A stretch of DNA of 62,533 nucleotides, taken from assembly GCA_964436165.1 (NCBI GenBank), contig CAYTBY010000003.1, positions 1 to 62,533 on the forward strand. The letters are read 5' to 3'. The DNA comes from an uncultured Candidatus Saccharibacteria bacterium. Lineage in GTDB: Bacteria; Patescibacteriota; Minisyncoccia; 2-02-FULL-40-12; GWA2-44-9. Of the stretch, positions 1 through 62,533 are shown one piece after another. The notes beneath the pieces were generated by a model. That model ran no database searches. It was given only the letters and a program-made list of their open reading frames with translations, and was not told the origin of the DNA. Position 1 is the stretch's first letter, and each line of letters starts with the position of its first letter. Made by a program: the position numbers and the translations under genes.

Positions 1-202
1 CGATATTCTCTGAAAATTGGTACATCTCAAAACTCACTCCAATATTCTCGGCCACCTTCCCCTTCAGCTCGACAAACTTCTTAAATTCTGGATCATCCCC
101 AACCAAAATTGCCGCAAGACGGAGTTTTGACTCTTTCTCCGATACTTCTTTCTTTAATCCCCCCAGCGCTTCGTCGGCAATTTTTTTGCCATCTATGACC
201 AT
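1..202 (-). CDS. folD: Bifunctional methylene-THF dehydrogenase/cyclohydrolase, N-terminal part (runs off window start)
   Basis: Manual translation from ATG at 202: MVIDGKKIADEALGGLKKEV...LAAILVGDDPEFKKFVELKGKVAENIGV, a FolD-type N-terminus; lies next to glyA. Confidence 0.85.
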   Translation of the reverse strand, partial: MVIDGKKIADEALGGLKKEVSEKESKLRLAAILVGDDPEFKKFVELKGKVAENIGVSFEMYQFSENI

Positions 203-246
203 AACGTATAAAGTTTATAACTATTTGACTTTAAAATCTAGTGGGT

Positions 247-265
247 ATATGATAATATCATATTA
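247..265 (+). promoter_or_regulatory. Putative TA autoregulatory operator overlapping the -10 box
   Basis: Inverted repeat ATATGATA-taa-TATCATAT overlaps TATAAT (253-258) upstream of the antitoxin gene. Confidence 0.5.
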
Positions 266-282
266 AAATATCATATAACAAA

Positions 283-504
283 ATGTCTACACTATCTGTA
301 CCGTTACCACCCCACCTGGAAGAATTCATTTCTGACCAAGTAAAAAGAGGTCTAGCTTCAAACAAGGCCGACGTTGTAAGAAAAGCGTTGAAACTCCTCC
401 GAGAAGAAGAGGCAATTAGAGTTGTTTTGGAATCAGAACGAGAAATTTCAGAAGGTAAAATTCTCCGCGGGGATTTAAGAAAGCTAGCTAAAAAAATTAA
501 ATAA
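283..504 (+). CDS. Ribbon-helix-helix (ParD-like) antitoxin
   Basis: MSTLSVPLPPHLEEFI...NKADVVRKALKLL RHH pattern; directly upstream of a RelE-like gene. Confidence 0.75.
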   Translation: MSTLSVPLPPHLEEFISDQVKRGLASNKADVVRKALKLLREEEAIRVVLESEREISEGKILRGDLRKLAKKIK

Positions 505-507
505 TTT

Positions 508-771
508 ATGAGATTATCAGTTGCTTATACACCTGCGTTTACGCGTCAGTTTAAGACTCTTGAATTAGAGCTTCGAGAAGAAGCCATAGAAAAAATAAAA
601 TTATTCAAAGATTCAACAAGCCATAGAGGTTTAAAAGTCCATAAACTTAAAGGATATTTCCACGACCGATATAGTTTTTCCGTAAACTACAAATTCAGAA
701 TTGTTTTCTCATATCTCTCTAAAAAAGAATCCGTTCTCCTCGCTATCGGCGACCACGATATTTATAAATAA
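508..771 (+). CDS. RelE/ParE-superfamily toxin
   Basis: 87 aa; HKLKG...YSFSVNYKFRIVF...IGDHDIY RelE-fold motifs. Confidence 0.8.
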   Translation: MRLSVAYTPAFTRQFKTLELELREEAIEKIKLFKDSTSHRGLKVHKLKGYFHDRYSFSVNYKFRIVFSYLSKKESVLLAIGDHDIYK

Positions 772-817
772 AAACCCCGCTCTTTCAAGAAAAAGCGGAG
801 TGAGTTTACGGTGACCG

Positions 818-1045
818 TCATCTAACAGTGATTATATTAAATTTATAACCCGGTGATAAACTAACAGATACTTCTTTTGTAAGTGAGTTGCGTGAAACTG
901 TTATAACTGGATTGTTTTCCAAGTCACGAATAGAAACCACATCATTCCCACCAAAATTATCTAAGTAGTATCTACTATTGGGCTGGTGACCACTCATTGG
1001 CTTAAGCGACGGCTCTCTCGTAAAGTGATCCCTGTATATAGACAT
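818..1045 (-). CDS. Hypothetical protein
   Basis: 75-aa ORF filling the gap downstream of glyA; no recognised motif. Confidence 0.5.
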   Translation of the reverse strand: MSIYRDHFTREPSLKPMSGHQPNSRYYLDNFGGNDVVSIRDLENNPVITVSRNSLTKEVSVSLSPGYKFNIITVR

Positions 1046-1095
1046 CGGTTTTCTTCCTTATTTTTAAGTTGCTTCAATAACCAACGTATATTAAT

Positions 1096-2253
1096 CTATC
1101 CGCTCTGTTCTGTCAACACCTCTTTAATCCTTCTTGCTATCTCCACCATCTCTTTTTCTTTCATTCCCTGCGTTGTCACCGCCGGGGTGCCAAGGCGGAT
1201 ACCGGAGGGATCCCAGGGTTTACGGGTATCAAAAGGAATCATGTTCTTATTAACGATTATCCCCTCTTTCTCGAGCTTATCCGAGGCCTGCTGGCCGGTA
1301 AGCCCCATCGGCGTCATATCAATCAAGATCAAATGATTATCCGTCCCCCCGGAACACAGTTTAAATCCTAGCTTGATCAACTCACCGGCCATCGCTTTGG
1401 CGTTTTTGACAACTTGCTCGGCATACTCTTTAAACTCTGGCTTCAGCGCTTCCTCCAAGGCCACGCCTGTCGCCGCAACCGCATTCATGTGCGGCCCGCC
1501 TTGAATACCGGGGAAAACGGCTTTATTGATATTGTCGGCCAGAGATTTTTTGCAAATAATTATCGCGCTTCTCGGCCCACGTAACGTCTTATGAGTCGTG
1601 GTAGTTACAATATCGGCATAAGGAAACGGCGAGGGATGCGCTCCGCCGACAATAAGACCGGCAATATGGGCAATATCAGCCATGAGCAAAGCATTGACTG
1701 ATTTGGCTATTTCGCTGAATTTTTTATAATCTAAAATCCTAGGATAAGCCGAGGTTCCGGCAATTATCATTTTGGGCTGAAACCTTTTAGCGATTTCACT
1801 GACTTGATCATAGTTGATATAGCCATTTTCTCCCACCCCGTAATGCTCAAAATTAAAAACTTTCCCGGTAATGCTGACGGAATGGCCATGGGTCAAATGT
1901 CCGCCATGCTCAAGAGACATTGAAAGAATCTCATCGCCGACATTAAGAGCACCGAAATAAACAGCAATATTGGCGATACTACCAGAATACGGCTGGACAT
2001 TGACTGAATACTCGCTTTTATCGACTCTAAAGGCCTGGTGGGTTAAATCAATAACCTCATCCTCCAATTCATCAATATGCTGATTACCGGCATAATAACG
2101 GCGATGAGACAATCCCTCGGCATATTTATTGGTAAAAACCGAGCCGAGAGCCCGCAAAACATCATCCGACACAAAGTTCTCCGACGGTATCAGGTTAATC
2201 ACCTTCTTTTGCCTCTCTTCCTCTTTTTTTAGTATCTCAAATATTTTGGACAT
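1096..2253 (-). CDS. glyA: Serine hydroxymethyltransferase
   Basis: LIPSENF, NKYAEG, GGHLTHG and TTTHKTLRGPR (PLP lysine) motifs. Confidence 0.98.
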   Translation of the reverse strand: MSKIFEILKKEEERQKKVINLIPSENFVSDDVLRALGSVFTNKYAEGLSHRRYYAGNQHIDELEDEVIDLTHQAFRVDKSEYSVNVQPYSGSIANIAVYFGALNVGDEILSMSLEHGGHLTHGHSVSITGKVFNFEHYGVGENGYINYDQVSEIAKRFQPKMIIAGTSAYPRILDYKKFSEIAKSVNALLMADIAHIAGLIVGGAHPSPFPYADIVTTTTHKTLRGPRSAIIICKKSLADNINKAVFPGIQGGPHMNAVAATGVALEEALKPEFKEYAEQVVKNAKAMAGELIKLGFKLCSGGTDNHLILIDMTPMGLTGQQASDKLEKEGIIVNKNMIPFDTRKPWDPSGIRLGTPAVTTQGMKEKEMVEIARRIKEVLTEQSG

Positions 2254-2341
2254 TGGTTATATACTAGCAAAAAATGATCTTTTTGAAAATAACCGCTCTC
2301 GCCATCAATATTTTCGACCGGCTTTATTTCTTCGGACAAAT

Positions 2342-2446
2342 GCTTAAATTAACCTCAATTTGGCTTATTGATTTCAGGCCCTGTTTCCCAAAGTCTCAAC
2401 ACCCGAAATCAATATAGCCAAATTATCAACTAATTTAAGCATTGTG
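2342..2446 (-). repeat. ~100-bp hairpin-forming dispersed repeat, copy A
   Basis: Reverse complement is nearly identical to 49770-49874. Confidence 0.9.
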
Positions 2447-2570
2447 TTGCCCTTGAAAAAAGATGGTCTGCAAATATTAATGGCTACGCGGTTATTTTAA
2501 AAAAATCCCCTCCTTAGCACTGAGTTAATCGAAGTGCTTCGGAGGGGCAATGTGCTATTTAAGCGGTTAT

Positions 2571-2762
2571 TTAATGGGGACGAGGCCAACCATATCTTTT
2601 TTCAAATTCCTCTTTTTCCTTTGGGTCAGTTATATGTTTTGCACCTAAGGCCTTAGCTATCTTTTTAACGTTAAGCTTTGGTTTTCTTGTACGCTTTCTA
2701 TGCTTCGCCACCTTATTCCTCCTCAAAAAGAACCTTCGATATATTAGCAAATTAAAAAACAA
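2571..2762 (-). CDS. Small basic hypothetical protein (start uncertain, possibly the internal GTG)
   Basis: ORF track; lysine-rich, protein-like C-terminal part. Confidence 0.4.
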   Translation of the reverse strand: MFFNLLIYRRFFLRRNKVAKHRKRTRKPKLNVKKIAKALGAKHITDPKEKEEFEKRYGWPRPH

Positions 2763-2831
2763 ATAGCTAATTTTTTTCGCGCAGCCGATTGCCTTCTCGG
2801 GACAGTTGCCGGCTTATGTAGCTTATAATGC

Positions 2832-2867
2832 CCCCTCACCTTTATGATATATCATAAAGGTGAGGGG
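2832..2867. repeat. Perfect 36-bp palindrome (REP-like)
   Basis: CCCCTCACCTTTATGATA|TATCATAAAGGTGAGGGG. Confidence 0.85.
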
Positions 2868-2927
2868 CTCTTTACAAAAGCAGCGACTTCACATAGCGAA
2901 AAATATCGCTGGGGTTTTGAGCGTGTC

Positions 2928-2958
2928 CCGACCTGCCTACCGGCAGGCAGGTAGTCGG
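2928..2958. repeat. Short GC-rich palindromic element
   Basis: CCGACCTGCCT-accggc-AGGCAGG-tag-TCGG downstream of tsaC. Confidence 0.6.
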
Positions 2959-2976
2959 TGAGAGAGATTTTAGCAA

Positions 2977-3618
2977 CTAAATATTTAGCAACTTCAGAAA
3001 CTCCTCCGGTTTGGACGGCCCGACGCGGAGGATTTTTGGTTTATCGGCAGTCAAGTCAAGAACAGCCGAAGGTTCTGATTTTGGAAGAATCCCCGCATCA
3101 AGAACAAGGTCCGGCTGGCGGGTAAGCCGTTTTGAGAATATTTCGATTATCTCGTTTATATCCTGGGTCGGCTCTTTGCCGGAAATATTAGCGGAGGTCA
3201 AAGCAATCGGATAACCAAATAATTTAAGCATCCGTTCGGTCAATGGATGATCGGGCACCCGCATTCCGACAGTTTTCTGTTTTGAAGTAACAATATCAGG
3301 AACTATTTCTTTTTTATTAAAAACCGCCGTCACTCTTCCGGGCCAAACCTTTTGCAATACTTTTTCATCTCTCTTTTTAATATAAGCCAGGCCTTTGGCC
3401 CATTTAATATTCCTGACTATTATCGGCAGAGGTTTTGAGAAGGGCCTGCCCTTAATTTCAAATACTTTCCTGACCGCCTTTTCCTCAAGGGCATTACAGC
3501 CAATCCCGTACAAAGTATCGGTCGGGCAGATAATAACTCCGCCAGATGATAAAACCTGAACCGCTTCTTTGAGGGCTTCCGTATAGTCCTTGTTGAAATC
3601 TACTTGGATTATTTTCAT
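2977..3618 (-). CDS. tsaC: L-threonylcarbamoyladenylate synthase (Sua5/YrdC family)
   Basis: PTDTLYGIG, KGRPFSKPL and TSANISG motifs. Confidence 0.93.
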   Translation of the reverse strand: MKIIQVDFNKDYTEALKEAVQVLSSGGVIICPTDTLYGIGCNALEEKAVRKVFEIKGRPFSKPLPIIVRNIKWAKGLAYIKKRDEKVLQKVWPGRVTAVFNKKEIVPDIVTSKQKTVGMRVPDHPLTERMLKLFGYPIALTSANISGKEPTQDINEIIEIFSKRLTRQPDLVLDAGILPKSEPSAVLDLTADKPKILRVGPSKPEEFLKLLNI

Positions 3619-3700
3619 AAATTACAAATCACAAGCACTAAATTACAAATAAAGCCTAACTCCTAAATCTTAAACTTTGGAATTTGGAAATTGGGATTTG

Positions 3701-4390
3701 TTATTTGCGATTTAAAATCTGTTCTGCTCTTTCTAAATCGCTGGGGTATCCTATCGGCAGCCAAAAAGTTGAACGAATAGCCTCGAATTTATACCCATCC
3801 TGTATCATCTGGGAAATTGAGTCGGTTAAGTAATGTTCACCGTTTGGATGTTGTTTGGCCGGGTAGTTAAATACGCTTTTATCCAAGAGCAGAACTCCCG
3901 TTGAAACAAGACTGCTCTTTGGATTCTCTGGTTTTTCTTCGAAGCCCCTTACAATTCCCTTACTATCAGCCTCGATCACGCCAAACCTTCTTGGATCTTT
4001 CGCTTCCGAAACAAGAACGCAAAGGTTTTTAGAGTTTGCGCATTTTTCAAGTCCCTCTCGACCATGTAAATCATCAGCAAACATCAGCAGAAACTTCTCT
4101 TTTTCTTCCAGAAGACCACTGCAAAGTTTTAAGGCATCGTAGGTTCCTTTTTTTTCGCCCTGAATAAGATAATCTATCTTAAAACGTCCGAACTGATGTT
4201 TAAAATAAGCGTGTATCTTGTGATGCAAATATCCGACAACCAAAATAAGCTCGTCAATATTCTCGGGCAAGGATTCGATTATGTGCTCCAAAATAGGCTT
4301 TTCATTTAACAAAAGCATCGGCTTTGGAGTCTCGTTTGTCAACGGCCTCATTCGTATTCCCTCCCCGGCCGCAAGAATAATTGCTTTCAT
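3701..4390 (-). CDS. Sugar-phosphate nucleotidyltransferase (GlmU-N/GalU-like)
   Basis: ILAAGEGIRMRPLT...PKPM motif; co-oriented with glmS. Confidence 0.88.
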   Translation of the reverse strand: MKAIILAAGEGIRMRPLTNETPKPMLLLNEKPILEHIIESLPENIDELILVVGYLHHKIHAYFKHQFGRFKIDYLIQGEKKGTYDALKLCSGLLEEKEKFLLMFADDLHGREGLEKCANSKNLCVLVSEAKDPRRFGVIEADSKGIVRGFEEKPENPKSSLVSTGVLLLDKSVFNYPAKQHPNGEHYLTDSISQMIQDGYKFEAIRSTFWLPIGYPSDLERAEQILNRK

Positions 4391-4401
4391 GATTTTTAAT
4401 T

Positions 4402-6252
4402 TTATTCCACCGTTACTGACTTAGCAAGATTCCTCGGCTTATCGACGTCATGCCCTCGCAAGACCCCCATATAATAGGCAAGCAGATGCAGAGGCATAAC
4501 TGATAATATTGGCGTGAGCATTTCCAGTGTTTCTGGGATATATATAACGTCATCGGCTAATTCGGCAATTTCCTTATCGCCCCGAGTGGCAATCGCTATC
4601 ACCGGCCCCCGGCGGGCTTTTATTTCTTGGATATTGCTTATGACTTTTTCATGCATTGAATCAGATGGAACAATCACTACCGACGGAAACTTGTAATCTA
4701 TCATTGCCAACGGACCATGCTTCATCTCCCCCGCTCCATAACCTTCGGCATGGATATATGAAACCTCCTTGAGCTTCAGGGCACCTTCCAAAGCAACCGG
4801 ATAATTATACTTGCGTCCAAGAAAGAGAAAGTCGTTGTACTTGTGATACTTTCTGGCTATTTTTTTAATCTCTTTCGCCTGGCTTAAAATAATCCTCATC
4901 TTATCCGGCAATACGCTCAATTCCTCTGCTATTTTTCTCCCGGCGCTAGAAGACATATCTCTCTGCCGACCCAAAAATAAAGCCAGCAAGGCCATGACCG
5001 CCACTTGTGAAACAAAGGCTTTGGTTGAAGCAACGCCAATTTCCGGACCAGCATGGTTATATACCCCGGCCCTGGTTTCTCTGGCGATTGAAGAGCCGAC
5101 AGTATTAACCACGCCCAGAACCATTAAGCCCTTTCTTTTTATCTCCCGTAAAGCGCTAAGAGTATCCGCCGTCTCTCCGGACTGACTTACTGCCAAAAGC
5201 GCCGTTTTTCGGTCAAGATTATTTTTTTTATATTTTAATTCGGAAGCATATTCGGTCTCAACCTGAACGCCGCCATGGGCCTCGATCATATACTCGCCAG
5301 TCAAGCCGGCATAGTAAGCCGTACCACAAGCAGTAATAACAAGCCGATTTAATTTTCTTAAATCTTTTTCAACCGTTTCTAACCCGCCGAGCTTGGCTAA
5401 ACCATCTTTAATAATTAACCGGCCCCTTATCGCATTCTCCACCGCTTCCGGCTCTTCATAAATTTCCTTGAGCATAAAATGAGGGAACTTATTCTTCTTA
5501 ACCTGATCCTCTGACCAGTCGATGCTTTCCTCGTCTCGCTCAATGGCTTGCCGGTCTAAAGTTGCAATTCTAAAATCTTTTGGGGTTAAAATAGCAAATT
5601 CGCCGTCCTCAAGATAAACGACTTTTCTGGTATGGGGCAAGATAGCCGAGGCGTCAGAAGCCACGTACTTTGCATTATCAGAAAAACCGACCAGAAGAGG
5701 GCTTGAATTCCTGGCCACGATCATCTTCCCAGGATGATTAGCGTGAATAATAGTAAAAGCATAAGTGCCGATAATAGACTTGAGGGCCAGACGAACCGAT
5801 TCCTCAAAACTCATTCCTTGTCCGCCAGCTGGCGGATTCATAAAATCTTCGATCAAATGGACTGCTACTTCGGTATCGGTATCAGAGTTAAATCTGTGGC
5901 CCTTTCCAAGAAGCTGATTTTTTAACTCCTTATAATTCTCAATTATCCCGTTATGGGTCAGATATATTTTTTTATTACAGCTAAAGTGAGGATGGGAATT
6001 TTTGTCAGTCGGCGCCCCGTGTGTTGCCCAGCGGGTATGACCGATGGCAGTGCTGGACTCTATGTTTCGATTAACTATTTTTTCAAGTTCAAAAACTCGG
6101 CCCGACTTTTTGCAAGAAAAAACACCCCTTTTAGTAACCGCCGCAATACCGGCAGAATCATAACCCCGGTATTCGAGGCGCTTTAAACCGTCCAATATAA
6201 TCGGGACTGCCTTTATACTGTTCTTGCTAACATATCCGAATATTCCACACAC
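4402..6252 (-). CDS. glmS: Glutamine-fructose-6-phosphate aminotransferase (GTG start)
   Basis: N-terminal CGI, GHTRWATHG, SQSGETAD and C-terminal PRNLAKSVTVE. Confidence 0.98.
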   Translation of the reverse strand: MCGIFGYVSKNSIKAVPIILDGLKRLEYRGYDSAGIAAVTKRGVFSCKKSGRVFELEKIVNRNIESSTAIGHTRWATHGAPTDKNSHPHFSCNKKIYLTHNGIIENYKELKNQLLGKGHRFNSDTDTEVAVHLIEDFMNPPAGGQGMSFEESVRLALKSIIGTYAFTIIHANHPGKMIVARNSSPLLVGFSDNAKYVASDASAILPHTRKVVYLEDGEFAILTPKDFRIATLDRQAIERDEESIDWSEDQVKKNKFPHFMLKEIYEEPEAVENAIRGRLIIKDGLAKLGGLETVEKDLRKLNRLVITACGTAYYAGLTGEYMIEAHGGVQVETEYASELKYKKNNLDRKTALLAVSQSGETADTLSALREIKRKGLMVLGVVNTVGSSIARETRAGVYNHAGPEIGVASTKAFVSQVAVMALLALFLGRQRDMSSSAGRKIAEELSVLPDKMRIILSQAKEIKKIARKYHKYNDFLFLGRKYNYPVALEGALKLKEVSYIHAEGYGAGEMKHGPLAMIDYKFPSVVIVPSDSMHEKVISNIQEIKARRGPVIAIATRGDKEIAELADDVIYIPETLEMLTPILSVMPLHLLAYYMGVLRGHDVDKPRNLAKSVTVE

Positions 6253-6370
6253 TTCTTCGCTCCTTGCGGAGCTTCCCCCTTCGTTAAAACTTCGGGGGAC
6301 AAGACGAAGTACTTTCCGTACTTGTCCTACGAAAGTTTACTGAAGTAGGAGCTTTAGCGAAGGAGGGCTA
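6253..6370. repeat. Nested palindromic element in the glmS 5' region (CCGAAGCT/AGCGAAGG family)
   Basis: Several stacked hairpins, ending AGCTTTAGCGAAGGAGGGC; related motifs at 6502, 27188, 28655 and 53368. Confidence 0.7.
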
Positions 6371-6383
6371 CATTTACTTTATT

Positions 6384-6421
6384 ATATCAATAAAAGCGCC
6401 TTATGGCGCTTTTATTGATAT
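6384..6421 (-). terminator. Probable intrinsic terminator of rpsP
   Basis: Perfect 17-bp stem ATATCAATAAAAGCGCC-ttat-GGCGCTTTTATTGATAT just after the rpsP stop. Confidence 0.7.
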
Positions 6422-6432
6422 TGATTAATTAT

Positions 6433-6798
6433 TTATACCGTCGGGGCTGGAATCGGTTCGACTGGTTTTGCAACTTGTCCCTTGTCGCTTGTTCCTTGCT
6501 TGCCCGACGAAGCCTCGGCGGAGGCGGGTCGCTTCTTAGGTTTCCAGCTCTGCATTTTAGGTTTATCCCAGACTTTATAATTTACCATGAGATTGTTGAC
6601 TGTCGGAGAAATTTGAGCGCCTTTTGAAATCCAATATTCGATTCTGTCTCGTTTAACTTTAAACTCTTTCTGGTGTGGGTTATATGTACCCAAAAGCTCA
6701 AGGTACTTGCCCTTGACCCTTGAGGTATGCTCGAGGATAACGACCCTAAAATAGGCCTGCCCCCTTTTTCCCGTTCTTTGCAAACGAATCATTAACAT
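6433..6798 (-). CDS. rpsP: 30S ribosomal protein S16
   Basis: MLMIRLQRTGKRGQAYFRVV...ELLGTYNP; the C-terminal tail includes a repeat-derived segment. Confidence 0.97.
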   Translation of the reverse strand: MLMIRLQRTGKRGQAYFRVVILEHTSRVKGKYLELLGTYNPHQKEFKVKRDRIEYWISKGAQISPTVNNLMVNYKVWDKPKMQSWKPKKRPASAEASSGKQGTSDKGQVAKPVEPIPAPTV

Positions 6799-6842
6799 GT
6801 TATTAGTTTATAGTAAAACCCTATAAAAAGCAAATTTAAAAA

Positions 6843-7121
6843 TTATTTAGAGTTGATTGATATCTTTAATTTTGCATCCAATGCTTCGGCAATTTTATAG
6901 AGAAGACCCACGCTGGGGTTATAAGTACCCGATTCAAAACGAGAGATTGCTGACTGCCTTGTGCCCATTATTTCTGCGAGTTCTTTTTGAGTTATTTTGC
7001 ATTGAAGTCGTTTTCTGATAAGTAACGTGGCAACTTCAAATTCGGGCCCCAATTCGTCATAGGCCCTTTTTATATGCTTATTGCCAAGGAGTTGTTTTTT
7101 AAACTTTGCGTAGCTTTTCAT
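6843..7121 (-). CDS. XRE HTH antitoxin (HigA-like)
   Basis: TQKELAEIMGTRQSAISRFESG helix-turn-helix; downstream of a RelE-like toxin. Confidence 0.85.
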   Translation of the reverse strand: MKSYAKFKKQLLGNKHIKRAYDELGPEFEVATLLIRKRLQCKITQKELAEIMGTRQSAISRFESGTYNPSVGLLYKIAEALDAKLKISINSK

Positions 7122-7142
7122 AAAAGCAGTATAACATATATG

Positions 7143-7460
7143 TTATCTGACAACAAGAAGTATGGTCAATTTTTGTAAAGCGATCTTAATCTCCTTGCCC
7201 GGGATTTGCCGGCTTTTCTTCAAGAAACCGTGAAGCAGCACCGCCTCGTCCCGGTAGAATGTATAAAAAATACGGACTTCTTGCTTGCCACGTATTCTAA
7301 GTTCATACAATTTATTCTTGATCTTTTTACTGTGTGGCAACCCAAGAGAACTTCCAAATATTTCTAAAAGATCGATGGTGCGTAATACTTTTGCCACCGT
7401 CAGTTTTTCCAGAGAACTGATAAATGTCTCGACCCCAGAATCAAAAAGATTAATTTTCAT
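7143..7460 (-). CDS. HigB/RelE-like toxin
   Basis: LYELRIRGKQEVRIFY...LLHGFLKKS motif; start placed at MKINLF, which follows TGcTAATAT by 7 nt. Confidence 0.82.
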   Translation of the reverse strand: MKINLFDSGVETFISSLEKLTVAKVLRTIDLLEIFGSSLGLPHSKKIKNKLYELRIRGKQEVRIFYTFYRDEAVLLHGFLKKSRQIPGKEIKIALQKLTILLVVR

Positions 7461-7540
7461 CGAGAATATATTAGCAAAATTCAAAAAATAAGCAAGCACA
7501 TACCCGCCTTAAAATATTCTGAGGATTAGTCAGTTTCTCA

Positions 7541-7975
7541 TTATTTTTTATTGGAGTGGACTCTTGCGAAAATAACCAATACGGCAAATACAATTAAAAA
7601 TGAACCTTCTACAATTTCAATTACTGTATAAAACGGTTGTGTATAGAAATAAAGCGAGGAATAATTTCCAAAACCATCGAAAAAATCACTTATTAAAAAA
7701 TAGAAAAGAACAAGGCCATGTAAAAAAGCCCAGATTCCAATAATAAAAATTAAATCCCTATAATACTCTACTCTTCTAGACAACCCAAGGATAACTAAAG
7801 CGGCAAGAAGCACAAAAGAACCATAAATTTGAGATAGAAATTTTGAAAATGATAAAGCACTAACTGGCCAAACTTCAATTACATCTTTCAGCCGCAAATT
7901 AAAAAAATGAATACTAAAATCAACGAGTAAATATATCCCCATTACTATTAATCCAATTCTTATCAGAAGATTCAT
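7541..7975 (-). CDS. Hypothetical membrane protein
   Basis: About four hydrophobic segments. Confidence 0.7.
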   Translation of the reverse strand: MNLLIRIGLIVMGIYLLVDFSIHFFNLRLKDVIEVWPVSALSFSKFLSQIYGSFVLLAALVILGLSRRVEYYRDLIFIIGIWAFLHGLVLFYFLISDFFDGFGNYSSLYFYTQPFYTVIEIVEGSFLIVFAVLVIFARVHSNKK

Positions 7976-8098
7976 AATTTGTTTGAATCTAGATTAACAA
8001 AAAACTCGATTGGACGAAAGTACTTAGCCCCACAAGAAAAAACGGCTTTCGCCGTTTATTACATAAAACTACTAATAAGGACAAGGGTACTTCGCAGC

Positions 8099-8527
8099 TC
8101 ATGTTTTAAAATTATTTAAAATTTGATTTAGCTTTTCTGATTTTTCGGTGCTGATTTTTTGAGACATAAAACCAACATAGCTGGCCAGAATTTTTTTGAA
8201 AACCATTTTGGATGTTTGGCCCATTTTTTCTTTGGGATAGGCAGAGTCAATGACTCTTTGGATCTCGGTGACGTTAGGATCATTTTTATCGTATTTTTTT
8301 TCAATAGCTACCCCGGCGATCCAATCCCGCTGTTCATCAGAGAGGCAACCCCGTATTTCCATAAGTAACTGGTTGGCAAACTTCCGCTTAAAACCCTCGA
8401 GAGCTTCTTCTTTCTCGGGTTCAAAGAAATTTAAAACATCAAAAATCTCCCAAAGTATTCTTTTGTATTCGCCCTTAATCATGAGAATCGTTAGAGTCGG
8501 AAAATCCATCAAGAGCCTCTGTGGCAA
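8099..8527 (-). CDS. Hypothetical protein
   Basis: 142-aa ORF co-oriented with its neighbours; true start may be an internal Met. Confidence 0.6.
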   Translation of the reverse strand: MPQRLLMDFPTLTILMIKGEYKRILWEIFDVLNFFEPEKEEALEGFKRKFANQLLMEIRGCLSDEQRDWIAGVAIEKKYDKNDPNVTEIQRVIDSAYPKEKMGQTSKMVFKKILASYVGFMSQKISTEKSEKLNQILNNFKT

Positions 8528-8666
8528 TATCTCTTAACACTTCAAATGGTATCTCAACCGGCATAATCATGGTTTCTCCGATAATTTGCGCGATTTCTCC
8601 CACCCCGCCCCACTCCTCTTGAGATCCCCAATTTTCTGAATGTGATTCTGATTCTTCGTATGGCAT
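8475..8666 (-). CDS. Small acidic hypothetical protein
   Basis: 63-aa ORF, protein-like composition, in operon position. Confidence 0.45.
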   Translation of the reverse strand: MPYEESESHSENWGSQEEWGGVGEIAQIIGETMIMPVEIPFEVLRDIATEALDGFSDSNDSHD

Positions 8667-8701
8667 AAGATAAATTTAGGACTTGCACGTAGGTCCTGAG
8701 A

Positions 8702-9577
8702 TCATACTTTTATGCTATGAACATAGTCAACCAACCCTTGTTTATGATTATAACCATTTCTATCCGTTTCATCAACACGGCCCATTATATCAAAGTAAAG
8801 ATTTCTTATTTCTAATCTGGCTCTTTTTATTAAGCCGTCCTCCATGCCGAAAGATTTTTCTAAGAAAACGGATTCGATGAACCGGGCAACCAACGTATCG
8901 CCAAACTCTTTTTCTTTACCTGAAACAAAAGCCAGTCCCCCGGCAATGTCGCGTATCCCATGCTGTTTAGTTAAAATACACGATTCGATTATACCAGTCG
9001 CCCGATTAAACATCTGCCGTTTAGTTGCCTCATAAGCTCTGGAGTCGTCGGCATACTTATTAACTATCTCTCCGACTCTGTAATAAACATAGCTAACCAA
9101 AATAACATGAAGGCTGGGAAAATAATTTCTGGGCCTGTCCAGCAAGTGAAGAATTTGGAGAGGCAGACCCTTGCTTCTCCTATCGGCAAAAACCGTGGGA
9201 GCATGATCAAAGATAAAACCGGCGCTAGAATAAACATCAATTAGAGAAGTGATCAGATTATCAATATCTTGATCAGCTTTATTTTTAAATTCCTTCTTTA
9301 AAAACCAGAGGCTTCCTACCAAAAAGGGTATAAAGCTGAAATAAGTGCTAACTACTCCGGCCATGGGCTGTATTTCCAAATCTAAGGAAACGTCAATAAA
9401 AGTTGCCGGTTTTCTTTTGAGCTGCTGAAAAAAGTAATCGGTAAAAATATGCTTTAGAAGCTTAAAAAGACTTTTTCTGTGCTCTTTAAAAAGATAGAAC
9501 AGGCCATAAAACATGGGACCGGTGCCCAATTTAAAACCTTGATAATAACCAGCGGGGATAATATTCTCGTTTTCCAT
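8702..9577 (-). CDS. PAP2-superfamily-like phosphatase/phosphotransferase
   Basis: FPSLHV and QHGIRDIAGG resemble the PAP2 C2 and C3 motifs. Confidence 0.5.
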   Translation of the reverse strand: MENENIIPAGYYQGFKLGTGPMFYGLFYLFKEHRKSLFKLLKHIFTDYFFQQLKRKPATFIDVSLDLEIQPMAGVVSTYFSFIPFLVGSLWFLKKEFKNKADQDIDNLITSLIDVYSSAGFIFDHAPTVFADRRSKGLPLQILHLLDRPRNYFPSLHVILVSYVYYRVGEIVNKYADDSRAYEATKRQMFNRATGIIESCILTKQHGIRDIAGGLAFVSGKEKEFGDTLVARFIESVFLEKSFGMEDGLIKRARLEIRNLYFDIMGRVDETDRNGYNHKQGLVDYVHSIKV

Positions 9578-9604
9578 CTGATTACTGACGTTGAGTTAAA
9601 TTTA

Positions 9605-10300
9605 TTAAGCCCACCCCTTTTTACGTAAAGCGTCGCTTGCGGCATTTTGCTGGGCTTCTTGTTTCGACGGCCCTTGACCGGAACCAATCATTTCTTTTTC
9701 AAGAAAAACACCGATTTTAAAGTTCCGAGCATGATCCGGCCCCCACTCTTCCAGCACTTCATAGGTAGGCGTAATGCCGACATGCTCCTGGGCATACTCC
9801 TGGAACAAGCTCTTCGGATCGCGATAAAGTCGTTCTTTAATTATTGTCGAAAGTTCTTTGAGGACAAACCGGCTTATGAATTTTTTAGACGGTTCGTAAC
9901 CCTGGTCAAGATAAATGGCCCCGATAAGAGCCTCGATCGCATTGGCTAAAATATACTGTCTGGCCCGGCCGGTATCGCGGGCTTCTCCACGCGAAAGCAA
10001 AACAAAATCATTTAGACTAAATTCATTCGATATTTGAGATAGGATAACGGCATTAACCAGAGCCGCCCGCCAATTGGTCAGTTCCCCTTCGGGATTGGGA
10101 TAGTTATTGTAAAGATATTCGGTCACCACTAATTCTAAAACCGCATCGCCCAAAAATTCCAGACGTTCATTATGGTCCAGATGCCATTTTGGGTTTTCGT
10201 TTAAATACGAACGGTGAGTGAGGGCTTGCAAAAGCAAATCCTTATTTTTGAACTCAAGGCCTATCTTTGCCTCAAGTCCGGAGATTTTATCCTCGAACAC
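9605..10300 (-). CDS. rnc: Ribonuclease III
   Basis: HNERLEFLGDAVL signature plus a C-terminal dsRBD. Confidence 0.98.
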   Translation of the reverse strand: MFEDKISGLEAKIGLEFKNKDLLLQALTHRSYLNENPKWHLDHNERLEFLGDAVLELVVTEYLYNNYPNPEGELTNWRAALVNAVILSQISNEFSLNDFVLLSRGEARDTGRARQYILANAIEALIGAIYLDQGYEPSKKFISRFVLKELSTIIKERLYRDPKSLFQEYAQEHVGITPTYEVLEEWGPDHARNFKIGVFLEKEMIGSGQGPSKQEAQQNAASDALRKKGWA

Positions 10301-10311
10301 GTAGAGAAATT

Positions 10312-10410
10312 AAAAATGCAAAAATCAAAATTCAAAATGACAGTTCAAAATCTTAAAATTTTGAGATTTTACATTGTCATTTTCCATTTTGATATTTAAA
10401 TTTTAAATTA
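10312..10410. repeat. 7-nt-periodic imperfect hairpin
   Basis: A-rich block (AAAATGC AAAAATC AAAATTC) followed by a complementary T-rich block; related arrays at 27293-27321 and 34318-34375. Confidence 0.55.
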
Positions 10411-10411
10411 C

Positions 10412-10945
10412 TTATTCTTTTTTATCTTCATCGTCTTCCTTCCCCCCTCGTTCCTCTGGAGCAGGGCTCACCTCATCAGATGAATCGGCTTTATCTTTTG
10501 CAGGAGGTGCATCATCTTTCCCCGGCTCGCCTATCTCGCGATAAACCGTTCCCAAAACTCCGTTCACAAACTTGCCCGATGATTCTCCGCCGAATGACTT
10601 GGCAAGCTCTATCGCTTCATTTATGGCAACTTTGGGCGGTACTTCATCCCTCTTTCCAAAAAGCAATTCATATAAGCCGATTCTCAAAACATTCCGATCA
10701 ACTACTGCCACTTGATTCAACGGCCATTGAGGAGCGGCCTTTTCTATAATTTTATCAATGTCGTCAATATGCTTGATTGAACCATCAATAAGCTGGTGAA
10801 TAAAGGCCGTATCTTCAAGACCGGAAGCAAATTCTTTTATGTTTCTGTCTCTGATGCCTGCCAACTCTTCCATTTTTCTGCCTCGAAAATCCCACTCATA
10901 GAGGGTTTGCATTGCGACTGAACGTGAAAGATGCCTTGATGCCAC
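10412..10945 (-). CDS. nusB: Transcription antitermination factor NusB (GTG start)
   Basis: [36 protein letters not shown] and FVNGVLG motifs. Confidence 0.96.
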
Positions 10946-10954
10946 TTAAAATGT

Positions 10955-11031
10955 AACGCGAATCTACGAATTCACGCGAATGCTACAAATAATTATTTGC
11001 GGCATTCGTATGTCATTCGTTGATTTGCATT
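10955..11031. repeat. Imperfect palindromic element, homologous to 28334-28417
   Basis: Reverse complement starts AATGCAAATCAACGAATGACATACGAATGCCGCAAAT; 33/37 identical to the start of the 28334 copy. Confidence 0.75.
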
Positions 11032-11251
11032 ACTTTTGCCGTTTCTTCAACTTCTCTTTCTTCTTCAATTCTTTTGCCAATACATTAACCGCCTCTTTGC
11101 CCCGGTAAAAACCGCAATTCTTGCAAACTAAATGAGGCAAGGTCTTTTTCTTGCATTGGGGACAATCAGCTAATTTTAACGGCTTGAGGGCTAGATGACT
11201 GCGCCTTCGCAGTTGCTTGCCCTTGGCCATGTGATGACGTGGTACTGCCAT
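11030..11251 (-). CDS. rpmF: 50S ribosomal protein L32
   Basis: MAVPRHH...CPQC...PHLVCKNCGFY zinc-ribbon. Confidence 0.96.
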   Translation of the reverse strand: MAVPRHHMAKGKQLRRRSHLALKPLKLADCPQCKKKTLPHLVCKNCGFYRGKEAVNVLAKELKKKEKLKKRQK

Positions 11252-11464
11252 AATAACTTGTTCGCTCTTTTATCTGGCTCAAATACCTACGAGCCCTCGC
11301 CAAAAGAGCCCCTCGGGTTTACTCAATTTCTTCGTTAAAATCTACGTTTGAGTCTCGACGTAGTTCTACTACGCCTCGCCTCAAGCCTCGATTTTGCCTT
11401 GAACTTGAGATAAACGACCTACGTTATTAAGAATAAGATTAGCATGAAATAATAATTTCTGCAA

Positions 11465-11531
11465 CCAGGAAGTGAATTTTTGAACGGCTTCGCTTGACGC
11501 CTTCGGCGCATTTCGAAAATCTACTTCCTGG
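11465..11531. repeat. Long imperfect hairpin (terminator or palindromic element)
   Basis: CCAGGAAGT...ACTTCCTGG closing stem with internal pairing. Confidence 0.5.
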
Positions 11532-11556
11532 CAAACAAAAAAAGAGCCTGTTAGCT

Positions 11557-12129
11557 CTATTGAAAAACAGTGATTTTATCGTTTTTGTAATAAAAAACTA
11601 GTGTTGAAGTATGGAGATCTTGAACCAGAAACTCTTTATTTCCTCCTTTTTCTTCTAATTGCACGATCAGAGAATGGGCCGACTTTCTTGTTTTTAATGC
11701 CCTGGGGTCTGGCGATACAAATGATATTATCATCGTGGCTTTGCGAATTTTTGTATATAGCCGATTGCTGCCTTCTTTCGTCCTGGGTCTTGTGTCATAA
11801 ACCTGAGACACCACCACATTAAAGTCCTGACAAAGAAAATACTCGAAAGTAGTGCCAAAACTCTTCAATACTGGATCAAATTTGGTTTCTACAATAGTGA
11901 CTCGATAGTTAGGTTCTTTTTGACTTTTTATGTAAAATATAGACGCAACAACTATAAGAGCTAAAACAGACAAAACAAAAAAGATTACTCCGATCTTCTT
12001 GACGTTCACAACTACTCCTCCAAAATCAAGGAACCAGTGGCTATATACTAGCAAAATCTTGATATTTTTGCAAATAAACCAACCAAGTGAACACTTTCCA
12101 TGCCATTTTCGAGTCCATTTCGTGTACAT
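11557..12129 (-). CDS. Hypothetical membrane-anchored protein (true start probably downstream)
   Basis: Single hydrophobic segment KKIGVIFFVLSVLALIVVASIFY followed by a soluble domain. Confidence 0.55.
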   Translation of the reverse strand: MYTKWTRKWHGKCSLGWFICKNIKILLVYSHWFLDFGGVVVNVKKIGVIFFVLSVLALIVVASIFYIKSQKEPNYRVTIVETKFDPVLKSFGTTFEYFLCQDFNVVVSQVYDTRPRTKEGSNRLYTKIRKATMIISFVSPDPRALKTRKSAHSLIVQLEEKGGNKEFLVQDLHTSTLVFYYKNDKITVFQ

Positions 12130-12182
12130 AAGGCAGATATGGATGTCCTCGCAGCGCGCATCCGCGACTGAGCGGGCAGGGT

Positions 12183-12225
12183 TAAATAACTATGTTAAAC
12201 ATCCGATGTTTAACATAGTTATTTA
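12183..12225. repeat. Perfect palindrome (21-bp arms, 1-nt loop)
   Basis: TAAATAACTATGTTAAACATC-c-GATGTTTAACATAGTTATTTA. Confidence 0.85.
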
Positions 12226-12250
12226 GAGCGAAGGAGCGGCGCAATGAGAG

Positions 12251-12324
12251 CTCTCGCTGGGTCAAGGCGAAGGTTCACTGGAGGAACTTCCAGGGAATCG
12301 CCTCAGCTCGAATGGTAGCGAGAG
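12251..12324 (+). repeat. Nested hairpin element, GGGTCAAGGCGAAGGTT...GGAATCGCCTC family
   Basis: Same flanking motifs at 26048-26101 around a different central hairpin. Confidence 0.7.
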
Positions 12325-12446
12325 GATATCTATATCTGCCTTAAACGTAACGATGATAAGGAAAATGGTTGGAAAAAGATTAAATTTTTGACTTGTCCAC
12401 ACTTTTTCCTCATTGCTCAGTTTGGTGCGAGTGATAAAATTAGATT

Positions 12447-15400
12447 ATGAAGTTCGTACACCTCCACACACATTCTCACTACTCATTACTCGACGGACTA
12501 TCAAGAATAGATGAGTTGATTGCCAAAGCCAAAGAAATGGGCATGGAAGCGCTGGCAATCACCGATCATGGCGTCATGTATGGCGCCATTGAATTTTATA
12601 AGAAAGCGAAAAAGGCGGGAATCAAGCCGATAATCGGCTGTCTTCCTCCTGGCCATTTAATAATAACTAGAGACGGGATTAAATCCATTGAAAGTATAAA
12701 AGTTGGGGATATGGTATTGACCCACAAGGGTAGATTCAAGAAAGTTTCTCATATAATGTCACGGAGCCATAGCGGAAAAATTTACGGGATTAAAGCAGCT
12801 AATTCAAATACTGTATGGGTTACCGAAGAGCATCCTATATTAGTAACAAATTCCCATACTAAATTTACCGAGTGGCGAAGAGCCGATCAGCTCGATTGGG
12901 GTAGGAAAAATAAGCATGGGGGAGTTAAAAGTTGGAAATTATATGCATCATTCCCAAAACTAAAAGAAAATATCGAGGATACCTTATCGCCGCTTAATTA
13001 TCTTGATAAAAATTACTATGGGATTGTAAACGATAATATAAGGAAAATAAAAAAATATAATAAGTATGATTCCTTAATCAGCTCGCCAGTATTATCGTCA
13101 AATATCCAAGTTACTAATGACTTTGCCTATTTTCTTGGCCTTTTCATTGCGGAAGGAAGTTTTCAAAAAGATCCTAAAGGCAGACCGACGTCTTTAACTT
13201 TTACCTTTAATATAAAAGAAGACTATCTTGTATCTAAAGCTCGATATATTTTAGATCAGCTTTCGCCTAATAAAACTTCCATTGCCATTAGACCAAACAA
13301 AAATATTACGGAGATTCATCATTCAAACACCCTTCTGGCTAGATTTATGTATAACTTTGCCGGTCATGGAGCGGGTGGTAAAAGAATACCGCCATCCGCT
13401 TTTTATTGGTCTCTGGGACGTTTAGAAAGTTTGCTTTCTGGGATAGTAGCTGGTGACGGTAGAATCAATCGGGAAAATAATAATGCGGTAGTGCTCAGAG
13501 TAAAATCTCGCGATCTAGCGTGGGGAGTAAAGTTAGTTGCTGCAAAATTGGGATATCCATGCAAAGTATCAGAAAGGCAAGAAGGCAAAAAAACTATATA
13601 TCAAATATGCTGGTCGCCCAATGGTAAATATAAAAGAATACTAGAAGACGATAAATATTTATATTTGCCCATTAAAACCATAGAAACAAAATATTACAGT
13701 GGTCCCGTTTATAATTTTACAGTAGAAGAAGATAATTCTTATGTCTCTGATATCATATTGCATAATTGTGAATTATATATGGCAGAAAACTCAATGCACG
13801 ATAAAAGAGCCGGCATCGATGACAAACGTTATCACCTGATAGTTTTGGCTGAAAATGAGACCGGTTATAAAAATCTGATCAAACTTGTCAGTGCCGCCCA
13901 CCTCGAGGGCTTCTATTATAAGCCGAGGGTCGACAAAGAATTACTAAAAAAACATTCCAATGGCCTTATCGGCTTATCAGCCTGTCTTGGTGGAGAAATC
14001 TCAAGAGCAATTTCTTCAAATAATTTTGCTAAAGCCAAAAAAATTGCCCTGGACTATGAGGAAATATTCGGTAAGGGCAATTTTTTTATCGAACTCCAAC
14101 AACACCCCCATATCGAAGATCAAAACAAAGTCACCCCTCAACTTATAAAGCTAGCCAAAGAAACCGGTATTCCTCTGGTCGCCACTCAAGACTCGCATTA
14201 CCTTAATTCCGATGACGCCCACGCTCATGATGTTCTTCTGGCCGTTCAAACCGGCAATAAATTAGATGACAATGATCGTTTAACCATGAAAGATGACAAT
14301 TTCTCTCTTCTCCACGAATCTGAAATGTATGAAAAATTTAAATCATTAGGCGAGAATGTGGTTGAGGAGGCATTCGGTAATACAAATAAAATCGCCGAGA
14401 GGTGTAATCTAGAGATAGAGCTTGGCAAGACCAAATTGCCCTTTTTCCACTTACCGGAAAATTACAAAAATGCGGATGAATACTTAAAAAAGCTATCTCT
14501 CGACGGCCTATCGGCTCGTTACGGAGACGAGATTAGTAATAACATCCACGACCGTCTTGAATACGAATTGAAAGTAATAACCCAAACCGGTTTTGCTTCC
14601 TATTTCTTGATCGTCCAGGACTTCGTTAACTGGGCCAAACAAAACGGGATTATTGTCGGCCCCGGCCGCGGTTCAGCGGCTGGAAGTTTAGTCTCTTATC
14701 TCCTTGGTATTACTAACATTGATCCCCTCAAATATAATCTCCTTTTCGAAAGATTTCTTAATCCAGAGCGCGTTTCCATGCCTGATATAGATTTGGACTT
14801 CGATGATGCTCGAAGAAACGAAGTACTTAAATACGTCGCTGATAAATACGGCCACGACCATGTTGCCCAAGTAATTACCTTCGGTACGATGGCAGCCCGA
14901 GGAAGCATCCGCGATGCCGGAAGAGCGTTGGGTTATTCTTACGATTTCTGCGACAAAATAGCTAAAATGATACCCCTCAACCCAAATCAGGGCAAATCAA
15001 GCCTAAAGAAAGCCGTTGAGGTCGTCGATGAATTAAAACAGGCTTATGATACCAACCCAGATGTCAAAAAACTAATTGATTCGGCTTCCCGCCTTGAAGG
15101 TGTCGCCCGCCATTCCTCTACCCACGCCTGCGCGGTTGTAATAACCCCGGAGCCACTGACCGAGTATCTGCCTCTTCAGCGCGGTACGAACGAAGAAGAT
15201 ATTATCACTCAATACGATATGCATACTGTCGGAGATGATTTAGGTCTTTTAAAAATTGATTTCCTCGGACTAGCTAACCTGACTATCATTAATAACGCTC
15301 TTACGGAAATAAAAAGAAATCATGGGATAGATATAGACATAGACGCCTTACCCCTGGATGATAAAAAAACTTTTAAACTTCTCCGCGAGGCAAAGACCAC

Positions 15401-16793
15401 AGGTATTTTCCAGTTGGAATCAAATGGAATGAAAAGATATTTAAAAGAATTAAAACCTACCAGCATTGAAGACATTATCGTAATGATATCTTTGTACCGC
15501 CCGGGACCATTGGAAACCGGGATGGTTGAAGAATATATAGAACGGAAACACGGCCGAAAAAAAATCTCGTACCTTCATCCATTAATGGAACCGATTTTAA
15601 ATAATACATATGGCATTATAATTTACCAGGAACAGCTGATGCAGATCGCTAATACTTTGGCAAATTTTACTCTTCCCCAAGGATATACCCTGATAAAAGC
15701 CGTCGGAAAGAAGATAAAATCCCTGCTCGATGAACAAAGGGAGAAACTTATTGATGGAATGGTGGCGAATAACATAAATAAAGTAACCGCTGAAAAGGTC
15801 TGGGATTTCATTGAACCCTTCGCCCGTTATGGATTCAACCGATCCCATGCCGCCTGTTACGCTATGATCGGCTATCAGACCGCCTATCTTAAAGCCAACT
15901 ATCCCACTGAATTTATGGCCGCATTTATGAACAGCGAGACCGGCGACATTGAGAGAGTTGCCTTTCTAATTGAAGAATGTAAAGACATGGGCATTGAGGT
16001 CTTGCCTCCGTCAATAGACGAGAGTTATGAAAGATTTGCGGTTGTCCCCTCAAACGGCAAGCCAGCTATCCGATTCGGTTTAACCGCCGTTAAAAATGTC
16101 GGCGAGAATGTTGTCTCGGCTATCATAAAAGAACGCCGAGCATTGGGCTCTTTCAAAAATGCCGAGGACCTTGTTTCCAGAATTCAAAATAAGGACTTAA
16201 ATAAAAAATCCCTCGAAAGTTTGATAAAATGCGGGGCCATGGATACTTTCGGAGAAAGAAATACCTTGATTCACAATCTTGAAGCCCTTCTTTCTCACGC
16301 CCGCGATAAACAGAAACACTCATCAACCGGCCAAGTTAGTTTATTCGGAAATTCTGTCGAGACCGAATTGCCTCCTTTGCGACTAGCTACTGCCGAACCG
16401 GCAAAATCGTGGGAGAAATTGTTATGGGAAAAAGAACTCTTGGGATTATATGTTTCAGACCATCCTCTCAATAATTGCCAAGCTCAATTAAAACTTGAAA
16501 AGGTTGTACCTATTAAAAGCATTACCCTGACCACGCCCGGCTCAATAAAAATTGGCGGCATTGTAACTCGAGTTCAGAAAATAGTAACCAAGAACGGAAA
16601 ACCGATGTTATTCTCGCACATCGAAGACCTTACATCCAAGATAGAGCTGGTCGTTTTTCCAAACGTTTTAGAAAAAAACCCCGAAATATGGAAAGAAAAC
16701 AGTTTGGTTGTCGCCCGAGGCAAAGTTAATGACCGTGATGGGGTTTTGAAGTTACTCTGCGACGAAGTAAAGCCGTTAATGGCAAGTATTTAA
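12447..16793 (+). CDS. dnaE: DNA polymerase III alpha subunit (intein-containing)
   Basis: [29 protein letters not shown] and FNRSHA motifs, C-terminal OB fold. Confidence 0.98.
12639..13766 (+). mobile_element. DnaE intein with LAGLIDADG endonuclease (376 aa)
   Basis: KPIIG|CLPPG...IILHN|CELY; LAGLIDADG-like [10 protein letters not shown] and [10 protein letters not shown]; excision restores IIGCE. Confidence 0.95.
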
Positions 16794-16859
16794 AAGATGG
16801 GTCTTGAAATAATTGGCCGCGCTCTGCTTCTTGCATTGCGCGGCCTTAGACTGTGGACG

Positions 16860-17081
16860 TCAATGGCCCCTTTCTTCGAATTGAGGTGGTTTGATAATAC
16901 CCCACTTCTCAAAAAGAAACATTTTTCTGATTAGGCTCACCATCAGAGCCTCACCCGCTAATTTCTCCGTCCAAAGGGCTTCGCGTACCGCCCCAGGAAC
17001 AACCGTATGATTTAGTTTGTAGATAAGGACCAGAATCTCACCATCTGACGTAGCGGCAACTGTCTCATACAGGGGTAGCAT
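16860..17081 (-). CDS. Hypothetical protein
   Basis: 73-aa ORF with an AAGGAGG Shine-Dalgarno sequence upstream of the ATG. Confidence 0.6.
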   Translation of the reverse strand: MLPLYETVAATSDGEILVLIYKLNHTVVPGAVREALWTEKLAGEALMVSLIRKMFLFEKWGIIKPPQFEERGH

Positions 17082-17186
17082 ATCTGCCTCCTTTCTTCTC
17101 TCGAATTTGTATTTTAATCATATCATAGACTGGATAAAAAATCAAGTCTTTTAGCGATTCTGTTTTTTTGTTATTCTAATTTCATT

Positions 17187-18413
17187 ATGATTACGAGCAA
17201 ACAAGAAAAATCAAAACAAGACCATCGTGATATCGGCCGTGAACTAGACCTGTTCAGTTTCCATGAGATAGCGCCCGGAGCACCGTTTTGGCATCCCAAA
17301 GGCATGGCTATTTTTAAAGAACTCGAGAAATTGGCCCGGGGAATAAATGAACGCGACGGCTACTTGGAAATATCAACCCCGATCCTGGTAAAAAAAGAGG
17401 TTTTTGAAAAATCCGGTCACTGGGACCATTACCGCGATAATATGTTCTACTTTACCAACCCCCGCGATGAAAACGAATCGCTTGTCGTCAAACCGATGAA
17501 TTGCCCCGAATCGACATACATCTATAGTTCGGCCGTAAGAAGTTACCGGGAGCTTCCATTGCGGCTGGCGGAGATCGGACGTTTGAACCGAAATGAGCTT
17601 TCGGGTACTTTGGGCGGCCTTTTCAGGGTCCGTCAGATAACTATGGACGATGCTCATATTTACCTGATGCCCGAACACGTAGAAGACGAGATAGCGAAGA
17701 TAACCAAGACGATAAAGGATTTTTACGGAATGTTCGGCTTTGCTACCACTTATGTTTTAGCTACCCGTCCTAAAGATGCGCTTGGAACCAAAGAAGAATG
17801 GGACCGAGCAGAAAAAGCATTAGAAAATGCCCTTAAAAAAGCCGGGGTCAAATATTCACTGGCAAAAGAAGAGGGGGCGTTTTACGGGCCGAAGATCGAA
17901 GCCCACTTGCGGGATTCCCAGGATCGCGACTGGCAAATGGGCACGGCTCAACTGGATCTGGTTATGCTCCCGAAAGAATTTGATGTCTACTATATCGATG
18001 AAAAGGGTGAGAAGAAAATGCCCTGGGTAATTCACCGGGCGATTTTCGGTTCATTTGAACGTTTCATCGGCGTTCTACTGGAGCATACAAACGGCAACTT
18101 GCCGGTCTGGCTATCCCCCGTTCAAACGATAATCCTGCCGATATCGGACAAACAAAATGAAGGCGCAGAAAAAATATTAGAACAACTTAAAAAAGCCGGC
18201 GTCAGAGCTGAAATAAATACTGACAACGAAACCCTTGGCAAAAAAATACGCTTCGCCGAACTCCAAAAAATTCCATATCTTCTGGTCGTTGGCGACAAAG
18301 AACTACAAGCCAATGCCGTCGCCGTCCGCCAGAGAAGCAAGGGTGATTTAGGCCAGGTAAAAATTGAAGAATTTATCGAAAAAGTAAAAAAAGAAATAAA
18401 AGATAAAAAATAA
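17187..18413 (+). CDS. thrS: Threonyl-tRNA synthetase, short form (catalytic and anticodon domains only)
   Basis: Starts at DHRDIGRELDLF; KPMNCP, MDDAHI, FYGPKI and IHRAIFGSFERF motifs; no N1/N2 domains. Confidence 0.95.
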   Translation: MITSKQEKSKQDHRDIGRELDLFSFHEIAPGAPFWHPKGMAIFKELEKLARGINERDGYLEISTPILVKKEVFEKSGHWDHYRDNMFYFTNPRDENESLVVKPMNCPESTYIYSSAVRSYRELPLRLAEIGRLNRNELSGTLGGLFRVRQITMDDAHIYLMPEHVEDEIAKITKTIKDFYGMFGFATTYVLATRPKDALGTKEEWDRAEKALENALKKAGVKYSLAKEEGAFYGPKIEAHLRDSQDRDWQMGTAQLDLVMLPKEFDVYYIDEKGEKKMPWVIHRAIFGSFERFIGVLLEHTNGNLPVWLSPVQTIILPISDKQNEGAEKILEQLKKAGVRAEINTDNETLGKKIRFAELQKIPYLLVVGDKELQANAVAVRQRSKGDLGQVKIEEFIEKVKKEIKDKK

Positions 18414-18420
18414 TAGGTCC

Positions 18421-18840
18421 TCATCGAGGACCTATATTTTTACCAGCATTCATAGCTAAAAGCGAAGCAATTATGACAAGGGCTAGGGCAATCCAACCAT
18501 CGCGAGTCGGTAATTCGTGGACCCTGAAGTACATCATCATAACCGTCCAGACAGTCATTGCGGCAAGATTAAGAATAACTGCCGGATATACTTCACTGAA
18601 ATGATCCAATGACAATTTATAGGCCGTAAAGATTAACACCCCTCCGGTCCAATAAAAAGGCTGTAGCATACCCACCGAAATTGTAATAAACGGCCACCAG
18701 CTATCAAATTTCCAACCAAATAACGGTGTTATATACCGACCCTCTTTTATATTCGCAACGAGAGAATAGGTAAGAATACTGGTCCAATGAGACATAATAA
18801 CGAGTAGCGGTACTAGTATATAGCCGAGGAGATTACTCAA
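18421..18840 (-). CDS. Small multi-pass membrane protein
   Basis: About four transmembrane segments. Confidence 0.65.
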   Translation of the reverse strand: MSNLLGYILVPLLVIMSHWTSILTYSLVANIKEGRYITPLFGWKFDSWWPFITISVGMLQPFYWTGGVLIFTAYKLSLDHFSEVYPAVILNLAAMTVWTVMMMYFRVHELPTRDGWIALALVIIASLLAMNAGKNIGPR

Positions 18841-19078
18841 CTTTGCACCCCCAACTCAAAGAACAACTTAGTAGATACTACAATAAAACAGTTAAAAATA
18901 AAACCTAAGCCAGCGCAGTCGCCGTCCGCCTTCGGCAGAACGAAGTCAGCCTGCGGCCTGGCTACGCCAATGGCTATGCCATGGCGAGCGCGACGCAGTC
19001 CGCCAACACGGTAGGGGTCTGTTGCGGAAATGGTATTCGGCAACAGCCCCAAAAATAACCGGCGAAATAAAAAAAGAC

Positions 19079-19837
19079 CTAGCTAGGTCTTTTTGATTTA
19101 AAGGACTTTGCAACCGTAAGAATAAAAAGCAGCAAGAAAACAAAGAGAAGAAAGAGGAACTGAACATGAGGACTCATTTTGGATACCGGCCCCCAAAAAG
19201 CGAAAACCATCAGAAAATTTTTAATAAGGTTGCCCAGCATAACTAACAGCAGGCCTTTTCTGGACCCGGACAGACCGCAGACAAGAATAGTAAGTAATCT
19301 GGTACCCGTCTCCGGCACCACCGAAAAGAAAAACAGGCCCCAAAATCCCAATCTCTTCAATCGGATCACCATGGGGTTAAGATCCGATGTCGACCAGTGG
19401 AACCATTTAGCTACGAAATCTATAATTCTGTCCTTCAGATCAGTTTTGTTGACAAAAGGCACGACTGCGGCTTTGATTTCCTCTTTATTTTCTTCAGTAA
19501 ATTCAACGGCATCATGAACGATATCAACAGCTTCTTGGATCGGTTCATTTTTTTTAACCATCTTTACGGTTTGGGTTCTCAACCAAACTAAGAAATAATA
19601 GGCGTAGCATAACTCCAGCGTAGATACGGTGGAAGCTATAACGAATACCTGCGCAAGCGAAAGGTCGGGTATAAGCCAAGAGAGGTCGTATAGGTTGACG
19701 CCCCAGATAGAAAGCGCCCTGGCCTCAAGACTTGGGATGACTACCCAGTCCGTATTAAAGAACCATACAATCAGGGCAGTTAAAAAACGCCAGATATAGT
19801 ACCATTTGCCCTTATGCTTCTCATCCGATTGTGTCAA
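19079..19837 (-). CDS. Hypothetical membrane protein
   Basis: Several hydrophobic segments; FFSVVPETG loosely resembles small multidrug-export families. Confidence 0.6.
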   Translation of the reverse strand: MTQSDEKHKGKWYYIWRFLTALIVWFFNTDWVVIPSLEARALSIWGVNLYDLSWLIPDLSLAQVFVIASTVSTLELCYAYYFLVWLRTQTVKMVKKNEPIQEAVDIVHDAVEFTEENKEEIKAAVVPFVNKTDLKDRIIDFVAKWFHWSTSDLNPMVIRLKRLGFWGLFFFSVVPETGTRLLTILVCGLSGSRKGLLLVMLGNLIKNFLMVFAFWGPVSKMSPHVQFLFLLFVFLLLFILTVAKSFKSKRPS

Positions 19838-19888
19838 AGAACACCTTCTTTAAGTCAAGAAAAGACTAGTATATAATATATCAGAAAA

Positions 19889-20929
19889 ATGACTATTTAC
19901 CAATCACCAAAAATCATCATAATCGTCGGCCCGACGTCTTCCGGAAAGTCGGATTTGGGGATAAAAATTGCCAAAAGAATTCACGGAGAAATAATATCTG
20001 CCGACAGCCGACAAGTTTATCGCGGAATGGATATTGGGACAGGGAAAGCGACTAAAGATATGCATAAAGCTCAAGGTCTAAAGTCTAGGGCCGGAGATAA
20101 TTCTGGCCTTAGTCCTTTGGCATTAGACTTTAAGCGGTATTATTACTCTTCAGGCATCAGACATCATCTAATTGACGTTGCTTCTCCAAAAAAACAATTC
20201 AATGCTTCAGATTTCAAAAAATTGGGAGAAAAAGCAATCCGAGAGATCTTGGCTAAAAGTAAGATTCCGATTATTGTTGGCGGGACCGGATTTTATATTG
20301 ATGTCCTTTTGGGCCGAAGAATTATCGCCCAAATTCCGCCTAATAAGAAACTCCGCGCGCAATTCGACAAGCTCACTGCAGAGAAACTTTTCGAAAAATT
20401 AGTAAAACTAGACCCGGAACGGGCAAAAAACATAGACCGTAACAATAAACGCCGCCTTGTAAGAGCACTGGAAATAGTCATTACAACTGGCCAACCAGTA
20501 CCCTCTTCCAGAAGCAAGGCTTCTGGAACTTCCGGAAGCCTTGCTTCTGTTTTATGGCTAGGAGTAAATCCTGGGAAAGATAGACTAGCCAAGAACATTA
20601 AAAGACGCTTAGACGCACGCTTAAGACAGGGAATGATAAAAGAAGTGGTAAAACTGCACAAACAAGGGATCAGTTGGAAACGGCTGGATGATCTGGGGCT
20701 TGAATACCGATGGATAAGTAGATGGCTAAAAAATTCCAATTTTCAATTTTCAATTTTCAATCAATTTTCAAATTTAAATTTTCAAAAATCTGATGAATAC
20801 AAAAATTTATTGAGAGATATAGTCCGCTATTCAAAACGCCAGATGACCTGGTTCAAGAGAAATAAAGAGATACACTGGATAAAGAATCGGAAAGAAGCTG
20901 AAAAATTAGCCGAACATTTTGTCTCATAA
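19889..20929 (+). CDS. miaA: tRNA dimethylallyltransferase with two repeat-derived insertions
   Basis: GPTSSGKS, SADSRQVYRGMDIGTGK, GGTGFY and YSKRQMTWF motifs. Confidence 0.96.
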   Translation: MTIYQSPKIIIIVGPTSSGKSDLGIKIAKRIHGEIISADSRQVYRGMDIGTGKATKDMHKAQGLKSRAGDNSGLSPLALDFKRYYYSSGIRHHLIDVASPKKQFNASDFKKLGEKAIREILAKSKIPIIVGGTGFYIDVLLGRRIIAQIPPNKKLRAQFDKLTAEKLFEKLVKLDPERAKNIDRNNKRRLVRALEIVITTGQPVPSSRSKASGTSGSLASVLWLGVNPGKDRLAKNIKRRLDARLRQGMIKEVVKLHKQGISWKRLDDLGLEYRWISRWLKNSNFQFSIFNQFSNLNFQKSDEYKNLLRDIVRYSKRQMTWFKRNKEIHWIKNRKEAEKLAEHFVS

Positions 20930-20981
20930 TTGTTTCGTACGAAATAATTATGAGACAACTGATTTTCTATCCCCCAACTGT

Positions 20982-21203
20982 CTAGATCTTTTCCTTTGAA
21001 TCAGAGGGGCCAAGAATTACCGCATCAGAGGGTTCTTCGCGCTTTTTCATCTCATCTCTTAAGCCATGCTCACGCTCTCTGGCAACAAATTTACTGTGGT
21101 CGGACTCCTCCTTGGCCACGGCATTGCCTTCTAAAGACCTCTGCTTTCTCAGGTTCATCCTGGGCTGAAAGTTAGTAACAAGTTTTGCAAAAAATTTCTT
21201 CAT
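20982..21203 (-). CDS. Hypothetical protein
   Basis: 73-aa ORF downstream of gatB. Confidence 0.5.
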   Translation of the reverse strand: MKKFFAKLVTNFQPRMNLRKQRSLEGNAVAKEESDHSKFVAREREHGLRDEMKKREEPSDAVILGPSDSKEKI

Positions 21204-21207
21204 AAAC

Positions 21208-21363
21208 CTATTTTAATACACTTCTTATTTTATTTAAAGTGTAAATGACTAATCCTCCGATAATAACAATATCGTCATAGACTCCAAAAGGATTACTAAG
21301 GTAATAAAGACCGAACATTATGCTTAATCCAATAATCCATATATAAACAACCTCAATGTTCAT
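21208..21363 (-). CDS. Small membrane protein (51 aa; below the ORF-track cutoff)
   Basis: Manual translation MNIEVVYIWIIGLSIMFGLYYLSNPFGVYDDIVIIGGLVIYTLNKIRSVLK; exactly fills the gap between gatB and the next ORF. Confidence 0.55.
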   Translation of the reverse strand: MNIEVVYIWIIGLSIMFGLYYLSNPFGVYDDIVIIGGLVIYTLNKIRSVLK

Positions 21364-21366
21364 ATT

Positions 21367-23013
21367 TCAGCCTAATTTTTCTCTTAATATTTCCTCAACC
21401 ACTTGGGGATTCGCCTTTCCTTTTGTTTCTTTCATCGCCATGCCGATTAAAAACTTAAGCGATGCCTCCTTGCCGGCCTTAAAATCTTCGACCGCTTTTT
21501 GATTATCGGCTATGACTTTAGCCACCGCCAAGTTAAGTTCTTCGACATTAGAAACCTGCTCCAAATTTTTTTCTTTTATAATCTGGCCGGGCGGATTACC
21601 CGTCGCAAACATCTCTTTCAAAACCGTCTGAGCTCCAGACGAAGATACTTCACCATGGAACACCCGCACAACCAGATCGGCAAATATTTCCGGTGTTATC
21701 TTTGTATCTGACGCCTCGGCCGAAACCTCCTCGCACATTCTCTTTAATTCTGTAATCGTATAATTCGAGGCGAGTTTAAAGAGTTTATCTTGATGTTCTG
21801 CCTCTGGTTTCTTGAGATGATCTAATTTGTCGAAAGATAACAATTCACTTGCCACATGCTCATAGTAATCGCCGAGCGATTTATTTACCGTAAATACTTC
21901 AATATCGGCTTCGGGCAGATTATAATTTTTTTTAAATCTTAACTTCCGCTGGCTTGGTAATTCGAGTAATTCCATCCTCATTTCTTCAATCTGCTCTTTA
22001 GTGAATTTTAAAGGGGGTAAATCCGGCTCAGGAAAATACCTGTAATCATGGGCTTCTTCCTTGGAGCGTTGGCTGAATGTCTGTTTCTTAAATTCGTCCC
22101 AGCCACGAGTTTCTTGTTTAACCTTCTCCCCCGCTTCAAGCAATTCAGTCTGCCTTTTTATTTCATAATCGACAGCATCAGCCGCAAATTTAACTGAATT
22201 TATGTTTTTAATCTCAACCTTTGTGCCTAATGGCACCGCCGAATCACGCTGACCAGACGCAGAAACACGCTGACTTTCTGCCTTATTCTGCGTCAATTCT
22301 GCGTTGTTCAGCGGTCGAAGTGATATATTCACTTCGACACGCATCTGGCCCTTCTCCATATCAGCATCAGAGACGCCGAGATATTTCCAAATAAGCTGTA
22401 ATTCCGAAGCAAAGTCCCTAACCTCCTGGCCCGTCTCAAAATCAGGCTCCGTTACAAGTTCCATCAACGGCACTCCGGCTCGGTTGTAATCTACTAGCGT
22501 CGCTGACTCACGCTGACTGGACGCAGACTGTCGCTGAATTTTTATATTATTTCCGCGTTGTTCCGAGTTCGTCCCACGTTGTTCTGCGAGATTGGTAACA
22601 TGCACCAATCTACCAGCATCTTCTTCCAAATGAATACGAGTTATACGAATAAGTTTTTTTGTAATTGGTAATTGGTAATTGGTAATTAATTCCAAAAACC
22701 CATCGTAACATAGTGGTTTTTGATATTGGGAAATCTGATAACCCTTCGGTAAATCGGGATAAAAATAATTCTTTCTTTCAAAAAAAGTATCTTCGGCTAT
22801 TTTACAGTTTAAAGCCAATCCGGCCATTATTACCTTCTTAACCGCTTCTTGGTTGATCACGGGCAAGCAACCCGGGTGCCCCATACAAATCGGACAAACA
22901 TTAATATTAGGATGCTTCTCGTCTGGATCATTCAAAGAGTCACAGAACATTTTGGTCTGCGTTTTAAGTTCGGCGTGAATTTCTAGGCCTATTACTGGTT
23001 TATAACTCATCAT
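21367..23013 (-). CDS. gatB: Asp/Glu-tRNA amidotransferase subunit B with three repeat-derived insertions
   Basis: IGLEIHAELKT, RKNYFYPDLPKGYQISQ, DYNRAGVPLMELVTEPD and YRYFPEPDLPP motifs. Confidence 0.97.
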   Translation of the reverse strand: MMSYKPVIGLEIHAELKTQTKMFCDSLNDPDEKHPNINVCPICMGHPGCLPVINQEAVKKVIMAGLALNCKIAEDTFFERKNYFYPDLPKGYQISQYQKPLCYDGFLELITNYQLPITKKLIRITRIHLEEDAGRLVHVTNLAEQRGTNSEQRGNNIKIQRQSASSQRESATLVDYNRAGVPLMELVTEPDFETGQEVRDFASELQLIWKYLGVSDADMEKGQMRVEVNISLRPLNNAELTQNKAESQRVSASGQRDSAVPLGTKVEIKNINSVKFAADAVDYEIKRQTELLEAGEKVKQETRGWDEFKKQTFSQRSKEEAHDYRYFPEPDLPPLKFTKEQIEEMRMELLELPSQRKLRFKKNYNLPEADIEVFTVNKSLGDYYEHVASELLSFDKLDHLKKPEAEHQDKLFKLASNYTITELKRMCEEVSAEASDTKITPEIFADLVVRVFHGEVSSSGAQTVLKEMFATGNPPGQIIKEKNLEQVSNVEELNLAVAKVIADNQKAVEDFKAGKEASLKFLIGMAMKETKGKANPQVVEEILREKLG

Positions 23014-23051
23014 CTAAATTTATCACGATTTTTATCAACAAAGAAGGTCTT

Positions 23052-23189
23052 GCCCAGTAATACAACAAGCATATAACTCCCAGCCGACCGTAATTACCCT
23101 CAATCAGAATTCTCAATATAAGCACTGGGGTTAGCTATTGATTTACGCAGAGTCGTTATGGGAGGCCGATGCTTGTTGATATACTGGGC
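23052..23189 (+). ncRNA. Candidate structured ncRNA, copy A (138-nt rod-like hairpin)
   Basis: Long imperfect stem; homologous to 61453-61592 with compensatory changes; strand inferred only from G-U pairs. Confidence 0.6.
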
Positions 23190-23261
23190 TTGTTGCCACT
23201 TCTGTGGTTGGTATAATAACTAAACCTCTTACCAGCTACTTAACAAAAAGAGGGGTAAAAT

Positions 23262-24179
23262 ATGAAACAATACTTAGACCTACTTCAAGATATAAAAGAA
23301 AATGGCATTAGAAAATCGGATCGTACCGGCACCGGTACGATAAGTGTTTTTGGACGGCAAATCCGTTTTAACCTCCAAAACGGCTTTCCCTTGCTTACGA
23401 CTAAAAAACTATTCGTAAAGGGAATTATCCACGAACTTCTTTGGTTTCTTCGAGGAGATAGCAATATTGAATACCTGGTCAAAAATGGCGTAATGATCTG
23501 GAATGATTGGCCATATAGAGCTTACCTCCAAAAAACAAATCAGCCCGTTCCGGCGACGAACAGCGACGAGTGGAATCGAGGCATGCAACAGTTTGTCGAG
23601 AAAATTAAGTCAGATCAGGCCTTTGCGAAAACATACGGCCACCTTGGTCCGGTATACGGATACCAATGGCGGTCTTGGCCGGCACCTGACGGCCAGCACA
23701 TCGACCAGATCGCAAATCTTGTCGATCAGATAAAGCGTACACCGGATTCAAGACGGCTCGTTGTTTCTGCTTGGAACGTTGCCGACATTGATGAGATGGC
23801 CAAATCCGGCCTCCCCCCCTGCCATTGCTTGTTCCAATTTAACGTAGCCGACGGTAAACTTTCCTGCCATCTTTACCAAAGAAGTGCCGATGTCTTCCTC
23901 GGGGTACCGTTCAATATCGCATCCTATTCTTTGCTGACCTTAATGATAGCTCAAGCTACCGGTTTAGAGCCGGGAGAATTCGTCCACACATTCGGCGATG
24001 TTCATATTTATCTTAATCACCTTGAACAGGTTGATCTGCAATTAAGCCGTGAACCAAAACCGCTTCCAGTTATGAAAATAAATCCTCTGGTCAAATCAAT
24101 TTACGACTTCAAATACGAAGATTTTGAACTTCAAAATTATGACCCCTATCCGGCCATAAAAGCCCCCATAGCCGTATGA
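23262..24179 (+). CDS. thyA: Thymidylate synthase
   Basis: DRTGTGT, LPPCH and [18 protein letters not shown] motifs. Confidence 0.98.
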
Positions 24180-24664
24180 AAAAAATATCCATCATCGTTG
24201 CCATAGATGAAAACGGACTTATCGGCAAAAGGAACGGATTGCCCTGGAAATTACCAGCCGATTTAAAACATTTTAAAGATCTCACCACGGGACACATTGT
24301 GATTATGGGAAGAAAAACCTATGAATCCATCGGCAAGCCGCTACCCAACCGAACCAATATTGTTATCAGCAGGAATCTGAATATTCCGGGATGCACCACG
24401 GTTAAGTCCCTCGAAGAAGCCACCGCGGCAGTTCCAGATGATCAGGAAATTTTTGTCATGGGCGGAGCTGAAATATACAAACAGTTTCTACCATTCACTC
24501 AAAAAATATATTTAACTAGAGTCTATCATAAATTTGACGGCGACATATTTTTTCCCGAACCCAATCTTTTCGGCTGGAAAGAAACTTCGAGGCAGGATTT
24601 TGAAGCTGATGCCAAAAATCCTTACAAATATTCTTTTCTAACTTTAGAAAGAACCCGCGATTAA
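24176..24664 (+). CDS. folA: Dihydrofolate reductase
   Basis: [13 protein letters not shown] and [19 protein letters not shown] motifs. Confidence 0.97.
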
Positions 24665-24701
24665 GCGGGTTTTATTTTTTGATTAAAATAGAAGAGATCT
24701 T

Positions 24702-25364
24702 TTAAACTTTTAAATTCAATAGTTCGCAAACATACTTCTTGGTCTCCTTGAATACCTCTTCAACTGGAAGTCTGCCGTCAACGACAACGCAATTTGGAAC
24801 TTTTTTAGCAATAGCGAGATAATTGGCTCGAACTCGTTCGAGTATGGGTCGTTGCTCAAACTTATCCAAAGCACGATTCTTTTTTCTTAATCTCTCAAGC
24901 GCCGTATCAACATCAACGTCGTAGATAAGGTTAAGATCCGGGACTATTAAGGGAACCCTGTGGTAATCAAACATTGCCTTTTGGACACTAAAAAAATGTT
25001 CCAGATCATTAATATTTCCTAGACCATAAGCGACAGATAGAAAGCCACGATCAGAAACAACATGGACACCGGCCCGCAAAACAGGCAGGTTTAAATCCTG
25101 ATATTGCATTCGGCGAGCAAGGAAATACTTACGCTGCATCTCAAGCTCTGCCAAATCCTCAAGTTTTATTGTCGGATGATAACCTCGCAAAATATCGTAG
25201 ATCTCAACTCCGACAGCATTGTTTGGCGGTTCTTTAGTAAAAACAACGTTAATATCCGGGATAGCAATTAAAAGTTCTCGGATCATCTTACATTGATCGC
25301 TCTTGCCAGAACCATCTATTCCTTCAAACGTAATAAATTTTCCAGGATATGGATTTTTTATCAT
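24702..25364 (-). CDS. tmk: Thymidylate kinase
   Basis: FITFEGIDGSGKS P-loop; SDR motif. Confidence 0.9.
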   Translation of the reverse strand: MIKNPYPGKFITFEGIDGSGKSDQCKMIRELLIAIPDINVVFTKEPPNNAVGVEIYDILRGYHPTIKLEDLAELEMQRKYFLARRMQYQDLNLPVLRAGVHVVSDRGFLSVAYGLGNINDLEHFFSVQKAMFDYHRVPLIVPDLNLIYDVDVDTALERLRKKNRALDKFEQRPILERVRANYLAIAKKVPNCVVVDGRLPVEEVFKETKKYVCELLNLKV

Positions 25365-25441
25365 CCCTGTCTCCGTTAATTAAAACGCCTCAAAGAGCTA
25401 TAAAATTTTAGCCCAATGCATAAAAAACAACAAGTGCATAA

Positions 25442-25861
25442 TTATGAATTAAGTTCAATTCTAGAAGCTTTGATATTCCCCTGAAGTAAGACGTTGAGGC
25501 CCTCATCTAATCTATAATTTGAAAAATGGTAAACATGAGCGGCGCCGGAATTAACGATCATCTTAGCACACATCTTGCAGGGTGATTGGGTGATAAATAC
25601 CACTTTCTGCGGGTCCATGATCGAACATTTTATCAAGGCATTGGCTTCGGCATGGATACAACCGCATTTTCCCGGTTCTGAAGAATCGCATTTATTGGCA
25701 AAGCCTTTAGCGTTGCCGTTGTAACCATAAGAATAAACCCTCTGAAAATCGCTGGAGGTAATGATACAGCCGACATTAAGCCGTTCACAAGTACTCCTAG
25801 TAGATAGGAGGAGGGCAAATTTCATCAGTACATTTTCAATCGGCTCTCTTTGTTTGATCAT
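25442..25861 (-). CDS. dCMP deaminase-family protein
   Basis: HAEANAL and SPCKMC zinc motifs; RSTC N-terminal motif. Confidence 0.88.
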   Translation of the reverse strand: MIKQREPIENVLMKFALLLSTRSTCERLNVGCIITSSDFQRVYSYGYNGNAKGFANKCDSSEPGKCGCIHAEANALIKCSIMDPQKVVFITQSPCKMCAKMIVNSGAAHVYHFSNYRLDEGLNVLLQGNIKASRIELNS

Positions 25862-26047
25862 AGTTATTAAATACTATCGGATATGGTTTAAAATTAAAAG
25901 TCAGTTTTTCAACAACCTAAAACACGCTAGGCGTGTTTTAGGATCTAAAATCTAAAGATCATTTCACCCCGCACCAATCTTTTCCGCCGTCGGCTGGACG
26001 AAGTCTGCCTTTGGCGAGACGCAATCCGCTGACCGCCGTTAAAAAAG

Positions 26048-26101
26048 GGGGTCAAGGCGAAGGTTTTAGAAGCGTGCTTTAGCCGCTTCTGGAATCGCCT
26101 C
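26048..26101 (+). repeat. Second copy of the GGGTCAAGGCGAAGGTT...GGAATCGCCTC element
   Basis: Central hairpin TAGAAGCG...CGCTTCTG. Confidence 0.7.
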
Positions 26102-26132
26102 CAGGATTGATGCGGGATTCCGTTCGCTCCGT

Positions 26133-26552
26133 TCACTTCACCTCAATCCCCATTGAGCGGGCGGTGCCTTCGACTATCTTCATTGCCGCATTAATATCGT
26201 TGGCATTAAGGTCAGCCATTTTTTTACCAGCGATTTCTTTAACTTGAGCTTTGGTTACCTTGCCAACCTTATTCTTATTCGGCACTCCCGAACCCTTTTC
26301 AATTCCCGCCGCCACCCGCAAGAGATAGGCCGCCGGAGGAGTTCTTAGTTTAAATTCGAAAGTCCTATCTTCAAATATAGTTATCTCAACAGGGATAACC
26401 TCGCCGACATTATTCTTGGTTGCTTCGTTAACCTGTTGCATGAACTGCTGAAGGTTAATTCCTTGAGGACCCAAAGCCTGACCAATCTTTGATGGCTCTA
26501 ACTGCCCACCAGTTACCTGAATCTTTACGATTGTTTTTATTTTCTTGGCCAC
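26133..26552 (-). CDS. rplK: 50S ribosomal protein L11
   Basis: IPVEITIFEDRTF and GTARSMG motifs. Confidence 0.97.
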   Translation of the reverse strand: MAKKIKTIVKIQVTGGQLEPSKIGQALGPQGINLQQFMQQVNEATKNNVGEVIPVEITIFEDRTFEFKLRTPPAAYLLRVAAGIEKGSGVPNKNKVGKVTKAQVKEIAGKKMADLNANDINAAMKIVEGTARSMGIEVK

Positions 26553-26556
26553 AATA

Positions 26557-26621
26557 GGCTTAAGGCTTAACGACTAAAGACTAAAGCTTCTGGCATTAGT
26601 CCTTAGACTTTAAGCTTTTAG
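26557..26621. repeat. 7-nt-periodic palindromic element related to the miaA insertion
   Basis: Shares TTCTGGC.TTAGTCCT...TTAGACTTTAAGC with 20065-20135. Confidence 0.65.
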
Positions 26622-27167
26622 CTATAATTTCTTAATCTGCAAGAAATCAAGTTCAACGGGAGTTTCTCTGCCGAATATCGTCACCAGTACTTTAACTCTT
26701 CCCTTCTCCATGTCAATCTCCGATATTTTGCCATCGAAATCTTTAAATGGTCCGTCAGTTATCTTGACCCTATCCCCAACTTCAACATCAATCTTATATT
26801 TTGGCTCCTCAACGCCCATTCTCTTCATAAGACCCTCGATCTCTGCGGTCGCTAGAGGGGTGGGAATAGTACCGGCCCCGATAAATCCAGTTACATTGGG
26901 CGTATTTCTTACCACATACCAGGAAGCGTCATCTACAACCATCTCTACCAAGACATAGCCCGGATATATTTTTTCTTCAATTGTTTCCCTCTTGCCGCCT
27001 TTTATTCTTATTTTCTTTTCTTTAGGAACAATTACGTTAAAAATTCTGTCCTCAAAGCCAAGCGACTCAACGCGCTGTTTGAGGTTTCTCATGACAGTAT
27101 CCTCATACCCAGAATAGGTATGAATGGCGTACCAGTGCTTTTCTCCAGTTGTGACTTGTTTGGGCAT
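26622..27167 (-). CDS. nusG: Transcription elongation factor NusG
   Basis: WYAIHTYSGYE, YPGYVLVEM and the KOW motif. Confidence 0.98.
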   Translation of the reverse strand: MPKQVTTGEKHWYAIHTYSGYEDTVMRNLKQRVESLGFEDRIFNVIVPKEKKIRIKGGKRETIEEKIYPGYVLVEMVVDDASWYVVRNTPNVTGFIGAGTIPTPLATAEIEGLMKRMGVEEPKYKIDVEVGDRVKITDGPFKDFDGKISEIDMEKGRVKVLVTIFGRETPVELDFLQIKKL

Positions 27168-27187
27168 TTTTGTTTACAAAAATGACC

Positions 27188-27284
27188 ATCCTCCGAAGCC
27201 TTGCTTGCACTCTGAAGCTTTCCCGGCCTTCGTAGCCGAAGCTACTTCGACGGAGTAGGCAGCGAAAGAGTGGCGAAGGAGGAT
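27188..27284. repeat. Triply nested CCGAAGC(T/C)/GCGAAGG palindromic element
   Basis: Outer ATCCTCCGAAGCC...GCGAAGGAGGAT, middle CACTCTGAAGCTT...AGCGAAAGAGTG, inner GCCTTCGTAGCCGAAGC...GTAGGC. Confidence 0.7.
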
Positions 27285-27321
27285 AGGCATCATTTTGATT
27301 TTTGATATTTGCATTTTACAT

Positions 27322-27507
27322 TTACTTTAACACAAAGGTATTAAGCCCCCACTGAAATATAAAATCCCAGGCACCCAAAAATAAAGCGATAAATAAACTC
27401 AATCCTAAAACTACCAAAGTATACTGAGTAGTTTGCTCTCTTGTCGGCCAAGCTACCTTTGAAAGCTCAACCCTAACGTCTTTAAGGAAATTGATGGCTT
27501 TGTCCAT
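27322..27507 (-). CDS. secE: Preprotein translocase subunit SecE
   Basis: ELSKVAWPTREQT plus one transmembrane segment; lies upstream of nusG; start placed at MDKAIN. Confidence 0.93.
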   Translation of the reverse strand: MDKAINFLKDVRVELSKVAWPTREQTTQYTLVVLGLSLFIALFLGAWDFIFQWGLNTFVLK

Positions 27508-27609
27508 GATTTTTGTTAAATACTTGTAGCCGATCACTACGCTCTTGGACAAGTATTTTAAAACGCCCCTCGGCGTATTAAGTTCATGATACTCCCATTA
27601 TTTAAAAAG

Positions 27610-28389
27610 TCAAATGGTTATAACTGAACCTATCTTACCTCCGCTTATCACTTTCTTTAAGTTGCCTTTTTCGAAAATATTAAAAACCTGAATCTCCCAC
27701 TTGAGATTACGGGCCAGGGCAACAGCCGCTCCGTCTATTATTTTTAAATCCCGATTCAAAAAATCGCTATGAGTAAGATGGGGTAACTTTTTTGCCTCAG
27801 GATAAACCTTGGGATCCTTATCATAAATACCATCGACTTTGGTACCTTTCAAGGTCATGTTAGCCTGAAGTTCGTGAGCCCGAAGAACCATCGCTGTATC
27901 AGTAGAGAAATTGGGGTTGCCAGTTCCTCCAGCCAAAATAACCACTCTTCCCTTTTCAAGATGCCTTATTGCCCGTCTTCTTATGAAGAGCTCGGCAAAA
28001 GACCTCATCTCGGTGGCGGTCATTACTCTTGTTTCAATATTAAACTTTTGTTCGAGTACGCCCTGAAAAACAAGGGCATTCATTGTCGTCGCCAGCATTC
28101 CCACGTGATCGCAAATAGCTGAATCATCCAGCTTGAGATCTTTCTGAATTTCCGGCCCTCTGACCAGATTCCCGCCACCAACCACAATCGCTACCTCGGC
28201 CGTATCAACCACCGAGGCAATTTCATTAGCTATAAAATCTATAGCTGAAGCTGAAAAATGGGTCTTGGAAGACCGTTCCCCAAAAACTTCCCCCGACATT
28301 TTTAATAATATTCTCTTTTTGATAATATTATGTAATGCAAATCTACAAATGACATGCAAATGCCGCAAATTAAGAAAGCGGATTAGCAT
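27610..28389 (-). CDS. pyrH: Uridylate kinase
   Basis: KRILLKMSGE, VVGGGN, GTGNPNFSTD and KVDGIYDKDP motifs; start uncertain. Confidence 0.95.
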   Translation of the reverse strand: MLIRFLNLRHLHVICRFALHNIIKKRILLKMSGEVFGERSSKTHFSASAIDFIANEIASVVDTAEVAIVVGGGNLVRGPEIQKDLKLDDSAICDHVGMLATTMNALVFQGVLEQKFNIETRVMTATEMRSFAELFIRRRAIRHLEKGRVVILAGGTGNPNFSTDTAMVLRAHELQANMTLKGTKVDGIYDKDPKVYPEAKKLPHLTHSDFLNRDLKIIDGAAVALARNLKWEIQVFNIFEKGNLKKVISGGKIGSVITI

Positions 28390-28417
28390 GTGCGCATTCG
28401 TAGAGCGCTATTCGCAT
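28334..28417. repeat. Palindromic element overlapping the pyrH start
   Basis: Homologous to the reverse complement of 10955-11031. Confidence 0.75.
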
Positions 28418-28418
28418 A

Positions 28419-32165
<3,747 letters not shown>

Positions 32166-32265
32166 TTATTTTATCTAATATATTCTATCATTTTAGAACT
32201 TAAAAATCAAGTAGTTTTTTAGCCTAAAAAGGGCCGTTTTATGGCCATTTTTATCACTATCCACA

Positions 32266-33402
32266 CTATCTTAATTCCGCCCCGAATTGCCTAGCTGTTT
32301 CATTATAAATTTTCTTCTGAATCGGATCTATTTCTTCGGTGGTAAGGGTCCTCTCGTTTGAGCGATAAATTATGCGGTATGTGTAACTTATTTTGTCTTT
32401 GCCAAATTTTTCTTCATTCTCGTATTTATCAAACGATTCAACCTGCTCGACTAAATCTCCTCCCAAATCACGGATTAAATCAAAATAATTATTAGGCACA
32501 AAGCTTTTATCCACCACAAAAGAAATGTCTCTAGTAATCGGCGGGAATTTAGAAACTTCTTTAAATTTATTCCCCAACTTTAATTGCTTCTTTACCCGTT
32601 CATTCTGAGACCAAAGTAAACGAATATCGGGCAACTCCATGCTAATTATCGCCAACCGCTCCAAACCGAAACCAAAGGCCCAGCCGTTATATTCATTGGG
32701 GTCAACCCCGAGCTTCTCCAACACACTTCCTCGGACAACCCCACTGCCAAGAACTTCAATCCATTTTCCGTTAATCTCTATCTCCATCTCGCAGCTTGGA
32801 TCGGTATATGGAAATTGATCAACATTAAACCGATATTTAATATTCTTGCCGAATATAGCCTGGGCTATTTCAGTTAAAACCTCTTTCAAATCATCAAGGC
32901 CAATTATTTTTTCTGCCTTACGGCACAAGTACCAGCCGTCCATCTGGTGAAAAACGTTCATGTGGTTCCGATCTATCTCGTCTTTACGATAAACTTTTCC
33001 ATAACTCAGAGCCCCGATGCCTTTTCCTTTTTCAATTTTGCTTTTTACTTCTGCTTGTTGCAGATGATAATACCACATTACCGTAGTATGGGTGCGTAAA
33101 ATATGATTATCGTCCAGATAGTAAGTATCTGATTTTGAACGGGCCGGATGATCAGGAGGAAAGTTAAATAAATCGAAACTAATATCAGCTTTTACAATTT
33201 CCGGAACTTCCATAACATCAAAGTCCGCGAACCTTTTAATTTTAAGTATCCTCTCGGCAAGCTCATTAATCGGACTACCTGAAGTCCTGGAAAGATCGGA
33301 CATGCTCAAAAAACGTTTTATTCTTTCGCTCTCAGCATCACTCTTTTTCTTAAGAGTCTCTAGCACATAAGCTCCCTCGTCGTTTTTAGCTTTAATAATC
33401 AT
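32266..33402 (-). CDS. Single-chain phenylalanyl-tRNA synthetase (catalytic core plus C-terminal FDX-ACB anticodon domain)
   Basis: DHPAR...DTYY, GKVYRKD, FPYTDPS and GFGLERLA motifs, then PPITRDISF...YRSNERTLT. Confidence 0.9.
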   Translation of the reverse strand: MIIKAKNDEGAYVLETLKKKSDAESERIKRFLSMSDLSRTSGSPINELAERILKIKRFADFDVMEVPEIVKADISFDLFNFPPDHPARSKSDTYYLDDNHILRTHTTVMWYYHLQQAEVKSKIEKGKGIGALSYGKVYRKDEIDRNHMNVFHQMDGWYLCRKAEKIIGLDDLKEVLTEIAQAIFGKNIKYRFNVDQFPYTDPSCEMEIEINGKWIEVLGSGVVRGSVLEKLGVDPNEYNGWAFGFGLERLAIISMELPDIRLLWSQNERVKKQLKLGNKFKEVSKFPPITRDISFVVDKSFVPNNYFDLIRDLGGDLVEQVESFDKYENEEKFGKDKISYTYRIIYRSNERTLTTEEIDPIQKKIYNETARQFGAELR

Positions 33403-33769
33403 GGGAATCTGTCACGGTTAATTTTGCTTTCTTGTATATCCACAGCTCAATGAGCATCGTAACTACCGCCGCTGCAAAACCAGTATACCAGTACAAAATA
33501 CCATGTTTTCTAAGAAGAACGAGGGCTAAAATAAATAGAGCCAGAAAGAATCCCCGCCTTAAGGAATCTGCCGGTCTATCATTTGAAAAAATATTAAGCA
33601 TAAAAAATACTATCGCTCCACAACCCCAGATAAAAGCCGTCAAAGAGGCAAAGAATAAAGTTTTAATAAAACTGTCAGATTTGAACGGATCAAAATTAAT
33701 GGCCAAAATGGCCAGACTGATTGCCGCTAAAATTGTTATGGGCATAAAGCCGAAGACAAGCTTACGCAT
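33392..33769 (-). CDS. Hypothetical membrane protein
   Basis: Four hydrophobic segments. Confidence 0.7.
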   Translation of the reverse strand: MRKLVFGFMPITILAAISLAILAINFDPFKSDSFIKTLFFASLTAFIWGCGAIVFFMLNIFSNDRPADSLRRGFFLALFILALVLLRKHGILYWYTGFAAAVVTMLIELWIYKKAKLTVTDSHDY

Positions 33770-33785
33770 TGATCTTATATTGATC

Positions 33786-34313
33786 TTATTGGGCTATTTT
33801 AACTGATTGGGGCGCTTCCATTTCTTTATGGTGCAGACTATATATTGTTGATTTCACCTTATTCGGTCCCGGCACATCGCGAATGATAAATTCCCTGGCT
33901 TCAGCCGCCGTCTGTATTCTTAAAGTTCCGTAATCAATAAAGGTCGCCAATATGCCGCTGACACTCACGGTTATATCTTCAATATTCTCAACCCTGACCG
34001 TTGAGACCTCTCGACTGAAAAAACCTTTTTGCTCAATGTCAATTATTCTCTTATTCGTTACAATCAAAACATCCAAGTAATAGTTGGTCCAAATTATGAA
34101 AAATATCATCCAAGCAATCAGCAACATCCCGGAATAAACACTGAGAAACAATGCCGTATCATTCCCGCTAATAGAGATTACCTGTTCGCTTACAAAAAAT
34201 AATAAAGGCGGGAGAATGATAAAAAATACCAGAAAAAATGTCTCAAAAACCAAAACTAACTTATGGCGGCGTACTTTTAAAACTATTTTTTCATCTGAAG
34301 TAAGGTCTAACAT
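33786..34313 (-). CDS. Bacterial PH-domain membrane protein
   Basis: Two transmembrane segments, then VTNKRIIDIEQKGFF...YGTLRIQTA. Confidence 0.75.
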   Translation of the reverse strand: MLDLTSDEKIVLKVRRHKLVLVFETFFLVFFIILPPLLFFVSEQVISISGNDTALFLSVYSGMLLIAWMIFFIIWTNYYLDVLIVTNKRIIDIEQKGFFSREVSTVRVENIEDITVSVSGILATFIDYGTLRIQTAAEAREFIIRDVPGPNKVKSTIYSLHHKEMEAPQSVKIAQ

Positions 34314-34373
34314 AAAAACTTAAAATGTAAATTTAAAAATGTAAAATGACCCATTTGATTTTTAAATTTTACA

Positions 34374-34658
34374 TCAGATTGAAGCAAGGTACACTACTAA
34401 CGACAAAACCATTGTTCCCAATAACACTCCGGAAACCAGGAAATAAACCAGCGACGCTTTAACCATAACCAGTGTCTCAATTCCAAACTTCTTCCAGTGA
34501 TAAGATAAAATAAAACTTAGAACTACAAAAAATATGCCCAATAAGCCTGCGGCCACCCAGGCCCAGTTCGGACTTAAATCAAAAAACTGGCTGACAAAAT
34601 TCAAAACCGAAAATTGATTAAAATTTGTTTGGGATTGAATTATCGGGAGTTGAAGCAT
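34374..34658 (-). CDS. Hypothetical membrane protein
   Basis: Two hydrophobic segments. Confidence 0.65.
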   Translation of the reverse strand: MLQLPIIQSQTNFNQFSVLNFVSQFFDLSPNWAWVAAGLLGIFFVVLSFILSYHWKKFGIETLVMVKASLVYFLVSGVLLGTMVLSLVVYLASI

Positions 34659-34665
34659 GTTTCTG

Positions 34666-34739
34666 CGGACCGGACGGGACTCGAACCCGCAACCTCGCCC
34701 GTGACAGGGGCGCTATCTAACCAATTGATATACCGGTCC
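34666..34739 (-). tRNA. tRNA-Asp(GUC), CCA not encoded
   Basis: GGACCGG acceptor stem, CGCCC-CTGTCAC-GGGCG anticodon arm, GCGGG-TTCGAGT-CCCGT T arm. Confidence 0.97.
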
Positions 34740-34861
34740 AGTTGATAACTTACAAATTCTAACACAATTTTGACAAAATTAAAACCCCGCACCAATTTTT
34801 CCGCTGGCCACCACAAGGGGGCGGAATTGGTGCGGGGCAAGGCCCCTCAGCGAACAAGGGA

Positions 34862-36322
34862 CTATCTGTCCCAAGATTCTCTCTTGGCTGATTCTGAAAG
34901 TTTAATAAGGTAATCCATCGGGTGATTCATAAATTTTTCTTTAGCTTCCTGAAGCGACTTTACTCCCATGTAGCTAATTGCTGAAGCTAAGTGGCCCATC
35001 ATATCATGCATTATCGGGCCGACTGGCCCCATATATTTAACTTCAATTTCCTTTCCTTCCGGACTAATCCTGGCTGATGTTTCAAACGGGTCATCAACCG
35101 ATTCGGCTCTAAACTTTTCTCTCATCGCTTCCCGAGATGCCATACCTCTATATATTTTAACTATATTTCCGCCCCCCTTATCAATGGACTTGCCCGGAGT
35201 TTCGTCTGTCCCGGCGTAACGTCCGCCTATCATAACCGAATCACCGCCAAGAAGCAGAGCCATTACAATATGCCCATCTCTTCGGATGCCGCCATCAGCT
35301 ATAAGAGGTACCTTAGCAACCCGCCAACACCGATAAATAGACTCTGCCTGCGGTGGAGCAATACCGGTGTAATATCTAGTCATACAAACCGAACCAGGGC
35401 CAATCCCTACCTTTATACCGTTAGCACCCCTACTCTGAAGCTCTTCTACGGCTTCTGGAGTTGCGACATTACCTATAACAAGTTCCACGTCGGGAAACTT
35501 ATTTCTGCAAGCGGTCAAAGCCTCTATTCCATTTTCTGAGTGGCCATGGGCGATATCAATTACTAGGACGTCAGCTCCAGCTCTCAAAAGTTCTTCTGCC
35601 CGCTCCAAATAATCACCGGTAACGCCAATAGCCGCGCCGACTATCAGCTGACCGTTCTTGTCTTTATTGGCCAACGGATATTTTTCAAAGTTATCCAAAT
35701 CAAACGAGGTAATGAGGCCTTTTAACTTAAAATCTTCATCCACGATAGGAAGCTTTTCGATCCTGTTCTCATCCATTAACTTTCGCGCGTTAGCCGGGGA
35801 AATTTCCGAAACTAACGCCGTAATTATTTCGGGAGCTCTTGTCATCCTGTCTTTTACCAAACAAACTTCGGAACAATATTTAACATCTCTGCTGGTTAAA
35901 ATACCGGCCAGCCTGCCGATATCGTCAACAATGACCAAACCGCTAATTTTATTTTTCTCCATGATCATTCTGGCTTCACCAATAGTCGCCTCTTGAGAAA
36001 TACTATACGGTTGAGGAATGATATAGTTCTCCTCTCTTTTAACTTCCTCGACTTTTTCGTATTGATCCGAGATTGTCATAAAACGTTCAATAATCCCGAT
36101 CCCGCCCTCTTTAGCGTGCTTGATCGCCATTCTTGCTCTTGTAATTGTTTCCATATTAGCCGACGCCAACGGAATATTAAGGGGAATATTTGTCGAAAAT
36201 TTTGTGTTTAGGCTAATTTCTTTTCTTGATCTGACAACGCCTTTTTTAGGCAATACGCCAAAGTCGTCAAACGTACAGCCCCACAATATTTTGCTAAGCC
36301 AATCATGCTCCAAAGCTCTCAT
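34862..36322 (-). CDS. CBS-containing IMP dehydrogenase/GMP reductase-family protein
   Basis: TFDD, CBS pair, DIAHGHS, GIGPGSVC and ADGGI motifs; the flap lacks Arg-Tyr; start placed at MRALEH. Confidence 0.88.
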   Translation of the reverse strand: MRALEHDWLSKILWGCTFDDFGVLPKKGVVRSRKEISLNTKFSTNIPLNIPLASANMETITRARMAIKHAKEGGIGIIERFMTISDQYEKVEEVKREENYIIPQPYSISQEATIGEARMIMEKNKISGLVIVDDIGRLAGILTSRDVKYCSEVCLVKDRMTRAPEIITALVSEISPANARKLMDENRIEKLPIVDEDFKLKGLITSFDLDNFEKYPLANKDKNGQLIVGAAIGVTGDYLERAEELLRAGADVLVIDIAHGHSENGIEALTACRNKFPDVELVIGNVATPEAVEELQSRGANGIKVGIGPGSVCMTRYYTGIAPPQAESIYRCWRVAKVPLIADGGIRRDGHIVMALLLGGDSVMIGGRYAGTDETPGKSIDKGGGNIVKIYRGMASREAMREKFRAESVDDPFETSARISPEGKEIEVKYMGPVGPIMHDMMGHLASAISYMGVKSLQEAKEKFMNHPMDYLIKLSESAKRESWDR

Positions 36323-36444
36323 CGCCCATCCTTTGAATTTTAAAAGTTCACTTAGATAGTAATAACAGAAAATAAAAATCCCGCCAAGCGGCCGGATTAA
36401 TCTTTGTCCGGTTCGGAACTTGCCCCGCACTTAATAAGGATTTT

Positions 36445-36930
36445 TTATTCTTCACTATCCTCATTAAGTGCGGGATGCCAATAAATTTTTTCTATTTTTC
36501 TCGTATCGTTATATGTATAGTGATGCTTACGTGGAGAACCAACTGACGAATCATTGCTTATTGCCATATCATTACCAACGTAAAAACCCATATGAGGTTC
36601 TCCGTTTAAGACCTCCCACATCAACACAGCCCCAACAACTGGCTTCTCAATCTCGTACCAACCGTGGTCAACCATATCCTTTTCGGTGCTTGTACAATTT
36701 GCGTGAGTAAATTCTATCCAACACTTTTTTCCGGAAAACTCCAGCAATGAATTGAACAAATAAAGTAGGGAAGAAGCAAATACAGCACATGACAAACCGC
36801 CATCAGCTAGTATATCTCTCGATTTTCCGTTTTCCTCCATATACAGATTCCGGAACATCCAATTCTCCCCCTTGGCGGCGTTTTCGATCATGGCTAAATA
36901 GTTTTTCTTATTTAGTAATTTAGTAACCAT
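36445..36930 (-). CDS. Hypothetical protein, possible NlpC/P60-like papain-fold amidase
   Basis: LSCAVF and HMGFYVG resemble the Cys/His catalytic motifs. Confidence 0.45.
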   Translation of the reverse strand: MVTKLLNKKNYLAMIENAAKGENWMFRNLYMEENGKSRDILADGGLSCAVFASSLLYLFNSLLEFSGKKCWIEFTHANCTSTEKDMVDHGWYEIEKPVVGAVLMWEVLNGEPHMGFYVGNDMAISNDSSVGSPRKHHYTYNDTRKIEKIYWHPALNEDSEE

Positions 36931-36950
36931 TTAATTTAAAAATATCAAAA

Positions 36951-36985
36951 ACATGGGCATCTTGCAATTTACAAGATGCCCATGT
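36951..36985. terminator. Putative intrinsic terminator
   Basis: 14-bp stem ACATGGGCATCTTG/CAAGATGCCCATGT. Confidence 0.5.
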
Positions 36986-37008
36986 AATTTATGTAATTTA
37001 GGGGCTTG

Positions 37009-37056
37009 CCCCGTTAGAAGTAGGCCATCCGAAGATGGCCGTAACTTCTAACGGGG
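37009..37056. repeat. CCCCGTTAGAAG...CTTCTAACGGGG palindromic element
   Basis: Same termini as the smpB insertion; contains the stop codon of the 37048 ORF. Confidence 0.8.
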
Positions 37057-38061
37057 AGCTACTTCCCGCCAGCGAGGGATTGCTCTTTGAGGACCGACGG
37101 TTTTAATTATTTCGCAATAACCGCCGTTGGGCGTTGAGGCATCATCGGCGACTCTAAGCGTAACCAGGTAAGAGCCCAGGACCGGAAATGTAATGATCGG
37201 ATTTTGAGGCGTAGCCGGAGGAGTTGTCGTGTCAATCGTCGCGGCCGGACTAACAAGCCAAGTCCATTGCCGGCTAAAGCTACCTAGAGCAAAAAATGTT
37301 CTGTCGGTAAATTGAGTCGGCACACCGGCGGCAGGATTACAAGGATTCCAGGTAAAATCATTTCCCGCCGGCGGATTGCAAGGTGGCTGATCATTAGGCG
37401 AAGTAGCTTTTCTGGGATCTGGATATTGGTGAATGGGAGTTCTCCAGTTATCCACTGACACGGCTGGATTAGATCCATTGATGTATGTCCCCATTCTAGT
37501 CCAAGCCGACCAGATATTGCCGCTGTTTCGAACCCGAGCCCAAGCCGTATAAAATGTATTCCAGATCATTTGGCAGTTATTTTGAGGAATGTTGTCCGGA
37601 TTACTGACGCTTTCCACAGAACAGTTAGGAGTGGCGGCAAAAAACGGATTACCGCTAGGAATCGAGATGCCGGTAGTATAGGCTTGCTGCCACTCCGGAT
37701 CTACAATAGCAACATTGGGATCAGCGGCTAAATCGTCATCGATCAAAACTTCATAACCATTAGCGTTAGTAGCGGAGGGATCAGTATAAACAGCTTGGAC
37801 GGTGGCATGAACACCGGCTGTACAATAATTGGAGTTAGTTACAGTTACCGTCGTATTTGATGCTGACGGTGACGGTAGAGAATCAACGAATTTTACAATA
37901 TAGCCGACATTGCCTTGGCCGACAATCGGTCCAACCGCGGCTCCGGCCCTAAAAATGTCGAAATTAAAATTAAAGAGAAATAAGAGAATAATCGCCAACA
38001 AAAATGTCGTCGTTAATCTGGGTGACAGTATTCCATTGTTTCCATTGTTGTTGACTTGCAT
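37048..38061 (-). CDS. Secreted/surface protein with a PKD-like C-terminal domain
   Basis: N-terminal hydrophobic segment; Pro/Thr/Cys-rich; GSYLVTLRVAD. Confidence 0.7.
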   Translation of the reverse strand: MQVNNNGNNGILSPRLTTTFLLAIILLFLFNFNFDIFRAGAAVGPIVGQGNVGYIVKFVDSLPSPSASNTTVTVTNSNYCTAGVHATVQAVYTDPSATNANGYEVLIDDDLAADPNVAIVDPEWQQAYTTGISIPSGNPFFAATPNCSVESVSNPDNIPQNNCQMIWNTFYTAWARVRNSGNIWSAWTRMGTYINGSNPAVSVDNWRTPIHQYPDPRKATSPNDQPPCNPPAGNDFTWNPCNPAAGVPTQFTDRTFFALGSFSRQWTWLVSPAATIDTTTPPATPQNPIITFPVLGSYLVTLRVADDASTPNGGYCEIIKTVGPQRAIPRWREVAPR

Positions 38062-38063
38062 TG

Positions 38064-38534
38064 TTATTTTTTATCGTCAAGAGCCGCGGCGTCTTTTGAA
38101 ACAAGCGACGCGGAACGCCAATAAATCTCGGTATAATCTTTAGCAAGCCGGCGAAAATCAATAGCTTGACTGGTTACTTTCAACATAAATTCAAGCCAAA
38201 GCCGCCGATCTTTGATTACAAGAGGAATCCCCCGGATAGCGGTATCGGCCAACATGGCCGAAATTCGGTTAAGCACGACAACATCAATATTGTCAACGTT
38301 TAGAATATCAACACAATCTCCCCTAACCCGCTTCTCTTGCGGATAATCACGATCCTTTTCTATCTCTACCCTGCCATCCAGCGGTTTAAAATAAACGGCT
38401 ATGTCCCAATCTGATCCTTGGTGGGCGCGGTTATTGCTTCTTGACCCGAACAAAAAAGCCATTACCACATCGTCGCAATTTTTAAAGTATTCCGTGAGTT
38501 GCTTTATTTTGTTGGTATCTGACTCTTTACGCAT
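38064..38534 (-). CDS. Minimal nucleotidyltransferase (MntA-like), no HEPN partner in view
   Basis: FLFGSR...SDWDIAVY...IDVVVL motifs. Confidence 0.8.
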   Translation of the reverse strand: MRKESDTNKIKQLTEYFKNCDDVVMAFLFGSRSNNRAHQGSDWDIAVYFKPLDGRVEIEKDRDYPQEKRVRGDCVDILNVDNIDVVVLNRISAMLADTAIRGIPLVIKDRRLWLEFMLKVTSQAIDFRRLAKDYTEIYWRSASLVSKDAAALDDKK

Positions 38535-38621
38535 ATCAAAATATTAGCATAAAAATCCTACAAAATAAAGCTTTTTCTAGCTCTTAGTTCCTGACAATTT
38601 CTAATTACTAGTTACTGACTA

Positions 38622-39704
38622 CTACCTCATCCACATCATGCCATTTACCGGACTTGGAGGATCGGTCGGAAGGGGAGTGAGCATCATTGCACCGTTGACA
38701 TGGAGAGGTGCTTCAGGGCTAGTCGTCCCAATACCAACGTTACCAGCTGAGAATGTCATGACATTCGTAAGAGTACCCGCCACCATCTCGCGGATGCTGA
38801 CCCTACCATCTTCGCTACCGTCAGTATTGTCTATGATATTACTCGAGAACCCCCCATAATACGTCGGATTATTGGCCGAATCCAAGGCCTGGATTAGAAA
38901 ACCTGTGCCGGTATTAACGGCGTTATTCATATTACTCAAGGTCAGTTTACTTGAAATACCTGCAGTGGGCGGATTGGCCGCGATATCCAGTGTATTAGAC
39001 GGCGCCACTGTCCCGATGCCGACATTACCGCCTTCAGGTTGTAAAATCAGATTAGTTGGCCCCACCCCAATTTCTCGCGAATAAATAAAGCCGTAGTTGT
39101 CAGTATTATCCGATCCCAGAGTAAGCCCCCTATTTGGATTTGTGACACCCCTTATGACAATCTGACCGGTATCGTGAAAATTACTAGGGGGATTAAAATC
39201 TTGAGCCACTGTTAATCTATACGATGGATTTGTCGTCCCAATCCCAACGTTACCAGTATCCATAAAGGTTACTCGCGGAACCCATGCGTTTGCGATAACA
39301 GTACCGAAATTTAGTCTCCAGCCCGTACTATCACCCCAGTAAATTTGTCCGGCGTCGGGACTTGCCCCCGATGCACCAATGGCAATGCCATTAAGCGGGT
39401 TTAGGCCGGTTGTTTTGTAACCGCCTACAATAGTTAACTTGTTTTCCGGCGATGATGTCCCAATGCCAATATTTGTACCGGTATCATAGATTATAGAGTT
39501 GCCGATTGTATTAGAAGGATCTCCTGGTGCGGCTCCGACAAAGCGAGCAAGATAATCAACCCCGCCCTCGCCAGTAATATCACCGATAGCGGCCAAAACG
39601 CTTTGGATAAGTCCCTGACCGGGCAAGCCCAAAACATTAATCAATAAAATGACCATCAATATAGATAAGATAATATTTACATAAAAAACAGGGTCTTTTC
39701 TCAT
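38622..39704 (-). CDS. Surface fibre-like protein with G(N)(V/I)GIGT repeats
   Basis: N-terminal transmembrane segment; four (G/T)N(V/I)GIGTxxP repeats. Confidence 0.75.
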   Translation of the reverse strand: MRKDPVFYVNIILSILMVILLINVLGLPGQGLIQSVLAAIGDITGEGGVDYLARFVGAAPGDPSNTIGNSIIYDTGTNIGIGTSSPENKLTIVGGYKTTGLNPLNGIAIGASGASPDAGQIYWGDSTGWRLNFGTVIANAWVPRVTFMDTGNVGIGTTNPSYRLTVAQDFNPPSNFHDTGQIVIRGVTNPNRGLTLGSDNTDNYGFIYSREIGVGPTNLILQPEGGNVGIGTVAPSNTLDIAANPPTAGISSKLTLSNMNNAVNTGTGFLIQALDSANNPTYYGGFSSNIIDNTDGSEDGRVSIREMVAGTLTNVMTFSAGNVGIGTTSPEAPLHVNGAMMLTPLPTDPPSPVNGMMWMR

Positions 39705-39724
39705 ACGCTAATTATATTACTTTT

Positions 39725-39991
39725 TTACTTCGTTGTTAAACACTTGATGTTCACAAGTTGGACTTCTTTATTTGTCGCTTTATTAAAGACGGGCGTTGGC
39801 TCGCAGTTGGCACTTTCAACTGACCGAATAAGTTCATTCACCGTATCCGTTATGCCCTGCCGATAAGCCCGAACTACCAGATTGTCTCTGATCCTCCTAA
39901 AAACGCTCCAACCTATATAGGCAAAGGAGAAAATAAGCCAGATGACAAGCAGTGTTTTCAGAACGATTTTCTTTGATAAAAAATTAGTCAA
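39725..39991 (-). CDS. Small membrane-anchored protein
   Basis: One transmembrane segment; two C-terminal cysteines. Confidence 0.65.
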   Translation of the reverse strand: MTNFLSKKIVLKTLLVIWLIFSFAYIGWSVFRRIRDNLVVRAYRQGITDTVNELIRSVESANCEPTPVFNKATNKEVQLVNIKCLTTK

Positions 39992-40000
39992 TGATATGAA

Positions 40001-41188
40001 TTAGGGTATAATGCACAATCGCTTTTCTTCTAAACTAACTGCCCCTTGTATTATCACTCGCATTTTGGAAGCATTAGAATCAGTCGGATCAACCAAAACC
40101 GCGGTATGATAACCAGTACCAATAGAGGTACTTTTGTATAGCCTCAGCTGGGAACTCAAAGCATTTGCCGGATAGACGGCTATCTTACAAATTCCGCCCC
40201 AACATAATGGATTACCGCTTTCGAAAAGCCTCAAGCCAATATCTATACCGCTACTACAGGCTCCTCCACCGCAGTTATTTATAGTACAGCTGGTACTGCA
40301 GTAAGCATTACATGCGCCGTTGAGCCCCACCCCATCATCACACTCTTCACTGGGTTGATTAATCGAACCGTCACCGCAAAATCCACCACCGCCGGAGCTT
40401 ACAACAACTGTAGCCGAGTCCAGTATACTACCGGTTGAATCGTCCCTAAACTGATAAGTATAGCTTCCGGCAGAAAGGTTGTTGTCGAGTTGGGTTCCAG
40501 CAGAACAGTTGGGTTGAAGATTCGGCCACCGAGGTGAACCATTCAGGTAAATACTGCATGTGCTAACGTAGCTACTGTTATAATCAACAACAACATTGCA
40601 TGGCTCGACACAATTAGAAACATTAGTCCAGATATCGGCAATGGGGAAATTAACCCCGCACTCTTGATCACTTTGACACAGATCTGACCCGGCTCCGTAC
40701 TCTACTTGGCAAATATTAATGGAACAATAACTATGAGTATAGAAAACATTGACATAATCTATCTTGAGATAGATGGAAACAGTATCAGTTTGAAAACTGA
40801 ATAGATGAGCCCTATAAAAGCTGGGGCCACCGCCAAATGACATCGTTCCTAAATAAGATCCCCGTGCATTCCATGTGTCCGTTTGGCAAACCGAATTTGT
40901 TCCAGTGGGATCCAGCAAACAAAACGTAAAATAACCGCCACCCTCGGCTCCGCCGGCTAAGGAGTAGTCTCCGACCGCGCTTTCTATATACCCGGCAGAG
41001 GGACTAATCTCTGCGGCTATATCACAATACTCTCCAGGCGTATAAAACGGGCCACAACGATAAGTGCCCGTTGAGCCGGGCTGAGCTTGAGTACCGGCAT
41101 ATGCTTGATTAAAATAAAAACCGCCCAAAATCAGAGAAAATATTATCAAAAAAACAGTTTTATTTGACCGGTAGAGGAGGTGAGTCAT
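40001..41188 (-). CDS. Cysteine-rich secreted protein
   Basis: Signal-like N-terminus; CGDG...ECDDG cysteine-rich repeat motif. Confidence 0.7.
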   Translation of the reverse strand: MTHLLYRSNKTVFLIIFSLILGGFYFNQAYAGTQAQPGSTGTYRCGPFYTPGEYCDIAAEISPSAGYIESAVGDYSLAGGAEGGGYFTFCLLDPTGTNSVCQTDTWNARGSYLGTMSFGGGPSFYRAHLFSFQTDTVSIYLKIDYVNVFYTHSYCSINICQVEYGAGSDLCQSDQECGVNFPIADIWTNVSNCVEPCNVVVDYNSSYVSTCSIYLNGSPRWPNLQPNCSAGTQLDNNLSAGSYTYQFRDDSTGSILDSATVVVSSGGGGFCGDGSINQPSEECDDGVGLNGACNAYCSTSCTINNCGGGACSSGIDIGLRLFESGNPLCWGGICKIAVYPANALSSQLRLYKSTSIGTGYHTAVLVDPTDSNASKMRVIIQGAVSLEEKRLCIIP

Positions 41189-41642
41189 TGGTAAAATAAT
41201 TGATTTCTACTAACGTTGCACGATCCGCCGTAAACAAGTCTTCTAGTGTCTTGACGCTCCCAACACTAACGTACGTTAAAAAGTCCTTAATTGAGCCGTC
41301 GAGAAACTCGGTTTTTGGATGAAATGGGCTTCCGCTGAGTATTTGTTCCTGGGTAAAACTTAGTTTAGTATTTTTAAAAATTGTTTGGGGAGTAACTTTA
41401 AAAGTAACGGTTCTATTTTCTCTGCGCTTATCCTTGGGGTCTAATGAGCTTATCATGCCCTCAATGACTATTGAGCTATCGGTCACTTTAAGGACTTTAC
41501 TGTACTGATATGTAAATTCTTGAATTGGGCCGGGTCTTTCTGGATAATTTTTATATCTATACAACACCAACAGAAATCCAGAGATGGCAACTATTACTAC
41601 AAGAATTTTTATTAAATTTTTATGCATCCTATCTAATACCAT
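41160..41642 (-). CDS. Membrane-anchored hypothetical protein
   Basis: N-terminal transmembrane segment; TATAAT lies 7 nt upstream of the ATG. Confidence 0.65.
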   Translation of the reverse strand: MVLDRMHKNLIKILVVIVAISGFLLVLYRYKNYPERPGPIQEFTYQYSKVLKVTDSSIVIEGMISSLDPKDKRRENRTVTFKVTPQTIFKNTKLSFTQEQILSGSPFHPKTEFLDGSIKDFLTYVSVGSVKTLEDLFTADRATLVEINYFTNDSPPLPVK

Positions 41643-41746
41643 TGCTAATATTATACTTCTAATTACCCCCAGAGACTAGTTTATTATCAACAAATAAGCT
41701 GGCTCTAAAGTGGGCCAGCTTATGGAAGTTCGTAAAAAAATTTAAA

Positions 41747-42286
41747 TTAATCTACTATCCAGTTCAAGACAATATCTGTTCTAATGTCTACTCTGCTCCA
41801 GTTGATCTCGTGTGGATTTACTAAAATGCTAAAATCTGGAGAATTGGAAAATATACAGCCCGGCCTGTTAAATTCTTCAGAAATTGAGGGGAACAACGCC
41901 CCCACCACAGAAACAGTAGTTATACCGTATCCTTTGCCAAAAGAGTACACCAATTCTCTCGGGCCCATAATTCCAAGCATACCAGCAGAACCCGACTGAG
42001 TAGTTGAAAAACATTTAGCAATCAGAGTAGCACCATCGCTTCTGGTAAACACTAACCCGATAATCATGCCGCTATAAGTGCCCAGGTCATAACTGAAGTA
42101 AACCCTATACTCGCTACCGGGATTCATTACAGAATTAACTCTGGGCATATATGACGTCACCTCTAGAGAACTCCTGGGAGTACTTCCACCCGGAGCGGTA
42201 GGAGATTTACCGCAGCCTACCAGGAAAATAAAAATCAAGAGAAGGTAAAACTGCTTATTGTGGCTCATGATCCCTCCAACTACCAC
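41747..42286 (-). CDS. Putative lipoprotein
   Basis: Lipobox-like FLVG-C after a hydrophobic stretch. Confidence 0.6.
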   Translation of the reverse strand: MVVGGIMSHNKQFYLLLIFIFLVGCGKSPTAPGGSTPRSSLEVTSYMPRVNSVMNPGSEYRVYFSYDLGTYSGMIIGLVFTRSDGATLIAKCFSTTQSGSAGMLGIMGPRELVYSFGKGYGITTVSVVGALFPSISEEFNRPGCIFSNSPDFSILVNPHEINWSRVDIRTDIVLNWIVD

Positions 42287-42858
42287 TTGAGTTGAACATT
42301 GAAAGCACCCCGGGGAACTAGATTAGATTTCTCGTAATTCATTTTCCGGTTGTTAGCAACAGCACCATAAAGGCTGAGGGATGCCTGAAAAAAGTTCAAT
42401 CCAATTGCCACCTTGCGCCAAGCTCCGCCTTTTTTGTAAAGAAGATGGTTGACCGTCAGCAAACCGGCGCCATATATAGCGTTGGCAATCACTATTGATC
42501 TTGCATCAGTGTCTCTGATACCTAGCATAGAAGTCCAACCAGTCTCAGTGAACCCTACTGTCTTTTCAACGCTGACAACAGAGGAACAGCTGGCGTTTTC
42601 ACAGCGCTGATAATTAACATGAAAAGTAGTGCTGATGTTTCTAGCTGTGGTCTGCATATCCCAAACCATGGCGCCGACTACTGCTCCCTGGGAAATTTGA
42701 TATACGACTTTTTCGTATTTTGTTGGATAATCTGATTCGTTCGAAGAAGTAATCGCTACAGAATCGGCATCGCTGAACTGGTTTTGCCCATATACCGTAT
42801 CGGAAAAAATCAGTATAAAAACTAACAAAATCATGGCCCTTGTAATCAAGAGTTTCAT
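42280..42858 (-). CDS. Secreted/membrane hypothetical protein
   Basis: Signal peptide-like N-terminus; GGGGGCT SD-like motif upstream. Confidence 0.6.
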   Translation of the reverse strand: MKLLITRAMILLVFILIFSDTVYGQNQFSDADSVAITSSNESDYPTKYEKVVYQISQGAVVGAMVWDMQTTARNISTTFHVNYQRCENASCSSVVSVEKTVGFTETGWTSMLGIRDTDARSIVIANAIYGAGLLTVNHLLYKKGGAWRKVAIGLNFFQASLSLYGAVANNRKMNYEKSNLVPRGAFNVQLKW

Positions 42859-42945
42859 AGCCCCCCCTTTTTGTCCTTTTGTTACTTGTTAACGGTCTAA
42901 TCTATGTATAACATAAAAACGAAGAAATGTCAAAAAAGTCGTAAT

Positions 42946-42994
42946 ATCCCGGTCGCGGATGGTAACCGTGTCGTCTTCGAGAGTTTGAGAATCA
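42946..42994 (-). pseudogene. Diverged fragment of the glycyl-tRNA synthetase 3' end
   Basis: Encodes DSQTLEDDTVTIRDRD versus DFQTLEDDTVTVRDRD at 44015-44063; 40/49 nt identical. Confidence 0.8.
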
Positions 42995-43008
42995 ATCAAT
43001 TTTCCACC

Positions 43009-43629
43009 TCATTTCATATACTGCTCCACCGCAGATAACAAGACCTTTTTAATCTCATCCCAGCCTACCTCCTGAATCATTTCTGGAAACTCACTTTTTT
43101 CGGCATCTTTAAAATAAGTTATAGATTTTAAAAGATGGGTCTCGTTGTAATCAATACCCGCGAACTTCTCCTTTAAAAAAGATAGGAGTTGCCCCAGTTC
43201 ATACTCTTTCAACAAAAAATATAGATCAACAAAGTCTTTATAAGTTCCCCGCCGAGCAACGGCTTCCAATTTCATTACGGCTATATCGGGGCGGCCGGCC
43301 AAATAGATACCGCTCTTGTAGCGCGTCTTTGGGGAAATAAGCGGATACGGATATTCAAAAAAACTGATTTTTACTCCGTCTAAAGCGCCATTAAAAGTCT
43401 TCTCCCCCTCACTATCAACGGTAAGTTTACCGAGTTTTGAAAGTTTTTCCCTAAAAGAAGAATTATAAGAAAATTTCTCGGCAAACCAATCAAGATCTAC
43501 CGAAAAACGATGGCCGTAATAAAGCGCCAGAGCGGTTCCGCCGGCTAAATAAAAATCCTTGGTGAGTCCGGCTTGATCTAATAACTCGAGAACGTATTTG
43601 GTATTTTGAGTAAGGGCTTTCTCGTGCAT
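43009..43629 (-). CDS. AbiEii-like nucleotidyltransferase (type IV TA toxin)
   Basis: FYLAGGTALALYYGHRFSVDLDWF and KDFVDLY motifs. Confidence 0.85.
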   Translation of the reverse strand: MHEKALTQNTKYVLELLDQAGLTKDFYLAGGTALALYYGHRFSVDLDWFAEKFSYNSSFREKLSKLGKLTVDSEGEKTFNGALDGVKISFFEYPYPLISPKTRYKSGIYLAGRPDIAVMKLEAVARRGTYKDFVDLYFLLKEYELGQLLSFLKEKFAGIDYNETHLLKSITYFKDAEKSEFPEMIQEVGWDEIKKVLLSAVEQYMK

Positions 43630-43886
43630 TTTATTTTATTAACCGGAATGGAAAGAATAAACGCCCAAAAATTAGCACTCCGAGGGTCAGTAAATATGTG
43701 GCCTATGGCGACTTCGATTATTTTTTCTTTACCGTATAGCTGTTCGACTAAGCGCCATTCTTTCAAGTTGCCGAAATCTAAAACCCGTCCGATAATAAAT
43801 TGGGCATCTTTTTCCGTATCAAGACGCTTGGGATTTATATCCCAAAACAAAGAGTTTCTAAAGTTACCTAGGGAATTAATATCCAT
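43578..43886 (-). CDS. Putative cognate antitoxin
   Basis: LFWDINP...FIIGRVLDFG motif typical of small partners of AbiEii genes; overlaps the toxin gene. Confidence 0.7.
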   Translation of the reverse strand: MDINSLGNFRNSLFWDINPKRLDTEKDAQFIIGRVLDFGNLKEWRLVEQLYGKEKIIEVAIGHIFTDPRSANFWAFILSIPVNKIKCTRKPLLKIPNTFSSY

Positions 43887-43948
43887 CCAAACATTATATC
43901 ATAAAATAACTTAAAATCCAAAATAAAAAGCTACTAATGCCGAGGTTC

Positions 43949-45247
43949 CTACTTTAATTTTTCCAAAATATAGTTATTAAGCTCGCCGACCGCTATCCTC
44001 TCCTGTTTCGCCGTATCCCTGTCTCTGACGGTCACTGTGTCGTCTTCGAGGGTTTGAAAGTCAGCGGTAATACATACTGGCGTCCCTATTTCATCTTGAG
44101 AGTAGTATCGCTTGCCTATGTTTCCCCTGTCGTCCCAGGCAGTGTTGAAGTCAAACTTCAACAGTTGGTAAATAGAGCGGGCTTTTTCGATAAGTTGAGG
44201 TTTATTAGCCAGTAACGGGAATACTGCCGCTTTATACGGTGCAAGTTTCGGCGGAAGTTTTAATATCACTCTCCCATCCTCTTCTTGGTATGCCTCAAGA
44301 AGGGCCACAAGCACAGAGCGGCTCAAGCCGAATGTCGGCTCTACCACATGAGGCACGAGCTTCTCCCCTGTTTCCGGATCGGTATAACTCAAGTCCTGGC
44401 CGCTTTTATCCATATGATTTTTAAGGTCGAAGTCAGTGCGATACGCCAGACCATAAAGTTCTTTTTGTCCAAAAGGGTAGTCATATTCGAAATCTATCGT
44501 GCGTTTAGAATAATGGGCTCTCTCTCCGTCGGGAATTTCTACTTCATGAACATTTTTTAGATCAACGCCGATATCTTTGAGCCATTCCCTCATTTGTTCC
44601 CGCCAGTATTCAAACCACTTTTCCCACTCGCTTTCTTTTGTAAAGTACTCAAATTCCATTAGATCGAATTCGCGGGTCCGGAAAATAAAATTCCCAGGAG
44701 TTATCTCATTGCGAAAAGCCACTCCTTGAGAAGCTATGCCGAAGGGAAGGCGGACACGCGTAGTATCAAGCACGTTTTTAAAATTAACAAACATTGCCTG
44801 GGCTATCTCGCCTCGTAAGTAGGTTATATTCGAAGAGTCCTCTGTGGGTCCGAGCCGGATCGGAAACATTAGATTAAACTGCTTGGCTTCAGTAAATTCT
44901 TTACTGCCGCAATTGGAACACGCCCCCTTAATTTGATCCTCGCGAAATCTTTGATGGCATTTTTTACACTCAACCAAAGGATCGGAGAATTCAGAAACAT
45001 GGCGAGATGCCTCCCAAATTTTAGGGTTCATAAAAATCGCCGCGTCTATCCCAACAATGTCTTCCCGCCGTTCAACAAATTTATTCCACCAAAGATCTTT
45101 AATATTTTTCTTCAATTGAGCGCCTAACGGCCCATAGTCCCATGAATTGGCCAATCCGCCATATATCTCCGACCCGGGGAAGATAAAACCCCTCCGCTTG
45201 CATAAGCTGACAATTTTTTCTAATAAATTTTGTTCTTTATTTTCCAT
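43949..45247 (-). CDS. glyQS: Glycyl-tRNA synthetase, alpha2 (archaeal/eukaryote-like) type
   Basis: LCKRRGFIFPGSEIYGG, FRNEITP, FRTREF and IGKRYYSQDEIG motifs. Confidence 0.96.
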   Translation of the reverse strand: MENKEQNLLEKIVSLCKRRGFIFPGSEIYGGLANSWDYGPLGAQLKKNIKDLWWNKFVERREDIVGIDAAIFMNPKIWEASRHVSEFSDPLVECKKCHQRFREDQIKGACSNCGSKEFTEAKQFNLMFPIRLGPTEDSSNITYLRGEIAQAMFVNFKNVLDTTRVRLPFGIASQGVAFRNEITPGNFIFRTREFDLMEFEYFTKESEWEKWFEYWREQMREWLKDIGVDLKNVHEVEIPDGERAHYSKRTIDFEYDYPFGQKELYGLAYRTDFDLKNHMDKSGQDLSYTDPETGEKLVPHVVEPTFGLSRSVLVALLEAYQEEDGRVILKLPPKLAPYKAAVFPLLANKPQLIEKARSIYQLLKFDFNTAWDDRGNIGKRYYSQDEIGTPVCITADFQTLEDDTVTVRDRDTAKQERIAVGELNNYILEKLK

Positions 45248-45277
45248 GCTACATTCTACTTACTACATACTACTTTC

Positions 45278-46999
45278 TTATTGAACCGTTCCCTCTCGTG
45301 GTTGATCAACAAGATCGTTCGAAGTCAGCCCGTTCTTATTTATTATAATACTTTGTTTGGTAAAGCCATCGGTCCCCGTAAGCTGGACCTTGTCAATTAA
45401 TTGGACTACCGTACCTTTCTGCTGGCTTGACGGTTTAATTTTAACCCTAAAGCTTGCCTCGTATTTATCTGTAAACACTCCTGTCCCATAGGGCAATCTC
45501 AGCAAAATCCATTTAACTTCGATTGAATTAGGATTATATGTCGGTACTGGTAAATTATCACTGGCTTTGGTCATGCCCTCCCACTCAACTCCCGGCGGTA
45601 ACTTAGTCACTAATTCCGGATTCTCGACATCATTCCCGGGATTGGTTAAAAGCCAATGAATTGTAAAATATGTCTCTTCTCCGGCTCGAAGCGGAAACGG
45701 CCCAAAAGAACCAAAGTTTGGATCGTTATAATAAGCCGATTGATTAAGAGTCGGTTCGGTGCCGATTTTTGTTACTAGTCCGGCCGTAACTGCAACTTCG
45801 GGGGCATCAAATCCTGTTGGCACATTCGGCGTTCCGAATTTCGCCGAGGCCTTAACAAACTTATCCTGTGAAGCTCCAGGTATCGACGAAGAAAAAGATG
45901 TTTTCAGGCCAACACTGAAGTTAACTTGCCCCTTTAAGTTCGGCGTAAAGTTGGCAAAATCAGAGATAGTACTGCTGTTCCAGCTAATTGTTTTAGCGGC
46001 ATCATCAAAAAATCCGCCCCTGGTATCCAGATTGGTAAAGTCAAAAGTGTCGCCCTCCAGCTTAACCGACAAATTCATGCCAAAAAAATTAACATTCGAA
46101 TTGTTGGCATATTGCACGGTATAGTTAAGCCGATCGCCGAGAGAGGCCGAATAATCGGTAACACCGTTAACTAAAATTTCCAATCCCAAAACCGGATTAG
46201 ATATTACCGTCATGGCCGACGATTTTTGATAATCAACATATTTTCCGCTTATCTTTCTTTTTAATTTTACAGAGACAACTTTGCTCTCCCCCTCGTTGCC
46301 TTTAATAATGCCGTTTATGGTTATTCTATTGCCACTCCCCTTTTTAAGCGACTGAATCTGCCAAGAATTATTTCCTGAGTTAGGACTAGGATTAAACTCT
46401 CGGGGAGTAAAACCGTCCGGGTAATCAAACTCCAAGATCAAGTCGGAGGCATCCTCGCCGGAAGTGTTTCTGTAATCAAGAATGTACTGAACCCCGGCTC
46501 CGGAAACTGTACTTGGAGGAGCAACCAGAGTAATGGTTATGGGGGCACTGGTTATTGTCGTGGAGAGAGTCGCGTTCTTTTCGAAAGTGGAGCTTAGATT
46601 CCCCGATCTGAAAGAGAGTACGGCTTTGGCAACTTTTATGCCACCCTTTTCACCAATAAGAAAGGCCTTGAATTCCTTCTCGCCCTTTTCACCGGAAGCA
46701 AGTTCGTCAATCTTAAAATCCTCGCTATAATCCTCAAAAATTTTACCATCTATTAAAACAGCCGAGCCCTCCGGATAAATAAAGGCAAAATCAAGATCAT
46801 AAAGCGTACTTCTGGTTTCGTTGGAATATTTTAATTTATATACCACCTCTTCGCCGGAAGTTACCTGGGTCGGGCCCTCAAGTTCAAAAACCACATCTCT
46901 TTCGCGAAAAGACGGCCCGCTAAACCAAAAGGAAGAGATGGCCACGATTAATAAGACAAAAGCCAGTAAAACTAAGTATTTAAGTATCTTAGAACTCAT
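45278..46999 (-). CDS. Membrane-anchored extracellular beta-sandwich (DUF11-like) protein
   Basis: N-terminal transmembrane segment; repeated YxLxYxN motifs. Confidence 0.7.
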   Translation of the reverse strand: MSSKILKYLVLLAFVLLIVAISSFWFSGPSFRERDVVFELEGPTQVTSGEEVVYKLKYSNETRSTLYDLDFAFIYPEGSAVLIDGKIFEDYSEDFKIDELASGEKGEKEFKAFLIGEKGGIKVAKAVLSFRSGNLSSTFEKNATLSTTITSAPITITLVAPPSTVSGAGVQYILDYRNTSGEDASDLILEFDYPDGFTPREFNPSPNSGNNSWQIQSLKKGSGNRITINGIIKGNEGESKVVSVKLKRKISGKYVDYQKSSAMTVISNPVLGLEILVNGVTDYSASLGDRLNYTVQYANNSNVNFFGMNLSVKLEGDTFDFTNLDTRGGFFDDAAKTISWNSSTISDFANFTPNLKGQVNFSVGLKTSFSSSIPGASQDKFVKASAKFGTPNVPTGFDAPEVAVTAGLVTKIGTEPTLNQSAYYNDPNFGSFGPFPLRAGEETYFTIHWLLTNPGNDVENPELVTKLPPGVEWEGMTKASDNLPVPTYNPNSIEVKWILLRLPYGTGVFTDKYEASFRVKIKPSSQQKGTVVQLIDKVQLTGTDGFTKQSIIINKNGLTSNDLVDQPREGTVQ

Positions 47000-47003
47000 T
47001 TTT

Positions 47004-47687
47004 CTATCTTAACATAGAATTCAAGAAATTTAAGGAGTTGAGTTTTTTTTCGGCCAAACCCTCGAATAAGGCCCCGATAATAGCTGGCGTTTGCCAATCA
47101 TTACTTTTCAGAACTATTCCTTTTTGTCCCGAAAGAAAACAGTTTTTACAAACCCCACCCTTGACTTCGGTGCTATAAGCCATCAGTAGGCCATCTAAAG
47201 AAGCCGAACAAAAAGCACACTCGTTAAAATTAGGAGCATAGCCAAGAATGTTCAAAAATTCAACCTGTTTTTCTATTAAAAATTCCTTATGCCCAGAAGC
47301 AAGGCTTCCGGGAACTTGGGGAGTATTCAAATCCCCTACTAAAGTTGCGATGAAATTCCACAATTCTTCATCTTTTTGATAATCAAAAGCTGCTTTATCG
47401 ATGACTTCGGCAAAAAAATAGGCTGTAGCCAGAGACGGCAGATTATTCTTCAAATTAGCAAACGTCTGTTCAGCTTGAGCGCCGGTAATGATCGGGGTGG
47501 CTCGGCCATTTAGAAGTTCGAAATCAACCAGATTAAAAATATCCAGATGCATCGCCTGAATGGAGCTTGGCTTCAAAACACTCTTCGCTATCGCCGTCAC
47601 TTTCCCGAATTCTTCGGTATAACAAGTCACCAACTGATCATACTCATTGGTGTTTTGTTTTTTTAGAATTATTGCTTTAGTACGCAT
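47004..47687 (-). CDS. recO: DNA repair protein RecO
   Basis: YTEEFGKVTAIAKS N-terminal OB fold; CAFC/CKNC zinc finger. Confidence 0.9.
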   Translation of the reverse strand: MRTKAIILKKQNTNEYDQLVTCYTEEFGKVTAIAKSVLKPSSIQAMHLDIFNLVDFELLNGRATPIITGAQAEQTFANLKNNLPSLATAYFFAEVIDKAAFDYQKDEELWNFIATLVGDLNTPQVPGSLASGHKEFLIEKQVEFLNILGYAPNFNECAFCSASLDGLLMAYSTEVKGGVCKNCFLSGQKGIVLKSNDWQTPAIIGALFEGLAEKKLNSLNFLNSMLR

Positions 47688-47694
47688 ATCCAGT

Positions 47695-47717
47695 TTATAG
47701 TGGTCAGACCACTATAA
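47695..47717. repeat. REP-like palindrome flanking the transposase
   Basis: TTATAGTGGTC-a-GACCACTATAA. Confidence 0.85.
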
Positions 47718-47720
47718 TAC

Positions 47721-48407
47721 TTATTCAAATTCCGCCTGCTTCCACTTCCCTGCCAAAATAATATCTCGCGAAAAAGATTTAAATTTTGCTGAAGTATCAA
47801 AAAAGTCTTTAAAAATTTCCTTTTCTATAACAGGAGAAATATTTCGCATACCAGAATAGTCGCCCAAACTCGAGAATGAGTAAGTATTGGCCCATTTCCA
47901 CGCATCCTCAAAATTTTTCTGTGCACCAATTAGTCCGTTTTTAGGATAAAGTTCGAAAACATTTTTAACCATTATATATACTGCAACGTAGCATAAATAT
48001 TCGTCGGTTTTAATTGTCTTTGACTTATACGCACCCTGAAACAAACTTCCTTTTTCTTTATATTTAAGATTTGCGTGTTCAGTCATACTCTGGCCAATTT
48101 TTTTCATAAACAAAGAAGTGCCGCCTTTGCGTATTTCTTTTAATAACAAGTGGATATGATTGGGCATTAATGTATAACATAAAATATTTACTAGTGGTTT
48201 TTGTTTGGGCCAATTATCGGGACGATAGAATAGGCCCTTACCTTTTGTTATAACTGACCAATTAAAATCAACGTGTTCATCGTTCATAAAAAATAGAATG
48301 CGCAAAAAACGCCACATGTCTGACTCGTCATGAACAATGTCTATGCCACGCGCACCCCTTTTAAGTACGTGCAGATAAGAACCTGTTGTGTATGGCTCAA
48401 TTCTCAT
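47721..48407 (-). mobile_element. HUH (Y1) transposase, RAYT/IS200-like
   Basis: YLHVLKRG, LMPNHIHL (HUH), GSLFQGAY, putative catalytic Tyr in AVYIMVKN, YSFSS. Confidence 0.88.
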
Positions 48408-48434
48408 AAATATATCCTAACATATGTTTTAAAC

Positions 48435-48463
48435 ATCTTATAGTGGTCTAACCACTATAAGAT
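48435..48463. repeat. REP-like palindrome flanking the transposase
   Basis: ATCTTATAGTGGT-cta-ACCACTATAAGAT; contains the stop codon of the upstream hydrolase. Confidence 0.85.
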
Positions 48464-49036
48464 TGTCATTTTTAATAGTTCCTCCAAAACAACCAGCAGT
48501 TCGGTTGTACCCCAGTTGCTACTGAAATGCTTCATTTTGTGCTGAACTATTATTTTCGAACCGAGTTTATTCCTAAAGTCATCTTGATTGTCTAACGGTA
48601 CGTATGGGTCGTCATCAGAGAAAATAGCAACGCTACGGTCAAAATGACTTTTTACTTTTGCCAGGTCTAGGGGTGTTTTCATCCAATCTTTTTCAACTTC
48701 TTCAAAATCAGGCTCTTCTCTAAGCCCAGTCAGCCGTTTAAAAAATCCCGCCACGAAAACTATACCACCCACACTTATACCTTCGGACAGTGTTTCCAAA
48801 TATCTGGCAATTGCCTGGCAACCCATACTATGACCCACGAAATATGTGTTTTCATCTGGAGTTTTAACAACTTCAGTAATTGCTGGAATCCATTTCTTTA
48901 TCCTTGGACTATCAGCATCGGGCATTTGTGGGACATGAGCTTCGAATCCCCTATTCTCAAGCTCATGCTTAAGCCATGGAAACCAATTTTCCTCCGGATA
49001 CCCCTCCCAACCATGAATTATAAATACTCGTTTCAT
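48455..49036 (-). CDS. RBBP9/YdeN-family alpha/beta hydrolase
   Basis: IIHGW, VGHSMG nucleophile motif, SDDDPYVP, late His. Confidence 0.9.
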   Translation of the reverse strand: MKRVFIIHGWEGYPEENWFPWLKHELENRGFEAHVPQMPDADSPRIKKWIPAITEVVKTPDENTYFVGHSMGCQAIARYLETLSEGISVGGIVFVAGFFKRLTGLREEPDFEEVEKDWMKTPLDLAKVKSHFDRSVAIFSDDDPYVPLDNQDDFRNKLGSKIIVQHKMKHFSSNWGTTELLVVLEELLKMTIL

Positions 49037-49042
49037 AAAAAT

Positions 49043-49699
49043 TTAATTAAAAACCAGATACTTGCCTTCGCTTATTATTTCTAATTCCCCGTCAACAACC
49101 TTTAAAGCCGACTGGTCGTCCATGGCATAAATCTTTTCGGGTATATCTTTCACCGCCTTCCTTATATTATCCTCTACTCTCAAATTAAAATGAAGGGAGT
49201 TAAGATGCGGTAAAAAATAAAAATCTACATAATTAAGTCCGGCCATATCCTCCCTCCTCTCCAAATCCTCTCCGTAGAGAATCTGGGACTGCTTTAGCGC
49301 CAAGTCCTTGCCCGTTACCATGCTACCGGCGCTTAAGCCCACATATACCCTGGTTTTAAGTAATTCTGGCAGGATGTCTGTGAGTCCCGACTTATTCATC
49401 CACTCCATCAGGTGGTAGCTATTTCCACCCTCAAAAAACAGGACATTAGCTTCTTCCATTTTGGGTAGCCAAATTTTCTTATCAACCGCCGAAATATCAG
49501 CAATATCAATAGACTTAAAATTTTGTTTCTTTAAGTTTATTAAGTCGTTAATAAGCCAGTCCTTATCCCCTTTTTCTACGTTAGAAGCGGTCGGAATAAA
49601 GACCAAAGAAGTATCTTTTGGTTTTTTGCCAACCAAATCAAAAAGGGCATCAGCAATTGATTTATTAGTTAAACCCCCGGATGTAAGTAGTAATTTCAT
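49043..49699 (-). CDS. Peptidase E (S51 family)
   Basis: FIPTAS, EGGNS, GLSAGS and LPH motifs; start placed at MKLLLTSGG. Confidence 0.88.
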   Translation of the reverse strand: MKLLLTSGGLTNKSIADALFDLVGKKPKDTSLVFIPTASNVEKGDKDWLINDLINLKKQNFKSIDIADISAVDKKIWLPKMEEANVLFFEGGNSYHLMEWMNKSGLTDILPELLKTRVYVGLSAGSMVTGKDLALKQSQILYGEDLERREDMAGLNYVDFYFLPHLNSLHFNLRVEDNIRKAVKDIPEKIYAMDDQSALKVVDGELEIISEGKYLVFN

Positions 49700-49769
49700 A
49701 AAAATTAAAGTGTTTAGAAAATAAAGCGGAGCCCTTTCCATTTTGCAGACCTTCCGGTTTCGAGAAGGG

Positions 49770-49874
49770 CACAATAATTAAATTAATTGATAATTTGGCT
49801 ATATTGATTTCGGGTGTTGAGACTTTGGGAAACAGGGCCTGAAATCAATAAGCTAAATTGAAATTAATTTAATT
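49770..49874 (+). repeat. ~100-bp hairpin-forming dispersed repeat, copy B
   Basis: Nearly identical to the reverse complement of 2342-2446. Confidence 0.9.
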
Positions 49875-49922
49875 ATTTGCCGAAGAAATCCGGCCGGTCG
49901 AAAAATGGGAAGGGCGAAAGCT

Positions 49923-52900
49923 TTATTTTCTCACACCAACCCAGATTTTACGCTGTGGCGCCAACTCGAATTCTTTTTCAACATCATACGTCTTCTTACC
50001 TTTTGGACCAGAGACGAGCTCCTTAAGCAATGCCTCCCTTTTGATTTCCTCTGTCCACTCATGGATTGCCCCCGACACTTCCCCATCATCGGAATGCCAT
50101 TGGCCAAATATTTTCTCATCCAGCTTATATTTAGCTTCTTTCCTCATATCCTGGATTTGGCGGATTAGTTCTCTGGCATAACCCTCACCGATAAGAGCCG
50201 GCGATAATTCTGTGTCCAGGATAACTTCTTCCTTCTGATCTTTGTTCAAAACAACTTCTTTAACGTTGAGTTCTTCCTTTACTAAATCGAGTAACTGGTA
50301 ACTGGTAACTGGTAACTGGTAACTGCGAAGGGTTAGCTTCGCCAACGGTTGACGAACTTTTAACTGCTTTTCTTTTCTTATTGCCAATCCCGCCGTAACA
50401 ATATTTCTTACTTCATCCATCTCCTCCTCTAATTTTTTATCAATCAATTTTTTATCTATCTTCGGCCAATCTTGTAAATGAACACTCTCCAGATATTTAG
50501 ACATATCGATATTTCGATGAAGTCTTAAATGAATATCCTCTGCCAAAAAAGGCGTAAACGGAGCAAGAATCTTAGCTAATTCTAAAAGCAAAAACCTCAA
50601 AAGACCGAGAGCTTCCTTTCTTTTTCTTGAACGCCTCAGCCACCAATTCGACAAATCCTCAATCACGAATTTTTCTATTGCCCGGGCCGCAGTTGTCGGG
50701 TCATATTTATCTAAACTTTGCGTTGCTTCATCAATAAGGCCGTTGAGTTTTGAGATAATCCATCTATCGAGAAGGCTTGTATTCTGTATCTTGTATTTTG
50801 TATCTTGTATTTTTGAGTTAGCGTCGGAGTAATAAAGTTCGTAAAAACGAACACAATTTTGAACAGTAAAAATAAAACCCTTTAGCCTTTCCTGGACGCC
50901 TTTCTGGCTTACAACCATCGATTCTCCAATAGTATTGGCGGTATAAAAATACCAGCGGGTGGCATCAACACCGGCAGTATCAAGCAGTTCATTCGGCCTT
51001 ACAACATTACCGATTGATTTGGACATCTTCTTTCCCTTTTCATCCAAAGTATGACCTAAAACCATCACATTCTTGTAGGGATTGCCCTTGCCCAATAAAG
51101 TTGAGATTGCTAAAAGAGTATAAAACCAACCCCGAGTCTGGTCTATCGCTTCAATTATAAAATCTGCTGGGAATTGTTCTTTGAACATCTTTTTACTGTC
51201 AAACGGCTTGCCCTGAACTGTGTCAAAAGGCCAGTGCCATTGAGCATACGGCATCGCCCCAGAATCAAACCAGACATCTATCAAATCCGGCACTTTTTTC
51301 ATTGAAGCTCCGCACTCGCTGCATTTCAAATAAACTGAATCAACAAACGGCCGGTGAAGATCAAGTTCGCCGTATTCGTTTCTGGGTACCAGCTTCCAAT
51401 CAAGCTTTTGAACCTGAGCAAGATCGGAATAGTGGCCACGACCATCTTCTATCTCTGCTAAAATTTCTTTTCCCGTTGCACCAAGAGAGATCTCGGCAAA
51501 AAGCCAGAGCGGGTCGCCATGACTGACAATAAGAATATTTTTACCGAAGTATTTAGACTCCATTTCGTTTACAAAATCGAACACTCTCAACCGGACATCG
51601 TTCCAGCTCTCGCCTATTTCGTGATGCTTGTCATCCATGGTCGCTTTTTTGTCTCTGAAAGGACAACTGCCATGAGGCTTCCCCTCGCATCCGCCATGAA
51701 CTATCTCTGTGAGCCGATCGTCTTTGTTAACTTTGACATGAGTAAGTTTTGCAACAGTTTCAGCAGTTTCCATCGTCCTGATAAGGGGCGAAGAATAGAT
51801 GAGGTCTATTTTATAGTTGTTCTGAATAAATTGAGCTGTTTTTTCCACCTGCTTACGACCCTCGGCAGTAAGGTGATATTTGTCAGCTTTGGAATCGGCG
51901 CTAATTATCATTTTTTTTCGCTCATCCCGAGTAGTATAACCGTGGCGAAGGGTAAAATAAGTGTTTCTTTTTACAATTGCAGCTGTAGCCTGTTTCTCCA
52001 TTTCAGCAATTGAACCGATGACTTTGTAATTATCGCACTTCTGACATTTCCATATCGGTAGCGGTGTCCCCCAATAACGTTCCCGTGAAAAAGCCCAGTC
52101 CTTTCCCTCTTTCAACCATTGACCGAATCGGCCTTCCTTAATATGTCCGGGAAACCAGTTAATCTTCTGGCTATTTTTCAGAAGTTCTTCTTTAACGCCA
52201 GACATTTTGATGAACCAGGAACTTTTAGCGTAGTACAATAATGGCGAATGACACCGCCAACAGAAAGGATAATCATGTTCGTAGCCCTCTTCTTTAAAAA
52301 GTAGTTTTTTATCTTTAAGATAGTCAATCATTTTTTGGGTTGTCTTTTCTTCCGTCGGCTTATCTTTGTGTTTAACGACTAGACCATCGAAATCTTTCCC
52401 GACTCCAACAAATTTACCCTGTTCGTCAACGGTATGAAACTTGGGCAGTCCGAGTTTGGTACCTAAATCATAATCATCTTCACCATACATGACCGCCGTA
52501 TGGACAACGCCCGTACCTTCTTCAGTTGAAACAAAATCGGCATCGTAGACTTTATATGATGTTCGTGATTTTAATTCTTTAATGTCGAAAGGGGGTTCAT
52601 ATTCAAGGCCGACAAAGTCACTGCCTTTGTATTTTGTATCTTGTATTTTGTATCCTGTATCGGATCCAAGAACCTTATTTACCAGATCTTCGGCTAATAT
52701 AAAATGTTCCCCCTCTTTTTCGGCAATTACATAGCTAATATCCTTCCCGACAGCCAGAGCGACATTCCCCGGAAGCGTCCAAGGTGTCGTTGTCCAAGCG
52801 AGAATACAGGAATTAGGAAGTAGTTTGTAGGATTTAGGGTTTTTAATTTTAAATTTCACAATAACTGACCTATCAGTTATTGTGCGGTATCCTTGCGCAA

Positions 52901-53489
52901 CTTCATGAGATGAAATCGACGTTCCGCATCTGGCGCAATAAGGCACGACTTTGTGAGCAAGATACAACAGCTTCTTGTTCCATATTTGCTGGATTATATA
53001 CCAGAGCGTCTCAATATAATTATTTTCATAAGTAATATAGGGATCTTTCATATCCAGCCAGAATCCCATTTTTCGAGTCATCTCCTCCCATTCGGCCTTA
53101 TATTTCCAGACGCTTTCCCTGGCTTTTTTATTAAATTTTTCGATGCCGTAATTTTCTATATCTTTTTTAGACTTAAAACCCAATTCTTTTTCTACCTCAA
53201 TTTCCACCGGCAAACCATGGGTGTCCCAGCCGGCTTTACGCAAAACAAAAAAGCCCTGCATTGTTTTGTATCGGCCATAAAGATCTTTATAGACCCTGGT
53301 TAAAAAGTGGCCGATGTGGGGCAAACCATTGGCTGTCGGCGGGCCCTCAAAAAACACAAAGCGTTTGCCTGCCCGCCGAAGTCTTGACGAAGGAGGGGCT
53401 TTTTTGCGGGCCTCCAGAGATTTATCAAAAATATGGTTTTTATGCCAAAACTCAAGAATTTTATGTTCTGTATCCTTAAAATCGTACAT
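49923..53489 (-). CDS. ileS: Isoleucyl-tRNA synthetase (type 2) with an inserted histidine-phosphatase domain
   Basis: FFEGPPTANG...HIGH, GWDTHGLP, FSRERYWG and KMSKS motifs; insert carries LRHG...SHG. Confidence 0.96.
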   Translation of the reverse strand: MYDFKDTEHKILEFWHKNHIFDKSLEARKKAPPSSRLRRAGKRFVFFEGPPTANGLPHIGHFLTRVYKDLYGRYKTMQGFFVLRKAGWDTHGLPVEIEVEKELGFKSKKDIENYGIEKFNKKARESVWKYKAEWEEMTRKMGFWLDMKDPYITYENNYIETLWYIIQQIWNKKLLYLAHKVVPYCARCGTSISSHEVAQGYRTITDRSVIVKFKIKNPKSYKLLPNSCILAWTTTPWTLPGNVALAVGKDISYVIAEKEGEHFILAEDLVNKVLGSDTGYKIQDTKYKGSDFVGLEYEPPFDIKELKSRTSYKVYDADFVSTEEGTGVVHTAVMYGEDDYDLGTKLGLPKFHTVDEQGKFVGVGKDFDGLVVKHKDKPTEEKTTQKMIDYLKDKKLLFKEEGYEHDYPFCWRCHSPLLYYAKSSWFIKMSGVKEELLKNSQKINWFPGHIKEGRFGQWLKEGKDWAFSRERYWGTPLPIWKCQKCDNYKVIGSIAEMEKQATAAIVKRNTYFTLRHGYTTRDERKKMIISADSKADKYHLTAEGRKQVEKTAQFIQNNYKIDLIYSSPLIRTMETAETVAKLTHVKVNKDDRLTEIVHGGCEGKPHGSCPFRDKKATMDDKHHEIGESWNDVRLRVFDFVNEMESKYFGKNILIVSHGDPLWLFAEISLGATGKEILAEIEDGRGHYSDLAQVQKLDWKLVPRNEYGELDLHRPFVDSVYLKCSECGASMKKVPDLIDVWFDSGAMPYAQWHWPFDTVQGKPFDSKKMFKEQFPADFIIEAIDQTRGWFYTLLAISTLLGKGNPYKNVMVLGHTLDEKGKKMSKSIGNVVRPNELLDTAGVDATRWYFYTANTIGESMVVSQKGVQERLKGFIFTVQNCVRFYELYYSDANSKIQDTKYKIQNTSLLDRWIISKLNGLIDEATQSLDKYDPTTAARAIEKFVIEDLSNWWLRRSRKRKEALGLLRFLLLELAKILAPFTPFLAEDIHLRLHRNIDMSKYLESVHLQDWPKIDKKLIDKKLEEEMDEVRNIVTAGLAIRKEKQLKVRQPLAKLTLRSYQLPVTSYQLLDLVKEELNVKEVVLNKDQKEEVILDTELSPALIGEGYARELIRQIQDMRKEAKYKLDEKIFGQWHSDDGEVSGAIHEWTEEIKREALLKELVSGPKGKKTYDVEKEFELAPQRKIWVGVRK
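50291..50325. repeat. (GTAACTG)x5 tandem array within ileS
   Basis: Five perfect heptamers; translate as SYQLPVTSYQL. Confidence 0.9.
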
Positions 53490-53529
53490 GGAGTTAATTT
53501 TACCTGTTTTTTGATAAAAAACAAATTAA

Positions 53530-54000
53530 ATGATAGGATTTAGCTTAGCTATCTACACCATGAGAAGGGCTTTCTTTTTTTTAGTTTTAATCTTTATAAT
53601 CAATATTCCGGGCCTATATTACGGCTGGTATTTGAAGTGGGATTGGTTTGATACTACTCTTCACTTTTTAGGAGGATTTTTTGTGGCAATGTTCATGGCT
53701 GAATATCTCAAAGATCGCCTAATTACAAAAAACCAGAGCACTAATGATACTAGTGCTCTGGTAAAAAATACCCTCATCATCGTTGGAGCAACTGTTTTTA
53801 TAGGCGTAGTCTGGGAATTCTCAGAATATATCGCCAACCAAACCTTAATAGAACCGTTTTACCGGTGGTTCGGCATCAGAGCATACTTTATGGGTGATCT
53901 TCAAGACACCGTCAACGACCTTCTAATGGATATCTTGGGAGCAGCCTCACTAGTAACTTGGTTCCGACTATTTAAACATAGGAACTCAAATTCTCTCTAA
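53530..54000 (+). CDS. Membrane protein (VanZ/DUF2238-like)
   Basis: DTTLHFLGG, VVWEFSEY and DTVNDLLMD motifs. Confidence 0.7.
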   Translation: MIGFSLAIYTMRRAFFFLVLIFIINIPGLYYGWYLKWDWFDTTLHFLGGFFVAMFMAEYLKDRLITKNQSTNDTSALVKNTLIIVGATVFIGVVWEFSEYIANQTLIEPFYRWFGIRAYFMGDLQDTVNDLLMDILGAASLVTWFRLFKHRNSNSL

Positions 54001-55707
54001 AGTCTCTATCCCGAGCAGATTCAATCCCCTCTTTAATACAGAGGCGGTAGTTTCGACTAACAAGAGACGGACATTGCGGCGGCTGATATTCTCATCCTCT
54101 AATATACGAACTTGCTCATAAAATTGGTTGGCTCTATGGGCTAGTTCGTAAAGATAAAGAGCAAGTCCATTAAGAGTATTGAGTCTTGCACTTTCGACAA
54201 TAATCTCCGGGAAATCAAGCAAATGACGCATTAGAGTTCTACTGACTGGCTCGCTCAGCATTGATAGATCATCGGCTTCGTATTTACCCGCTTTATTTAA
54301 AATACTCGCCAGCCTGGCATACGTATACTGGATATACGGCCCGCTATTGCCAGACAGATCAAGCATCGCCTTCCAGTCAAAAGTAATATCTGAATAAGGA
54401 TGTTGCTTGAGGTCGTTATATTTTAAAGCGCCGATACTAACCACTCTGGCAATTTTTTGGGCTTCTTCTTCATTTAAATTGGGGGTTTTTTCTTTAACAG
54501 TTTTGAAAGCCAAATCATTAAGCCTGTCTATCACCTCTTGCAATGGCACGACTTTTCCTTCGCGCGTCGCAAGCTTTTTGCCGTCTTCACCTAAAACCAT
54601 GCCGAATTTTACATGAACTAATTCTGCGTTAATCCAACCGAGTTTTTTAGCAATCGCAAAAAGCTGTTCAAAGTGAAGGGCTTGCTGGTTTGCAACAACA
54701 TATAAAATTTTATTGGCATGATAATTTTTTATCCTGTCTTCCAAACTGGCAATATCGCGAGTAATATAAAGAGTTGCGCCATCTGATTTACGAAGCATGG
54801 CCGGCGGTAAATTATCAAGTTCTATAATTAAAGCGCCCTCGCTTTCTTTGACTAGGCCTTTCTTTTTTAATTCTTCGATAACTTTCTTCAATTCAGGCTC
54901 ATAATCACTCTCGCCCTTGACAATCATTTTCTCAAAATTTATATTAATTTCACTGTATACTTTCTTAAACTCTGTTAGAGAAATATTCCTATATTTCCCC
55001 CACAACTCCCAATCTTCTTCGTCTTTATTCTCTAATTTTTTAAACTCTAAACGAGCCTTTTCTTCAAGCTCTGGATTTTGTTTTTCCTTTTTTGAAAAAT
55101 CAACATACATACCCAACATTGAAGAGACGGTATCATTGGGTCCAAAGTTTTTAAAAATAGGGAATGCTTTTTTAAATTTATAAGAAACCTGGCCCTTGCG
55201 TGCCGCTATAATCTTCCCAAACTGCGTTCCCCAGTCTCCAATAAAATTCCATCTGACGACTTTGTAGCCTAGATTTTCATAAACATTAGCCAACGCATCA
55301 CCGATAATTGTCGAGCGCAAATGGCCGATGTGCATCGGTTTGGCAATGTTCGGAGAAGAATACTCAACTATTACTTTTCTGCCTCTGCCCTCGGCGCTTT
55401 GTCCGTAATCCTTGTCAGAACTTATCTCGACTAGCTTTTTTTGTAGAAATTCGTAACTTAAGTAAAAATTAATAAACCCGTTTCCGGCCAGTTCGATCTT
55501 ATCAAAATACTTTTTAAATTCTTCGCTGTTTAAAAGTTTAATGACTAATTCCTTGCCAATTTCCCTTGGGTTTCCGCCTTCTTTTTTAGCCAACACAAAA
55601 GCCAGATTAACCGAATAATCCCCCATTTTCTCATCGGGAGGGGTTAGTACATCAAAATCAATATCCGGATAGAATTCGTTTATTTTATTCTTCAGCCAAG
55701 ATCTCAT
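53986..55707 (-). CDS. argS: Arginyl-tRNA synthetase
   Basis: EYSSPNIAKPMHIGHLRST, GDWGTQFG and GPYIQYTYAR motifs. Confidence 0.98.
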   Translation of the reverse strand: MRSWLKNKINEFYPDIDFDVLTPPDEKMGDYSVNLAFVLAKKEGGNPREIGKELVIKLLNSEEFKKYFDKIELAGNGFINFYLSYEFLQKKLVEISSDKDYGQSAEGRGRKVIVEYSSPNIAKPMHIGHLRSTIIGDALANVYENLGYKVVRWNFIGDWGTQFGKIIAARKGQVSYKFKKAFPIFKNFGPNDTVSSMLGMYVDFSKKEKQNPELEEKARLEFKKLENKDEEDWELWGKYRNISLTEFKKVYSEININFEKMIVKGESDYEPELKKVIEELKKKGLVKESEGALIIELDNLPPAMLRKSDGATLYITRDIASLEDRIKNYHANKILYVVANQQALHFEQLFAIAKKLGWINAELVHVKFGMVLGEDGKKLATREGKVVPLQEVIDRLNDLAFKTVKEKTPNLNEEEAQKIARVVSIGALKYNDLKQHPYSDITFDWKAMLDLSGNSGPYIQYTYARLASILNKAGKYEADDLSMLSEPVSRTLMRHLLDFPEIIVESARLNTLNGLALYLYELAHRANQFYEQVRILEDENISRRNVRLLLVETTASVLKRGLNLLGIETLERI

Positions 55708-55766
55708 GGGTTAATCTTAATATAGCCGAAAAACGGCAAATAAAAAAGGGTGTGATCTCTGGAGAT

Positions 55767-56204
55767 CTAACCCTTTTTTTCTTCATATCTTACCCGGGAT
55801 TCATCAATAAATCCTTGTAGTATTTTTATTTGATGCTTATCAAGGAGCCGATAATATAAATCTGTAAATTCTATTACCTTGTCTTCTTCCCAATTGAACT
55901 CTTTCTTTTTACGGCCTCTCCCTCTGACCTTTTTTAATTCCTTCCAGGGAATTTTTGCGGCCGCTCTCTCCCAGACAGTACACAAAACCAAATGACCCAG
56001 CTCGTGAATAAGGATTCTCGGAGTTCCGTCATCTATGTCAAGATAAATGGTCTTACTCCCATAATTGGTAAGTCCCGTATAGTTTCTCTCCTTGATAATC
56101 TTGGATTTCTTAAAATCCTTAATGACAAGGACCCAGCCTGAATTAACAAAGAATTCCATCAAAAGTTCAAAGAGCCAGCTGTGAAATTTATGGCCTTTTC
56201 TCAC
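55767..56204 (-). CDS. Hypothetical protein with an HExxH motif
   Basis: ILIHELGH. Confidence 0.55.
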   Translation of the reverse strand: MRKGHKFHSWLFELLMEFFVNSGWVLVIKDFKKSKIIKERNYTGLTNYGSKTIYLDIDDGTPRILIHELGHLVLCTVWERAAAKIPWKELKKVRGRGRKKKEFNWEEDKVIEFTDLYYRLLDKHQIKILQGFIDESRVRYEEKKG

Positions 56205-56308
56205 GCCTTGTCCTTTATAAAGAACTATGCCCTTTACTAATTTTATTCCTTAATAAAGCCGAAAACAAATCCCATGACCCTGACAAAAATAAAACGACGT
56301 TAAGCCGT

Positions 56309-56944
56309 TTATAATTCAAATGGTAAAGTATCGACGATTTCGTCAATTAACCCGTTGGACCCGAATTTCAATGCAGCTTTAGCATCAAGCCAAACATCAG
56401 TTTTGCGAAGTTGCGCCGCAAGCTCCTTAATGTCGAGCCCTGTTCTATCGGCAAGCTGTCCTAAGACTATATTATTAATCCTTTTAATCTCGGCATTCCT
56501 TTCGTCACTTTCGCTGGCGTTCTCAGTAGCCATTATAACCTGGCTGACCTCATGGATCATGAACTGAGTAGACGGCAAAGAATATCTCCGTTTTGCGGCC
56601 TGCAAAATACCGGCACCCATTGAAGCAACCAGGCCCATACAGAGAATATTTATGTTTAACCCTTTTTTAACAAAAGCTCTGATAAGGTCGTACATCGCAA
56701 ATCCTTCATCAACCTGACCGCCGGGAGATTTAAGAATCAACCAAATCTCCTTATCGGGCTCGGTCTTGTGCAGATTACCGATGGACAGCAACAGACTGAA
56801 AGTAACCCCTTCCAGTATAGGACCCCCAATAAGAAACACTCCCTTTTCGGCAAAAGCAGTAAGCTTTTCATCAATCGGATCAAGCCTGATTGATCGATGA
56901 ATGTCTCTGGATTTTATAATCTCCGGTTTCTTAGTCTCGGCCAT
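56309..56944 (-). CDS. clpP: ClpP-family protease subunit
   Basis: SPGG, VASMGA (Ser), MIHE (His), DVWL (Asp). Confidence 0.88.
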   Translation of the reverse strand: MAETKKPEIIKSRDIHRSIRLDPIDEKLTAFAEKGVFLIGGPILEGVTFSLLLSIGNLHKTEPDKEIWLILKSPGGQVDEGFAMYDLIRAFVKKGLNINILCMGLVASMGAGILQAAKRRYSLPSTQFMIHEVSQVIMATENASESDERNAEIKRINNIVLGQLADRTGLDIKELAAQLRKTDVWLDAKAALKFGSNGLIDEIVDTLPFEL

Positions 56945-57012
56945 TTTAACCTCATTATAAAGAACTATTTTAAATATACAGATAAAATATATTCTGTAAA
57001 GGCTGGCTGAGG

Positions 57013-57603
57013 TTAAATGTAAAACCGCCAGAGTTTATCTTTCCACTTTCCCGCATAATCAACACCAATTCTTTTGCCTTTTTTTATTTTTTTAGGACTT
57101 TCCCCGAGTTCTATCCACAATTCCCTGCTTTTAGTTATATCTATGCCGTTCAGTTTTTTGTCTATTTTTAGCTCCCGGCATAATATTCCCGGCCCGTTCA
57201 GAATAGGTTTTAGGTTGTAGGTTTTAGGTGTTAGTTTGGAATTTTTAATTTTCGGGCTTTGTTTAAGATTTAGGATTTCGGATTTCGGATTTATTATTTC
57301 CGCTCTTCTTATCAACACTGCTTCCGGACATCCTTCTTCCCTAGTTACCACGTTCAGGCAGTGATACATCCCATAAATCATATATACGTATGCGTAGCCT
57401 GGCGGGCCGAACATTATTTTTGTTCTCGGCGTCAGACCCTTCGAGGCATGGCAAGCCAGATCTTTTGTCCCGCAATAGGCTTCGGTTTCGGTAATTTTGA
57501 CTCTGATCATCTTGCCGCCTATCTGTCTACATAAATACTTGCCAAGTAATTGCTTAGCCACGATTACGGTGTTCCTATTGAAAAAATTTCTTTTTAATCG
57601 CAT
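57013..57603 (-). CDS. 3-methyladenine DNA glycosylase (MPG/Aag) with a heptamer-derived insertion
   Basis: ITETEAY, YVYMIYGMYHCLNVV, EAVLIR, GPG and RIGV motifs; start placed at MRLKRNFF. Confidence 0.9.
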   Translation of the reverse strand: MRLKRNFFNRNTVIVAKQLLGKYLCRQIGGKMIRVKITETEAYCGTKDLACHASKGLTPRTKIMFGPPGYAYVYMIYGMYHCLNVVTREEGCPEAVLIRRAEIINPKSEILNLKQSPKIKNSKLTPKTYNLKPILNGPGILCRELKIDKKLNGIDITKSRELWIELGESPKKIKKGKRIGVDYAGKWKDKLWRFYI

Positions 57604-57622
57604 AATAGTATCATACAAACAA

Positions 57623-57692
57623 TCTGTATCTGGTATCTGGTATTTTGTATCTTGTATACTAAATACTAAATACAAAATACAAAATACAAAAA
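57623..57692. repeat. Inverted pair of heptamer arrays between divergent genes
   Basis: (TATYTKG)n followed by (AAAATAC)n. Confidence 0.8.
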
Positions 57693-58730
57693 TTGAACTC
57701 CCTCGACTACGACAAATTGACAATCGATGCAGTAAAGAAGGTCTCTCCCAGCGTCGTTAGTATTGTTATATCAAAACATCTGCCCCAACTTAAGGGCATG
57801 TACCCGGCTCCGTTCTTAAACCCATTTGCTTTTGGAGGTACTGACCCTGGCCAGACAGAAAAAGTAAAAGTCGGCGGCGGCTCTGGTTTCGTCGTTCATC
57901 CCGATGGTCTGATACTAACCAACAAACATGTTGTTTTTGATGCTGATTCTGAATATACAGTAATAACCACTGATTTAAAAGAATATCCGGCCAAGGTCGT
58001 CTCAAGCGACCCGATCAATGACATCGCCGTTTTGAAAATAAGCGCCACGGGTCTGCCGGCCGTTCTCCTAGGAAATTCCAGCAAGCTCGAACCCGGCCAA
58101 ACCGTAATTGCCATCGGCAATGCTTTGGGTCTTTTCTCTAACACCGTATCAAAGGGAATAATTTCAGGCCTATCAAGGAAAATATCAGCTTCGCTTGGTA
58201 CGGGCGGACAGATGGAACATCTACGAGGAGTTCTCCAGACTGATGTTGCCATTAACCAAGGCAATTCTGGTGGTCCCCTAATTGATCTAGAAGGAGAAGT
58301 TGTCGGCATTAATACGGCTATCATCTATGGCGCTCAAAACATCGGATTTTCCATACCCATCAACTGGGCCAAACAAGACCTGGAAGACATAATCAAGCAC
58401 GGCCGAATAATCAAACCATTTATTGGACTTCAATATGTAATGCTCGGCAAGGAACTAAAAGAAAAGTATAAACTGCCGGTTGATCATGGCGCTTTAGTTG
58501 TCCGCGATCATGTCCCCGGTTCAGTGGCCGTAGTTCCCAACTCCCCCGCCCATAAGGCCGGGGTAGTCGAGAATGATATTATAACCGCCCTAAACGGCGA
58601 AGAGCTGACCGAAGAAAAAGATCTTCAGGACATTATCCAGCAATGCGCTGTCGGCGATAATATAGAGCTCAAAGTCCTCCGCAAAAACGAGACGCTCAAT
58701 CTCAAAACGAAACTCGTGGAGAGAAAATAA
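57693..58730 (+). CDS. HtrA/DegP-family serine protease (TTG start)
   Basis: GSGF, TNKHV, NDIAVL and INQGNSGGPL motifs, then one PDZ domain. Confidence 0.93.
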   Translation: MNSLDYDKLTIDAVKKVSPSVVSIVISKHLPQLKGMYPAPFLNPFAFGGTDPGQTEKVKVGGGSGFVVHPDGLILTNKHVVFDADSEYTVITTDLKEYPAKVVSSDPINDIAVLKISATGLPAVLLGNSSKLEPGQTVIAIGNALGLFSNTVSKGIISGLSRKISASLGTGGQMEHLRGVLQTDVAINQGNSGGPLIDLEGEVVGINTAIIYGAQNIGFSIPINWAKQDLEDIIKHGRIIKPFIGLQYVMLGKELKEKYKLPVDHGALVVRDHVPGSVAVVPNSPAHKAGVVENDIITALNGEELTEEKDLQDIIQQCAVGDNIELKVLRKNETLNLKTKLVERK

Positions 58731-58731
58731 C

Positions 58732-59088
58732 ATGACTGAAGGAAAACTTGAACGAACATTAAACAAAGAGACTGAAGCGGCTGAAAAAGCTGAAGGAATT
58801 AAGTTGGAGAATATTGAAATAGGTGAAAAATTAAAAATAACCACACAAAATACAGAATACCTTCTCGAGCACAGAGAAGACGGTTTTTATCTTTCCGGCC
58901 ACAAAAAATACTGCCCGACACCAAGAAAAGCTCAAATAAACGGTTCTACCTGGGGAGGCCATGCTATAATGCCCGGCTTCATAGGAGTCGGAATGCATAT
59001 GGAAATTAGGTCAATAGAAGGAGTTGATATAACCGGGGATGCAATAACAACCTCAATAATAAAAAGCATAGAAAAAATTAGAGTATAG
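58732..59088 (+). CDS. Hypothetical protein
   Basis: 118-aa ORF directly after htrA. Confidence 0.65.
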   Translation: MTEGKLERTLNKETEAAEKAEGIKLENIEIGEKLKITTQNTEYLLEHREDGFYLSGHKKYCPTPRKAQINGSTWGGHAIMPGFIGVGMHMEIRSIEGVDITGDAITTSIIKSIEKIRV

Positions 59089-59129
59089 AAAAGGGGCGTG
59101 TTGCCACAGCCCCCAGTTCTGCTTAATCA

Positions 59130-59651
59130 TCAACGAATCAACGTTTTTGTCGCCCATGGATTATGAATCATATTACTGCTATATAGTTCAGAAAGGGCTT
59201 TCTGAGCTTCAGCTATTGTGTGGTAGCGACCAAGCTCATGTTTATTTGAACCATCTCGTAGAATCAAGACCTGTTTTCCAGAACGGTCAGAGGATACATA
59301 GATCTGATACCGCCCCGAGGAAGTTATGTATAATGGATTTCCACCGGCACGCCGTGGTGCGCTCCCTTTTATTCGTGCAAACCGCAAGGGTCGAGGCGCA
59401 CGTAAATACGCTTCGGCAGCGGCTATATTATCATTACCATGAAGATCTGGCGGCAACTCTCTGAAGTGGCGAAGACAAAAAGCGAAATCTGGCAACTTGG
59501 TTCGACCTTGGCAAATTCGGCAAAAACTTCCGCCGTTTTTGCAAACAGATGCACGAAAAGCAGCTCTCTTAAGTGCCCCCAGGCGTGAACCATTATCCAT
59601 AACTTCTCTCCTTTTTTCTTCTGTGAAATAGCTTAATCTAAACTCTAACAC
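59130..59651 (-). CDS. Hypothetical protein with a CxxC...FCxxH zinc-finger-like motif
   Basis: CRICQ...FCLRHFRELP; true start is probably MDNGS. Confidence 0.55.
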   Translation of the reverse strand: MLEFRLSYFTEEKRREVMDNGSRLGALKRAAFRASVCKNGGSFCRICQGRTKLPDFAFCLRHFRELPPDLHGNDNIAAAEAYLRAPRPLRFARIKGSAPRRAGGNPLYITSSGRYQIYVSSDRSGKQVLILRDGSNKHELGRYHTIAEAQKALSELYSSNMIHNPWATKTLIR

Positions 59652-59708
59652 ACCTAAATTAAAAAGTCAATATTTAAACCTCTCATAAATTAAGTTACGC
59701 TAGCCAAT

Positions 59709-59828
59709 ATGAAACCCTCTACATTTGTTACAATCCCCAGCGAGATAACCGGCAACGAAGAATTAGTAGTGCTTTCTCGCCGAGATCTGGAGAAGATATT
59801 AAAAAACAGAGTAAATTACCTACTTTGA
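59709..59828 (+). pseudogene. Possible antitoxin remnant (39 aa)
   Basis: MKPSTFVTIPSEITGNEELVVLSRRDLEKILK resembles the N-terminus of small antitoxins; lies directly upstream of a TA pair. Confidence 0.35.
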
Positions 59829-59852
59829 GATCATTAAAGACTTTCTGTTAAT

Positions 59853-60044
59853 ATGCCTCAAGTTATTACAAATAAAAAAAGTGATATAACCATTACTGAA
59901 CTCATGAAAGAAATGAGAGAACTTAAGGTAAAACTTAACAAATTTATGGGGCTGATTCCGGAGGAAAGCATAAAAGAGTACAAAAATTCAGAGCAAATCA
60001 AAAAAGATTACCTTGCGGCGATCAAATCTCATCCCCCTCAGTAA
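59853..60044 (+). CDS. Putative antitoxin
   Basis: 63 aa; its stop overlaps the start of a RelE-like gene. Confidence 0.65.
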   Translation: MPQVITNKKSDITITELMKEMRELKVKLNKFMGLIPEESIKEYKNSEQIKKDYLAAIKSHPPQ

Positions 60045-60304
60045 TGACTATCTACAAAACGCCTATTTTCTTAAAACGATTCGAGAAACTCCCAAAAGAA
60101 GTACAAACACTATACAAAAGACAGGAGCTGCTTTTCCAAGAAAGTTGGCTTCACCCTTTAATTCATACTAAAAAATTAGATGAACTGCCGGGAGCTTTTT
60201 CTTTTAGAATTACCCGAGGATACCGAGTTCTTTTTTATTTTAGAAAAGAAACTGCCATTTTTTTCGGTATTGGTCATAGAAAGGATATCTATAAAAATCT
60301 ATGA
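60044..60304 (+). CDS. RelE/ParE-superfamily toxin
   Basis: HTKKL...FSFRITRGYRVLF...IGHRKDIY. Confidence 0.8.
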   Translation: MTIYKTPIFLKRFEKLPKEVQTLYKRQELLFQESWLHPLIHTKKLDELPGAFSFRITRGYRVLFYFRKETAIFFGIGHRKDIYKNL

Positions 60305-60819
60305 CCGAATACGCGACCAATTCCAAGGCGGGGTTTGATTATGAAATCCTTGAAACGATTGAGGCGGGAATTGTTTTGGAAGGACATGAGGTTAAAGCAA
60401 TAAAGACCGGCAAAGCATCTATTAAGGGGGCTTATGTAAAAATACTTCACCCCGTTAGAAGTCTCGCTCACGCCAAGGGCGCGAGTCCGAAGGACCTCGG
60501 CGAGGCTACTTCGAACGGGGTAAACGAGGAGGTATTTCTTATCGGCGCTACTATCTCTCCCTACCAGCCGATAAATACCCCCAAAGATTATGATCCCCAG
60601 AGATCAAGAAAATTATTATTATCAAAAAGAGAGATATCAAATCTTACTGGCACAGCTCAGACACAAGGAACAACCCTTATTCCCCTCAAATTTTACAATA
60701 AAAAGAGCCGAATAAAACTTCTCGTCGGTATCGCCCGAGGCAAGAAGAAATATGACAAAAGAGAAACAATCAAGAAAAAAGATGTTGCCCGCTCTAAACA
60801 GAGAGGAGTAGAACAATAA
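60301..60819 (+). CDS. smpB: SsrA-binding protein with a 25-aa palindrome-derived insertion
   Basis: EAGIVLEGHEVKAIK, RSRKLLL and RGKKKYDKRE motifs. Confidence 0.96.
   Translation: MTEYATNSKAGFDYEILETIEAGIVLEGHEVKAIKTGKASIKGAYVKILHPVRSLAHAKGASPKDLGEATSNGVNEEVFLIGATISPYQPINTPKDYDPQRSRKLLLSKREISNLTGTAQTQGTTLIPLKFYNKKSRIKLLVGIARGKKKYDKRETIKKKDVARSKQRGVEQ
60448..60522. repeat. In-frame 75-bp palindromic element in smpB
   Basis: ACCCCGTTAGAAGT...ACTTCGAACGGGGT. Confidence 0.85.
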
Positions 60820-60843
60820 AAAACGGCGCTGAGCCGTTTTTGC

Positions 60844-61341
60844 TTACTTAGGAAACATAACCTCTCTTTCTTTTAAACCTTCGGCTGTATCTAGAGCCAC
60901 CCTGACTCCGACCTGATTATTGTTCTGATCAAAAATACCCGAAAAGTTAAGGTTATCAAGTTTTTGATCTTTACTAACATACCATTTCCCATCTACCTTT
61001 AAAGCTACCCACGGATCCAGATCAGTACTCTTAGCAAAGAGCATGAAAACATCCTCTTCTCTATTCTGCTCAGATTCATAGACAACAGAGAAGAGAACTA
61101 CTACATTGTCTTGACTTGAATCTCTATAAAACCTAGACATTTCAACCAATCCTGGGGCTGATGGTGTTTTAATAGTGTCTGTAAGTTCCCAATCGGGACT
61201 TAAAAAGTCTGGCACCTGGGGTGGAGACTGGGCAAAACTAGATGTGCTTAAAATAAGAAGAGCCGCTAAGAAAAAACTAAAGATTTTAGTCATTTTCTCT
61301 CTCTTTTTTTGAATGTCAAATAACCTTCTTAATACTCTCAT
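60844..61341 (-). CDS. Secreted hypothetical protein
   Basis: Signal peptide-like MTKIFSFFLAALLILSTSSFA. Confidence 0.65.
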   Translation of the reverse strand: MRVLRRLFDIQKKREKMTKIFSFFLAALLILSTSSFAQSPPQVPDFLSPDWELTDTIKTPSAPGLVEMSRFYRDSSQDNVVVLFSVVYESEQNREEDVFMLFAKSTDLDPWVALKVDGKWYVSKDQKLDNLNFSGIFDQNNNQVGVRVALDTAEGLKEREVMFPK

Positions 61342-61452
61342 CTAATAACTAGGGAGTCAAGGAAACTATTGACACGACTTTTTTAGATTCAAAAAACCTG
61401 GTTAGCTTATGTATAAAGTCAAAAAACCCAGATAAAAGTGGTCATCCTATCA

Positions 61453-61592
61453 ACCCCGTAATACAGCAAGGATTTAACTCCCGGCTGACTATAGTTTAAA
61501 CGGAGTTATACCTCATAATGGAAACTTAATATTTAAAACAGCGTTTTAAGGATAGTCGTTATGGGGAGCCTATCCTTGCTGATATACGGGGT
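61453..61592 (+). ncRNA. Candidate structured ncRNA, copy B (140-nt rod-like hairpin)
   Basis: Homologous to 23052-23189 with compensatory stem changes. Confidence 0.6.
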
Positions 61593-61674
61593 CAATTTCA
61601 GGCAGAGCTAAGCTCAGCTTTGTGAAAACGGCTAGCGTTTAGTTATTAAAAATAAAAGGCCGACGTTAGTCGGC

Positions 61675-62121
61675 TTAGAAGGTTTGGCAATTAAGATTAT
61701 TTTTGAACTGTTTTGGATAATCTTTTTTTAATGACCGAATGAACTTGGTACTAAAGACTTCAATCATAATTACTGAGCCGTTGTGCTCGTAAACGCTAAA
61801 ATTTTTATATGGCATTGCTAAACCAACGCCGCTGATATTTCCAAAATCATAGCTTATATCTACAGCTGATAACGGGAGTGCTGGATATGAATTGGCCCAA
61901 AAGCCCACCCTATATTTTTGATTTTCAAGTTCAACCGCACATTCGTAATTAGAATATTCAGACTCCATTTCTATAAAAGTCACGGATTTATCAAAGCTAT
62001 GGATCACTCCATTAGAGGTTTTAATACGAAATTCAATCTGTACAGATTGTGGTTCTGGTGCTTCTTTACATCCAGCCATCATTGCCATACTTAATAGAAT
62101 CATCGGAAACCAGAGCTTCAT
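61675..62121 (-). CDS. Putative lipoprotein
   Basis: Lipobox-like MMAG-C. Confidence 0.6.
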   Translation of the reverse strand: MKLWFPMILLSMAMMAGCKEAPEPQSVQIEFRIKTSNGVIHSFDKSVTFIEMESEYSNYECAVELENQKYRVGFWANSYPALPLSAVDISYDFGNISGVGLAMPYKNFSVYEHNGSVIMIEVFSTKFIRSLKKDYPKQFKNNLNCQTF

Positions 62122-62191
62122 TCCAACCTCTTTTCAAGGGACAACCGAAGCTGAGCCATAATATACCCCGTAAAGTAAAACTTTACAAGTT

Positions 62192-62404
62192 TTACCACGG
62201 GGCAAGCCCTTCGAATTCCTCAGGGCTATCACAGGCTTTTCCAGAAATAAAATTATTTGGGTCTAATCCTTTGGCTTTCAGATCCCCTACCCTTTCTTCT
62301 GATTGTTCCCACTCTGACCAATCATTATTATTCCCACCTTCAATCTGATGAGACGAAGTGGCGCTCCCCCATTTGAAACCATCCGGAAATTTATAACTTG
62401 GCAT
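62192..62404 (-). pseudogene. Truncated glycoside hydrolase family 1 (beta-glucosidase)
   Basis: FPDGFKWGSATSSHQIEG...ACD is a GH1 N-terminus, followed by repeat-derived sequence and a stop. Confidence 0.8.
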
Positions 62405-62533
62405 GTCTTCATCTTAACTTATTTACTATAAAAACAAAAAACTTAGCTGGATTCTGATAAAATGGTCTTTACCAGGGAGCGGCACTGTATAACTAATTGG
62501 TTGATCTTTTGTATTTAATCAAAATATAGCTTG

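Follow-up and report, generated by a model that had tools for sequence, protein, structure and literature searches.

A 30-nucleotide tagged hairpin repeat inserted in frame in genes of a Candidatus Saccharibacteria bacterium, a putative very small non-autonomous element

Described palindromic repeats and their likeness to F1

REP elements and REPINs are imperfect palindromes of 20–40 nt that carry the tetranucleotide GTAG directly 5' of the stem and occur in many dispersed copies, for instance in E. coli and Pseudomonas. They are predominantly extragenic and have a species- or genus-specific sequence. Their hairpins are handled by IS200-type Y1/HUH transposases (RAYT), whose cognate genes are themselves bordered by the respective hairpin. 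Insertion of IS608 and ISDra2 causes no duplication and takes place 3' of a fixed tetranucleotide, and IS200/IS605 elements show an orientation bias relative to the direction of replication. Rickettsia palindromic elements (RPEs) measure ~150 bp and comprise ten families; R. conorii has 44 of them, close to half within ORFs. MITEs such as Correia and ERIC are non-autonomous, dispersed and occasionally intragenic (PMC10969869).

The window analyzed here is a stretch of 62,533 nt (contig CAYTBY010000003.1) from the genome of an uncultured Candidatus Saccharibacteria bacterium (1.15 Mb in 58 contigs). It contains copies of a 30-nt hairpin repeat, F1, whose closest analogues are the REP and RPE elements, but which is a member of neither. 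Like RPEs, F1 copies are palindromic repeats lying in frame in unrelated housekeeping genes, where they add an extra peptide, as well as in intergenic DNA, and neither repeat has a known transposase. F1 is, however, about one fifth the size of RPEs (roughly 100–150 bp), carries a tag at its 5' side and an invariant mismatch within the hairpin, is read in several frames whereas an RPE encodes one family-specific conserved peptide, and occurs in many phyla, including its Patescibacteria host, whereas RPEs are confined to Rickettsia and close relatives. With REPs it shares a short, imperfectly palindromic build, a conserved tetranucleotide just 5' of the stem (GTAG in REP, YYTG in F1), the many dispersed copies and the inverted doublets in non-coding DNA; it differs in that roughly one in three copies lies within a gene and its sequence is common to several phyla. 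The absence of target-site duplication at clean sites, the hairpin as the recognizable feature and, in part, a preferred but not fixed short 5' sequence recall IS200/IS605 elements. Yet F1 has a single hairpin instead of two different ends, its 5' flank is tag-like rather than a fixed target, and no replication-strand bias is detected by local GC skew (28 vs. 23 non-coding copies, a weak test on short contigs). As in MITEs, F1 copies would be non-autonomous and are dispersed and occasionally intragenic, but they are several-fold smaller and have neither MITE-type terminal inverted repeats nor a target-site duplication.

Anatomy of the unit and its sites in the window

The F1 unit reads, from 5' to 3', YYTG, Y, CCKCC, GAAGC, YTYR, GCGAA, GGMGG and R, corresponding to the YYTG tag, a 6-bp GC-rich stem, a GAA/GAA purine mismatch, an inner helix of 2–3 bp and a YTYR loop. 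A preliminary description of this DNA, made from the sequence alone, had grouped the repeats of the window in a single family of short palindromes. Their nature as hairpin repeats is upheld. Nonetheless, the conserved GAA/GAA mismatch means that F1 falls short of a true palindrome; it is an asymmetric unit with the conserved tag at its 5' side. Moreover, there are three families (F1, F2 and F3) rather than one. The F1 hairpin is under constraint. A proportion of 93% of the cells is paired compared to 81% in shuffles (99% for the inner helix), double changes occur in seven out of nine pairs, a level that 0 of 500 shuffles reach, and both helices covary while the GAA/GAA mismatch is fixed throughout. 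The loops are of the CUUG type, in which positions 1 and 4 pair. Among the best copies (≤2 mismatches), the last two tag positions are T in 20/26 and G in 21/26. The CTTG-type tag is common to F1 and F2 only; the idea that CTTG is a general tag of GC-rich hairpins was rejected, as no enrichment was seen when perfect stems of ≥7 bp were counted.

The hairpins in rpsP, gyrB and ileS are found at the positions, and with the peptides, first reported. In gyrB, the unit at 28656–28685 (plus strand, CTTGC-CCTCC-GAAGC-TTCA-GCGAA-GGAGG-G) is antisense to the gene. Positions 28661–28684 (CCTCCGAAGCTTCAGCGAAGGAGG) are read on the minus strand as PSFAEASEG, and the full unit supplies 10 residues (aa 1158–1167) of a variable, acidic linker that joins the Toprim region, which an intein interrupts, to the C-terminal domain. 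In the orthologue alignment, one relative (G002) has SSFAEASED at the same place, and other relatives have unrelated acidic sequence of variable length. The unit in the C-terminal tail of rpsP (S16; 6499–6528, plus strand, antisense) is slightly decayed, with two core mismatches. Positions 6504–6527 (CCGACGAAGCCTCGGCGGAGGCGG) are read as PASAEASSG, the unit as a whole is translated into PASAEASSGK (aa 91–100), and a tag-like CTTG lies immediately 5' of its own tag. This tail is variable among relatives and is 2–6 residues shorter in same-genus relatives, in which F1 is absent. Both copies are located in hypervariable segments where the insertion boundaries cannot be fixed, and for gyrB, rpsP, pgk, nrd and cysS the differences from the orthologues are not a clean 30 nt.

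The intergenic copies that had been reported near 6253 and 27188 are composites. In the mosaic of F1 units between rpsP and glmS (6253–6370), the minus strand carries a full unit (6274–6303) and the plus strand a variant one with inner helix AG/CT (6321–6350); a right half-unit occupies 6350–6367. Either strand of the mosaic gives a rod-like fold (z of −4.8 and −4.4), and a separate terminator-like hairpin lies at ~6385–6415, 3' of rpsP. Between secE and nusG, direct reading of the sequence reveals a nested composite (27190–27282, plus strand). Its outer unit is CCTCCGAAGC-CTTG...GCGAAGGAGG, and right after the outer loop CTTG lies a nested second unit, which is tagged by a CTTG of its own (27204–27207) and has a covarying stem CACTCT/AGAGTG.

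Insertion sites, peptides and distribution

Alignment with orthologues provides exact boundaries at both sites in ileS. The F1 unit at 53368–53397 (plus strand, CCTGC-CCGCC-GAAGT-CTTG-ACGAA-GGAGG-G) is antisense to the gene and has a compensatory change, GT/AC, in the inner helix. Positions 53373–53396 (CCGCCGAAGTCTTGACGAAGGAGG) are read as PPSSRLRR and the complete unit as PPSSRLRRAG (aa 32–41), in a frame other than that of the gyrB copy and immediately N-terminal of the strand leading to the HIGH motif. The closest same-genus orthologues read KSLEARKKAKRFVFFEGPP, compared to which this genome has exactly 30 nt more. About 55 of 74 IleS homologues lack these residues (the nearest homologues are labelled as Yanofskybacteria and Taylorbacteria), and the solved structures 1ILE and 8C8U have an exact 10-residue gap here. 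The second site is a diverged F2 unit at 51207–51230 (plus strand, antisense, 20/24 matches to CTTGCCCTGAGCTTTGTCGAAGGG). F2 is 24 nt long with the same tag as F1, and this copy encodes PFDTVQGK (aa 754–761) within the PFDTVQGKPFD segment (51198–51230), which is present as initially described. It is an exact 8-codon (+24 nt) insertion that, among 12 relatives, only G005 has too; it is missing from most of the 74 homologues, with an exact 8-residue gap in 8C9D, and adjoins a native CCNTTYGA similar to the own end of F2. The gaps in solved IleS, together with the exact +30 and +24 nt, bear out the earlier proposal that an RPE-like process inserts a translated repeat into genes. An AlphaFold2 model of IleS (74-sequence alignment, mean pLDDT of 78.7), on which the insertions were to be mapped, cannot place them: both lie in segments with a pLDDT <50, but so does the conserved core 47–93. 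Their placement is therefore taken from the sequence gaps relative to solved IleS. Besides the two hairpin inserts, this IleS also carries an inserted phosphatase domain.

The perfect 16-bp palindrome in glmS (5821–5836, TCCGCCAGCTGGCGGA) is likewise present as reported, reading NPPAGG (PPAGG at about aa 140–144), but belongs to F3. It is not a clean insertion, since the loop is only 4–5 residues longer than in three same-genus orthologues. F2 (24 copies in the genome) and F3 (32 copies with ≤1 mismatch in the whole genome) behave like F1 yet are distinct families.

Exactly 30 additional nt relative to orthologues are also found for F1 in murJ, in DUF4012 and in a third gene located elsewhere in the genome (site C4:29558), and 33 nt in femX. 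The tag belongs to the insert, because the empty murJ site (CGTCTC^AAAAGA) has no CTTG. The insert is a precise 30-nt block at clean sites, in either orientation and usually directly 3' of a tag-like sequence, and the clean insertions show neither a target-site duplication nor flanking direct repeats. Tag-like YYKG is over-represented in the 5' flank without being fixed there: the 4 nt 5' of the tag have an identity to CTTG of 1.95 compared to 1.00 in this genome (p < 0.0005) and of 1.44 compared to 1.00 in other phyla (p = 0.0015). At the first ileS site, in secA and in gyrB, different lineages have different elements or positions, i.e., independent hits in one loop. Decay at orthologous coding sites is observed as well, as the orthologue of C4:29558 in G001 reads SAEGSSEASSKED and secA of G006 reads SSSAKASEDK.

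Genome-wide, F1 has ~75 copies (nhmmer, E < 1) compared to 0–2 expected. Exact copies of its 24-mer number 11, rising to 26 when ≤2 mismatches are allowed and to 47 with ≤4, while a Markov-1 simulated genome yields 0, 0 and 2, respectively. Cassette-like arrays contain many of the copies; an integron-like reading of these arrays was rejected, as a scan of ten adjacent ORFs revealed no integrase and ends of the attC type were not seen. The count of coding against intergenic copies that had been called for places ~24–27 of the ~75 within long ORFs, and these are mostly private to this genome when compared with relatives. As anticipated, they are translated in both orientations, in five of six frames. 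The use is nonetheless uneven: 22 coding copies are antisense and five sense (p = 0.0015), and the frames are used 16, 3, 3, 2, 3 and 0 times (p = 7e-7), the favored strand and frame (16/27) encoding an uncharged Ser/Ala/Glu peptide. Non-coding copies show no bias with respect to the strand of the neighboring gene (23 vs. 28). Because the coding copies are biased and the non-coding ones are not, selection on the peptide probably filters F1 insertions. Most insertions in coding DNA would presumably be lost. Survivors would be located in loops, linkers or tails, keep the reading frame because the unit equals 10 codons, and mostly have the strand and frame giving the Ser/Ala/Glu peptide, which would drift after insertion.

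Outside this phylum, the exact F1 core recurs among others in Alphaproteobacteria, Acidobacteriota, Bacteroidota and Verrucomicrobiota, where it has the same four loops, and the motif is also present in isolate genomes (Bradyrhizobium, Mesorhizobium, Niastella and Sphingorhabdus). In other phyla, 39 of 122 copies have the tag compared to ~2 expected. The distribution is patchy, with F1 in 11% of the genomes of the phylum, and relatives carry their own sub-variants (e.g., CTTCC in G002 and TCGCC in G001). Among 301 sampled genomes of the phylum, the present one has the highest number of exact copies (n = 11). Together with the private coding copies, this count and the sub-variants speak for gains within individual lineages. 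Searches of plasmids, cultured phages and E. coli genomes returned only chance-level partial matches or none (E. coli: no match), and a literature search on the F1 sequence and on in-frame palindromes in these bacteria found nothing relevant. A core that is near-invariant from Bradyrhizobium to Patescibacteria points to a conserved partner that has gone unrecognized or to very wide horizontal spread. Without such a partner or frequent transfer, a selfish-element reading is strained, because the 24-nt core and four loops recur across distant phyla.

Candidate explanations for the spread of F1

We consider it probable that F1 represents a tiny, non-autonomous insertion element, 30 nt of DNA that is putatively moved by a trans-acting enzyme. 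Unrelated sites have gained copies here and, independently, in relatives. The element is probably recognized as a folded single strand, as the tag and imperfect hairpin have the layout of a REP and the purine mismatch is present on one strand only. The Y1_Tnp (IS200-like) or RAYT proteins of this genome were considered as the mover and rejected. None of its five Y1_Tnp genes is flanked by F1; they have their own AT-rich hairpins instead, which form small families of their own. In addition, co-occurrence is not significant, since Y1_Tnp is present in 29 of 44 F1-positive and 13 of 27 F1-negative genomes (pooled odds ratio of 2.1, p = 0.21), and F1 without any Y1_Tnp is found in near-complete genomes (e.g., G019, G028 and G063, the last of which is a single contig). 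In both respects, F1 differs from the REP-RAYT systems. REP-RAYT-like units do exist in this genome, built on hairpins other than F1. More tentatively, F1 may stand for a class of minimal mobile DNA, a tagged 30-nt hairpin with a CUUG-type loop and an internal purine zipper, shared across distant phyla, that would depend on machinery other than a REP-associated transposase.

A rather unlikely alternative is templated copying without a dedicated enzyme, in which a nascent strand ending in tag-like YYKG switches to an existing copy, replicates its tag and hairpin and then switches back, by microhomology-guided template switching or short-patch gene conversion at replication or gap repair. This would fit the tag-like 4 nt 5' of the tag, the tandem CTTG-CTTG in rpsP and the nested composite, the native CCNTTYGA next to the F2 insert of ileS, the absence of both target duplication and any enzyme association found, and the repeated striking of the same sites by different hairpin families. 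However, simple microhomology-primed copying predicts one tag, whereas a full tag preceded by a native tag-like sequence is what is usually seen. Templated copying also leaves unexplained the retention of the GAA/GAA mismatch and of only four loop types in distant phyla, and the burst of F1 in this genome. Still less probable is that F1 is a selected nucleic-acid signal, such as an RNA processing, stability or termination motif or a binding site of a conserved protein, whose presence in genes is incidental. F1 copies do flank the 5S rRNA gene and others lie near tRNA genes and at operon junctions, and the cross-phylum conservation, covarying helices, invariant purine internal loop and CUUG-type loops with 1–4 pairing would suit such a role. 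Yet Rfam 15 has no match overlapping any F1 site, neither at the gathering threshold nor at E ≤ 1 (window and eight other loci), non-coding copies lack an orientation preference relative to neighboring genes, and the strand transcribed into mRNAs is mostly the weak pyrimidine one. The decay at coding sites in G001 and G006, the patchy occurrence in the phylum, the missing match in E. coli and the separate terminator-like hairpin that rpsP already has further argue against it. Finally, chance, low-complexity or codon-driven convergence or an assembly artefact, which the variable, low-complexity protein segments and the predominance of metagenome assemblies might suggest, is effectively refuted by the counts and controls: the same 30-mers recur letter for letter at unrelated loci, the reversed pattern, used as a control, has 0 hits in each of the 342 genomes searched, and F1 occurs in isolate genomes and both within and between genes.

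In-frame palindromic insertions are not restricted to Rickettsia; they recur in streamlined genomes as a route to protein loops. As a small insertion element, a ten-codon unit spreading without target duplication would set a new lower bound for the size of mobile elements. If F1 does represent a minimal mobile class, it would be the smallest known mobile unit and would keep supplying essential proteins with ten-residue loops, also well beyond ultra-small bacteria. F1 peptides such as FAKASEDK, ALAKAG, RRSFSEGG and LRQGFGGQ account for many puzzling low-complexity segments and false small ORFs in genome annotations, and the presence or absence of F1 inserts can be used as a marker of strain history.

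Three hairpin families in a Patescibacteria genome

The window is one contig (C3) of a genome (G000) of 1.15 Mb in 58 contigs with 41% GC, in which gene calls beyond the window are ORF-based. The closest IleS homologues are those of Candidatus Taylorbacteria and Yanofskybacteria (76-80% identity), which makes this a Patescibacteria (CPR) genome. Pfam confirmed the host genes as S16 (rpsP), GyrB, IleS, GlmS and NusG. An intein that carries a LAGLIDADG homing-endonuclease domain splits GyrB (~28989-30509, gyrB aa 550-1056), hence the ORF length of 1245 aa. The histidine-phosphatase (His_Phos_1) domain inserted in IleS (51474-51950, aa 514-672) occurs in every homologue listed (Yanofskybacteria, Taylorbacteria and relatives); its insertion into this essential synthetase is therefore old.

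All sequences and peptides cited in the preliminary description were confirmed at their positions, and instead of the single palindrome family proposed there, three were found. F1 comprises the copies in rpsP, gyrB, the first ileS site (53368) and both intergenic sites, while the glmS palindrome (5821-5836) belongs to F3 and the PFD segment of ileS (51207-51230) to F2. The 24-mer CCKCCGAAGC-N4-GCGAAGGMGG occurs in G000 11 times exactly, 26 times at <=2 and 47 times at <=4 mismatches, compared with 0, 0 and 2 times in a Markov-1 simulated genome, and a profile search finds ~75 copies at E<1; chance does not account for the motif. Aligned together with their flanks, the copies define a unit of 30 nt rather than 24, composed from 5' to 3' of YYTG (mostly CTTG or CCTG), Y, CCKCC, GAAGC, YTYR, GCGAA, GGMGG and R, with pairing between the first Y and the last R. 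The lack of a 3' partner for the 5' tag makes the unit asymmetric, and since GAA lies opposite GAA in nearly all copies it is no true palindrome. In the nine proposed pairs of 41 distinct copies, standard pairs fill 93% of cells versus 81% in shuffles, and seven of the nine change on both sides (CCTCC/GGAGG, CCGCC/GGCGG, CACTCT/AGAGTG, GT/AC, AC/GT). The covariation score was matched by none of 500 shuffles, and slid registers fall to 28-58%. Loop positions 1 and 4 covary as well (T-A 23, C-G 17), so that the CTTG, TTTA, TTCA and CTCG loops are CUUG-like. On the other strand the mismatch reads TTC/TTC; from known G.A pairing, a continuous purine-stacked rod is predicted for one strand only.

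F3 (TCCGCCAGCTGGCGGA) has 32 copies at <=1 mismatch, mostly without the tag. It is also read as PPAGG in tsaD, another ORF and aspS of a relative (G016), there at the exact site of F1 in G000. A longer identical repeat, ccttcgtaat-CCGCCAGCTGGCGG-atacatccca, encloses five F3 palindromes (C1:149559, C7:26892, C8:17154, C12:15035, C18:22784); F3 is carried by a larger repeated element. The glmS loop exceeds its orthologues by just 4-5 residues and is therefore not a clean insertion. F2 (CTTG-CCCTGAGC-TTGT-CGAAGGG) has 24 copies, 13 with a YYTG tag, and encodes ALRQAQGK and PFDKAQGK. The PFDTVQGK segment of ileS matches it at 20 of 24 positions and is indeed an insertion, of exactly eight codons, shared with one relative only (G005) and not found in solved IleS.

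Distribution and genomic setting of F1

The F1 core at <=1 mismatch is present in 29 of 41 relatives, spanning four families of the order, with no reversed-pattern control match in any of the 41. In a phylum-wide sample of 301 genomes, 34 have exact cores, with the highest number (11) in G000. When one genome per species was scanned for the exact pattern, at least 120 loci were returned, against a chance expectation of ~0.4-41 that varies with GC content. Among the matches listed are loci from Alphaproteobacteria (Bradyrhizobium and Mesorhizobium isolates), Acidobacteriota, Bacteroidota (Niastella), Verrucomicrobiota, Planctomycetota, Nitrospirota and others. The same four loops and a C-G or T-A closing pair each recur in 101 of the 122 cross-phylum matches listed, and the YYTG tag in 39; these regularities are beyond chance. 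Low-GC matches again lie in frame in housekeeping genes (Xaa-Pro peptidase, GlyRS, PurM, RecF, ABC ATPases). None of 5,426 E. coli genomes gave a match, and cultured phages gave none over the full length. F1 is widely but patchily distributed.

In G000, small unrelated genes (arginase-family, PRTase-like, hypotheticals) form arrays in which they are separated by a conserved ~300-nt repeat, GAACAAAGTTTTCC...AATGTTCTCTAC...ATTGGCCCTGCC...GGGGCCAAGGGGAATGGAAAACTTT (C2:4400-12300, C9:450-6500, C26:1-2700; loci L036-L038). F1 hairpins occupy two fixed slots of this repeat, both empty in the copy at C2:5838. The layout resembles that of cassettes; a scan of ten nearby ORFs detected no integrase, and Rfam gave no match. 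Around a 5S rRNA gene (L039, C12:27731-28100), oppositely oriented F1 copies lie ~40 nt away on each side and could pair mutually into a long enclosing stem. The window also contains a terminator-like hairpin (AAAAGCGCC-TTAT-GGCGCTTTT, 6385-6415), directly downstream of rpsP and apart from the F1 mosaic, and an AT-rich inverted repeat of short tandem units (gtatct / atacaaa, 57620-57694), whose weak, sub-threshold Rfam matches to microRNA precursors are probably meaningless.

Mode of spread and relation to known elements

Immediately 5' of the F1 tag lie four bases that resemble the tag itself, in G000 (identity 1.95 vs 1.00, p<0.0005) and in other phyla (1.44 vs 1.00, p=0.0015). The rpsP copy has a tandem CTTG-CTTG, and in a nested composite (27190-27282) the second unit directly follows the loop CTTG of the first. 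Two modes of spread are compatible with these features: insertion by an enzyme 3' of a site resembling the tag, or microhomology-guided copying. A function of F1 as RNA is unlikely, as it has no Rfam match, its intergenic copies show no orientation preference and mRNAs mostly contain the weak strand. The five IS200-like Y1_Tnp genes (~230 aa) of G000 were rejected as F1 movers on account of their flanks, where every gene has an AT-rich hairpin of its own on both sides; these hairpins form small dispersed families of 4, 8 and 16 loci. Nor does Y1_Tnp track F1: it is present in 29 of 44 F1-positive versus 13 of 27 F1-negative genomes (p=0.21; 71 genomes), and some near-complete genomes have F1 without it.

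These genes and their hairpins are REP-RAYT-like units, none of which uses F1. The one in the window (47721-48407, minus strand, 228 aa) has the 21-nt hairpin TATAGTGGTCNGACCACTATA on both sides (47696-47716 and 48439-48459; also C6:34834 and C9:31623), and the remaining four have their own. A 41-nt perfect palindrome around GTTAAACATCCGATGTTTAAC (12175-12222) has as its core one of the 16 loci of the hairpin flanking the C18 gene. The hairpin flanking the C5 gene, ATATGGAAGTTSAACTTCCATAT (C5:16964-17347), also occurs at C35:3756 and C35:3793 in a DUF4012 gene, translated in frame twice (YMEVELPYI); read-through is therefore not confined to GC-rich families.

The preliminary description had proposed a process like that of Rickettsia palindromic elements (RPEs). 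F1 resembles these as palindromes translated in frame, and REPs in its build of tag and imperfect hairpin, but it fails the defining tests of both (size, host range, RAYT linkage, extragenic location). Searches of the available literature turned up no account of elements of this kind in these bacteria.

In-frame insertion and coding bias

The proposed in-frame insertion holds in ileS. Most of 29 readable orthologues have KSLExRKKAKRFVFFEGPP at the first site, where G000 has an extra PPSSRLRRAG, exactly 30 nt. The insert is absent from ~55 of 74 homologues in a wider set, corresponds to an exact 10-residue gap in alignments with T. thermophilus IleS (1ILE) and 8C8U. Several other lineages have F2 at this site. 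AlphaFold modelling was uninformative at the insert sites. For 20 further F1-bearing genes, orthologous segments were recovered from ten relatives with a chimeric protein query. Insertions of exactly 10 residues were found in murJ, DUF4012 and the C4:29558 gene; femX has 11 extra residues, and aspS, cysS, pgk and nrd show bigger or less clear-cut differences. The empty murJ site is CGTCTC^AAAAGA in four relatives, so that the tag is part of the inserted block, and nucleotide-level comparison revealed no flanking direct repeat.

No sharp boundaries are evident for gyrB and rpsP, whose copies lie within hypervariable segments. At the gyrB position, G002 has SSFAEASED, and G016 carries a copy in a different frame (LLRQGSGGQ), ~35 residues upstream; the other relatives compared have none. 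In secA, G003 and G006 have one copy in a loop where G000 has two in tandem and G001, G002 and G004 have none. Most coding copies are thus private to G000, with repeated hits in the same permissive loops. Older orthologous copies drift, as at the C4:29558 site of G001, which reads SAEGSSEASSKED; this argues against a function of the hairpin once inside a gene.

Approximately 27 copies lie in long ORFs and 51 are non-coding. Of the former, 22 run antisense to their gene (p=0.0015), and the six frames are used 16, 3, 3, 2, 3 and 0 times (p=7e-7), the avoided ones being Arg-rich (PPKPWRRR, PPSPRLRR). The non-coding copies show no bias by neighbouring gene strand (23 vs 28) or by local GC skew (28 vs 23), the latter a weak proxy for replication direction on short contigs. 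Since coding copies are biased and non-coding copies are not, the best explanation of the coding bias of F1 is tolerance at the peptide level rather than the way in which the element inserts.

What the first reader, a model, noticed from the sequence alone, without database searches (positions are those of the whole stretch)
32266..33402. Mitochondrial-type monomeric PheRS in a bacterium
Seen: one 378-aa chain with an alpha-type catalytic core fused to a C-terminal FDX-ACB anticodon domain, and no pheT adjacent. Established: bacteria normally use (alpha-beta)2 PheRS, whereas this alpha plus beta-C-terminus chimera is the architecture of mitochondrial/plastid PheRS. Motifs such as GWAFGFGLERLA...LPDIRLLW and DHPAR..DTYY closely resemble the organellar enzyme as I recall it. 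Inference: a free bacterial relative, or possible source, of organellar PheRS; it lacks the B3/B4 editing domain.
Basis: partly seen in the sequence, partly recalled or inferred. Interest (0 to 1): 0.8.

Follow-up and report, generated by a model that had tools for sequence, protein, structure and literature searches.

The report
Single-chain mitochondrial-style PheRS in CPR bacterium
This groundwater ultra-small (CPR/Paceibacteria-type) bacterium encodes a one-piece phenylalanyl-tRNA synthetase built like the mitochondrial enzyme, at the chromosomal spot where related bacteria keep the usual two-gene, proofreading enzyme, so a large bacterial group probably charges tRNA-Phe in a way textbooks assign only to organelles.

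Summary
ORF 32266-33402 (-) encodes 378 aa: a PheS class II core (aa 38-273) fused to an FDX-ACB anticodon-binding domain (aa 284-378). It has no PheS N-terminal coiled coil, no B3/B4 editing domain, and no pheT in the window.

All ATP- and Phe-binding motifs are intact. The AlphaFold model superposes end to end on closed human mitochondrial PheRS (TM 0.77).

The gene belongs to a highly conserved family (65-80% identity) found in at least 587 species genomes of Paceibacteria/Doudnabacteria-type CPR. It usually lies directly upstream of gyrB. Related CPR genomes with the classical enzyme have pheS-ORF-pheT-gyrB at that spot, so the fused gene occupies the pheST slot.

Core and ACB trees put all fused forms apart from all canonical PheS/PheT, including CPR ones. 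The fused forms are this CPR family, the mitochondrial-type clade (which also holds huge-phage genes) and SrmL. An in-situ fusion from resident CPR pheS is rejected (AU p = 0.003). A sister relation to the mitochondrial clade is neither supported nor rejected (p = 0.22).

I found no paper describing this. Verdict: very probably the housekeeping PheRS, a new bacterial variant of the mitochondrial-type enzyme.

The parts
32266..33402 (-). Single-chain PheRS gene, 378 aa plus stop codon
   Evidence: ORF; Pfam tRNA-synt_2d + FDX-ACB; best PDB match is human mitochondrial PheRS, E 4e-60; AlphaFold model pLDDT 87.7 with TM 0.76-0.77 to 3CMQ/5MGH.
33292..33402 (-). Short N-terminal helical segment (aa 1-37). 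It takes the place of the roughly 100-aa coiled-coil tRNA-binding arm of canonical PheS.
   Evidence: No PF02912 hit. The model shows helices at aa 8-18 and 23-33. Canonical CPR PheS (L108, L109) carry Phe_tRNA-synt_N.
32584..33291 (-). Class IIc catalytic core (aa 38-273). Motifs: LRTHTT (aa 102-107), motif 2 YRKDEIDRNHMNVFHQMDG (138-156), Phe pocket FPYTDPS (197-203), motif 3 GWAFGFGLERLA (240-251).
   Evidence: Pfam. These residues are invariant in 39 family members. Aligned with E. coli, human mitochondrial and SrmL sequences. T200 and A242 align with the E. coli PheS FPFT and GFAFG positions; I recall those residues as T251 and A294, the numbering is from memory and was not checked here.
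32554..32583 (-). Linker between the core and the anticodon-binding domain (aa 274-283). It follows the PDIRLLWS..ERVKKQL segment shared with mitochondrial-type enzymes.
   Evidence: Alignment with human mitochondrial PheRS and the motif table.
32269..32553 (-). FDX-ACB (B8-type) anticodon-binding domain (aa 284-378)
   Evidence: Pfam E 3.7e-25. Searched alone, it scores 60 bits to human mitochondrial PheRS against 38 bits to the best bacterial PheT. It clusters with the ACB of other fused enzymes, apart from 28 PheT ACB domains.
28419..32156 (-). gyrB (intein-containing), the conserved co-directional downstream neighbour that marks the ancestral pheS-pheT slot
   Evidence: Homology to gyrB neighbours. 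gyrB lies within 3 kb downstream on the same strand in 48 loci; 62 of the 80 loci hold at least 3 kb downstream. Canonical CPR loci read pheS-ORF-pheT-gyrB.
33392..33769 (-). Upstream 125-aa membrane-protein ORF whose stop overlaps the PheRS start by 11 nt (likely co-transcribed)
   Evidence: ORF list; no Pfam hit; homologue in the same position in 5 related loci.

Best explanation
The gene encodes the cell's housekeeping phenylalanyl-tRNA synthetase in a one-polypeptide form.

Proposed mechanism, by analogy with human mitochondrial PheRS:
- The class IIc core binds ATP and Phe and forms Phe-AMP.
- The C-terminal FDX-ACB domain reads the GAA anticodon of tRNA-Phe.
- The enzyme rests in a closed state with the ACB domain packed on the core, and swings open on tRNA binding.
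- It has no B3/B4 domain, so it cannot hydrolyse Tyr-tRNA-Phe or meta-Tyr-tRNA-Phe. Fidelity must rest on active-site discrimination alone.

Proposed history: in this CPR lineage the fused gene displaced the classical pheS-pheT pair at its ancestral position just upstream of gyrB. It came from an old lineage of fused PheRS genes, not from the resident pheS/pheT. In some sister lineages (not in this window) the B2 tRNA-binding domain of the lost PheT survives as a small upstream gene or as an N-terminal fusion.

Shown: architecture, intact motifs, fold, family conservation, synteny, slot equivalence, phylogenetic separation.
Inferred: enzymatic activity, monomeric state, status as sole PheRS, lack of editing in vivo.
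For: Architecture and similarity:
- Core plus ACB only. NCBIfam best hit is pheS_mito at 248.9 bits. Best solved structure is human mitochondrial PheRS, E 4e-60.
- AlphaFold model has pLDDT 87.7 and pTM 0.78. It matches closed human mitochondrial PheRS over about 388 columns at TM 0.76-0.77 and rmsd 3.5-3.8 A. The open tRNA-bound form 3TUP gives TM 0.58. Bacterial PheS alpha covers only the core.

Active site:
- LRTHTT, YR..D..H..FHQMDG, FPYTDPS and GWAFGxGxER are all invariant across the family.
- The true 'mystery ligase' SrmL has changed these motifs (PHQxDLW, HPYTxGG).

Core-gene behaviour:
- More than 7,000 database proteins match. The top 120 are 71-81% identical and 368-424 aa long.
They span Yanofsky-, Giovannoni-, Wolfe-, Lipton-, Nomura-, Azam-, Harrison-, Niyogi- and Doudnabacteria, Spechtbacterales and Minisyncoccia.
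- All 80 loci fetched hold a PheS-like open frame spanning the match.

Slot test:
- gyrB lies directly downstream in 48 loci; 62 of the 80 hold at least 3 kb downstream.
- CPR genomes with the classical enzyme have pheS-ORF-pheT-gyrB-secE-nusG-L11.

No PheT seen:
- No B3/4, B5 or other PheT part in the window or in 1.18 Mb flanking the 80 relatives.
- No contig length is shared between the contigs that carry fused genes and those that carry CPR PheT.

Phylogeny:
- CPR canonical PheS sits inside the canonical clade (100/100). The fused CPR clade is separate (100/98).
- AU rejects fused CPR + canonical CPR as one clade (p = 0.003).
- ACB domains of all 28 PheT (13 from CPR) lie on one side of a 93/92 branch against 64 fused ACB.
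Against: - A canonical pair elsewhere is not excluded.
- The protein scores just below the curated TIGR00469 cut-off (248.9 against 258.35) and equally well to SrmL (248 against 300).
- Some Paceibacterales genomes do keep canonical pheS-pheT (PMC10936435 Table S2). 'Doudnabacteria' include both types. Lineage membership alone therefore does not prove replacement.
- There is no expression or biochemical evidence. Only DNA runs hold this stretch.
- Monomeric state is inferred only from the missing coiled coil and from the model.
Confidence: 0.78

Rival explanations
1. The gene is an auxiliary paralogue. A canonical pheS-pheT pair elsewhere in the genome does the housekeeping job, and this protein is a second PheRS (for example stress- or inhibitor-resistant) or an SrmL-like ligase with another substrate.
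For: Fused PheS-like genes do exist as accessory genes beside canonical pheST. True SrmL (NF051887, 515-524 bits) sits on a Glutamicibacter plasmid next to a chloramphenicol efflux gene and on an Azotobacter plasmid. The query scores 248 bits to SrmL. Genome-wide absence of pheT was not tested.
Against: The query keeps every PheRS active-site motif that SrmL has altered and is below the SrmL cut-off of 300. It forms a clade separate from SrmL (100/100). It occupies the pheS-pheT slot upstream of gyrB in a conserved housekeeping neighbourhood. It is conserved at 65-80% identity across many candidate phyla. No contig was found with both forms.
Confidence: 0.12
2. The fusion arose independently and recently inside CPR, by deletion between the resident pheS and the 3' end of the resident pheT at the gyrB-proximal locus. 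On this view the likeness to mitochondrial PheRS is convergent.
For: The fused gene lies exactly where pheS-ORF-pheT lies in related CPR genomes. The B2 domain gene next to some fused genes is 56-68% identical to CPR PheT B2, so it is of local origin. In the best core tree the fused CPR clade joins the canonical clade, with 93/82 support.
Against: CPR canonical PheS nests within canonical bacterial PheS (100/100), away from the fused CPR clade. Forcing fused CPR + canonical CPR together costs 62 lnL units and is rejected (AU p = 0.003). The ACB domain groups with other fused enzymes, not with 13 CPR PheT ACB domains (93/92). The gene order B2-core-ACB in relatives cannot result from a simple internal deletion of pheS-pheT. 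Fast evolution after fusion could still mimic this pattern.
Confidence: 0.07
3. The gene is a decaying or inactive remnant, or an assembly or binning artefact.
For: No expression data. NCBI annotates the family as 'hypothetical protein'.
Against: The ORF is intact and of family-typical length. The same protein is found on an independent Logan contig. The catalytic residues are invariant. The gene is present in hundreds of independent assemblies with conserved synteny.
Confidence: 0.02

Closest known systems
Mitochondrial/organellar single-chain PheRS (human FARS2, PDB 3CMQ closed and 3TUP open with tRNA; yeast Msf1; 'PheRS-M' of AARS Online; NCBIfam TIGR00469)
   Same: Same two-module chain (PheS-type core plus C-terminal FDX-ACB/B8 domain). 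No coiled-coil arm and no B3/B4 editing domain. Same catalytic motifs. Shared PDIRLxW(S/C) junction. Whole-chain fold match at TM 0.76-0.77 to the closed form. The ACB domain is nearer to the mitochondrial one (60 bits) than to any solved PheT (38 bits).
   Different: Encoded in a bacterial chromosome in a housekeeping operon context. It forms a separate clade (100/98), not nested in the TIGR00469 clade. It scores 248.9, below the cut-off of 258.35. It lacks the insertion that splits the core match in eukaryotic sequences. Searched alone, the core is no closer to the human mitochondrial enzyme (139 bits) than to A. baumannii PheS (146 bits). Some relatives add a PheT-type B2 domain, free-standing or fused.
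Canonical bacterial (alpha-beta)2 PheRS: PheS (TIGR00468) plus PheT (TIGR00472), e.g. E. coli 3PCO, T. thermophilus 1PYS/2IY5
   Same: Homologous catalytic core (about 32-35% identity, E about 1e-36 to 1e-41) and homologous ACB domain. Same chromosomal slot upstream of gyrB as pheS-pheT in related CPR genomes.
   Different: One chain instead of two. No Phe_tRNA-synt_N, B1, B3/4, B5 or B6/7 domains. Below the TIGR00468 cut-off (181.7 against 237.45). Outside the canonical clade in both the core tree (100/100) and the ACB tree (93/92). It also lacks the Cys-rich insertion (CxxCxGxGCxxCK) seen in most canonical PheS, including the CPR ones.
SrmL, 'PheS-related mystery ligase' (NCBIfam NF051887)
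   Same: Same fused core-plus-ACB layout and similar length (about 350-420 aa). Part of the same set of fused forms that stands apart from canonical PheS.
   Different: SrmL members score 400-524 bits; the query scores 248, against a cut-off of 300. SrmL has altered motif 2 and Phe-pocket residues and sits in accessory or plasmid contexts in organisms with normal pheST. It is a long separate branch (100/100).
Single-chain PheRS genes of huge phages (340-430 kb contigs)
   Same: Same two-domain layout in compact 341-367-aa forms without the eukaryotic insertion.
   Different: The phage genes fall inside the TIGR00469 mitochondrial-type clade, not in the CPR clade, and are only 33-39% identical to the query.

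Membership tests
Mitochondrial-type single-chain PheRS (PheRS-M / TIGR00469) | One chain made of a PheS-type class IIc core followed by a C-terminal FDX-ACB domain | tested here: met
   Pfam tRNA-synt_2d at aa 38-273 plus FDX-ACB at aa 284-378.
Mitochondrial-type single-chain PheRS (PheRS-M / TIGR00469) | No N-terminal coiled-coil arm and no B3/B4 editing module | tested here: met
   No PF02912, PF03483 or PF03484 in the protein. No PheT parts in the window.
Mitochondrial-type single-chain PheRS (PheRS-M / TIGR00469) | Curated equivalog score cut-off (258.35 bits) | tested here: not met
   The query scores 248.9 bits. A family representative, P0121, scores 264.3. The family straddles the cut-off.
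Mitochondrial-type single-chain PheRS (PheRS-M / TIGR00469) | Branches within the clade of organellar enzymes | tested here: not met
   Separate CPR clade at 100/98 to 100/99. The mitochondrial-type clade has 91/96 support. A sister relation is not rejected (AU p = 0.22; p = 0.7 on the earlier data set).
Mitochondrial-type single-chain PheRS (PheRS-M / TIGR00469) | Closed core/ACB arrangement of the apo enzyme (3CMQ) | tested here: met
   The AlphaFold model gives TM 0.76-0.77 and rmsd 3.5-3.8 A over the whole chain to 3CMQ/5MGH/5MGV, against 0.58 to the open 3TUP. This is a predicted structure, not an experiment.
Mitochondrial-type single-chain PheRS (PheRS-M / TIGR00469) | Monomeric enzyme that aminoacylates tRNA-Phe without editing | not testable with these tools
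   Needs purified protein: size-exclusion or light scattering, aminoacylation and Tyr/meta-Tyr misacylation assays.
Canonical bacterial PheS alpha subunit (TIGR00468) | Curated cut-off of 237.45 bits and an N-terminal Phe_tRNA-synt_N domain | tested here: not met
   181.7 bits; no PF02912.
Canonical bacterial PheS alpha subunit (TIGR00468) | Partner pheT gene (B3_4, B5, B6/7, ACB), usually adjacent | tested here: inconclusive
   None in the 62.5-kb window and none within 10 kb in 80 relatives. The whole genome could not be searched.
Canonical bacterial PheS alpha subunit (TIGR00468) | Branches within bacterial PheS | tested here: not met
   17 canonical PheS, including 2 from CPR, form a 100/100 clade that excludes it. 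The AU test rejects a clade with CPR canonical PheS at p = 0.003.
SrmL PheS-related mystery ligase (NF051887) | Curated cut-off of 300 bits | tested here: not met
   248 bits. True members score 402-524 bits.
SrmL PheS-related mystery ligase (NF051887) | SrmL-type active-site changes (PHQxDLW in motif 2; HPYTxGG in place of FPxTxPS) | tested here: not met
   The query has FHQMDGW and FPYTDPS, as bona fide PheRS does.

The most novel reading that the evidence does not exclude
All single-chain PheRS-type enzymes descend from one ancient PheS-core::B8 fusion that stands outside the whole radiation of canonical bacterial PheS/PheT. These enzymes are this CPR family, the organellar enzymes, the huge-phage genes and SrmL.

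On this reading the 'mitochondrial' design is a prokaryotic or viral invention. Eukaryotes recruited it, possibly from a phage, as is proposed for mitochondrial RNA polymerase. Separately, it displaced the proofreading (alpha-beta)2 enzyme in hundreds to thousands of CPR species, which therefore translate Phe codons without PheRS editing. In some lineages the B2 domain of the dismantled PheT was kept as a tRNA-binding helper.
Probability: 0.35. Interest if true: 0.85.

Novelty: new variant of a known kind. Interest (0 to 1): 0.7.

Why it matters
Textbooks and the aaRS classification used in AARS Online describe bacterial PheRS as an (alpha-beta)2 heterotetramer with a B3/B4 proofreading site, and reserve the single-chain form (PheRS-M) for mitochondria.

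If this enzyme is the sole PheRS of its host, several things follow:
- A large part of the CPR (at least 587 species genomes here) runs translation without PheRS editing. That bears on how these organisms tolerate tyrosine and meta-tyrosine.
- A small, probably monomeric bacterial PheRS becomes available for biochemistry and engineering.
- The unresolved origin of mitochondrial PheRS becomes testable with cellular and phage relatives.
- Genome annotation needs correcting, because NCBI labels the family 'hypothetical protein'.
- Completeness estimates that use pheS/pheT as marker genes will under-score these genomes.

Tried and rejected
- A 1-aa insertion in the motif 2 loop (YRxDxIDxxH) looked like a marker shared by fused forms. 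The census showed canonical PheS have either length (8 or 9), so I dropped it.
- 'GWAFG' as a mitochondrial marker: Legionella canonical PheS has it too.
- Literature searches for a bacterial or CPR single-chain PheRS, for SrmL, and for pheT or TIGR00472 in Patescibacteria found no description.
- Supplement searches for K01889/K01890 tables in two CPR genomics papers and in the Minisyncoccus description found nothing. Only PMC10936435 was informative: it shows canonical pheST in one Paceibacterales bin.
- The listing of cluster members gave almost no names for the deep representatives.
- A viral-contig scan with the single phage-like protein P0274 found nothing. The alignment query found two huge-phage loci.
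- Rooting the tree with archaeal or eukaryotic cytosolic PheRS-alpha: I could not obtain outgroup sequences with the open tools, so all trees are unrooted.
- No RNA runs hold this stretch, so there is no expression evidence.
- The first 'careful' free tree search was not converged. A constrained search found a better tree, so I report backbone relations among the four groups as unresolved.
Full report
**Observation.**
- Pfam finds a PheS-type class II core (tRNA-synt_2d, aa 38-273, E 7.5e-59) followed by an FDX-ACB domain (aa 284-378, E 3.7e-25), and nothing else.
- NCBIfam ranks three models, all below their curated cut-offs: pheS_mito TIGR00469 (248.9 bits, cut-off 258.35), SrmL 'PheS-related mystery ligase' NF051887 (248, cut-off 300) and canonical pheS TIGR00468 (181.7, cut-off 237.45).
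- The best solved-structure relative is human mitochondrial PheRS (E 4e-60), ahead of bacterial PheS alpha subunits (E 2e-41 and weaker).
- There is no other PheS-like or PheT-like sequence in the window.

**Host and neighbourhood.**
- The window looks like a CPR (Patescibacteria) genome. It has about 41% GC, intein-bearing dnaE and gyrB, many aminoacyl-tRNA synthetase genes and many small membrane ORFs.
- The closest named relatives of the protein come from Taylor-, Sungii-, Lipton-, Yanofsky- and Azambacteria.
- The DNA is held by groundwater metagenome runs.
- The gene overlaps the stop of a small membrane-protein ORF upstream. gyrB follows after 109 bp.

**Family.**
- More than 7,000 database proteins match. 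The best 120 are 71-81% identical, 368-424 aa long and have the same two domains. NCBI mostly calls them 'hypothetical protein'.
The best 80 are spread over many Paceibacteria-type candidate phyla plus Doudnabacteria.
- All 80 hold a PheS-like open frame spanning the match.
- gyrB lies co-directionally within 3 kb downstream in 48 loci; 62 of the 80 loci hold at least 3 kb downstream. The same order is seen in the closed 923-kb genome CP066690.1 and in a 733-kb scaffold.
- This is how a vertically inherited core gene behaves.

**Is it a working PheRS?**
- The residues that bind ATP and Phe in PheS are invariant in the family: LRTHTT, motif 2 YR..D..H..FHQMDG, the FPYTDPS pocket strand and motif 3 GWAFGxGxER.
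- T200 and A242 align with the E. coli FPFT and GFAFG positions. I recall these as T251 and A294, the residue that sets pocket size. That numbering and role come from memory and were not checked here.
- True SrmL proteins have changed exactly these positions, to PHQxDLW and HPYTxGG. I recovered two from plasmids of Glutamicibacter and Azotobacter, at 524 and 515 bits.
- An AlphaFold model from a 39-sequence alignment has pLDDT 87.7 and pTM 0.78.
- It superposes over the whole chain on the closed form of human mitochondrial PheRS (3CMQ, 5MGH, 5MGV; TM 0.76-0.77, rmsd 3.5-3.8 A). The fit to the open tRNA-bound 3TUP is poorer (TM 0.58). Bacterial PheS matches only the core.
- I therefore infer the mitochondrial mechanism: adenylate formation in the core, anticodon reading by the ACB domain after a hinge opening, and no post-transfer editing.

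The indirect evidence is as follows.
- No PheT part occurs in the window, and none (B3/4, B5) occurs in 1.18 Mb flanking the 80 relatives.
- Slot test: I used the PheT-like B2 domain found next to some relatives as a probe and recovered full-length CPR PheT proteins and their loci.
  - In a Doudnabacteria genome (540-kb contig), in a 699-kb contig and in a 103-kb JGI contig, the order is pheS (with the N-terminal coiled-coil domain) - one ORF - pheT (tRNA_bind, B3_4, B5, B6/7, ACB) - gyrB - secE/nusG/L11.
  - Fused-type genomes have (B2) - fused PheRS - gyrB - secE/nusG/L11.
  - The fused gene thus occupies the ancestral pheS-pheT position.
- No contig length is shared between the contigs that carry fused genes and those that carry CPR PheT. 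This is weak evidence.
- The class is not uniform. A published Paceibacterales bin has canonical pheS-pheT (PMC10936435 Table S2), and 'Doudnabacteria' include both types.

**Phylogeny.** I combined four sets of sequences:
- deep representatives from the 1.84-billion-protein library;
- 15 named canonical PheS/PheT taken from mislabelled chromosomes in the plasmid collection and from E. coli;
- two plasmid SrmL genes;
- later, two CPR canonical PheS and 13 CPR PheT.

NCBIfam labelling defines four groups: canonical PheS, the fused CPR clade, a TIGR00469 'mitochondrial-type' clade, and SrmL. Results on the core domain (careful IQ-TREE, LG+C20):
- Canonical PheS including the CPR canonical ones: 100/100.
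- Fused CPR clade: 100/98.
- SrmL: 100/100.
- Mitochondrial-type clade: 91/96.
- Forcing fused CPR and canonical CPR PheS together costs 62 lnL units and is rejected (AU p = 0.003). The gene is therefore not a recent in-situ fusion of the resident genes.

The backbone among the four groups is unresolved:
- The best tree joins the fused CPR clade to the canonical clade (93/82).
- A fused CPR + mitochondrial-type grouping is not rejected (p = 0.22). On an earlier data set that grouping even had the higher likelihood.

Other domain results:
- On the ACB domain, all 28 PheT ACB domains (13 from CPR) lie on one side of a 93/92 branch against all 64 fused ACB domains.
- Searched alone against solved structures, the core is as close to A. 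baumannii PheS (146 bits) as to the human mitochondrial enzyme (139). The ACB domain is clearly closer to the mitochondrial one (60 against 38 bits).
- Both domains are thus consistent with one old lineage of fused enzymes. All trees are unrooted, however, and fast evolution after fusion could exaggerate the separation.

**Relatives of note.**
- The mitochondrial-type clade is not purely eukaryotic. A 348-aa member lies on a 340-kb phage-like contig. Two IMG/VR huge-phage contigs (430 and 389 kb) carry 341- and 367-aa members that nest in that clade.
- The CPR clade has deeper branches. One is in a lineage that reads TGA as sense. Another is in an Oligoflexia-labelled MAG.
- In 13 of the 80 relatives, a 133-172-aa gene encoding a PheT-type B2 tRNA-binding domain sits directly upstream of the fused gene. 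In at least 8 protein clusters it is fused in frame, giving a 504-520-aa B2-core-ACB chain.
- This B2 is 56-68% identical to the B2 of CPR PheT but only 40-52% identical to that of other bacteria. It therefore looks like a locally retained piece of the displaced PheT.
- The present window has no such gene.

**Comparison with what is known.**
- The protein works like PheRS-M but is not a member of the organellar clade. It is neither a canonical PheS nor an SrmL by score, motifs or tree.
- In the searchable literature I found no description of a bacterial single-chain PheRS. AARS Online and the accompanying NAR paper list PheRS-M with FARS2 only. Other searches were negative.
- Earlier notes of this scan report the same family in many other genomes. 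I treated them as leads.
- Two of their claims I tested here and found to hold: the slot equivalence, and the B2 helper gene in relatives.

**Verdict.**
- The most likely reading (confidence about 0.78) is a housekeeping, editing-free, single-chain PheRS that displaced pheS-pheT in this lineage.
A common origin of all fused forms remains plausible (about 0.35).
- The main gap is the untested absence of pheS/pheT from this genome.

Noticed in passing
window 49923-53489 (-): [quoted passage not shown] This is an unusual insertion for an aminoacyl-tRNA synthetase.
   Followed up: no
window 28419-32156 (-) and 12447-16793 (+): gyrB (1245 aa) and dnaE (1448 aa, with LAGLIDADG_3 and Intein_splicing hits) both carry large inteins. 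The gyrB of CP066690.1 has an intein too, but that of the 733-kb scaffold does not.
   Followed up: partly
window 17187-18413 (+): A 408-aa class II synthetase (tRNA-synt_2b plus HGTP_anticodon) has no N-terminal TGS or editing domains. An earlier first-stage note flags it as a minimal ThrRS.
   Followed up: no
L070:9608-11128 (+); also P0278-P0283, P0291: Three-domain single-chain PheRS (PheT-type B2 tRNA_bind + core + FDX-ACB, 504-520 aa) in several CPR lineages. In 12 other loci the B2 domain is a separate 133-172-aa gene just upstream, for example L088:9336-9767.
   Followed up: partly
L023:8001-9047; L106:2953-3975; L107:2992-4104: Huge-phage contigs (340, 430 and 389 kb) encode compact single-chain PheRS genes. 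L023's protein shares a 90%-identity cluster with P0134, which passes the TIGR00469 cut-off; L106 and L107 nest in the mitochondrial-type clade of the tree. This raises the question whether organellar PheRS has phage kin.
   Followed up: partly
L007:6016-7134 (Glutamicibacter plasmid pGnB68); L008:5974-7086 (Azotobacter plasmid): True SrmL 'mystery ligase' genes, annotated as hypothetical, lie on plasmids. One is next to a Cmx/CmrA chloramphenicol efflux gene. Their motif 2 and Phe-pocket residues are altered.
   Followed up: partly
L024:8001-9371: A 456-aa member of the deeper fused CPR clade translates to the database protein only if TGA is read as sense. It therefore lies in a recoded (Gracilibacteria/Absconditabacteria-like) lineage, next to an ATP synthase operon.
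   Followed up: no
L108:6420-7991; L109:6465-7961: In CPR genomes with the classical enzyme, an unrelated 343-523-aa ORF with no strong Pfam hit (none in L108; only weak or faint TSP3_bac, plus Cupredoxin_1 in the JGI locus) is wedged between pheS and pheT.
   Followed up: no
L073 (DASPNG010000107.1) and the many 'uncultured Candidatus Saccharibacteria' TPA_asm records among L026-L105: The record titles disagree with the gene content. A 'Candidatus Binatia' bin holds a 4.5-kb contig with this CPR gene, and the generic 'Saccharibacteria' labels sit on Paceibacteria-like loci. This is probably mis-binning or generic naming.
   Followed up: no

Follow-up and report, generated by a model that had tools for sequence, protein, structure and literature searches.

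The closest described parallel to the locus analyzed here is provided by the RPEs of Rickettsia, summarized as short palindromic repeats devoid of a transposase gene (Ogata et al., 2000, via PMC10969869). Many of their copies lie within the reading frames of proteins that are unrelated to one another and often essential, and are translated into an additional peptide (PMC10969869). RPE insertions appear compatible with the fold of the host protein (PMC10969869). Another relevant class is formed by bacterial MITEs (e.g., Correia/NEMIS, ERIC, RUP, and Nezha), for which occasional intragenic in-frame copies are also described (PMC10969869, PMC3184786, PMC2229807).

The window (i.e., the entire analyzed stretch of 62,533 nucleotides) originates from a tiny groundwater bacterium of the CPR/Patescibacteria with a 1.15-Mb genome (41% GC), and its smpB gene is interrupted by an in-frame segment of 75 bp. 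Our main interpretation, to which we assign a probability of about 80%, is that this segment represents one copy of a mobile DNA element, miniature and non-coding, that folds into a hairpin, and that it is a tolerated passenger in the gene of a working SmpB. The element would jump with a 4-bp target duplication, the unit and the duplication together amounting to 75 bp, so that the frame would never be shifted; it would be read in a stop-free frame as 25 mostly small or polar residues, converting a two-residue turn of the SmpB barrel into a long, probably disordered, loop. Outside the insert, SmpB is intact and subject to purifying selection; most likely the protein remains functional, with the insert as mere cargo.

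Insertion site in smpB and the state of the SmpB protein

The smpB ORF (60301..60819, plus strand) encodes a protein of 172 aa, as compared to 146–148 aa in SmpB orthologues; it matches PF01668 (E = 3.6e-46) as well as SmpB chains in the PDB, and a homologue search with it yielded 7,866 homologues. The insertion (60448..60522, plus strand; 25 codons reading CAC CCC GTT ... GGG GTA), delimited against orthologues with an empty site, encodes HPVRSLAHAKGASPKDLGEATSNGV and interrupts SmpB between GAYVKIL and NEEVFLIG. A codon alignment with the insert-free genes P0005/L013, P0015/L065, and P0020/L064 contains a single clean 75-nt gap and no further indel, in full agreement with an earlier note on this DNA, according to which a 75-bp element splits AYVKIL|NEEVFL. 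The respective empty sites read GTT CTC|AAC GAA, ATT TTA|AAT GAG, and ATT TAC|AAC GAA, and the nearest insert-free relatives have KVL|NEE at the insertion point. An SmpB alignment, which that note had proposed as a check, revealed the canonical 10-residue stretch at the turn, free of any insert segment, in 113 of 119 close homologues, and the insertion is also absent from the representatives of species of the same genus (G001–G005). Directly upstream of smpB (59853–60304, plus strand) there are two small overlapping ORFs (63 and 86 aa) with no Pfam match at E up to 0.01; the product of the second one, ending in FSFRITRGYRVLFYFRKETAIFFGIGHRKDIYK, resembles a RelE/ParE-type toxin, and the two may constitute a toxin-antitoxin pair.

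Palindromes can cause misassembly, and the insert might in this sense be an assembly or chimera artefact of the metagenomic bin. However, this insert recurs at an identical position in two other assemblies, independent of the present one (GCA_030697405.1 from NCBI and a contig of SRR22388100 from Logan), each with its own diverged flanks, and the frame and length of the segment are exact, which leaves a practically negligible probability for such an artefact. The segment is bordered by TTCA on the left (60446..60449, plus strand) and TAAA on the right (60521..60524, plus strand), an imperfect duplication that we interpret as two degenerate copies of a 4-bp target. Judging from the empty sites and from the 4-bp duplications of other family copies, this target was most likely TTAA, contained in CTT|AAC (Leu-Asn).

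In alignments with PDB chains, residues 6–47 and 77–165 of the window SmpB correspond to residues 6–47 and 52–140 of the T. thermophilus protein, with the break located exactly at the insert, and residues 5–48 and 75–168 correspond to residues 10–54 and 56–148 of the A. aeolicus protein. The insertion site is a tight two-residue turn between two beta-strands, at the tip of a beta-hairpin on the protein surface, RDGE in E. coli (approximately residues 59–62, by our own alignment) and approximately residues 48–51 in T. thermophilus. An AlphaFold2 model with the 119-sequence alignment as input places residues 49–73 (pLDDT ~35) between strands 39–48 and 79–87; this model is poor (mean pLDDT 52.7) and was used solely for the strand-insert-strand order. 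Gly, Ser, Ala, Pro, and charged residues abound in the insert peptide, which is presumably translated; the predicted tryptic peptides for the insert and its junctions include DLGEATSNGVNEEVFLIGATISPYQPINTPK and SLAHAK.

The same turn holds other inserts of 9–10 aa in P0018 (L066), P0030 (L067), and P0058 (of the type KSPAFAKASSG, HDPASAKASAG, and NDPSSAKASEGKG), as well as an 8-aa insert, GPSIGSGRS, in G026/G032 (L058/L059), which belong to another family of the order. The inserts of the P0018/P0030/P0058 type resemble a ~30-nt hairpin repeat of this genome (‘SSFAKASED’), which is also present in SecA of G006 (HSSSAKASEDK). A separate peculiarity was observed in P0002, an SmpB of 205 aa from an ENA contig, which contains an internal tandem duplication of ~58 residues (YDPQRSRKLLLSKKEIS...ISPYQPANT repeated).

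Among alternative interpretations, the insertion could have inactivated or crippled SmpB, with trans-translation being impaired and the gene turning into a pseudogene or another rescue route being used. A 25-aa loop could clash in the ribosomal A site: by Fe-BABE hydroxyl-radical probing, residue 52, located seven residues upstream of the insertion turn, is near 16S 519–532/1411 (530 loop) and 23S H69, i.e., near the decoding centre (PMC2175365), making a steric cost of the loop in the A site possible. The same probing lists no cleavage from residues near 59–61 (PMC2175365). The copy in the window has also acquired two stem mismatches and has thus been resident for some time. Nevertheless, the ORF is intact in all three insert-bearing lineages, the near-invariant residues of SmpB and its C-terminal tail are retained, a single tmRNA gene is present (ARAGORN; tag AKNNYSGALAFA), and other inserts are accommodated at this turn in no fewer than five additional lineages. 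The value of omega outside the insert is 0.04–0.06 (pS ~0.70), although, if the insertion is recent, it says little on the time elapsed since. Owing to the position of the insert in a turn, the permissive nature of this turn, purifying selection, and the tmRNA gene, tolerance is much likelier than a loss of trans-translation, and we consider a crippled SmpB improbable. The earlier note had envisaged either a tolerated loop or impaired trans-translation; the former is favored by the turn position, the intact ORF, omega, and the tmRNA gene, while nothing seen supports the latter. As far as can be predicted from sequence, the insert most likely forms a loop on the surface of SmpB that is tolerated by the protein, with its function retained.

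The hairpin element and its order-wide family

The element proper is a 71-nt unit of the form YCCC...GGGR (60450..60520, plus strand), as defined by alignment of family copies. It starts with the left terminal inverted repeat CCCCGTTAGAAGT (60450..60462, plus strand), conserved across the order, and ends with the right terminal inverted repeat ACTTCGAACGGGG (60508..60520, plus strand), in which one mismatch (G for T) produces an A.G mispair in the outer stem. Over copies and genomes the termini, YCCCGTTAGAAGT ... ACTTCTAACGGGR, are 12–13 nt long and nearly invariant. They enclose a T-shaped interior (60463..60507, plus strand), which, based on fold and covariation, is a three-way junction comprised of one helix (60463–60467/60500–60504) and two hairpins (60469–60474/60478–60483, with one A.C mispair in the smpB copy, and 60486–60488/60492–60494), all on the plus strand. 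The predicted fold of the smpB element has an energy of −39.3 kcal/mol over 91 nt (z = −3.5). Upon addition of the 4-bp duplication to this unit (71 + 4 = 75) the reading frame is kept, and four of the six frames of the element consensus are stop-free. Thus, the 3n length is built in, a feature missed by the earlier note.

A sister copy of 48 nt (37009..37056) has identical 13-nt termini, which form a perfect 13-nt pair, and a single inner hairpin in place of the three-way junction (z = −6.3). The matching termini and differing interiors of these two copies, as well as the palindrome-encoded, in-frame, 3n character of the smpB segment, had been pointed out previously from the sequence alone, and each of these observations holds. 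The right arm of the sister copy supplies the TAG stop (37048–37050) of a 337-aa ORF with no Pfam match (37048–38061, minus strand), and the element thus seems to have replaced the original end of this ORF.

A gapless alignment of 22 cores of 69 nt from 12 genomes (94% mean column identity) has 98.8% of cells paired, with 7 of 26 pairs altered on both sides. Compensatory changes occur in all four helices: in the outer stem, for instance, A-U is replaced by C-G, and in the first hairpin C-G gives way to U-A or A-U. The observed pairing was not matched by any of 500 shuffles, and slid controls yielded 26–46% pairing. Such covariation, together with a very stable fold (−35 to −44 kcal/mol) and with 93–99% identity of the inserts despite saturated synonymous sites (the same being seen at an RluA-type site in G026/G032), could point to a functional RNA element of the smpB mRNA, such as a translation pause, an autoregulatory device, or a target of RNase III or another nuclease, with the peptide as a by-product. 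Arguing against this interpretation, family copies occur in both orientations relative to genes, as well as in intergenic regions and at start and stop codons. The single-side mismatches, counted by eye in the alignment, are split between five of G.U type and five of A.C type, and this lack of strand bias suggests a constraint at the level of DNA rather than RNA. A search with the covariance models of Rfam 15, at gathering score and at permissive thresholds, over the window and ten genome copies yielded only chance-level matches (E up to 1–5). Moreover, the 113 of 119 SmpB genes without the insert indicate that the element is not a part of general smpB regulation. A role as an intrinsic terminator is not indicated either, since no T-run follows the smpB hairpin on its 3′ side, as read from the sequence. 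Overall, an RNA function appears quite improbable, and the conservation of pairing is attributed here to a DNA hairpin.

The family, which escaped the earlier note, is large and order-wide, and its copies frequently form part of the translated sequence of essential genes. The 1.15-Mb genome contains at least 19 paired copies (38–137 nt). In 40 relatives, all of them members of this order, CCCGTTAGAAGT (a 12-mer, with one mismatch allowed) reaches 72 + 64 occurrences in a single genome, as compared to 0–6 occurrences per genome for a reversed control pattern; matches are found in 37 of 41 genomes, and those with more than ~6 are clearly above the reversed control. Hence the family is enriched in most of the 40 relatives, with a maximum of ~70 copies per genome. 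A perfect 4-bp direct repeat flanks 28 of 43 distinct copies, mostly of the T-N-N-A form (TCAA, TGAA, TCCA, TGGA, and TTGA), with TGCG and others also represented; such repeats are the hallmark of a transposition event in which the target is cut with a 4-bp stagger. The commonest form adds 25 codons; for a copy of 77 nt in this genome, the addition amounts to 81 bp. A microhomology between flanks and element ends was considered as a general targeting rule and rejected, the mean of 2.9 matches per 10 being equal to chance and the striking RluA-type case being a single site.

Several additional observations pertain to repeats in this and other genomes. A subfamily of 110–115 nt shares the same termini (C2:49755, C11:798, C15:6172, C16:2602, C18:4498, and C22:7286), with perfect 4-bp duplications in five of its six copies. 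The same termini were also encountered outside the order, in a ‘Deltaproteobacteria’ groundwater MAG (L078, JACQEJ010000121.1) and in CSMAG_2459 (L077), where a copy lies in frame in a membrane protein, as well as on a contig labelled viral (L079, IMG/VR UViG_3300009431_000021). A second repeat family of ~138 bp is represented in the window by two copies with 79% identity (23052–23189 and 61453–61592); it has inverted ends of ~31 nt (CCCNGTAATACARCAAG.AT.TAACTCCC ... GGGRGCC.AT.CTTGYTGATATACNGGG), a shared inner block AGTCGTTATGGG, and no Rfam match at gathering score.

A search with the SmpB insert peptide revealed in-frame, stop-free matches within long ORFs of many relatives, and eight in-gene matches were checked individually. 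They include an intein-containing GyrA of a relative, SecA from two genomes (with the insertion at a different position in each), a UvrD/PD-(D/E)XK helicase-nuclease, a GT4 glycosyltransferase, a DUF4012 protein, and a TPR membrane protein. An RluA-type pseudouridine synthase (L074, G026:C6:87500-90500) contains tandem copies of 71 nt and 137 nt, both in the translated frame and located at the conserved KPxGxxxHP motif, with the native sequence after the site (TCCCGTTAAT) being similar to the element’s own end; its congener G032 has only the first of these two copies. In the genome of the window, three copies lie in the translated frame, in SmpB, in a GT1 glycosyltransferase (contig C5, opposite orientation, peptide PIRSSLAEVPTGLAKSNLASETSNGM), and in a NeuB-cytidylyltransferase (NeuB-CTP_transf_3) fusion on contig C1. 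Other copies are located after terminators, and a copy on contig C7 provides the A of an ATG start.

The properties of these in-gene copies also bear on a possible removal of the element before or during translation, as a mini-intron or by translational bypass, which would leave a mature SmpB with a normal turn. A compact, stable structure would suit such a process, and some yeast mitochondria bypass GC-rich inserts of the hairpin type. On the other hand, all in-gene copies examined are of 3n length, including the duplication, and have a stop-free frame, neither of which would be needed if the element were removed. In addition, the potential take-off and landing codons do not match (CTT before and AAC after the insert), and no ribozyme or intron family matches the element. 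We therefore regard removal as highly improbable and adhere to the interpretation of a translated passenger.

Distribution of the SmpB insert and the search for a mover

In the protein database, the insert is found in only three 90%-identity SmpB clusters, those of the window, P0003 (a Candidatus Taylorbacteria MAG), and P0004 (a Logan contig). A junction-pattern scan of metagenome and genome collections yielded no further insert-bearing SmpB, its three matches being other genes with family copies; L055 of G005, seemingly an insert-bearing fragment similar to SmpB, was actually an unrelated membrane protein. The imperfect flanks TTCA...TAAA are common to all three SmpB copies and absent from other family copies, and the three inserts thus go back to one origin; P0004 additionally lacks 9 nt upstream. 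In an SmpB tree built with the insert removed, the window sequence groups with P0005 (support 96/85), P0004 with P0020 and the G005 representative (97/93), and P0003 with P0015 (91/78). None of the bootstrap trees unites the three insert bearers, and their monophyly is rejected by the AU test (p = 0.00018). This non-vertical distribution of the insert among SmpB genes is another feature that the earlier note did not capture.

The inserts are 93–99% identical, as compared to 73–79% identity of the host genes with saturated synonymous sites, and the shared nucleotides around the insert extend to at most ~12 nt upstream and ~9 nt downstream. A similar contrast was found at the RluA-type site of the congeners G026/G032, where the element is identical at 68 of 69 positions and the left flank at ~78%. 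Slow change of resident copies thus seems to be general, and near-identity alone is no proof of recent arrival. Our tentatively preferred explanation, held at somewhat less than even odds, is that the filled smpB allele has passed laterally between co-occurring species through short-patch recombination. Less likely, though possible, is an old insertion that gene conversion has kept uniform and that has repeatedly been lost seamlessly. It is unlikely that the three-lineage pattern is a tree error in a protein of 147 aa, and equally unlikely that something else accounts for it.

The combination of near-identical copies (93–99%) at saturated synonymous sites with private flanks in three non-sister SmpB lineages also forms the basis of a more radical proposal, which we regard as doubtful, namely that the family, rather than being a passive MITE, is a mobile hairpin, structure-specific and frame-neutral, whose movement or maintenance depends on an as yet unrecognised enzyme that Patescibacteria have in common. 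If true, this would imply a homing-like lateral spread of the filled allele or concerted evolution with repeated seamless excision.

Candidates for the enzyme that moves the family were sought in the genome of the window and in 41 genomes overall. The former contains no long element with the family ends; a 1.5-kb ‘autonomous’ candidate between half-sites on contig C14 was rejected for lack of a transposase-like ORF, the half-sites being evidently chance matches. DDE_Tnp_1 is present in 5 of 41 genomes, an IS1380-type transposase (NF033539) gave no match above cut-off in the 41 genomes, and a search for piggyBac-type transposases (PF13843) returned zero matches in the 41 genomes and zero in its controls alike. 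Y1_Tnp-like genes are present in 22 of 41 genomes, including five in this genome, and their presence is weakly correlated with the number of copies (Fisher p = 0.05, Spearman rho = 0.16). One of them (47721–48407, minus strand) encodes an IS200-like protein of 228 aa with the HUH motif NHIHLLL and has at either side one copy of a hairpin distinct from that of the family, TTATAGTGGTC.GACCACTATAA (47695–47717 and 48435–48463), which is an IS200/RAYT-like arrangement. A third copy of the latter hairpin is found on contig C9.

Implications and comparison with known element classes

The main implication of this analysis is that ultra-small CPR genomes hold a large family of 25-codon ‘frame-safe’ hairpins in essential genes (gyrA, secA, and smpB), paralleling what was thought to be a peculiarity of Rickettsia. 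The near-identity of the elements against a saturated divergence of their hosts, along with the non-vertical SmpB insert, makes the question of what moves or preserves them directly testable. From a practical perspective, the beta3-beta4 turn of SmpB evidently holds 8–25 extra residues in nature, which provides a hint for tagging and engineering, and annotators should be cautioned against calling such insert-bearing smpB genes broken. The window protein itself has the attributes of SmpB (the PF01668 match with E = 3.6e-46, conserved residues, the C-terminal tail, and a tmRNA gene in the genome), and its activity is predicted on these grounds.

With respect to MITEs, the family agrees with the accepted description in being non-coding, multi-copy, and 38–137 nt long, with terminal inverted repeats of 12–13 nt, target duplications (28 of 43 perfect), and filled as well as empty sites (the latter in SmpB of P0005, P0015, and P0020); a parent autonomous IS or transposase was not found in this genome and in the 41 genomes searched. 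In contrast to classical MITEs, its interiors are length-variable and co-varying, unlike deletion derivatives of one IS, and classical DDE transposases are nearly absent from the genomes that bear it. A likeness to REP/BIME elements is seen in the GC-rich hairpins kept by compensatory change and in the presence of Y1_Tnp-like genes, whereas the greater length of this family, its target duplications, and its often intragenic location set it apart from the REP/RAYT systems. To our knowledge, HUH/Y1 transposition makes no target duplications. Elements of the piggyBac superfamily and the IS1380 family produce a 4-bp duplication of the T..A type (TTAA) and have termini of the CCC...GGG type; the 4-bp T..A duplications and CCC...GGG ends of the present family resemble them and are taken as a lead only.

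A search of the literature library yielded no description of this family or its termini, and none of the relevant papers in it contains the element’s 11-mer. The smpB case as such is RPE-like and not a new principle. Judged from its structure and placement in genes, the element works like an RPE and has the structure of a MITE except for a known parent IS. As compared to the RPEs, the present family is alike in being palindromic and in frame in many unrelated protein genes, a likeness of behaviour. It differs in size (71 nt vs. ~100–150 nt for RPEs), in its CPR/Patescibacteria host, in the clear 4-bp duplications giving exactly 25 codons, and in the T-shaped three-way-junction interior with modular hairpins and termini conserved throughout the order.

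Follow-up and report, generated by a model that had tools for sequence, protein, structure and literature searches.

The window analysed here, a 62.5-kb stretch of DNA from a groundwater metagenome, contains two similar segments, copy A and copy B, which in a preliminary description had been taken for two copies of a candidate non-coding RNA. Copy B raises the question of what kind of object such a segment is: the gene of a structured RNA that acts in trans, a leader belonging to a neighbouring gene, or a piece of DNA that moves. The preliminary description had left a trans-acting RNA and a mobile structured element side by side. We approached the question through the boundaries of the two copies, through related copies in other contigs and through the sites at which these copies lie.

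Extent and setting of copy B

Copy B is 138 bp long and occupies positions 61454..61591 on the plus strand, which is by definition the strand that reads CCCCGTAATAC... Copy A is 136 bp long and occupies positions 23053..23188 on the plus strand. The element was indeed present where it had been placed before (61453-61592 for B and 23052-23189 for A), but those limits were too wide, in the case of B by one base on each side. That copy B is real and has the same architecture as copy A was confirmed: the two could be aligned with 78% identity, they share an imperfect hairpin, and both a conserved 5' block (GTAATACANCAAGNATNTAACTCCC) and a 3' block (AGTCGTTATGGGNNGCC) occur exactly twice in the 62.5-kb window, with approximately zero occurrences expected by chance in either case. 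Both copies belong to the long-form subfamily described below. From eight copies of the long form a covariance model was built; it matched copy B over its full length with 131.5 bits (E = 2.5e-27) and copy A with 135.6 bits, and no further copies of the family were detected with this model in the window or in approx. 120 kb of related loci.

The left terminus of copy B, CCCCGTAATACAGC (61454..61467, plus strand), is the 14-nt end common to all three subfamilies. The right terminus, GCTGATATACGGGG (61578..61591, plus strand), repeats the left one imperfectly in inverted orientation, and the asymmetry between the two ends, TAATA against ATATA, is kept in every copy. Directly outside the termini the letters TCAA are found on both sides, at 61450..61453 and again at 61592..61595, with no strand assigned to either. 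Copy A is bordered in the same manner by CTTG at 23049..23052 and 23189..23192, likewise without a strand. The direct repeats flanking copy B had not been among the observations of the preliminary description.

The site of copy B lies between the terminator of a lipoprotein gene and the region upstream of a 149-aa ORFan. The terminator-like hairpin, which has the features of an intrinsic terminator of the upstream 148-aa lipoprotein gene, is located at 61659..61674 on the minus strand, outside copy B, and would halt minus-strand read-through before B. The two flanking genes had been described as unknown and secreted, and this was upheld in so far as both are ORFans without a Pfam match; judged by eye, the N-terminus of one neighbour is signal-peptide-like (MTKIFSFFLAALLILSTSSFA) and that of the other lipobox-like (LSMAMMAGC). 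When homologues of the 149-aa ORFan were searched for, only the ORFan itself was returned, and an exact look-up was empty. In this accessory neighbourhood a 70-aa ORF (62192-62404, minus strand) has a match to glycosyl hydrolase family 1 that is confined to the first 27 positions, and it is probably a gene remnant.

By sequence inspection no convincing promoter was seen at the TCAA/TTGA site of copy B, and neither a promoter nor a terminator was found that brackets the element. In an Rfam search of the whole window only a tRNA scored above the gathering threshold. With permissive thresholds around A and B the best matches were at chance level (E of at least 0.3). A BLAST search of copy B against plasmid and phage records gave no match.

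A family with common ends

A strict scan of public collections with the 5' pattern yielded one copy, in a Saccharibacteria MAG (L001), and a looser scan with three anchors yielded six metagenome contigs (L002-L007), two of which, L005 and L007, hold the same copy. An end-to-end pattern scan of IMG/VR added one more copy (L008). Subsequently a search for termini within the fetched loci revealed a second, 80-bp element in L003, a solitary left end in L002 and, in L006, a nested element of 70 bp. Taken over the pattern scans, the family has two members in the window and is also represented in nine other contigs. The copies are scattered, several of the contigs are of Patescibacteria type, and the contexts are unrelated. 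As a search pattern the end pair of the family can be written CCCNGTAATACANC ... GNTGATATACNGGG.

All copies carry the 14-nt termini CCCNGTAATACAAC on the left and GTTGATATACNGGG on the right, which are imperfect inverted repeats of each other with an invariant central asymmetry (TAATA left, ATATA right). The copies are 70-138 bp long, have no conserved ORF and fall into three subfamilies. The long form (132-138 bp, arms of approx. 36 nt) comprises A, B, L001, L002, the first element of L003 (L003a), L004, L005 and the outer element of L006. The mini form (70-80 bp) comprises the second element of L003 (L003b) and the inner element of L006, and the third subfamily is represented by the 134-bp copy in L008 with its different interior. 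The three subfamilies differ in their interiors and have only the 14-nt ends in common, and since nothing else is common to all three, we regard the termini as the part that is required for movement.

Within the long form the left arm carries TAACTCCC and the right arm GTCGTTA. The centre is variable across the eight sequences, with the exception of a small conserved apical island (TTCTCAATAGA-like). The right end reads TGATATACT in half of the copies and resembles an extended -10 element pointing outward. We found nothing relevant in the literature on MITEs (miniature inverted-repeat transposable elements, which are non-coding and shorter than about 300-500 bp) in CPR or Saccharibacteria. There was also no match in Rfam or among plasmids and phages, and the family appears to be undescribed.

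Insertion as DNA

The preliminary description had proposed to compare the flanks of the copies for target-site signatures, and this comparison proved to be the informative one: it brought to light 4-bp duplications, a site that is unoccupied in relatives and one element nested in another. A perfect direct repeat of 4 bp was present at both flanks in 10 of the 11 complete copies, and the letters differ between copies: CTTG for copy A and L001, TCAA for copy B, TTGA for L003a, L003b and the outer element of L006, TAAA for L004 and L005, CAAA for the inner element of L006 and TATG for L008. The sole exception was L002, in which the flanks are imperfect (GCAA vs TAAA). By our own arithmetic a 4/4 match is expected by chance in about 0.4% of cases per copy at the present base composition, so that 10 of 11 cannot be chance. 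The target tetranucleotides (TTGA, TCAA, CTTG, TAAA, CAAA and TATG) are A/T-rich. As the flanking repeats are direct and not inverted, they do not prolong the stem.

An unoccupied target was found for copy A. The closest homologues of the ThyA encoded beside copy A were 85-86% identical to it, with 85% for those of L012 and L013. In these two contigs the spacer between the divergent gatB and thyA genes is 109 nt long, lacks copy A and contains one CTTG (...AAAGAAGTCTTGTTGCC... / ...TTTATCAACAAAGAAGTCTTGTTGCCCTCCCTGTGGCTGGTATAAT...), at the place where the window reads ...AAAGAAGGTCTTG (136-bp element) CTTGTTGCCACTTCTGTGGTTGGTATAAT... The window flanks of A joined by a single CTTG gave a colinear alignment with L012, and MAFFT opened a gap of matching size. 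We concluded that L012 and L013 show the target of copy A in a clean, unoccupied state. In another relative with a ThyA 86% identical (L010, 7137-7200) and also in L011, the thyA promoter targeted by copy A in the window contains a palindromic insert of another kind, approx. 63 nt long (CCAAGAAGCTGTCCGGAAAGTC...GACTTTTCGGATAGCTTCTTA), which separates its -35 from its -10.

A nested insertion was detected in L006 (1980-2188, minus strand). Here the host is a long-form element of 135 bp flanked by TTGA, and its right arm contains a mini-element of 70 bp (2003-2072) that has the family ends and a duplicated CAAA. When the inner 70-bp element and one CAAA were removed, the right arm of the host element was restored to GGCAAATGCTTG, as it stands in L001 and L005, so that L006 supplies a further natural comparison of an occupied with an unoccupied site.

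In run X1 of the source metagenome, other contigs match only the two ends of B; similarity ends at the element boundaries, and the assemblies break there. In the assembly graph of this run the branching point is exactly at 61592, the first letter of the right TCAA: a 32-nt unitig with a depth of 25.5 continues leftward both into an element-bearing path (14.6x) and into a 230-nt contig (11.4x). The 30 letters before 61592 in the 230-nt contig are ATTTCATCCTATCAAGCCAGCTCAGCTGGC, and its allele reads ...TCATCCTATCAA GCCAGCTCAGCTGGC TCAATTTCAGG..., that is, 12 nt of the left flank of B including TCAA (TCATCCTATCAA), a 15-nt palindrome (GCCAGCTCAGCTGGC), and then the right TCAA with its flank. This was the only other allele seen. 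It is without the 138-bp element, yet it cannot count as a clean unoccupied site of B. Of the 15 palindrome letters, nine (AGCTCAGCT) recur in the right flank; the palindrome may be the footprint of an excision, with templated filler, or a micro-insert of another kind. Further left, beyond the 12 shared nucleotides, the alternative allele departs from the window, and so does a nearly identical B copy found in run X4.

The positions of the copies relative to expression signals were read from the sequence. Four copies (A, L003a, L003b and the outer element of L006) lie in promoter -35 boxes or -35-like boxes and one (L008) lies on a start codon, and in all five the signal is restored by the duplication copy on the right. 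Copy A is located between the back-to-back divergent promoters of gatB and thyA. The thyA promoter consists of the -35 box TTGTTG (23190-23195), a 16-nt spacer and TGgTATAAT with the -10 at 23212-23217; -35, spacer and -10 are also present in the empty-site relatives L012 and L013. The CTTG target of copy A lies in this -35 box, and its right duplication copy at 23189..23192 overlaps and rebuilds the box. Owing to this rebuilding, a miniature transposon can occupy the -35 box of an essential-pathway promoter in a tiny genome without abolishing the box. On the other side of copy A the extended -10 of gatB, TGATAAATT, is followed by the start codon 6-7 nt later. In L003a, L003b and the outer element of L006, TTGA is followed by a spacer of 16-18 nt and a -10-like hexamer of the type TGnTA...T.

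The copy in the IMG/VR contig L008 (9906-10039) lies on a TATG that contains the secA start codon, and this TATG is duplicated. Just inside its right end in-frame stops (TAA TAG) are found, and the right end, TGATATACTGGG, resembles an outward extended -10, located 4 nt before the restored ATG. The copy shared by L005 (273-408) and L007 (270-405) is situated upstream of a 16S rRNA gene (AGAGTTTGATTCTGGCTCAG...), only a few bases from its 5' end, and, as judged from this position, would lie in, or directly before, the pre-rRNA leader.

Nature of the element and the enzyme that would move it

From these results we conclude that copy B is very probably a non-autonomous DNA transposon (MITE) of 138 bp, non-coding, with imperfect terminal inverted repeats, inserted at TCAA with a 4-bp duplication. 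A MITE is a known kind of element, and it replaces the candidate-RNA label for B. Of the two readings that had been left side by side, the mobile element is the one that the duplications, the empty site and the nesting support, and the non-coding RNA gene is the one that lost ground, there being neither promoter and terminator at B nor a match in Rfam.

The reading as an RNA gene has the strong fold of the element in its favour. It would hold that A and B are two paralogous copies of a stand-alone gene for a trans-acting structured RNA, a rod on the plus strand with internal loops that bind a protein or a target; such an RNA would be new, as the known RNA families give no match. Owing to its inverted arms of approx. 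36 nt, copy B folds as a long rod, with -53 kcal/mol on the plus strand (z = -6.1). The minus strand is equally strong (-57.1 kcal/mol, z = -6.4), which speaks against this reading. Differences between A and B are compensatory at three places (CCCAG/CTGGG vs CCCCG/CGGGG, AAC/GTT vs AGC/GCT, and GCAT/ATGC vs GGAT/ATCC). Over the long form 21 well-defined arm pairs are 98% paired, with three pairs altered on both sides, in seven cells. These concerted changes favour an RNA at first sight; what they suggest is a stage at which the two arms are paired, be it in fold-back DNA or in RNA, and taken alone they do not establish a function as RNA.

A preference for one strand had been derived earlier from a U-G pair in copy B. 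The pair (CTGAC/GTCG) is real, but the argument for the strand is weak: over the eight members G-U cells outnumber A-C cells on the plus strand by 14:5, which corresponds to 8 vs 4 distinct pair types and a binomial p of 0.06. We regard this G-U bias as a mere lean that is not significant.

The internal loops and the apical motif are conserved in the eight sequences, as would be expected of an RNA. The subfamilies, on the other hand, exchange the whole body of the supposed RNA and retain only the 14-nt termini. For TAACTCCC a pairing with GGGAG (CUCCC/GGGAG) was considered and rejected: the 3' partner is lost in three members, so that TAACTCCC is conserved as sequence and not as a helix, and this part of the rod is unsupported. 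A second candidate role for the same letters, as a -10 box, was rejected as well, because the key -10 position varies. The asymmetric loops (TAATA vs ATATA, and TAACTCCC on the left vs GTCGTTA on the right) would most simply be end-specific recognition sequences for the moving enzyme. As 4-bp duplications, an empty site and a nested copy show insertion as DNA, we consider an RNA gene improbable; transcription of a MITE may occur, but as a secondary property.

A hairpin repeat moved as single-stranded DNA by an HUH enzyme, either a palindrome-associated element derived from IS200/IS605 or a repeat of the REP/BIME type mobilised by a RAYT, would account for the long hairpin potential, for the arms that change in concert and for the slight wobble bias to one strand. 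IS200/IS605 elements insert beside a fixed tetra- or pentanucleotide without target duplication. In contrast, the 4-mers flanking the present copies vary and are duplicated, whereas the empty site has the 4-mer once, and no TnpA, TnpB or RAYT was detected in the large ORFs of the window. We judge movement by an HUH enzyme to be very improbable.

A cis-acting leader on the minus strand, a riboswitch or attenuator upstream of gatB (A) and of the 149-aa ORF (B), has in its favour the minus-strand fold of -57 kcal/mol and the distances (A approx. 40 nt upstream of gatB, B approx. 110-160 nt upstream of the ORFan start), but it is scarcely credible, as the downstream genes are unrelated (gatB, ORFan, 16S rRNA, secA, thyA and others), gatB of L012 and L013 lacks the element, the extended -10 of gatB stands between element and start codon so that A is upstream of that promoter, and neither a conserved core resembling a ligand pocket nor an Rfam match was found. 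Copy A lies outside the gatB and the thyA transcripts, upstream of both flanking promoters, which in itself argues against a leader or riboswitch. The earlier argument that unrelated contexts speak against a gene-specific riboswitch holds.

As a MITE, copy B would have inserted at a TCAA, these 4 bp becoming duplicated. Movement would occur in trans, through an enzyme whose gene lies elsewhere and which cuts with a stagger of 4 bp, and candidates for such an enzyme are an IS1380/piggyBac-like DDE transposase or a tiny GIY-YIG cassette. Pfam searches of the ten largest unannotated ORFs of the window detected no transposase, and in the approx. 120 kb of fetched loci neither an autonomous partner nor a transposase was found. 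A regular-expression search for the GIY-YIG motif in six frames of the window and of L001-L008 was negative. Scanning IMG/VR for the family ends at a distance of approx. 126-366 bp (elements of approx. 150-390 bp) returned one sequence, L014. It was rejected as a longer form of the family and attributed to chance, for it has no duplication and no ORF and lies in GC-rich, repetitive viral sequence.

In ISfinder, IS1380 elements have CC(C) termini and a duplication of 4-5 bp. The inverted ends of piggyBac start with CCC, its duplication is TTAA or more rarely TAAA, TCAA or TATG, and IS1380 forms the prokaryotic outgroup (PMC10813416). The present family resembles this group in termini that start with CCC, in the A/T-rich duplication of 4 bp and in asymmetric subterminal sequences, whereas its target is not TTAA and no transposase of any family was found linked to its ends. 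By this analogy we treat the resemblance to IS1380/piggyBac as a lead and not as membership.

The Correia or NEMIS elements, which are MITEs of Neisseria, are approx. 100-155 bp long, have 26-bp inverted ends and a TA duplication, and often lie beside promoters. Like them, the present elements are short and without genes, have inverted ends, a hairpin and a target duplication, exist in many scattered copies and in subfamilies of different size, and insert in or beside promoters without killing them. The differences are a variable 4-bp duplication instead of TA, unrelated ends (CCCNGTAATACAAC), hosts among the Patescibacteria and the lack of any sequence similarity. With the palindromic elements of Rickettsia (RPEs) and REP-like in-frame palindromes the family has in common that these are small palindromic mobile repeats in reduced genomes, and a related element of the window is in frame within smpB; it differs from them in the intergenic position of A and B and in their clear target duplications, and there is no sequence relation.

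One consequence is that a false candidate for a non-coding RNA is removed from the annotation. For other rod-like 'structured RNAs' of CPR bacteria with covarying stems, flanking 4-bp repeats should be checked first. Should the enzyme be identified, the family could show by what means mobile DNA maintains itself in genomes that have hardly any intergenic space to spare.

Two further elements in the window have CCCCGTTAGAAG ends. Their first six end bases, CCCCGT, are common with the family of A and B, and the ends diverge after position 6; the two families thus coexist in the window. A wider reading is possible but doubtful, namely that hairpin elements with CCCNGT ends, the present family together with the CCCCGTTAGAAG family, would be more than passive MITEs and would form a superfamily throughout the Patescibacteria that is aimed at the TTGA of -35 boxes and at start codons. 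Its duplication would rebuild the split signal, pairing of the arms as fold-back DNA or RNA would be required, and it would be moved by a piggyBac/IS1380-like transposase or by a minimal structure-specific nuclease. The outward -10-like right end (TGATATACT) and the palindrome allele at the site of B hint in this direction.

Besides copies A and B the window contains further repeats and insertions. A 71-nt hairpin element at 60450-60520, with the ends CCCCGTTAGAAGT / ACTTCGAACGGGG, lies in frame within smpB (60301-60819, plus strand). It adds approx. 24 residues (PVRSLAHAKGASPKDLGEATSNG), the Pfam match to SmpB is split into two stretches, and the flanks (TTCA / TAAA) do not form an intact duplication. 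A 48-nt element of the same CCCCGTTAGAAG family at 37009-37056 is situated at the 3' end of a 337-aa ORF on the minus strand (37048-38061). The TAG stop of this ORF falls within the end of the element, and the C-terminus may thus have been newly set by the insertion. Another family of hairpin repeats, at 2340-2446 and 49770-49874, has ends unrelated to those of A and B and similar flanks on both sides. GyrB (28419-32156, minus strand) contains an intein with a LAGLIDADG domain according to Pfam, DnaE (1448 aa; 12447-16793, plus strand) looks intein-interrupted by eye, and a class I tRNA synthetase (IleRS-like, 1188 aa; 49923-53489, minus strand) carries a His_Phos_1 histidine-phosphatase domain in its middle part (residues 514-672).
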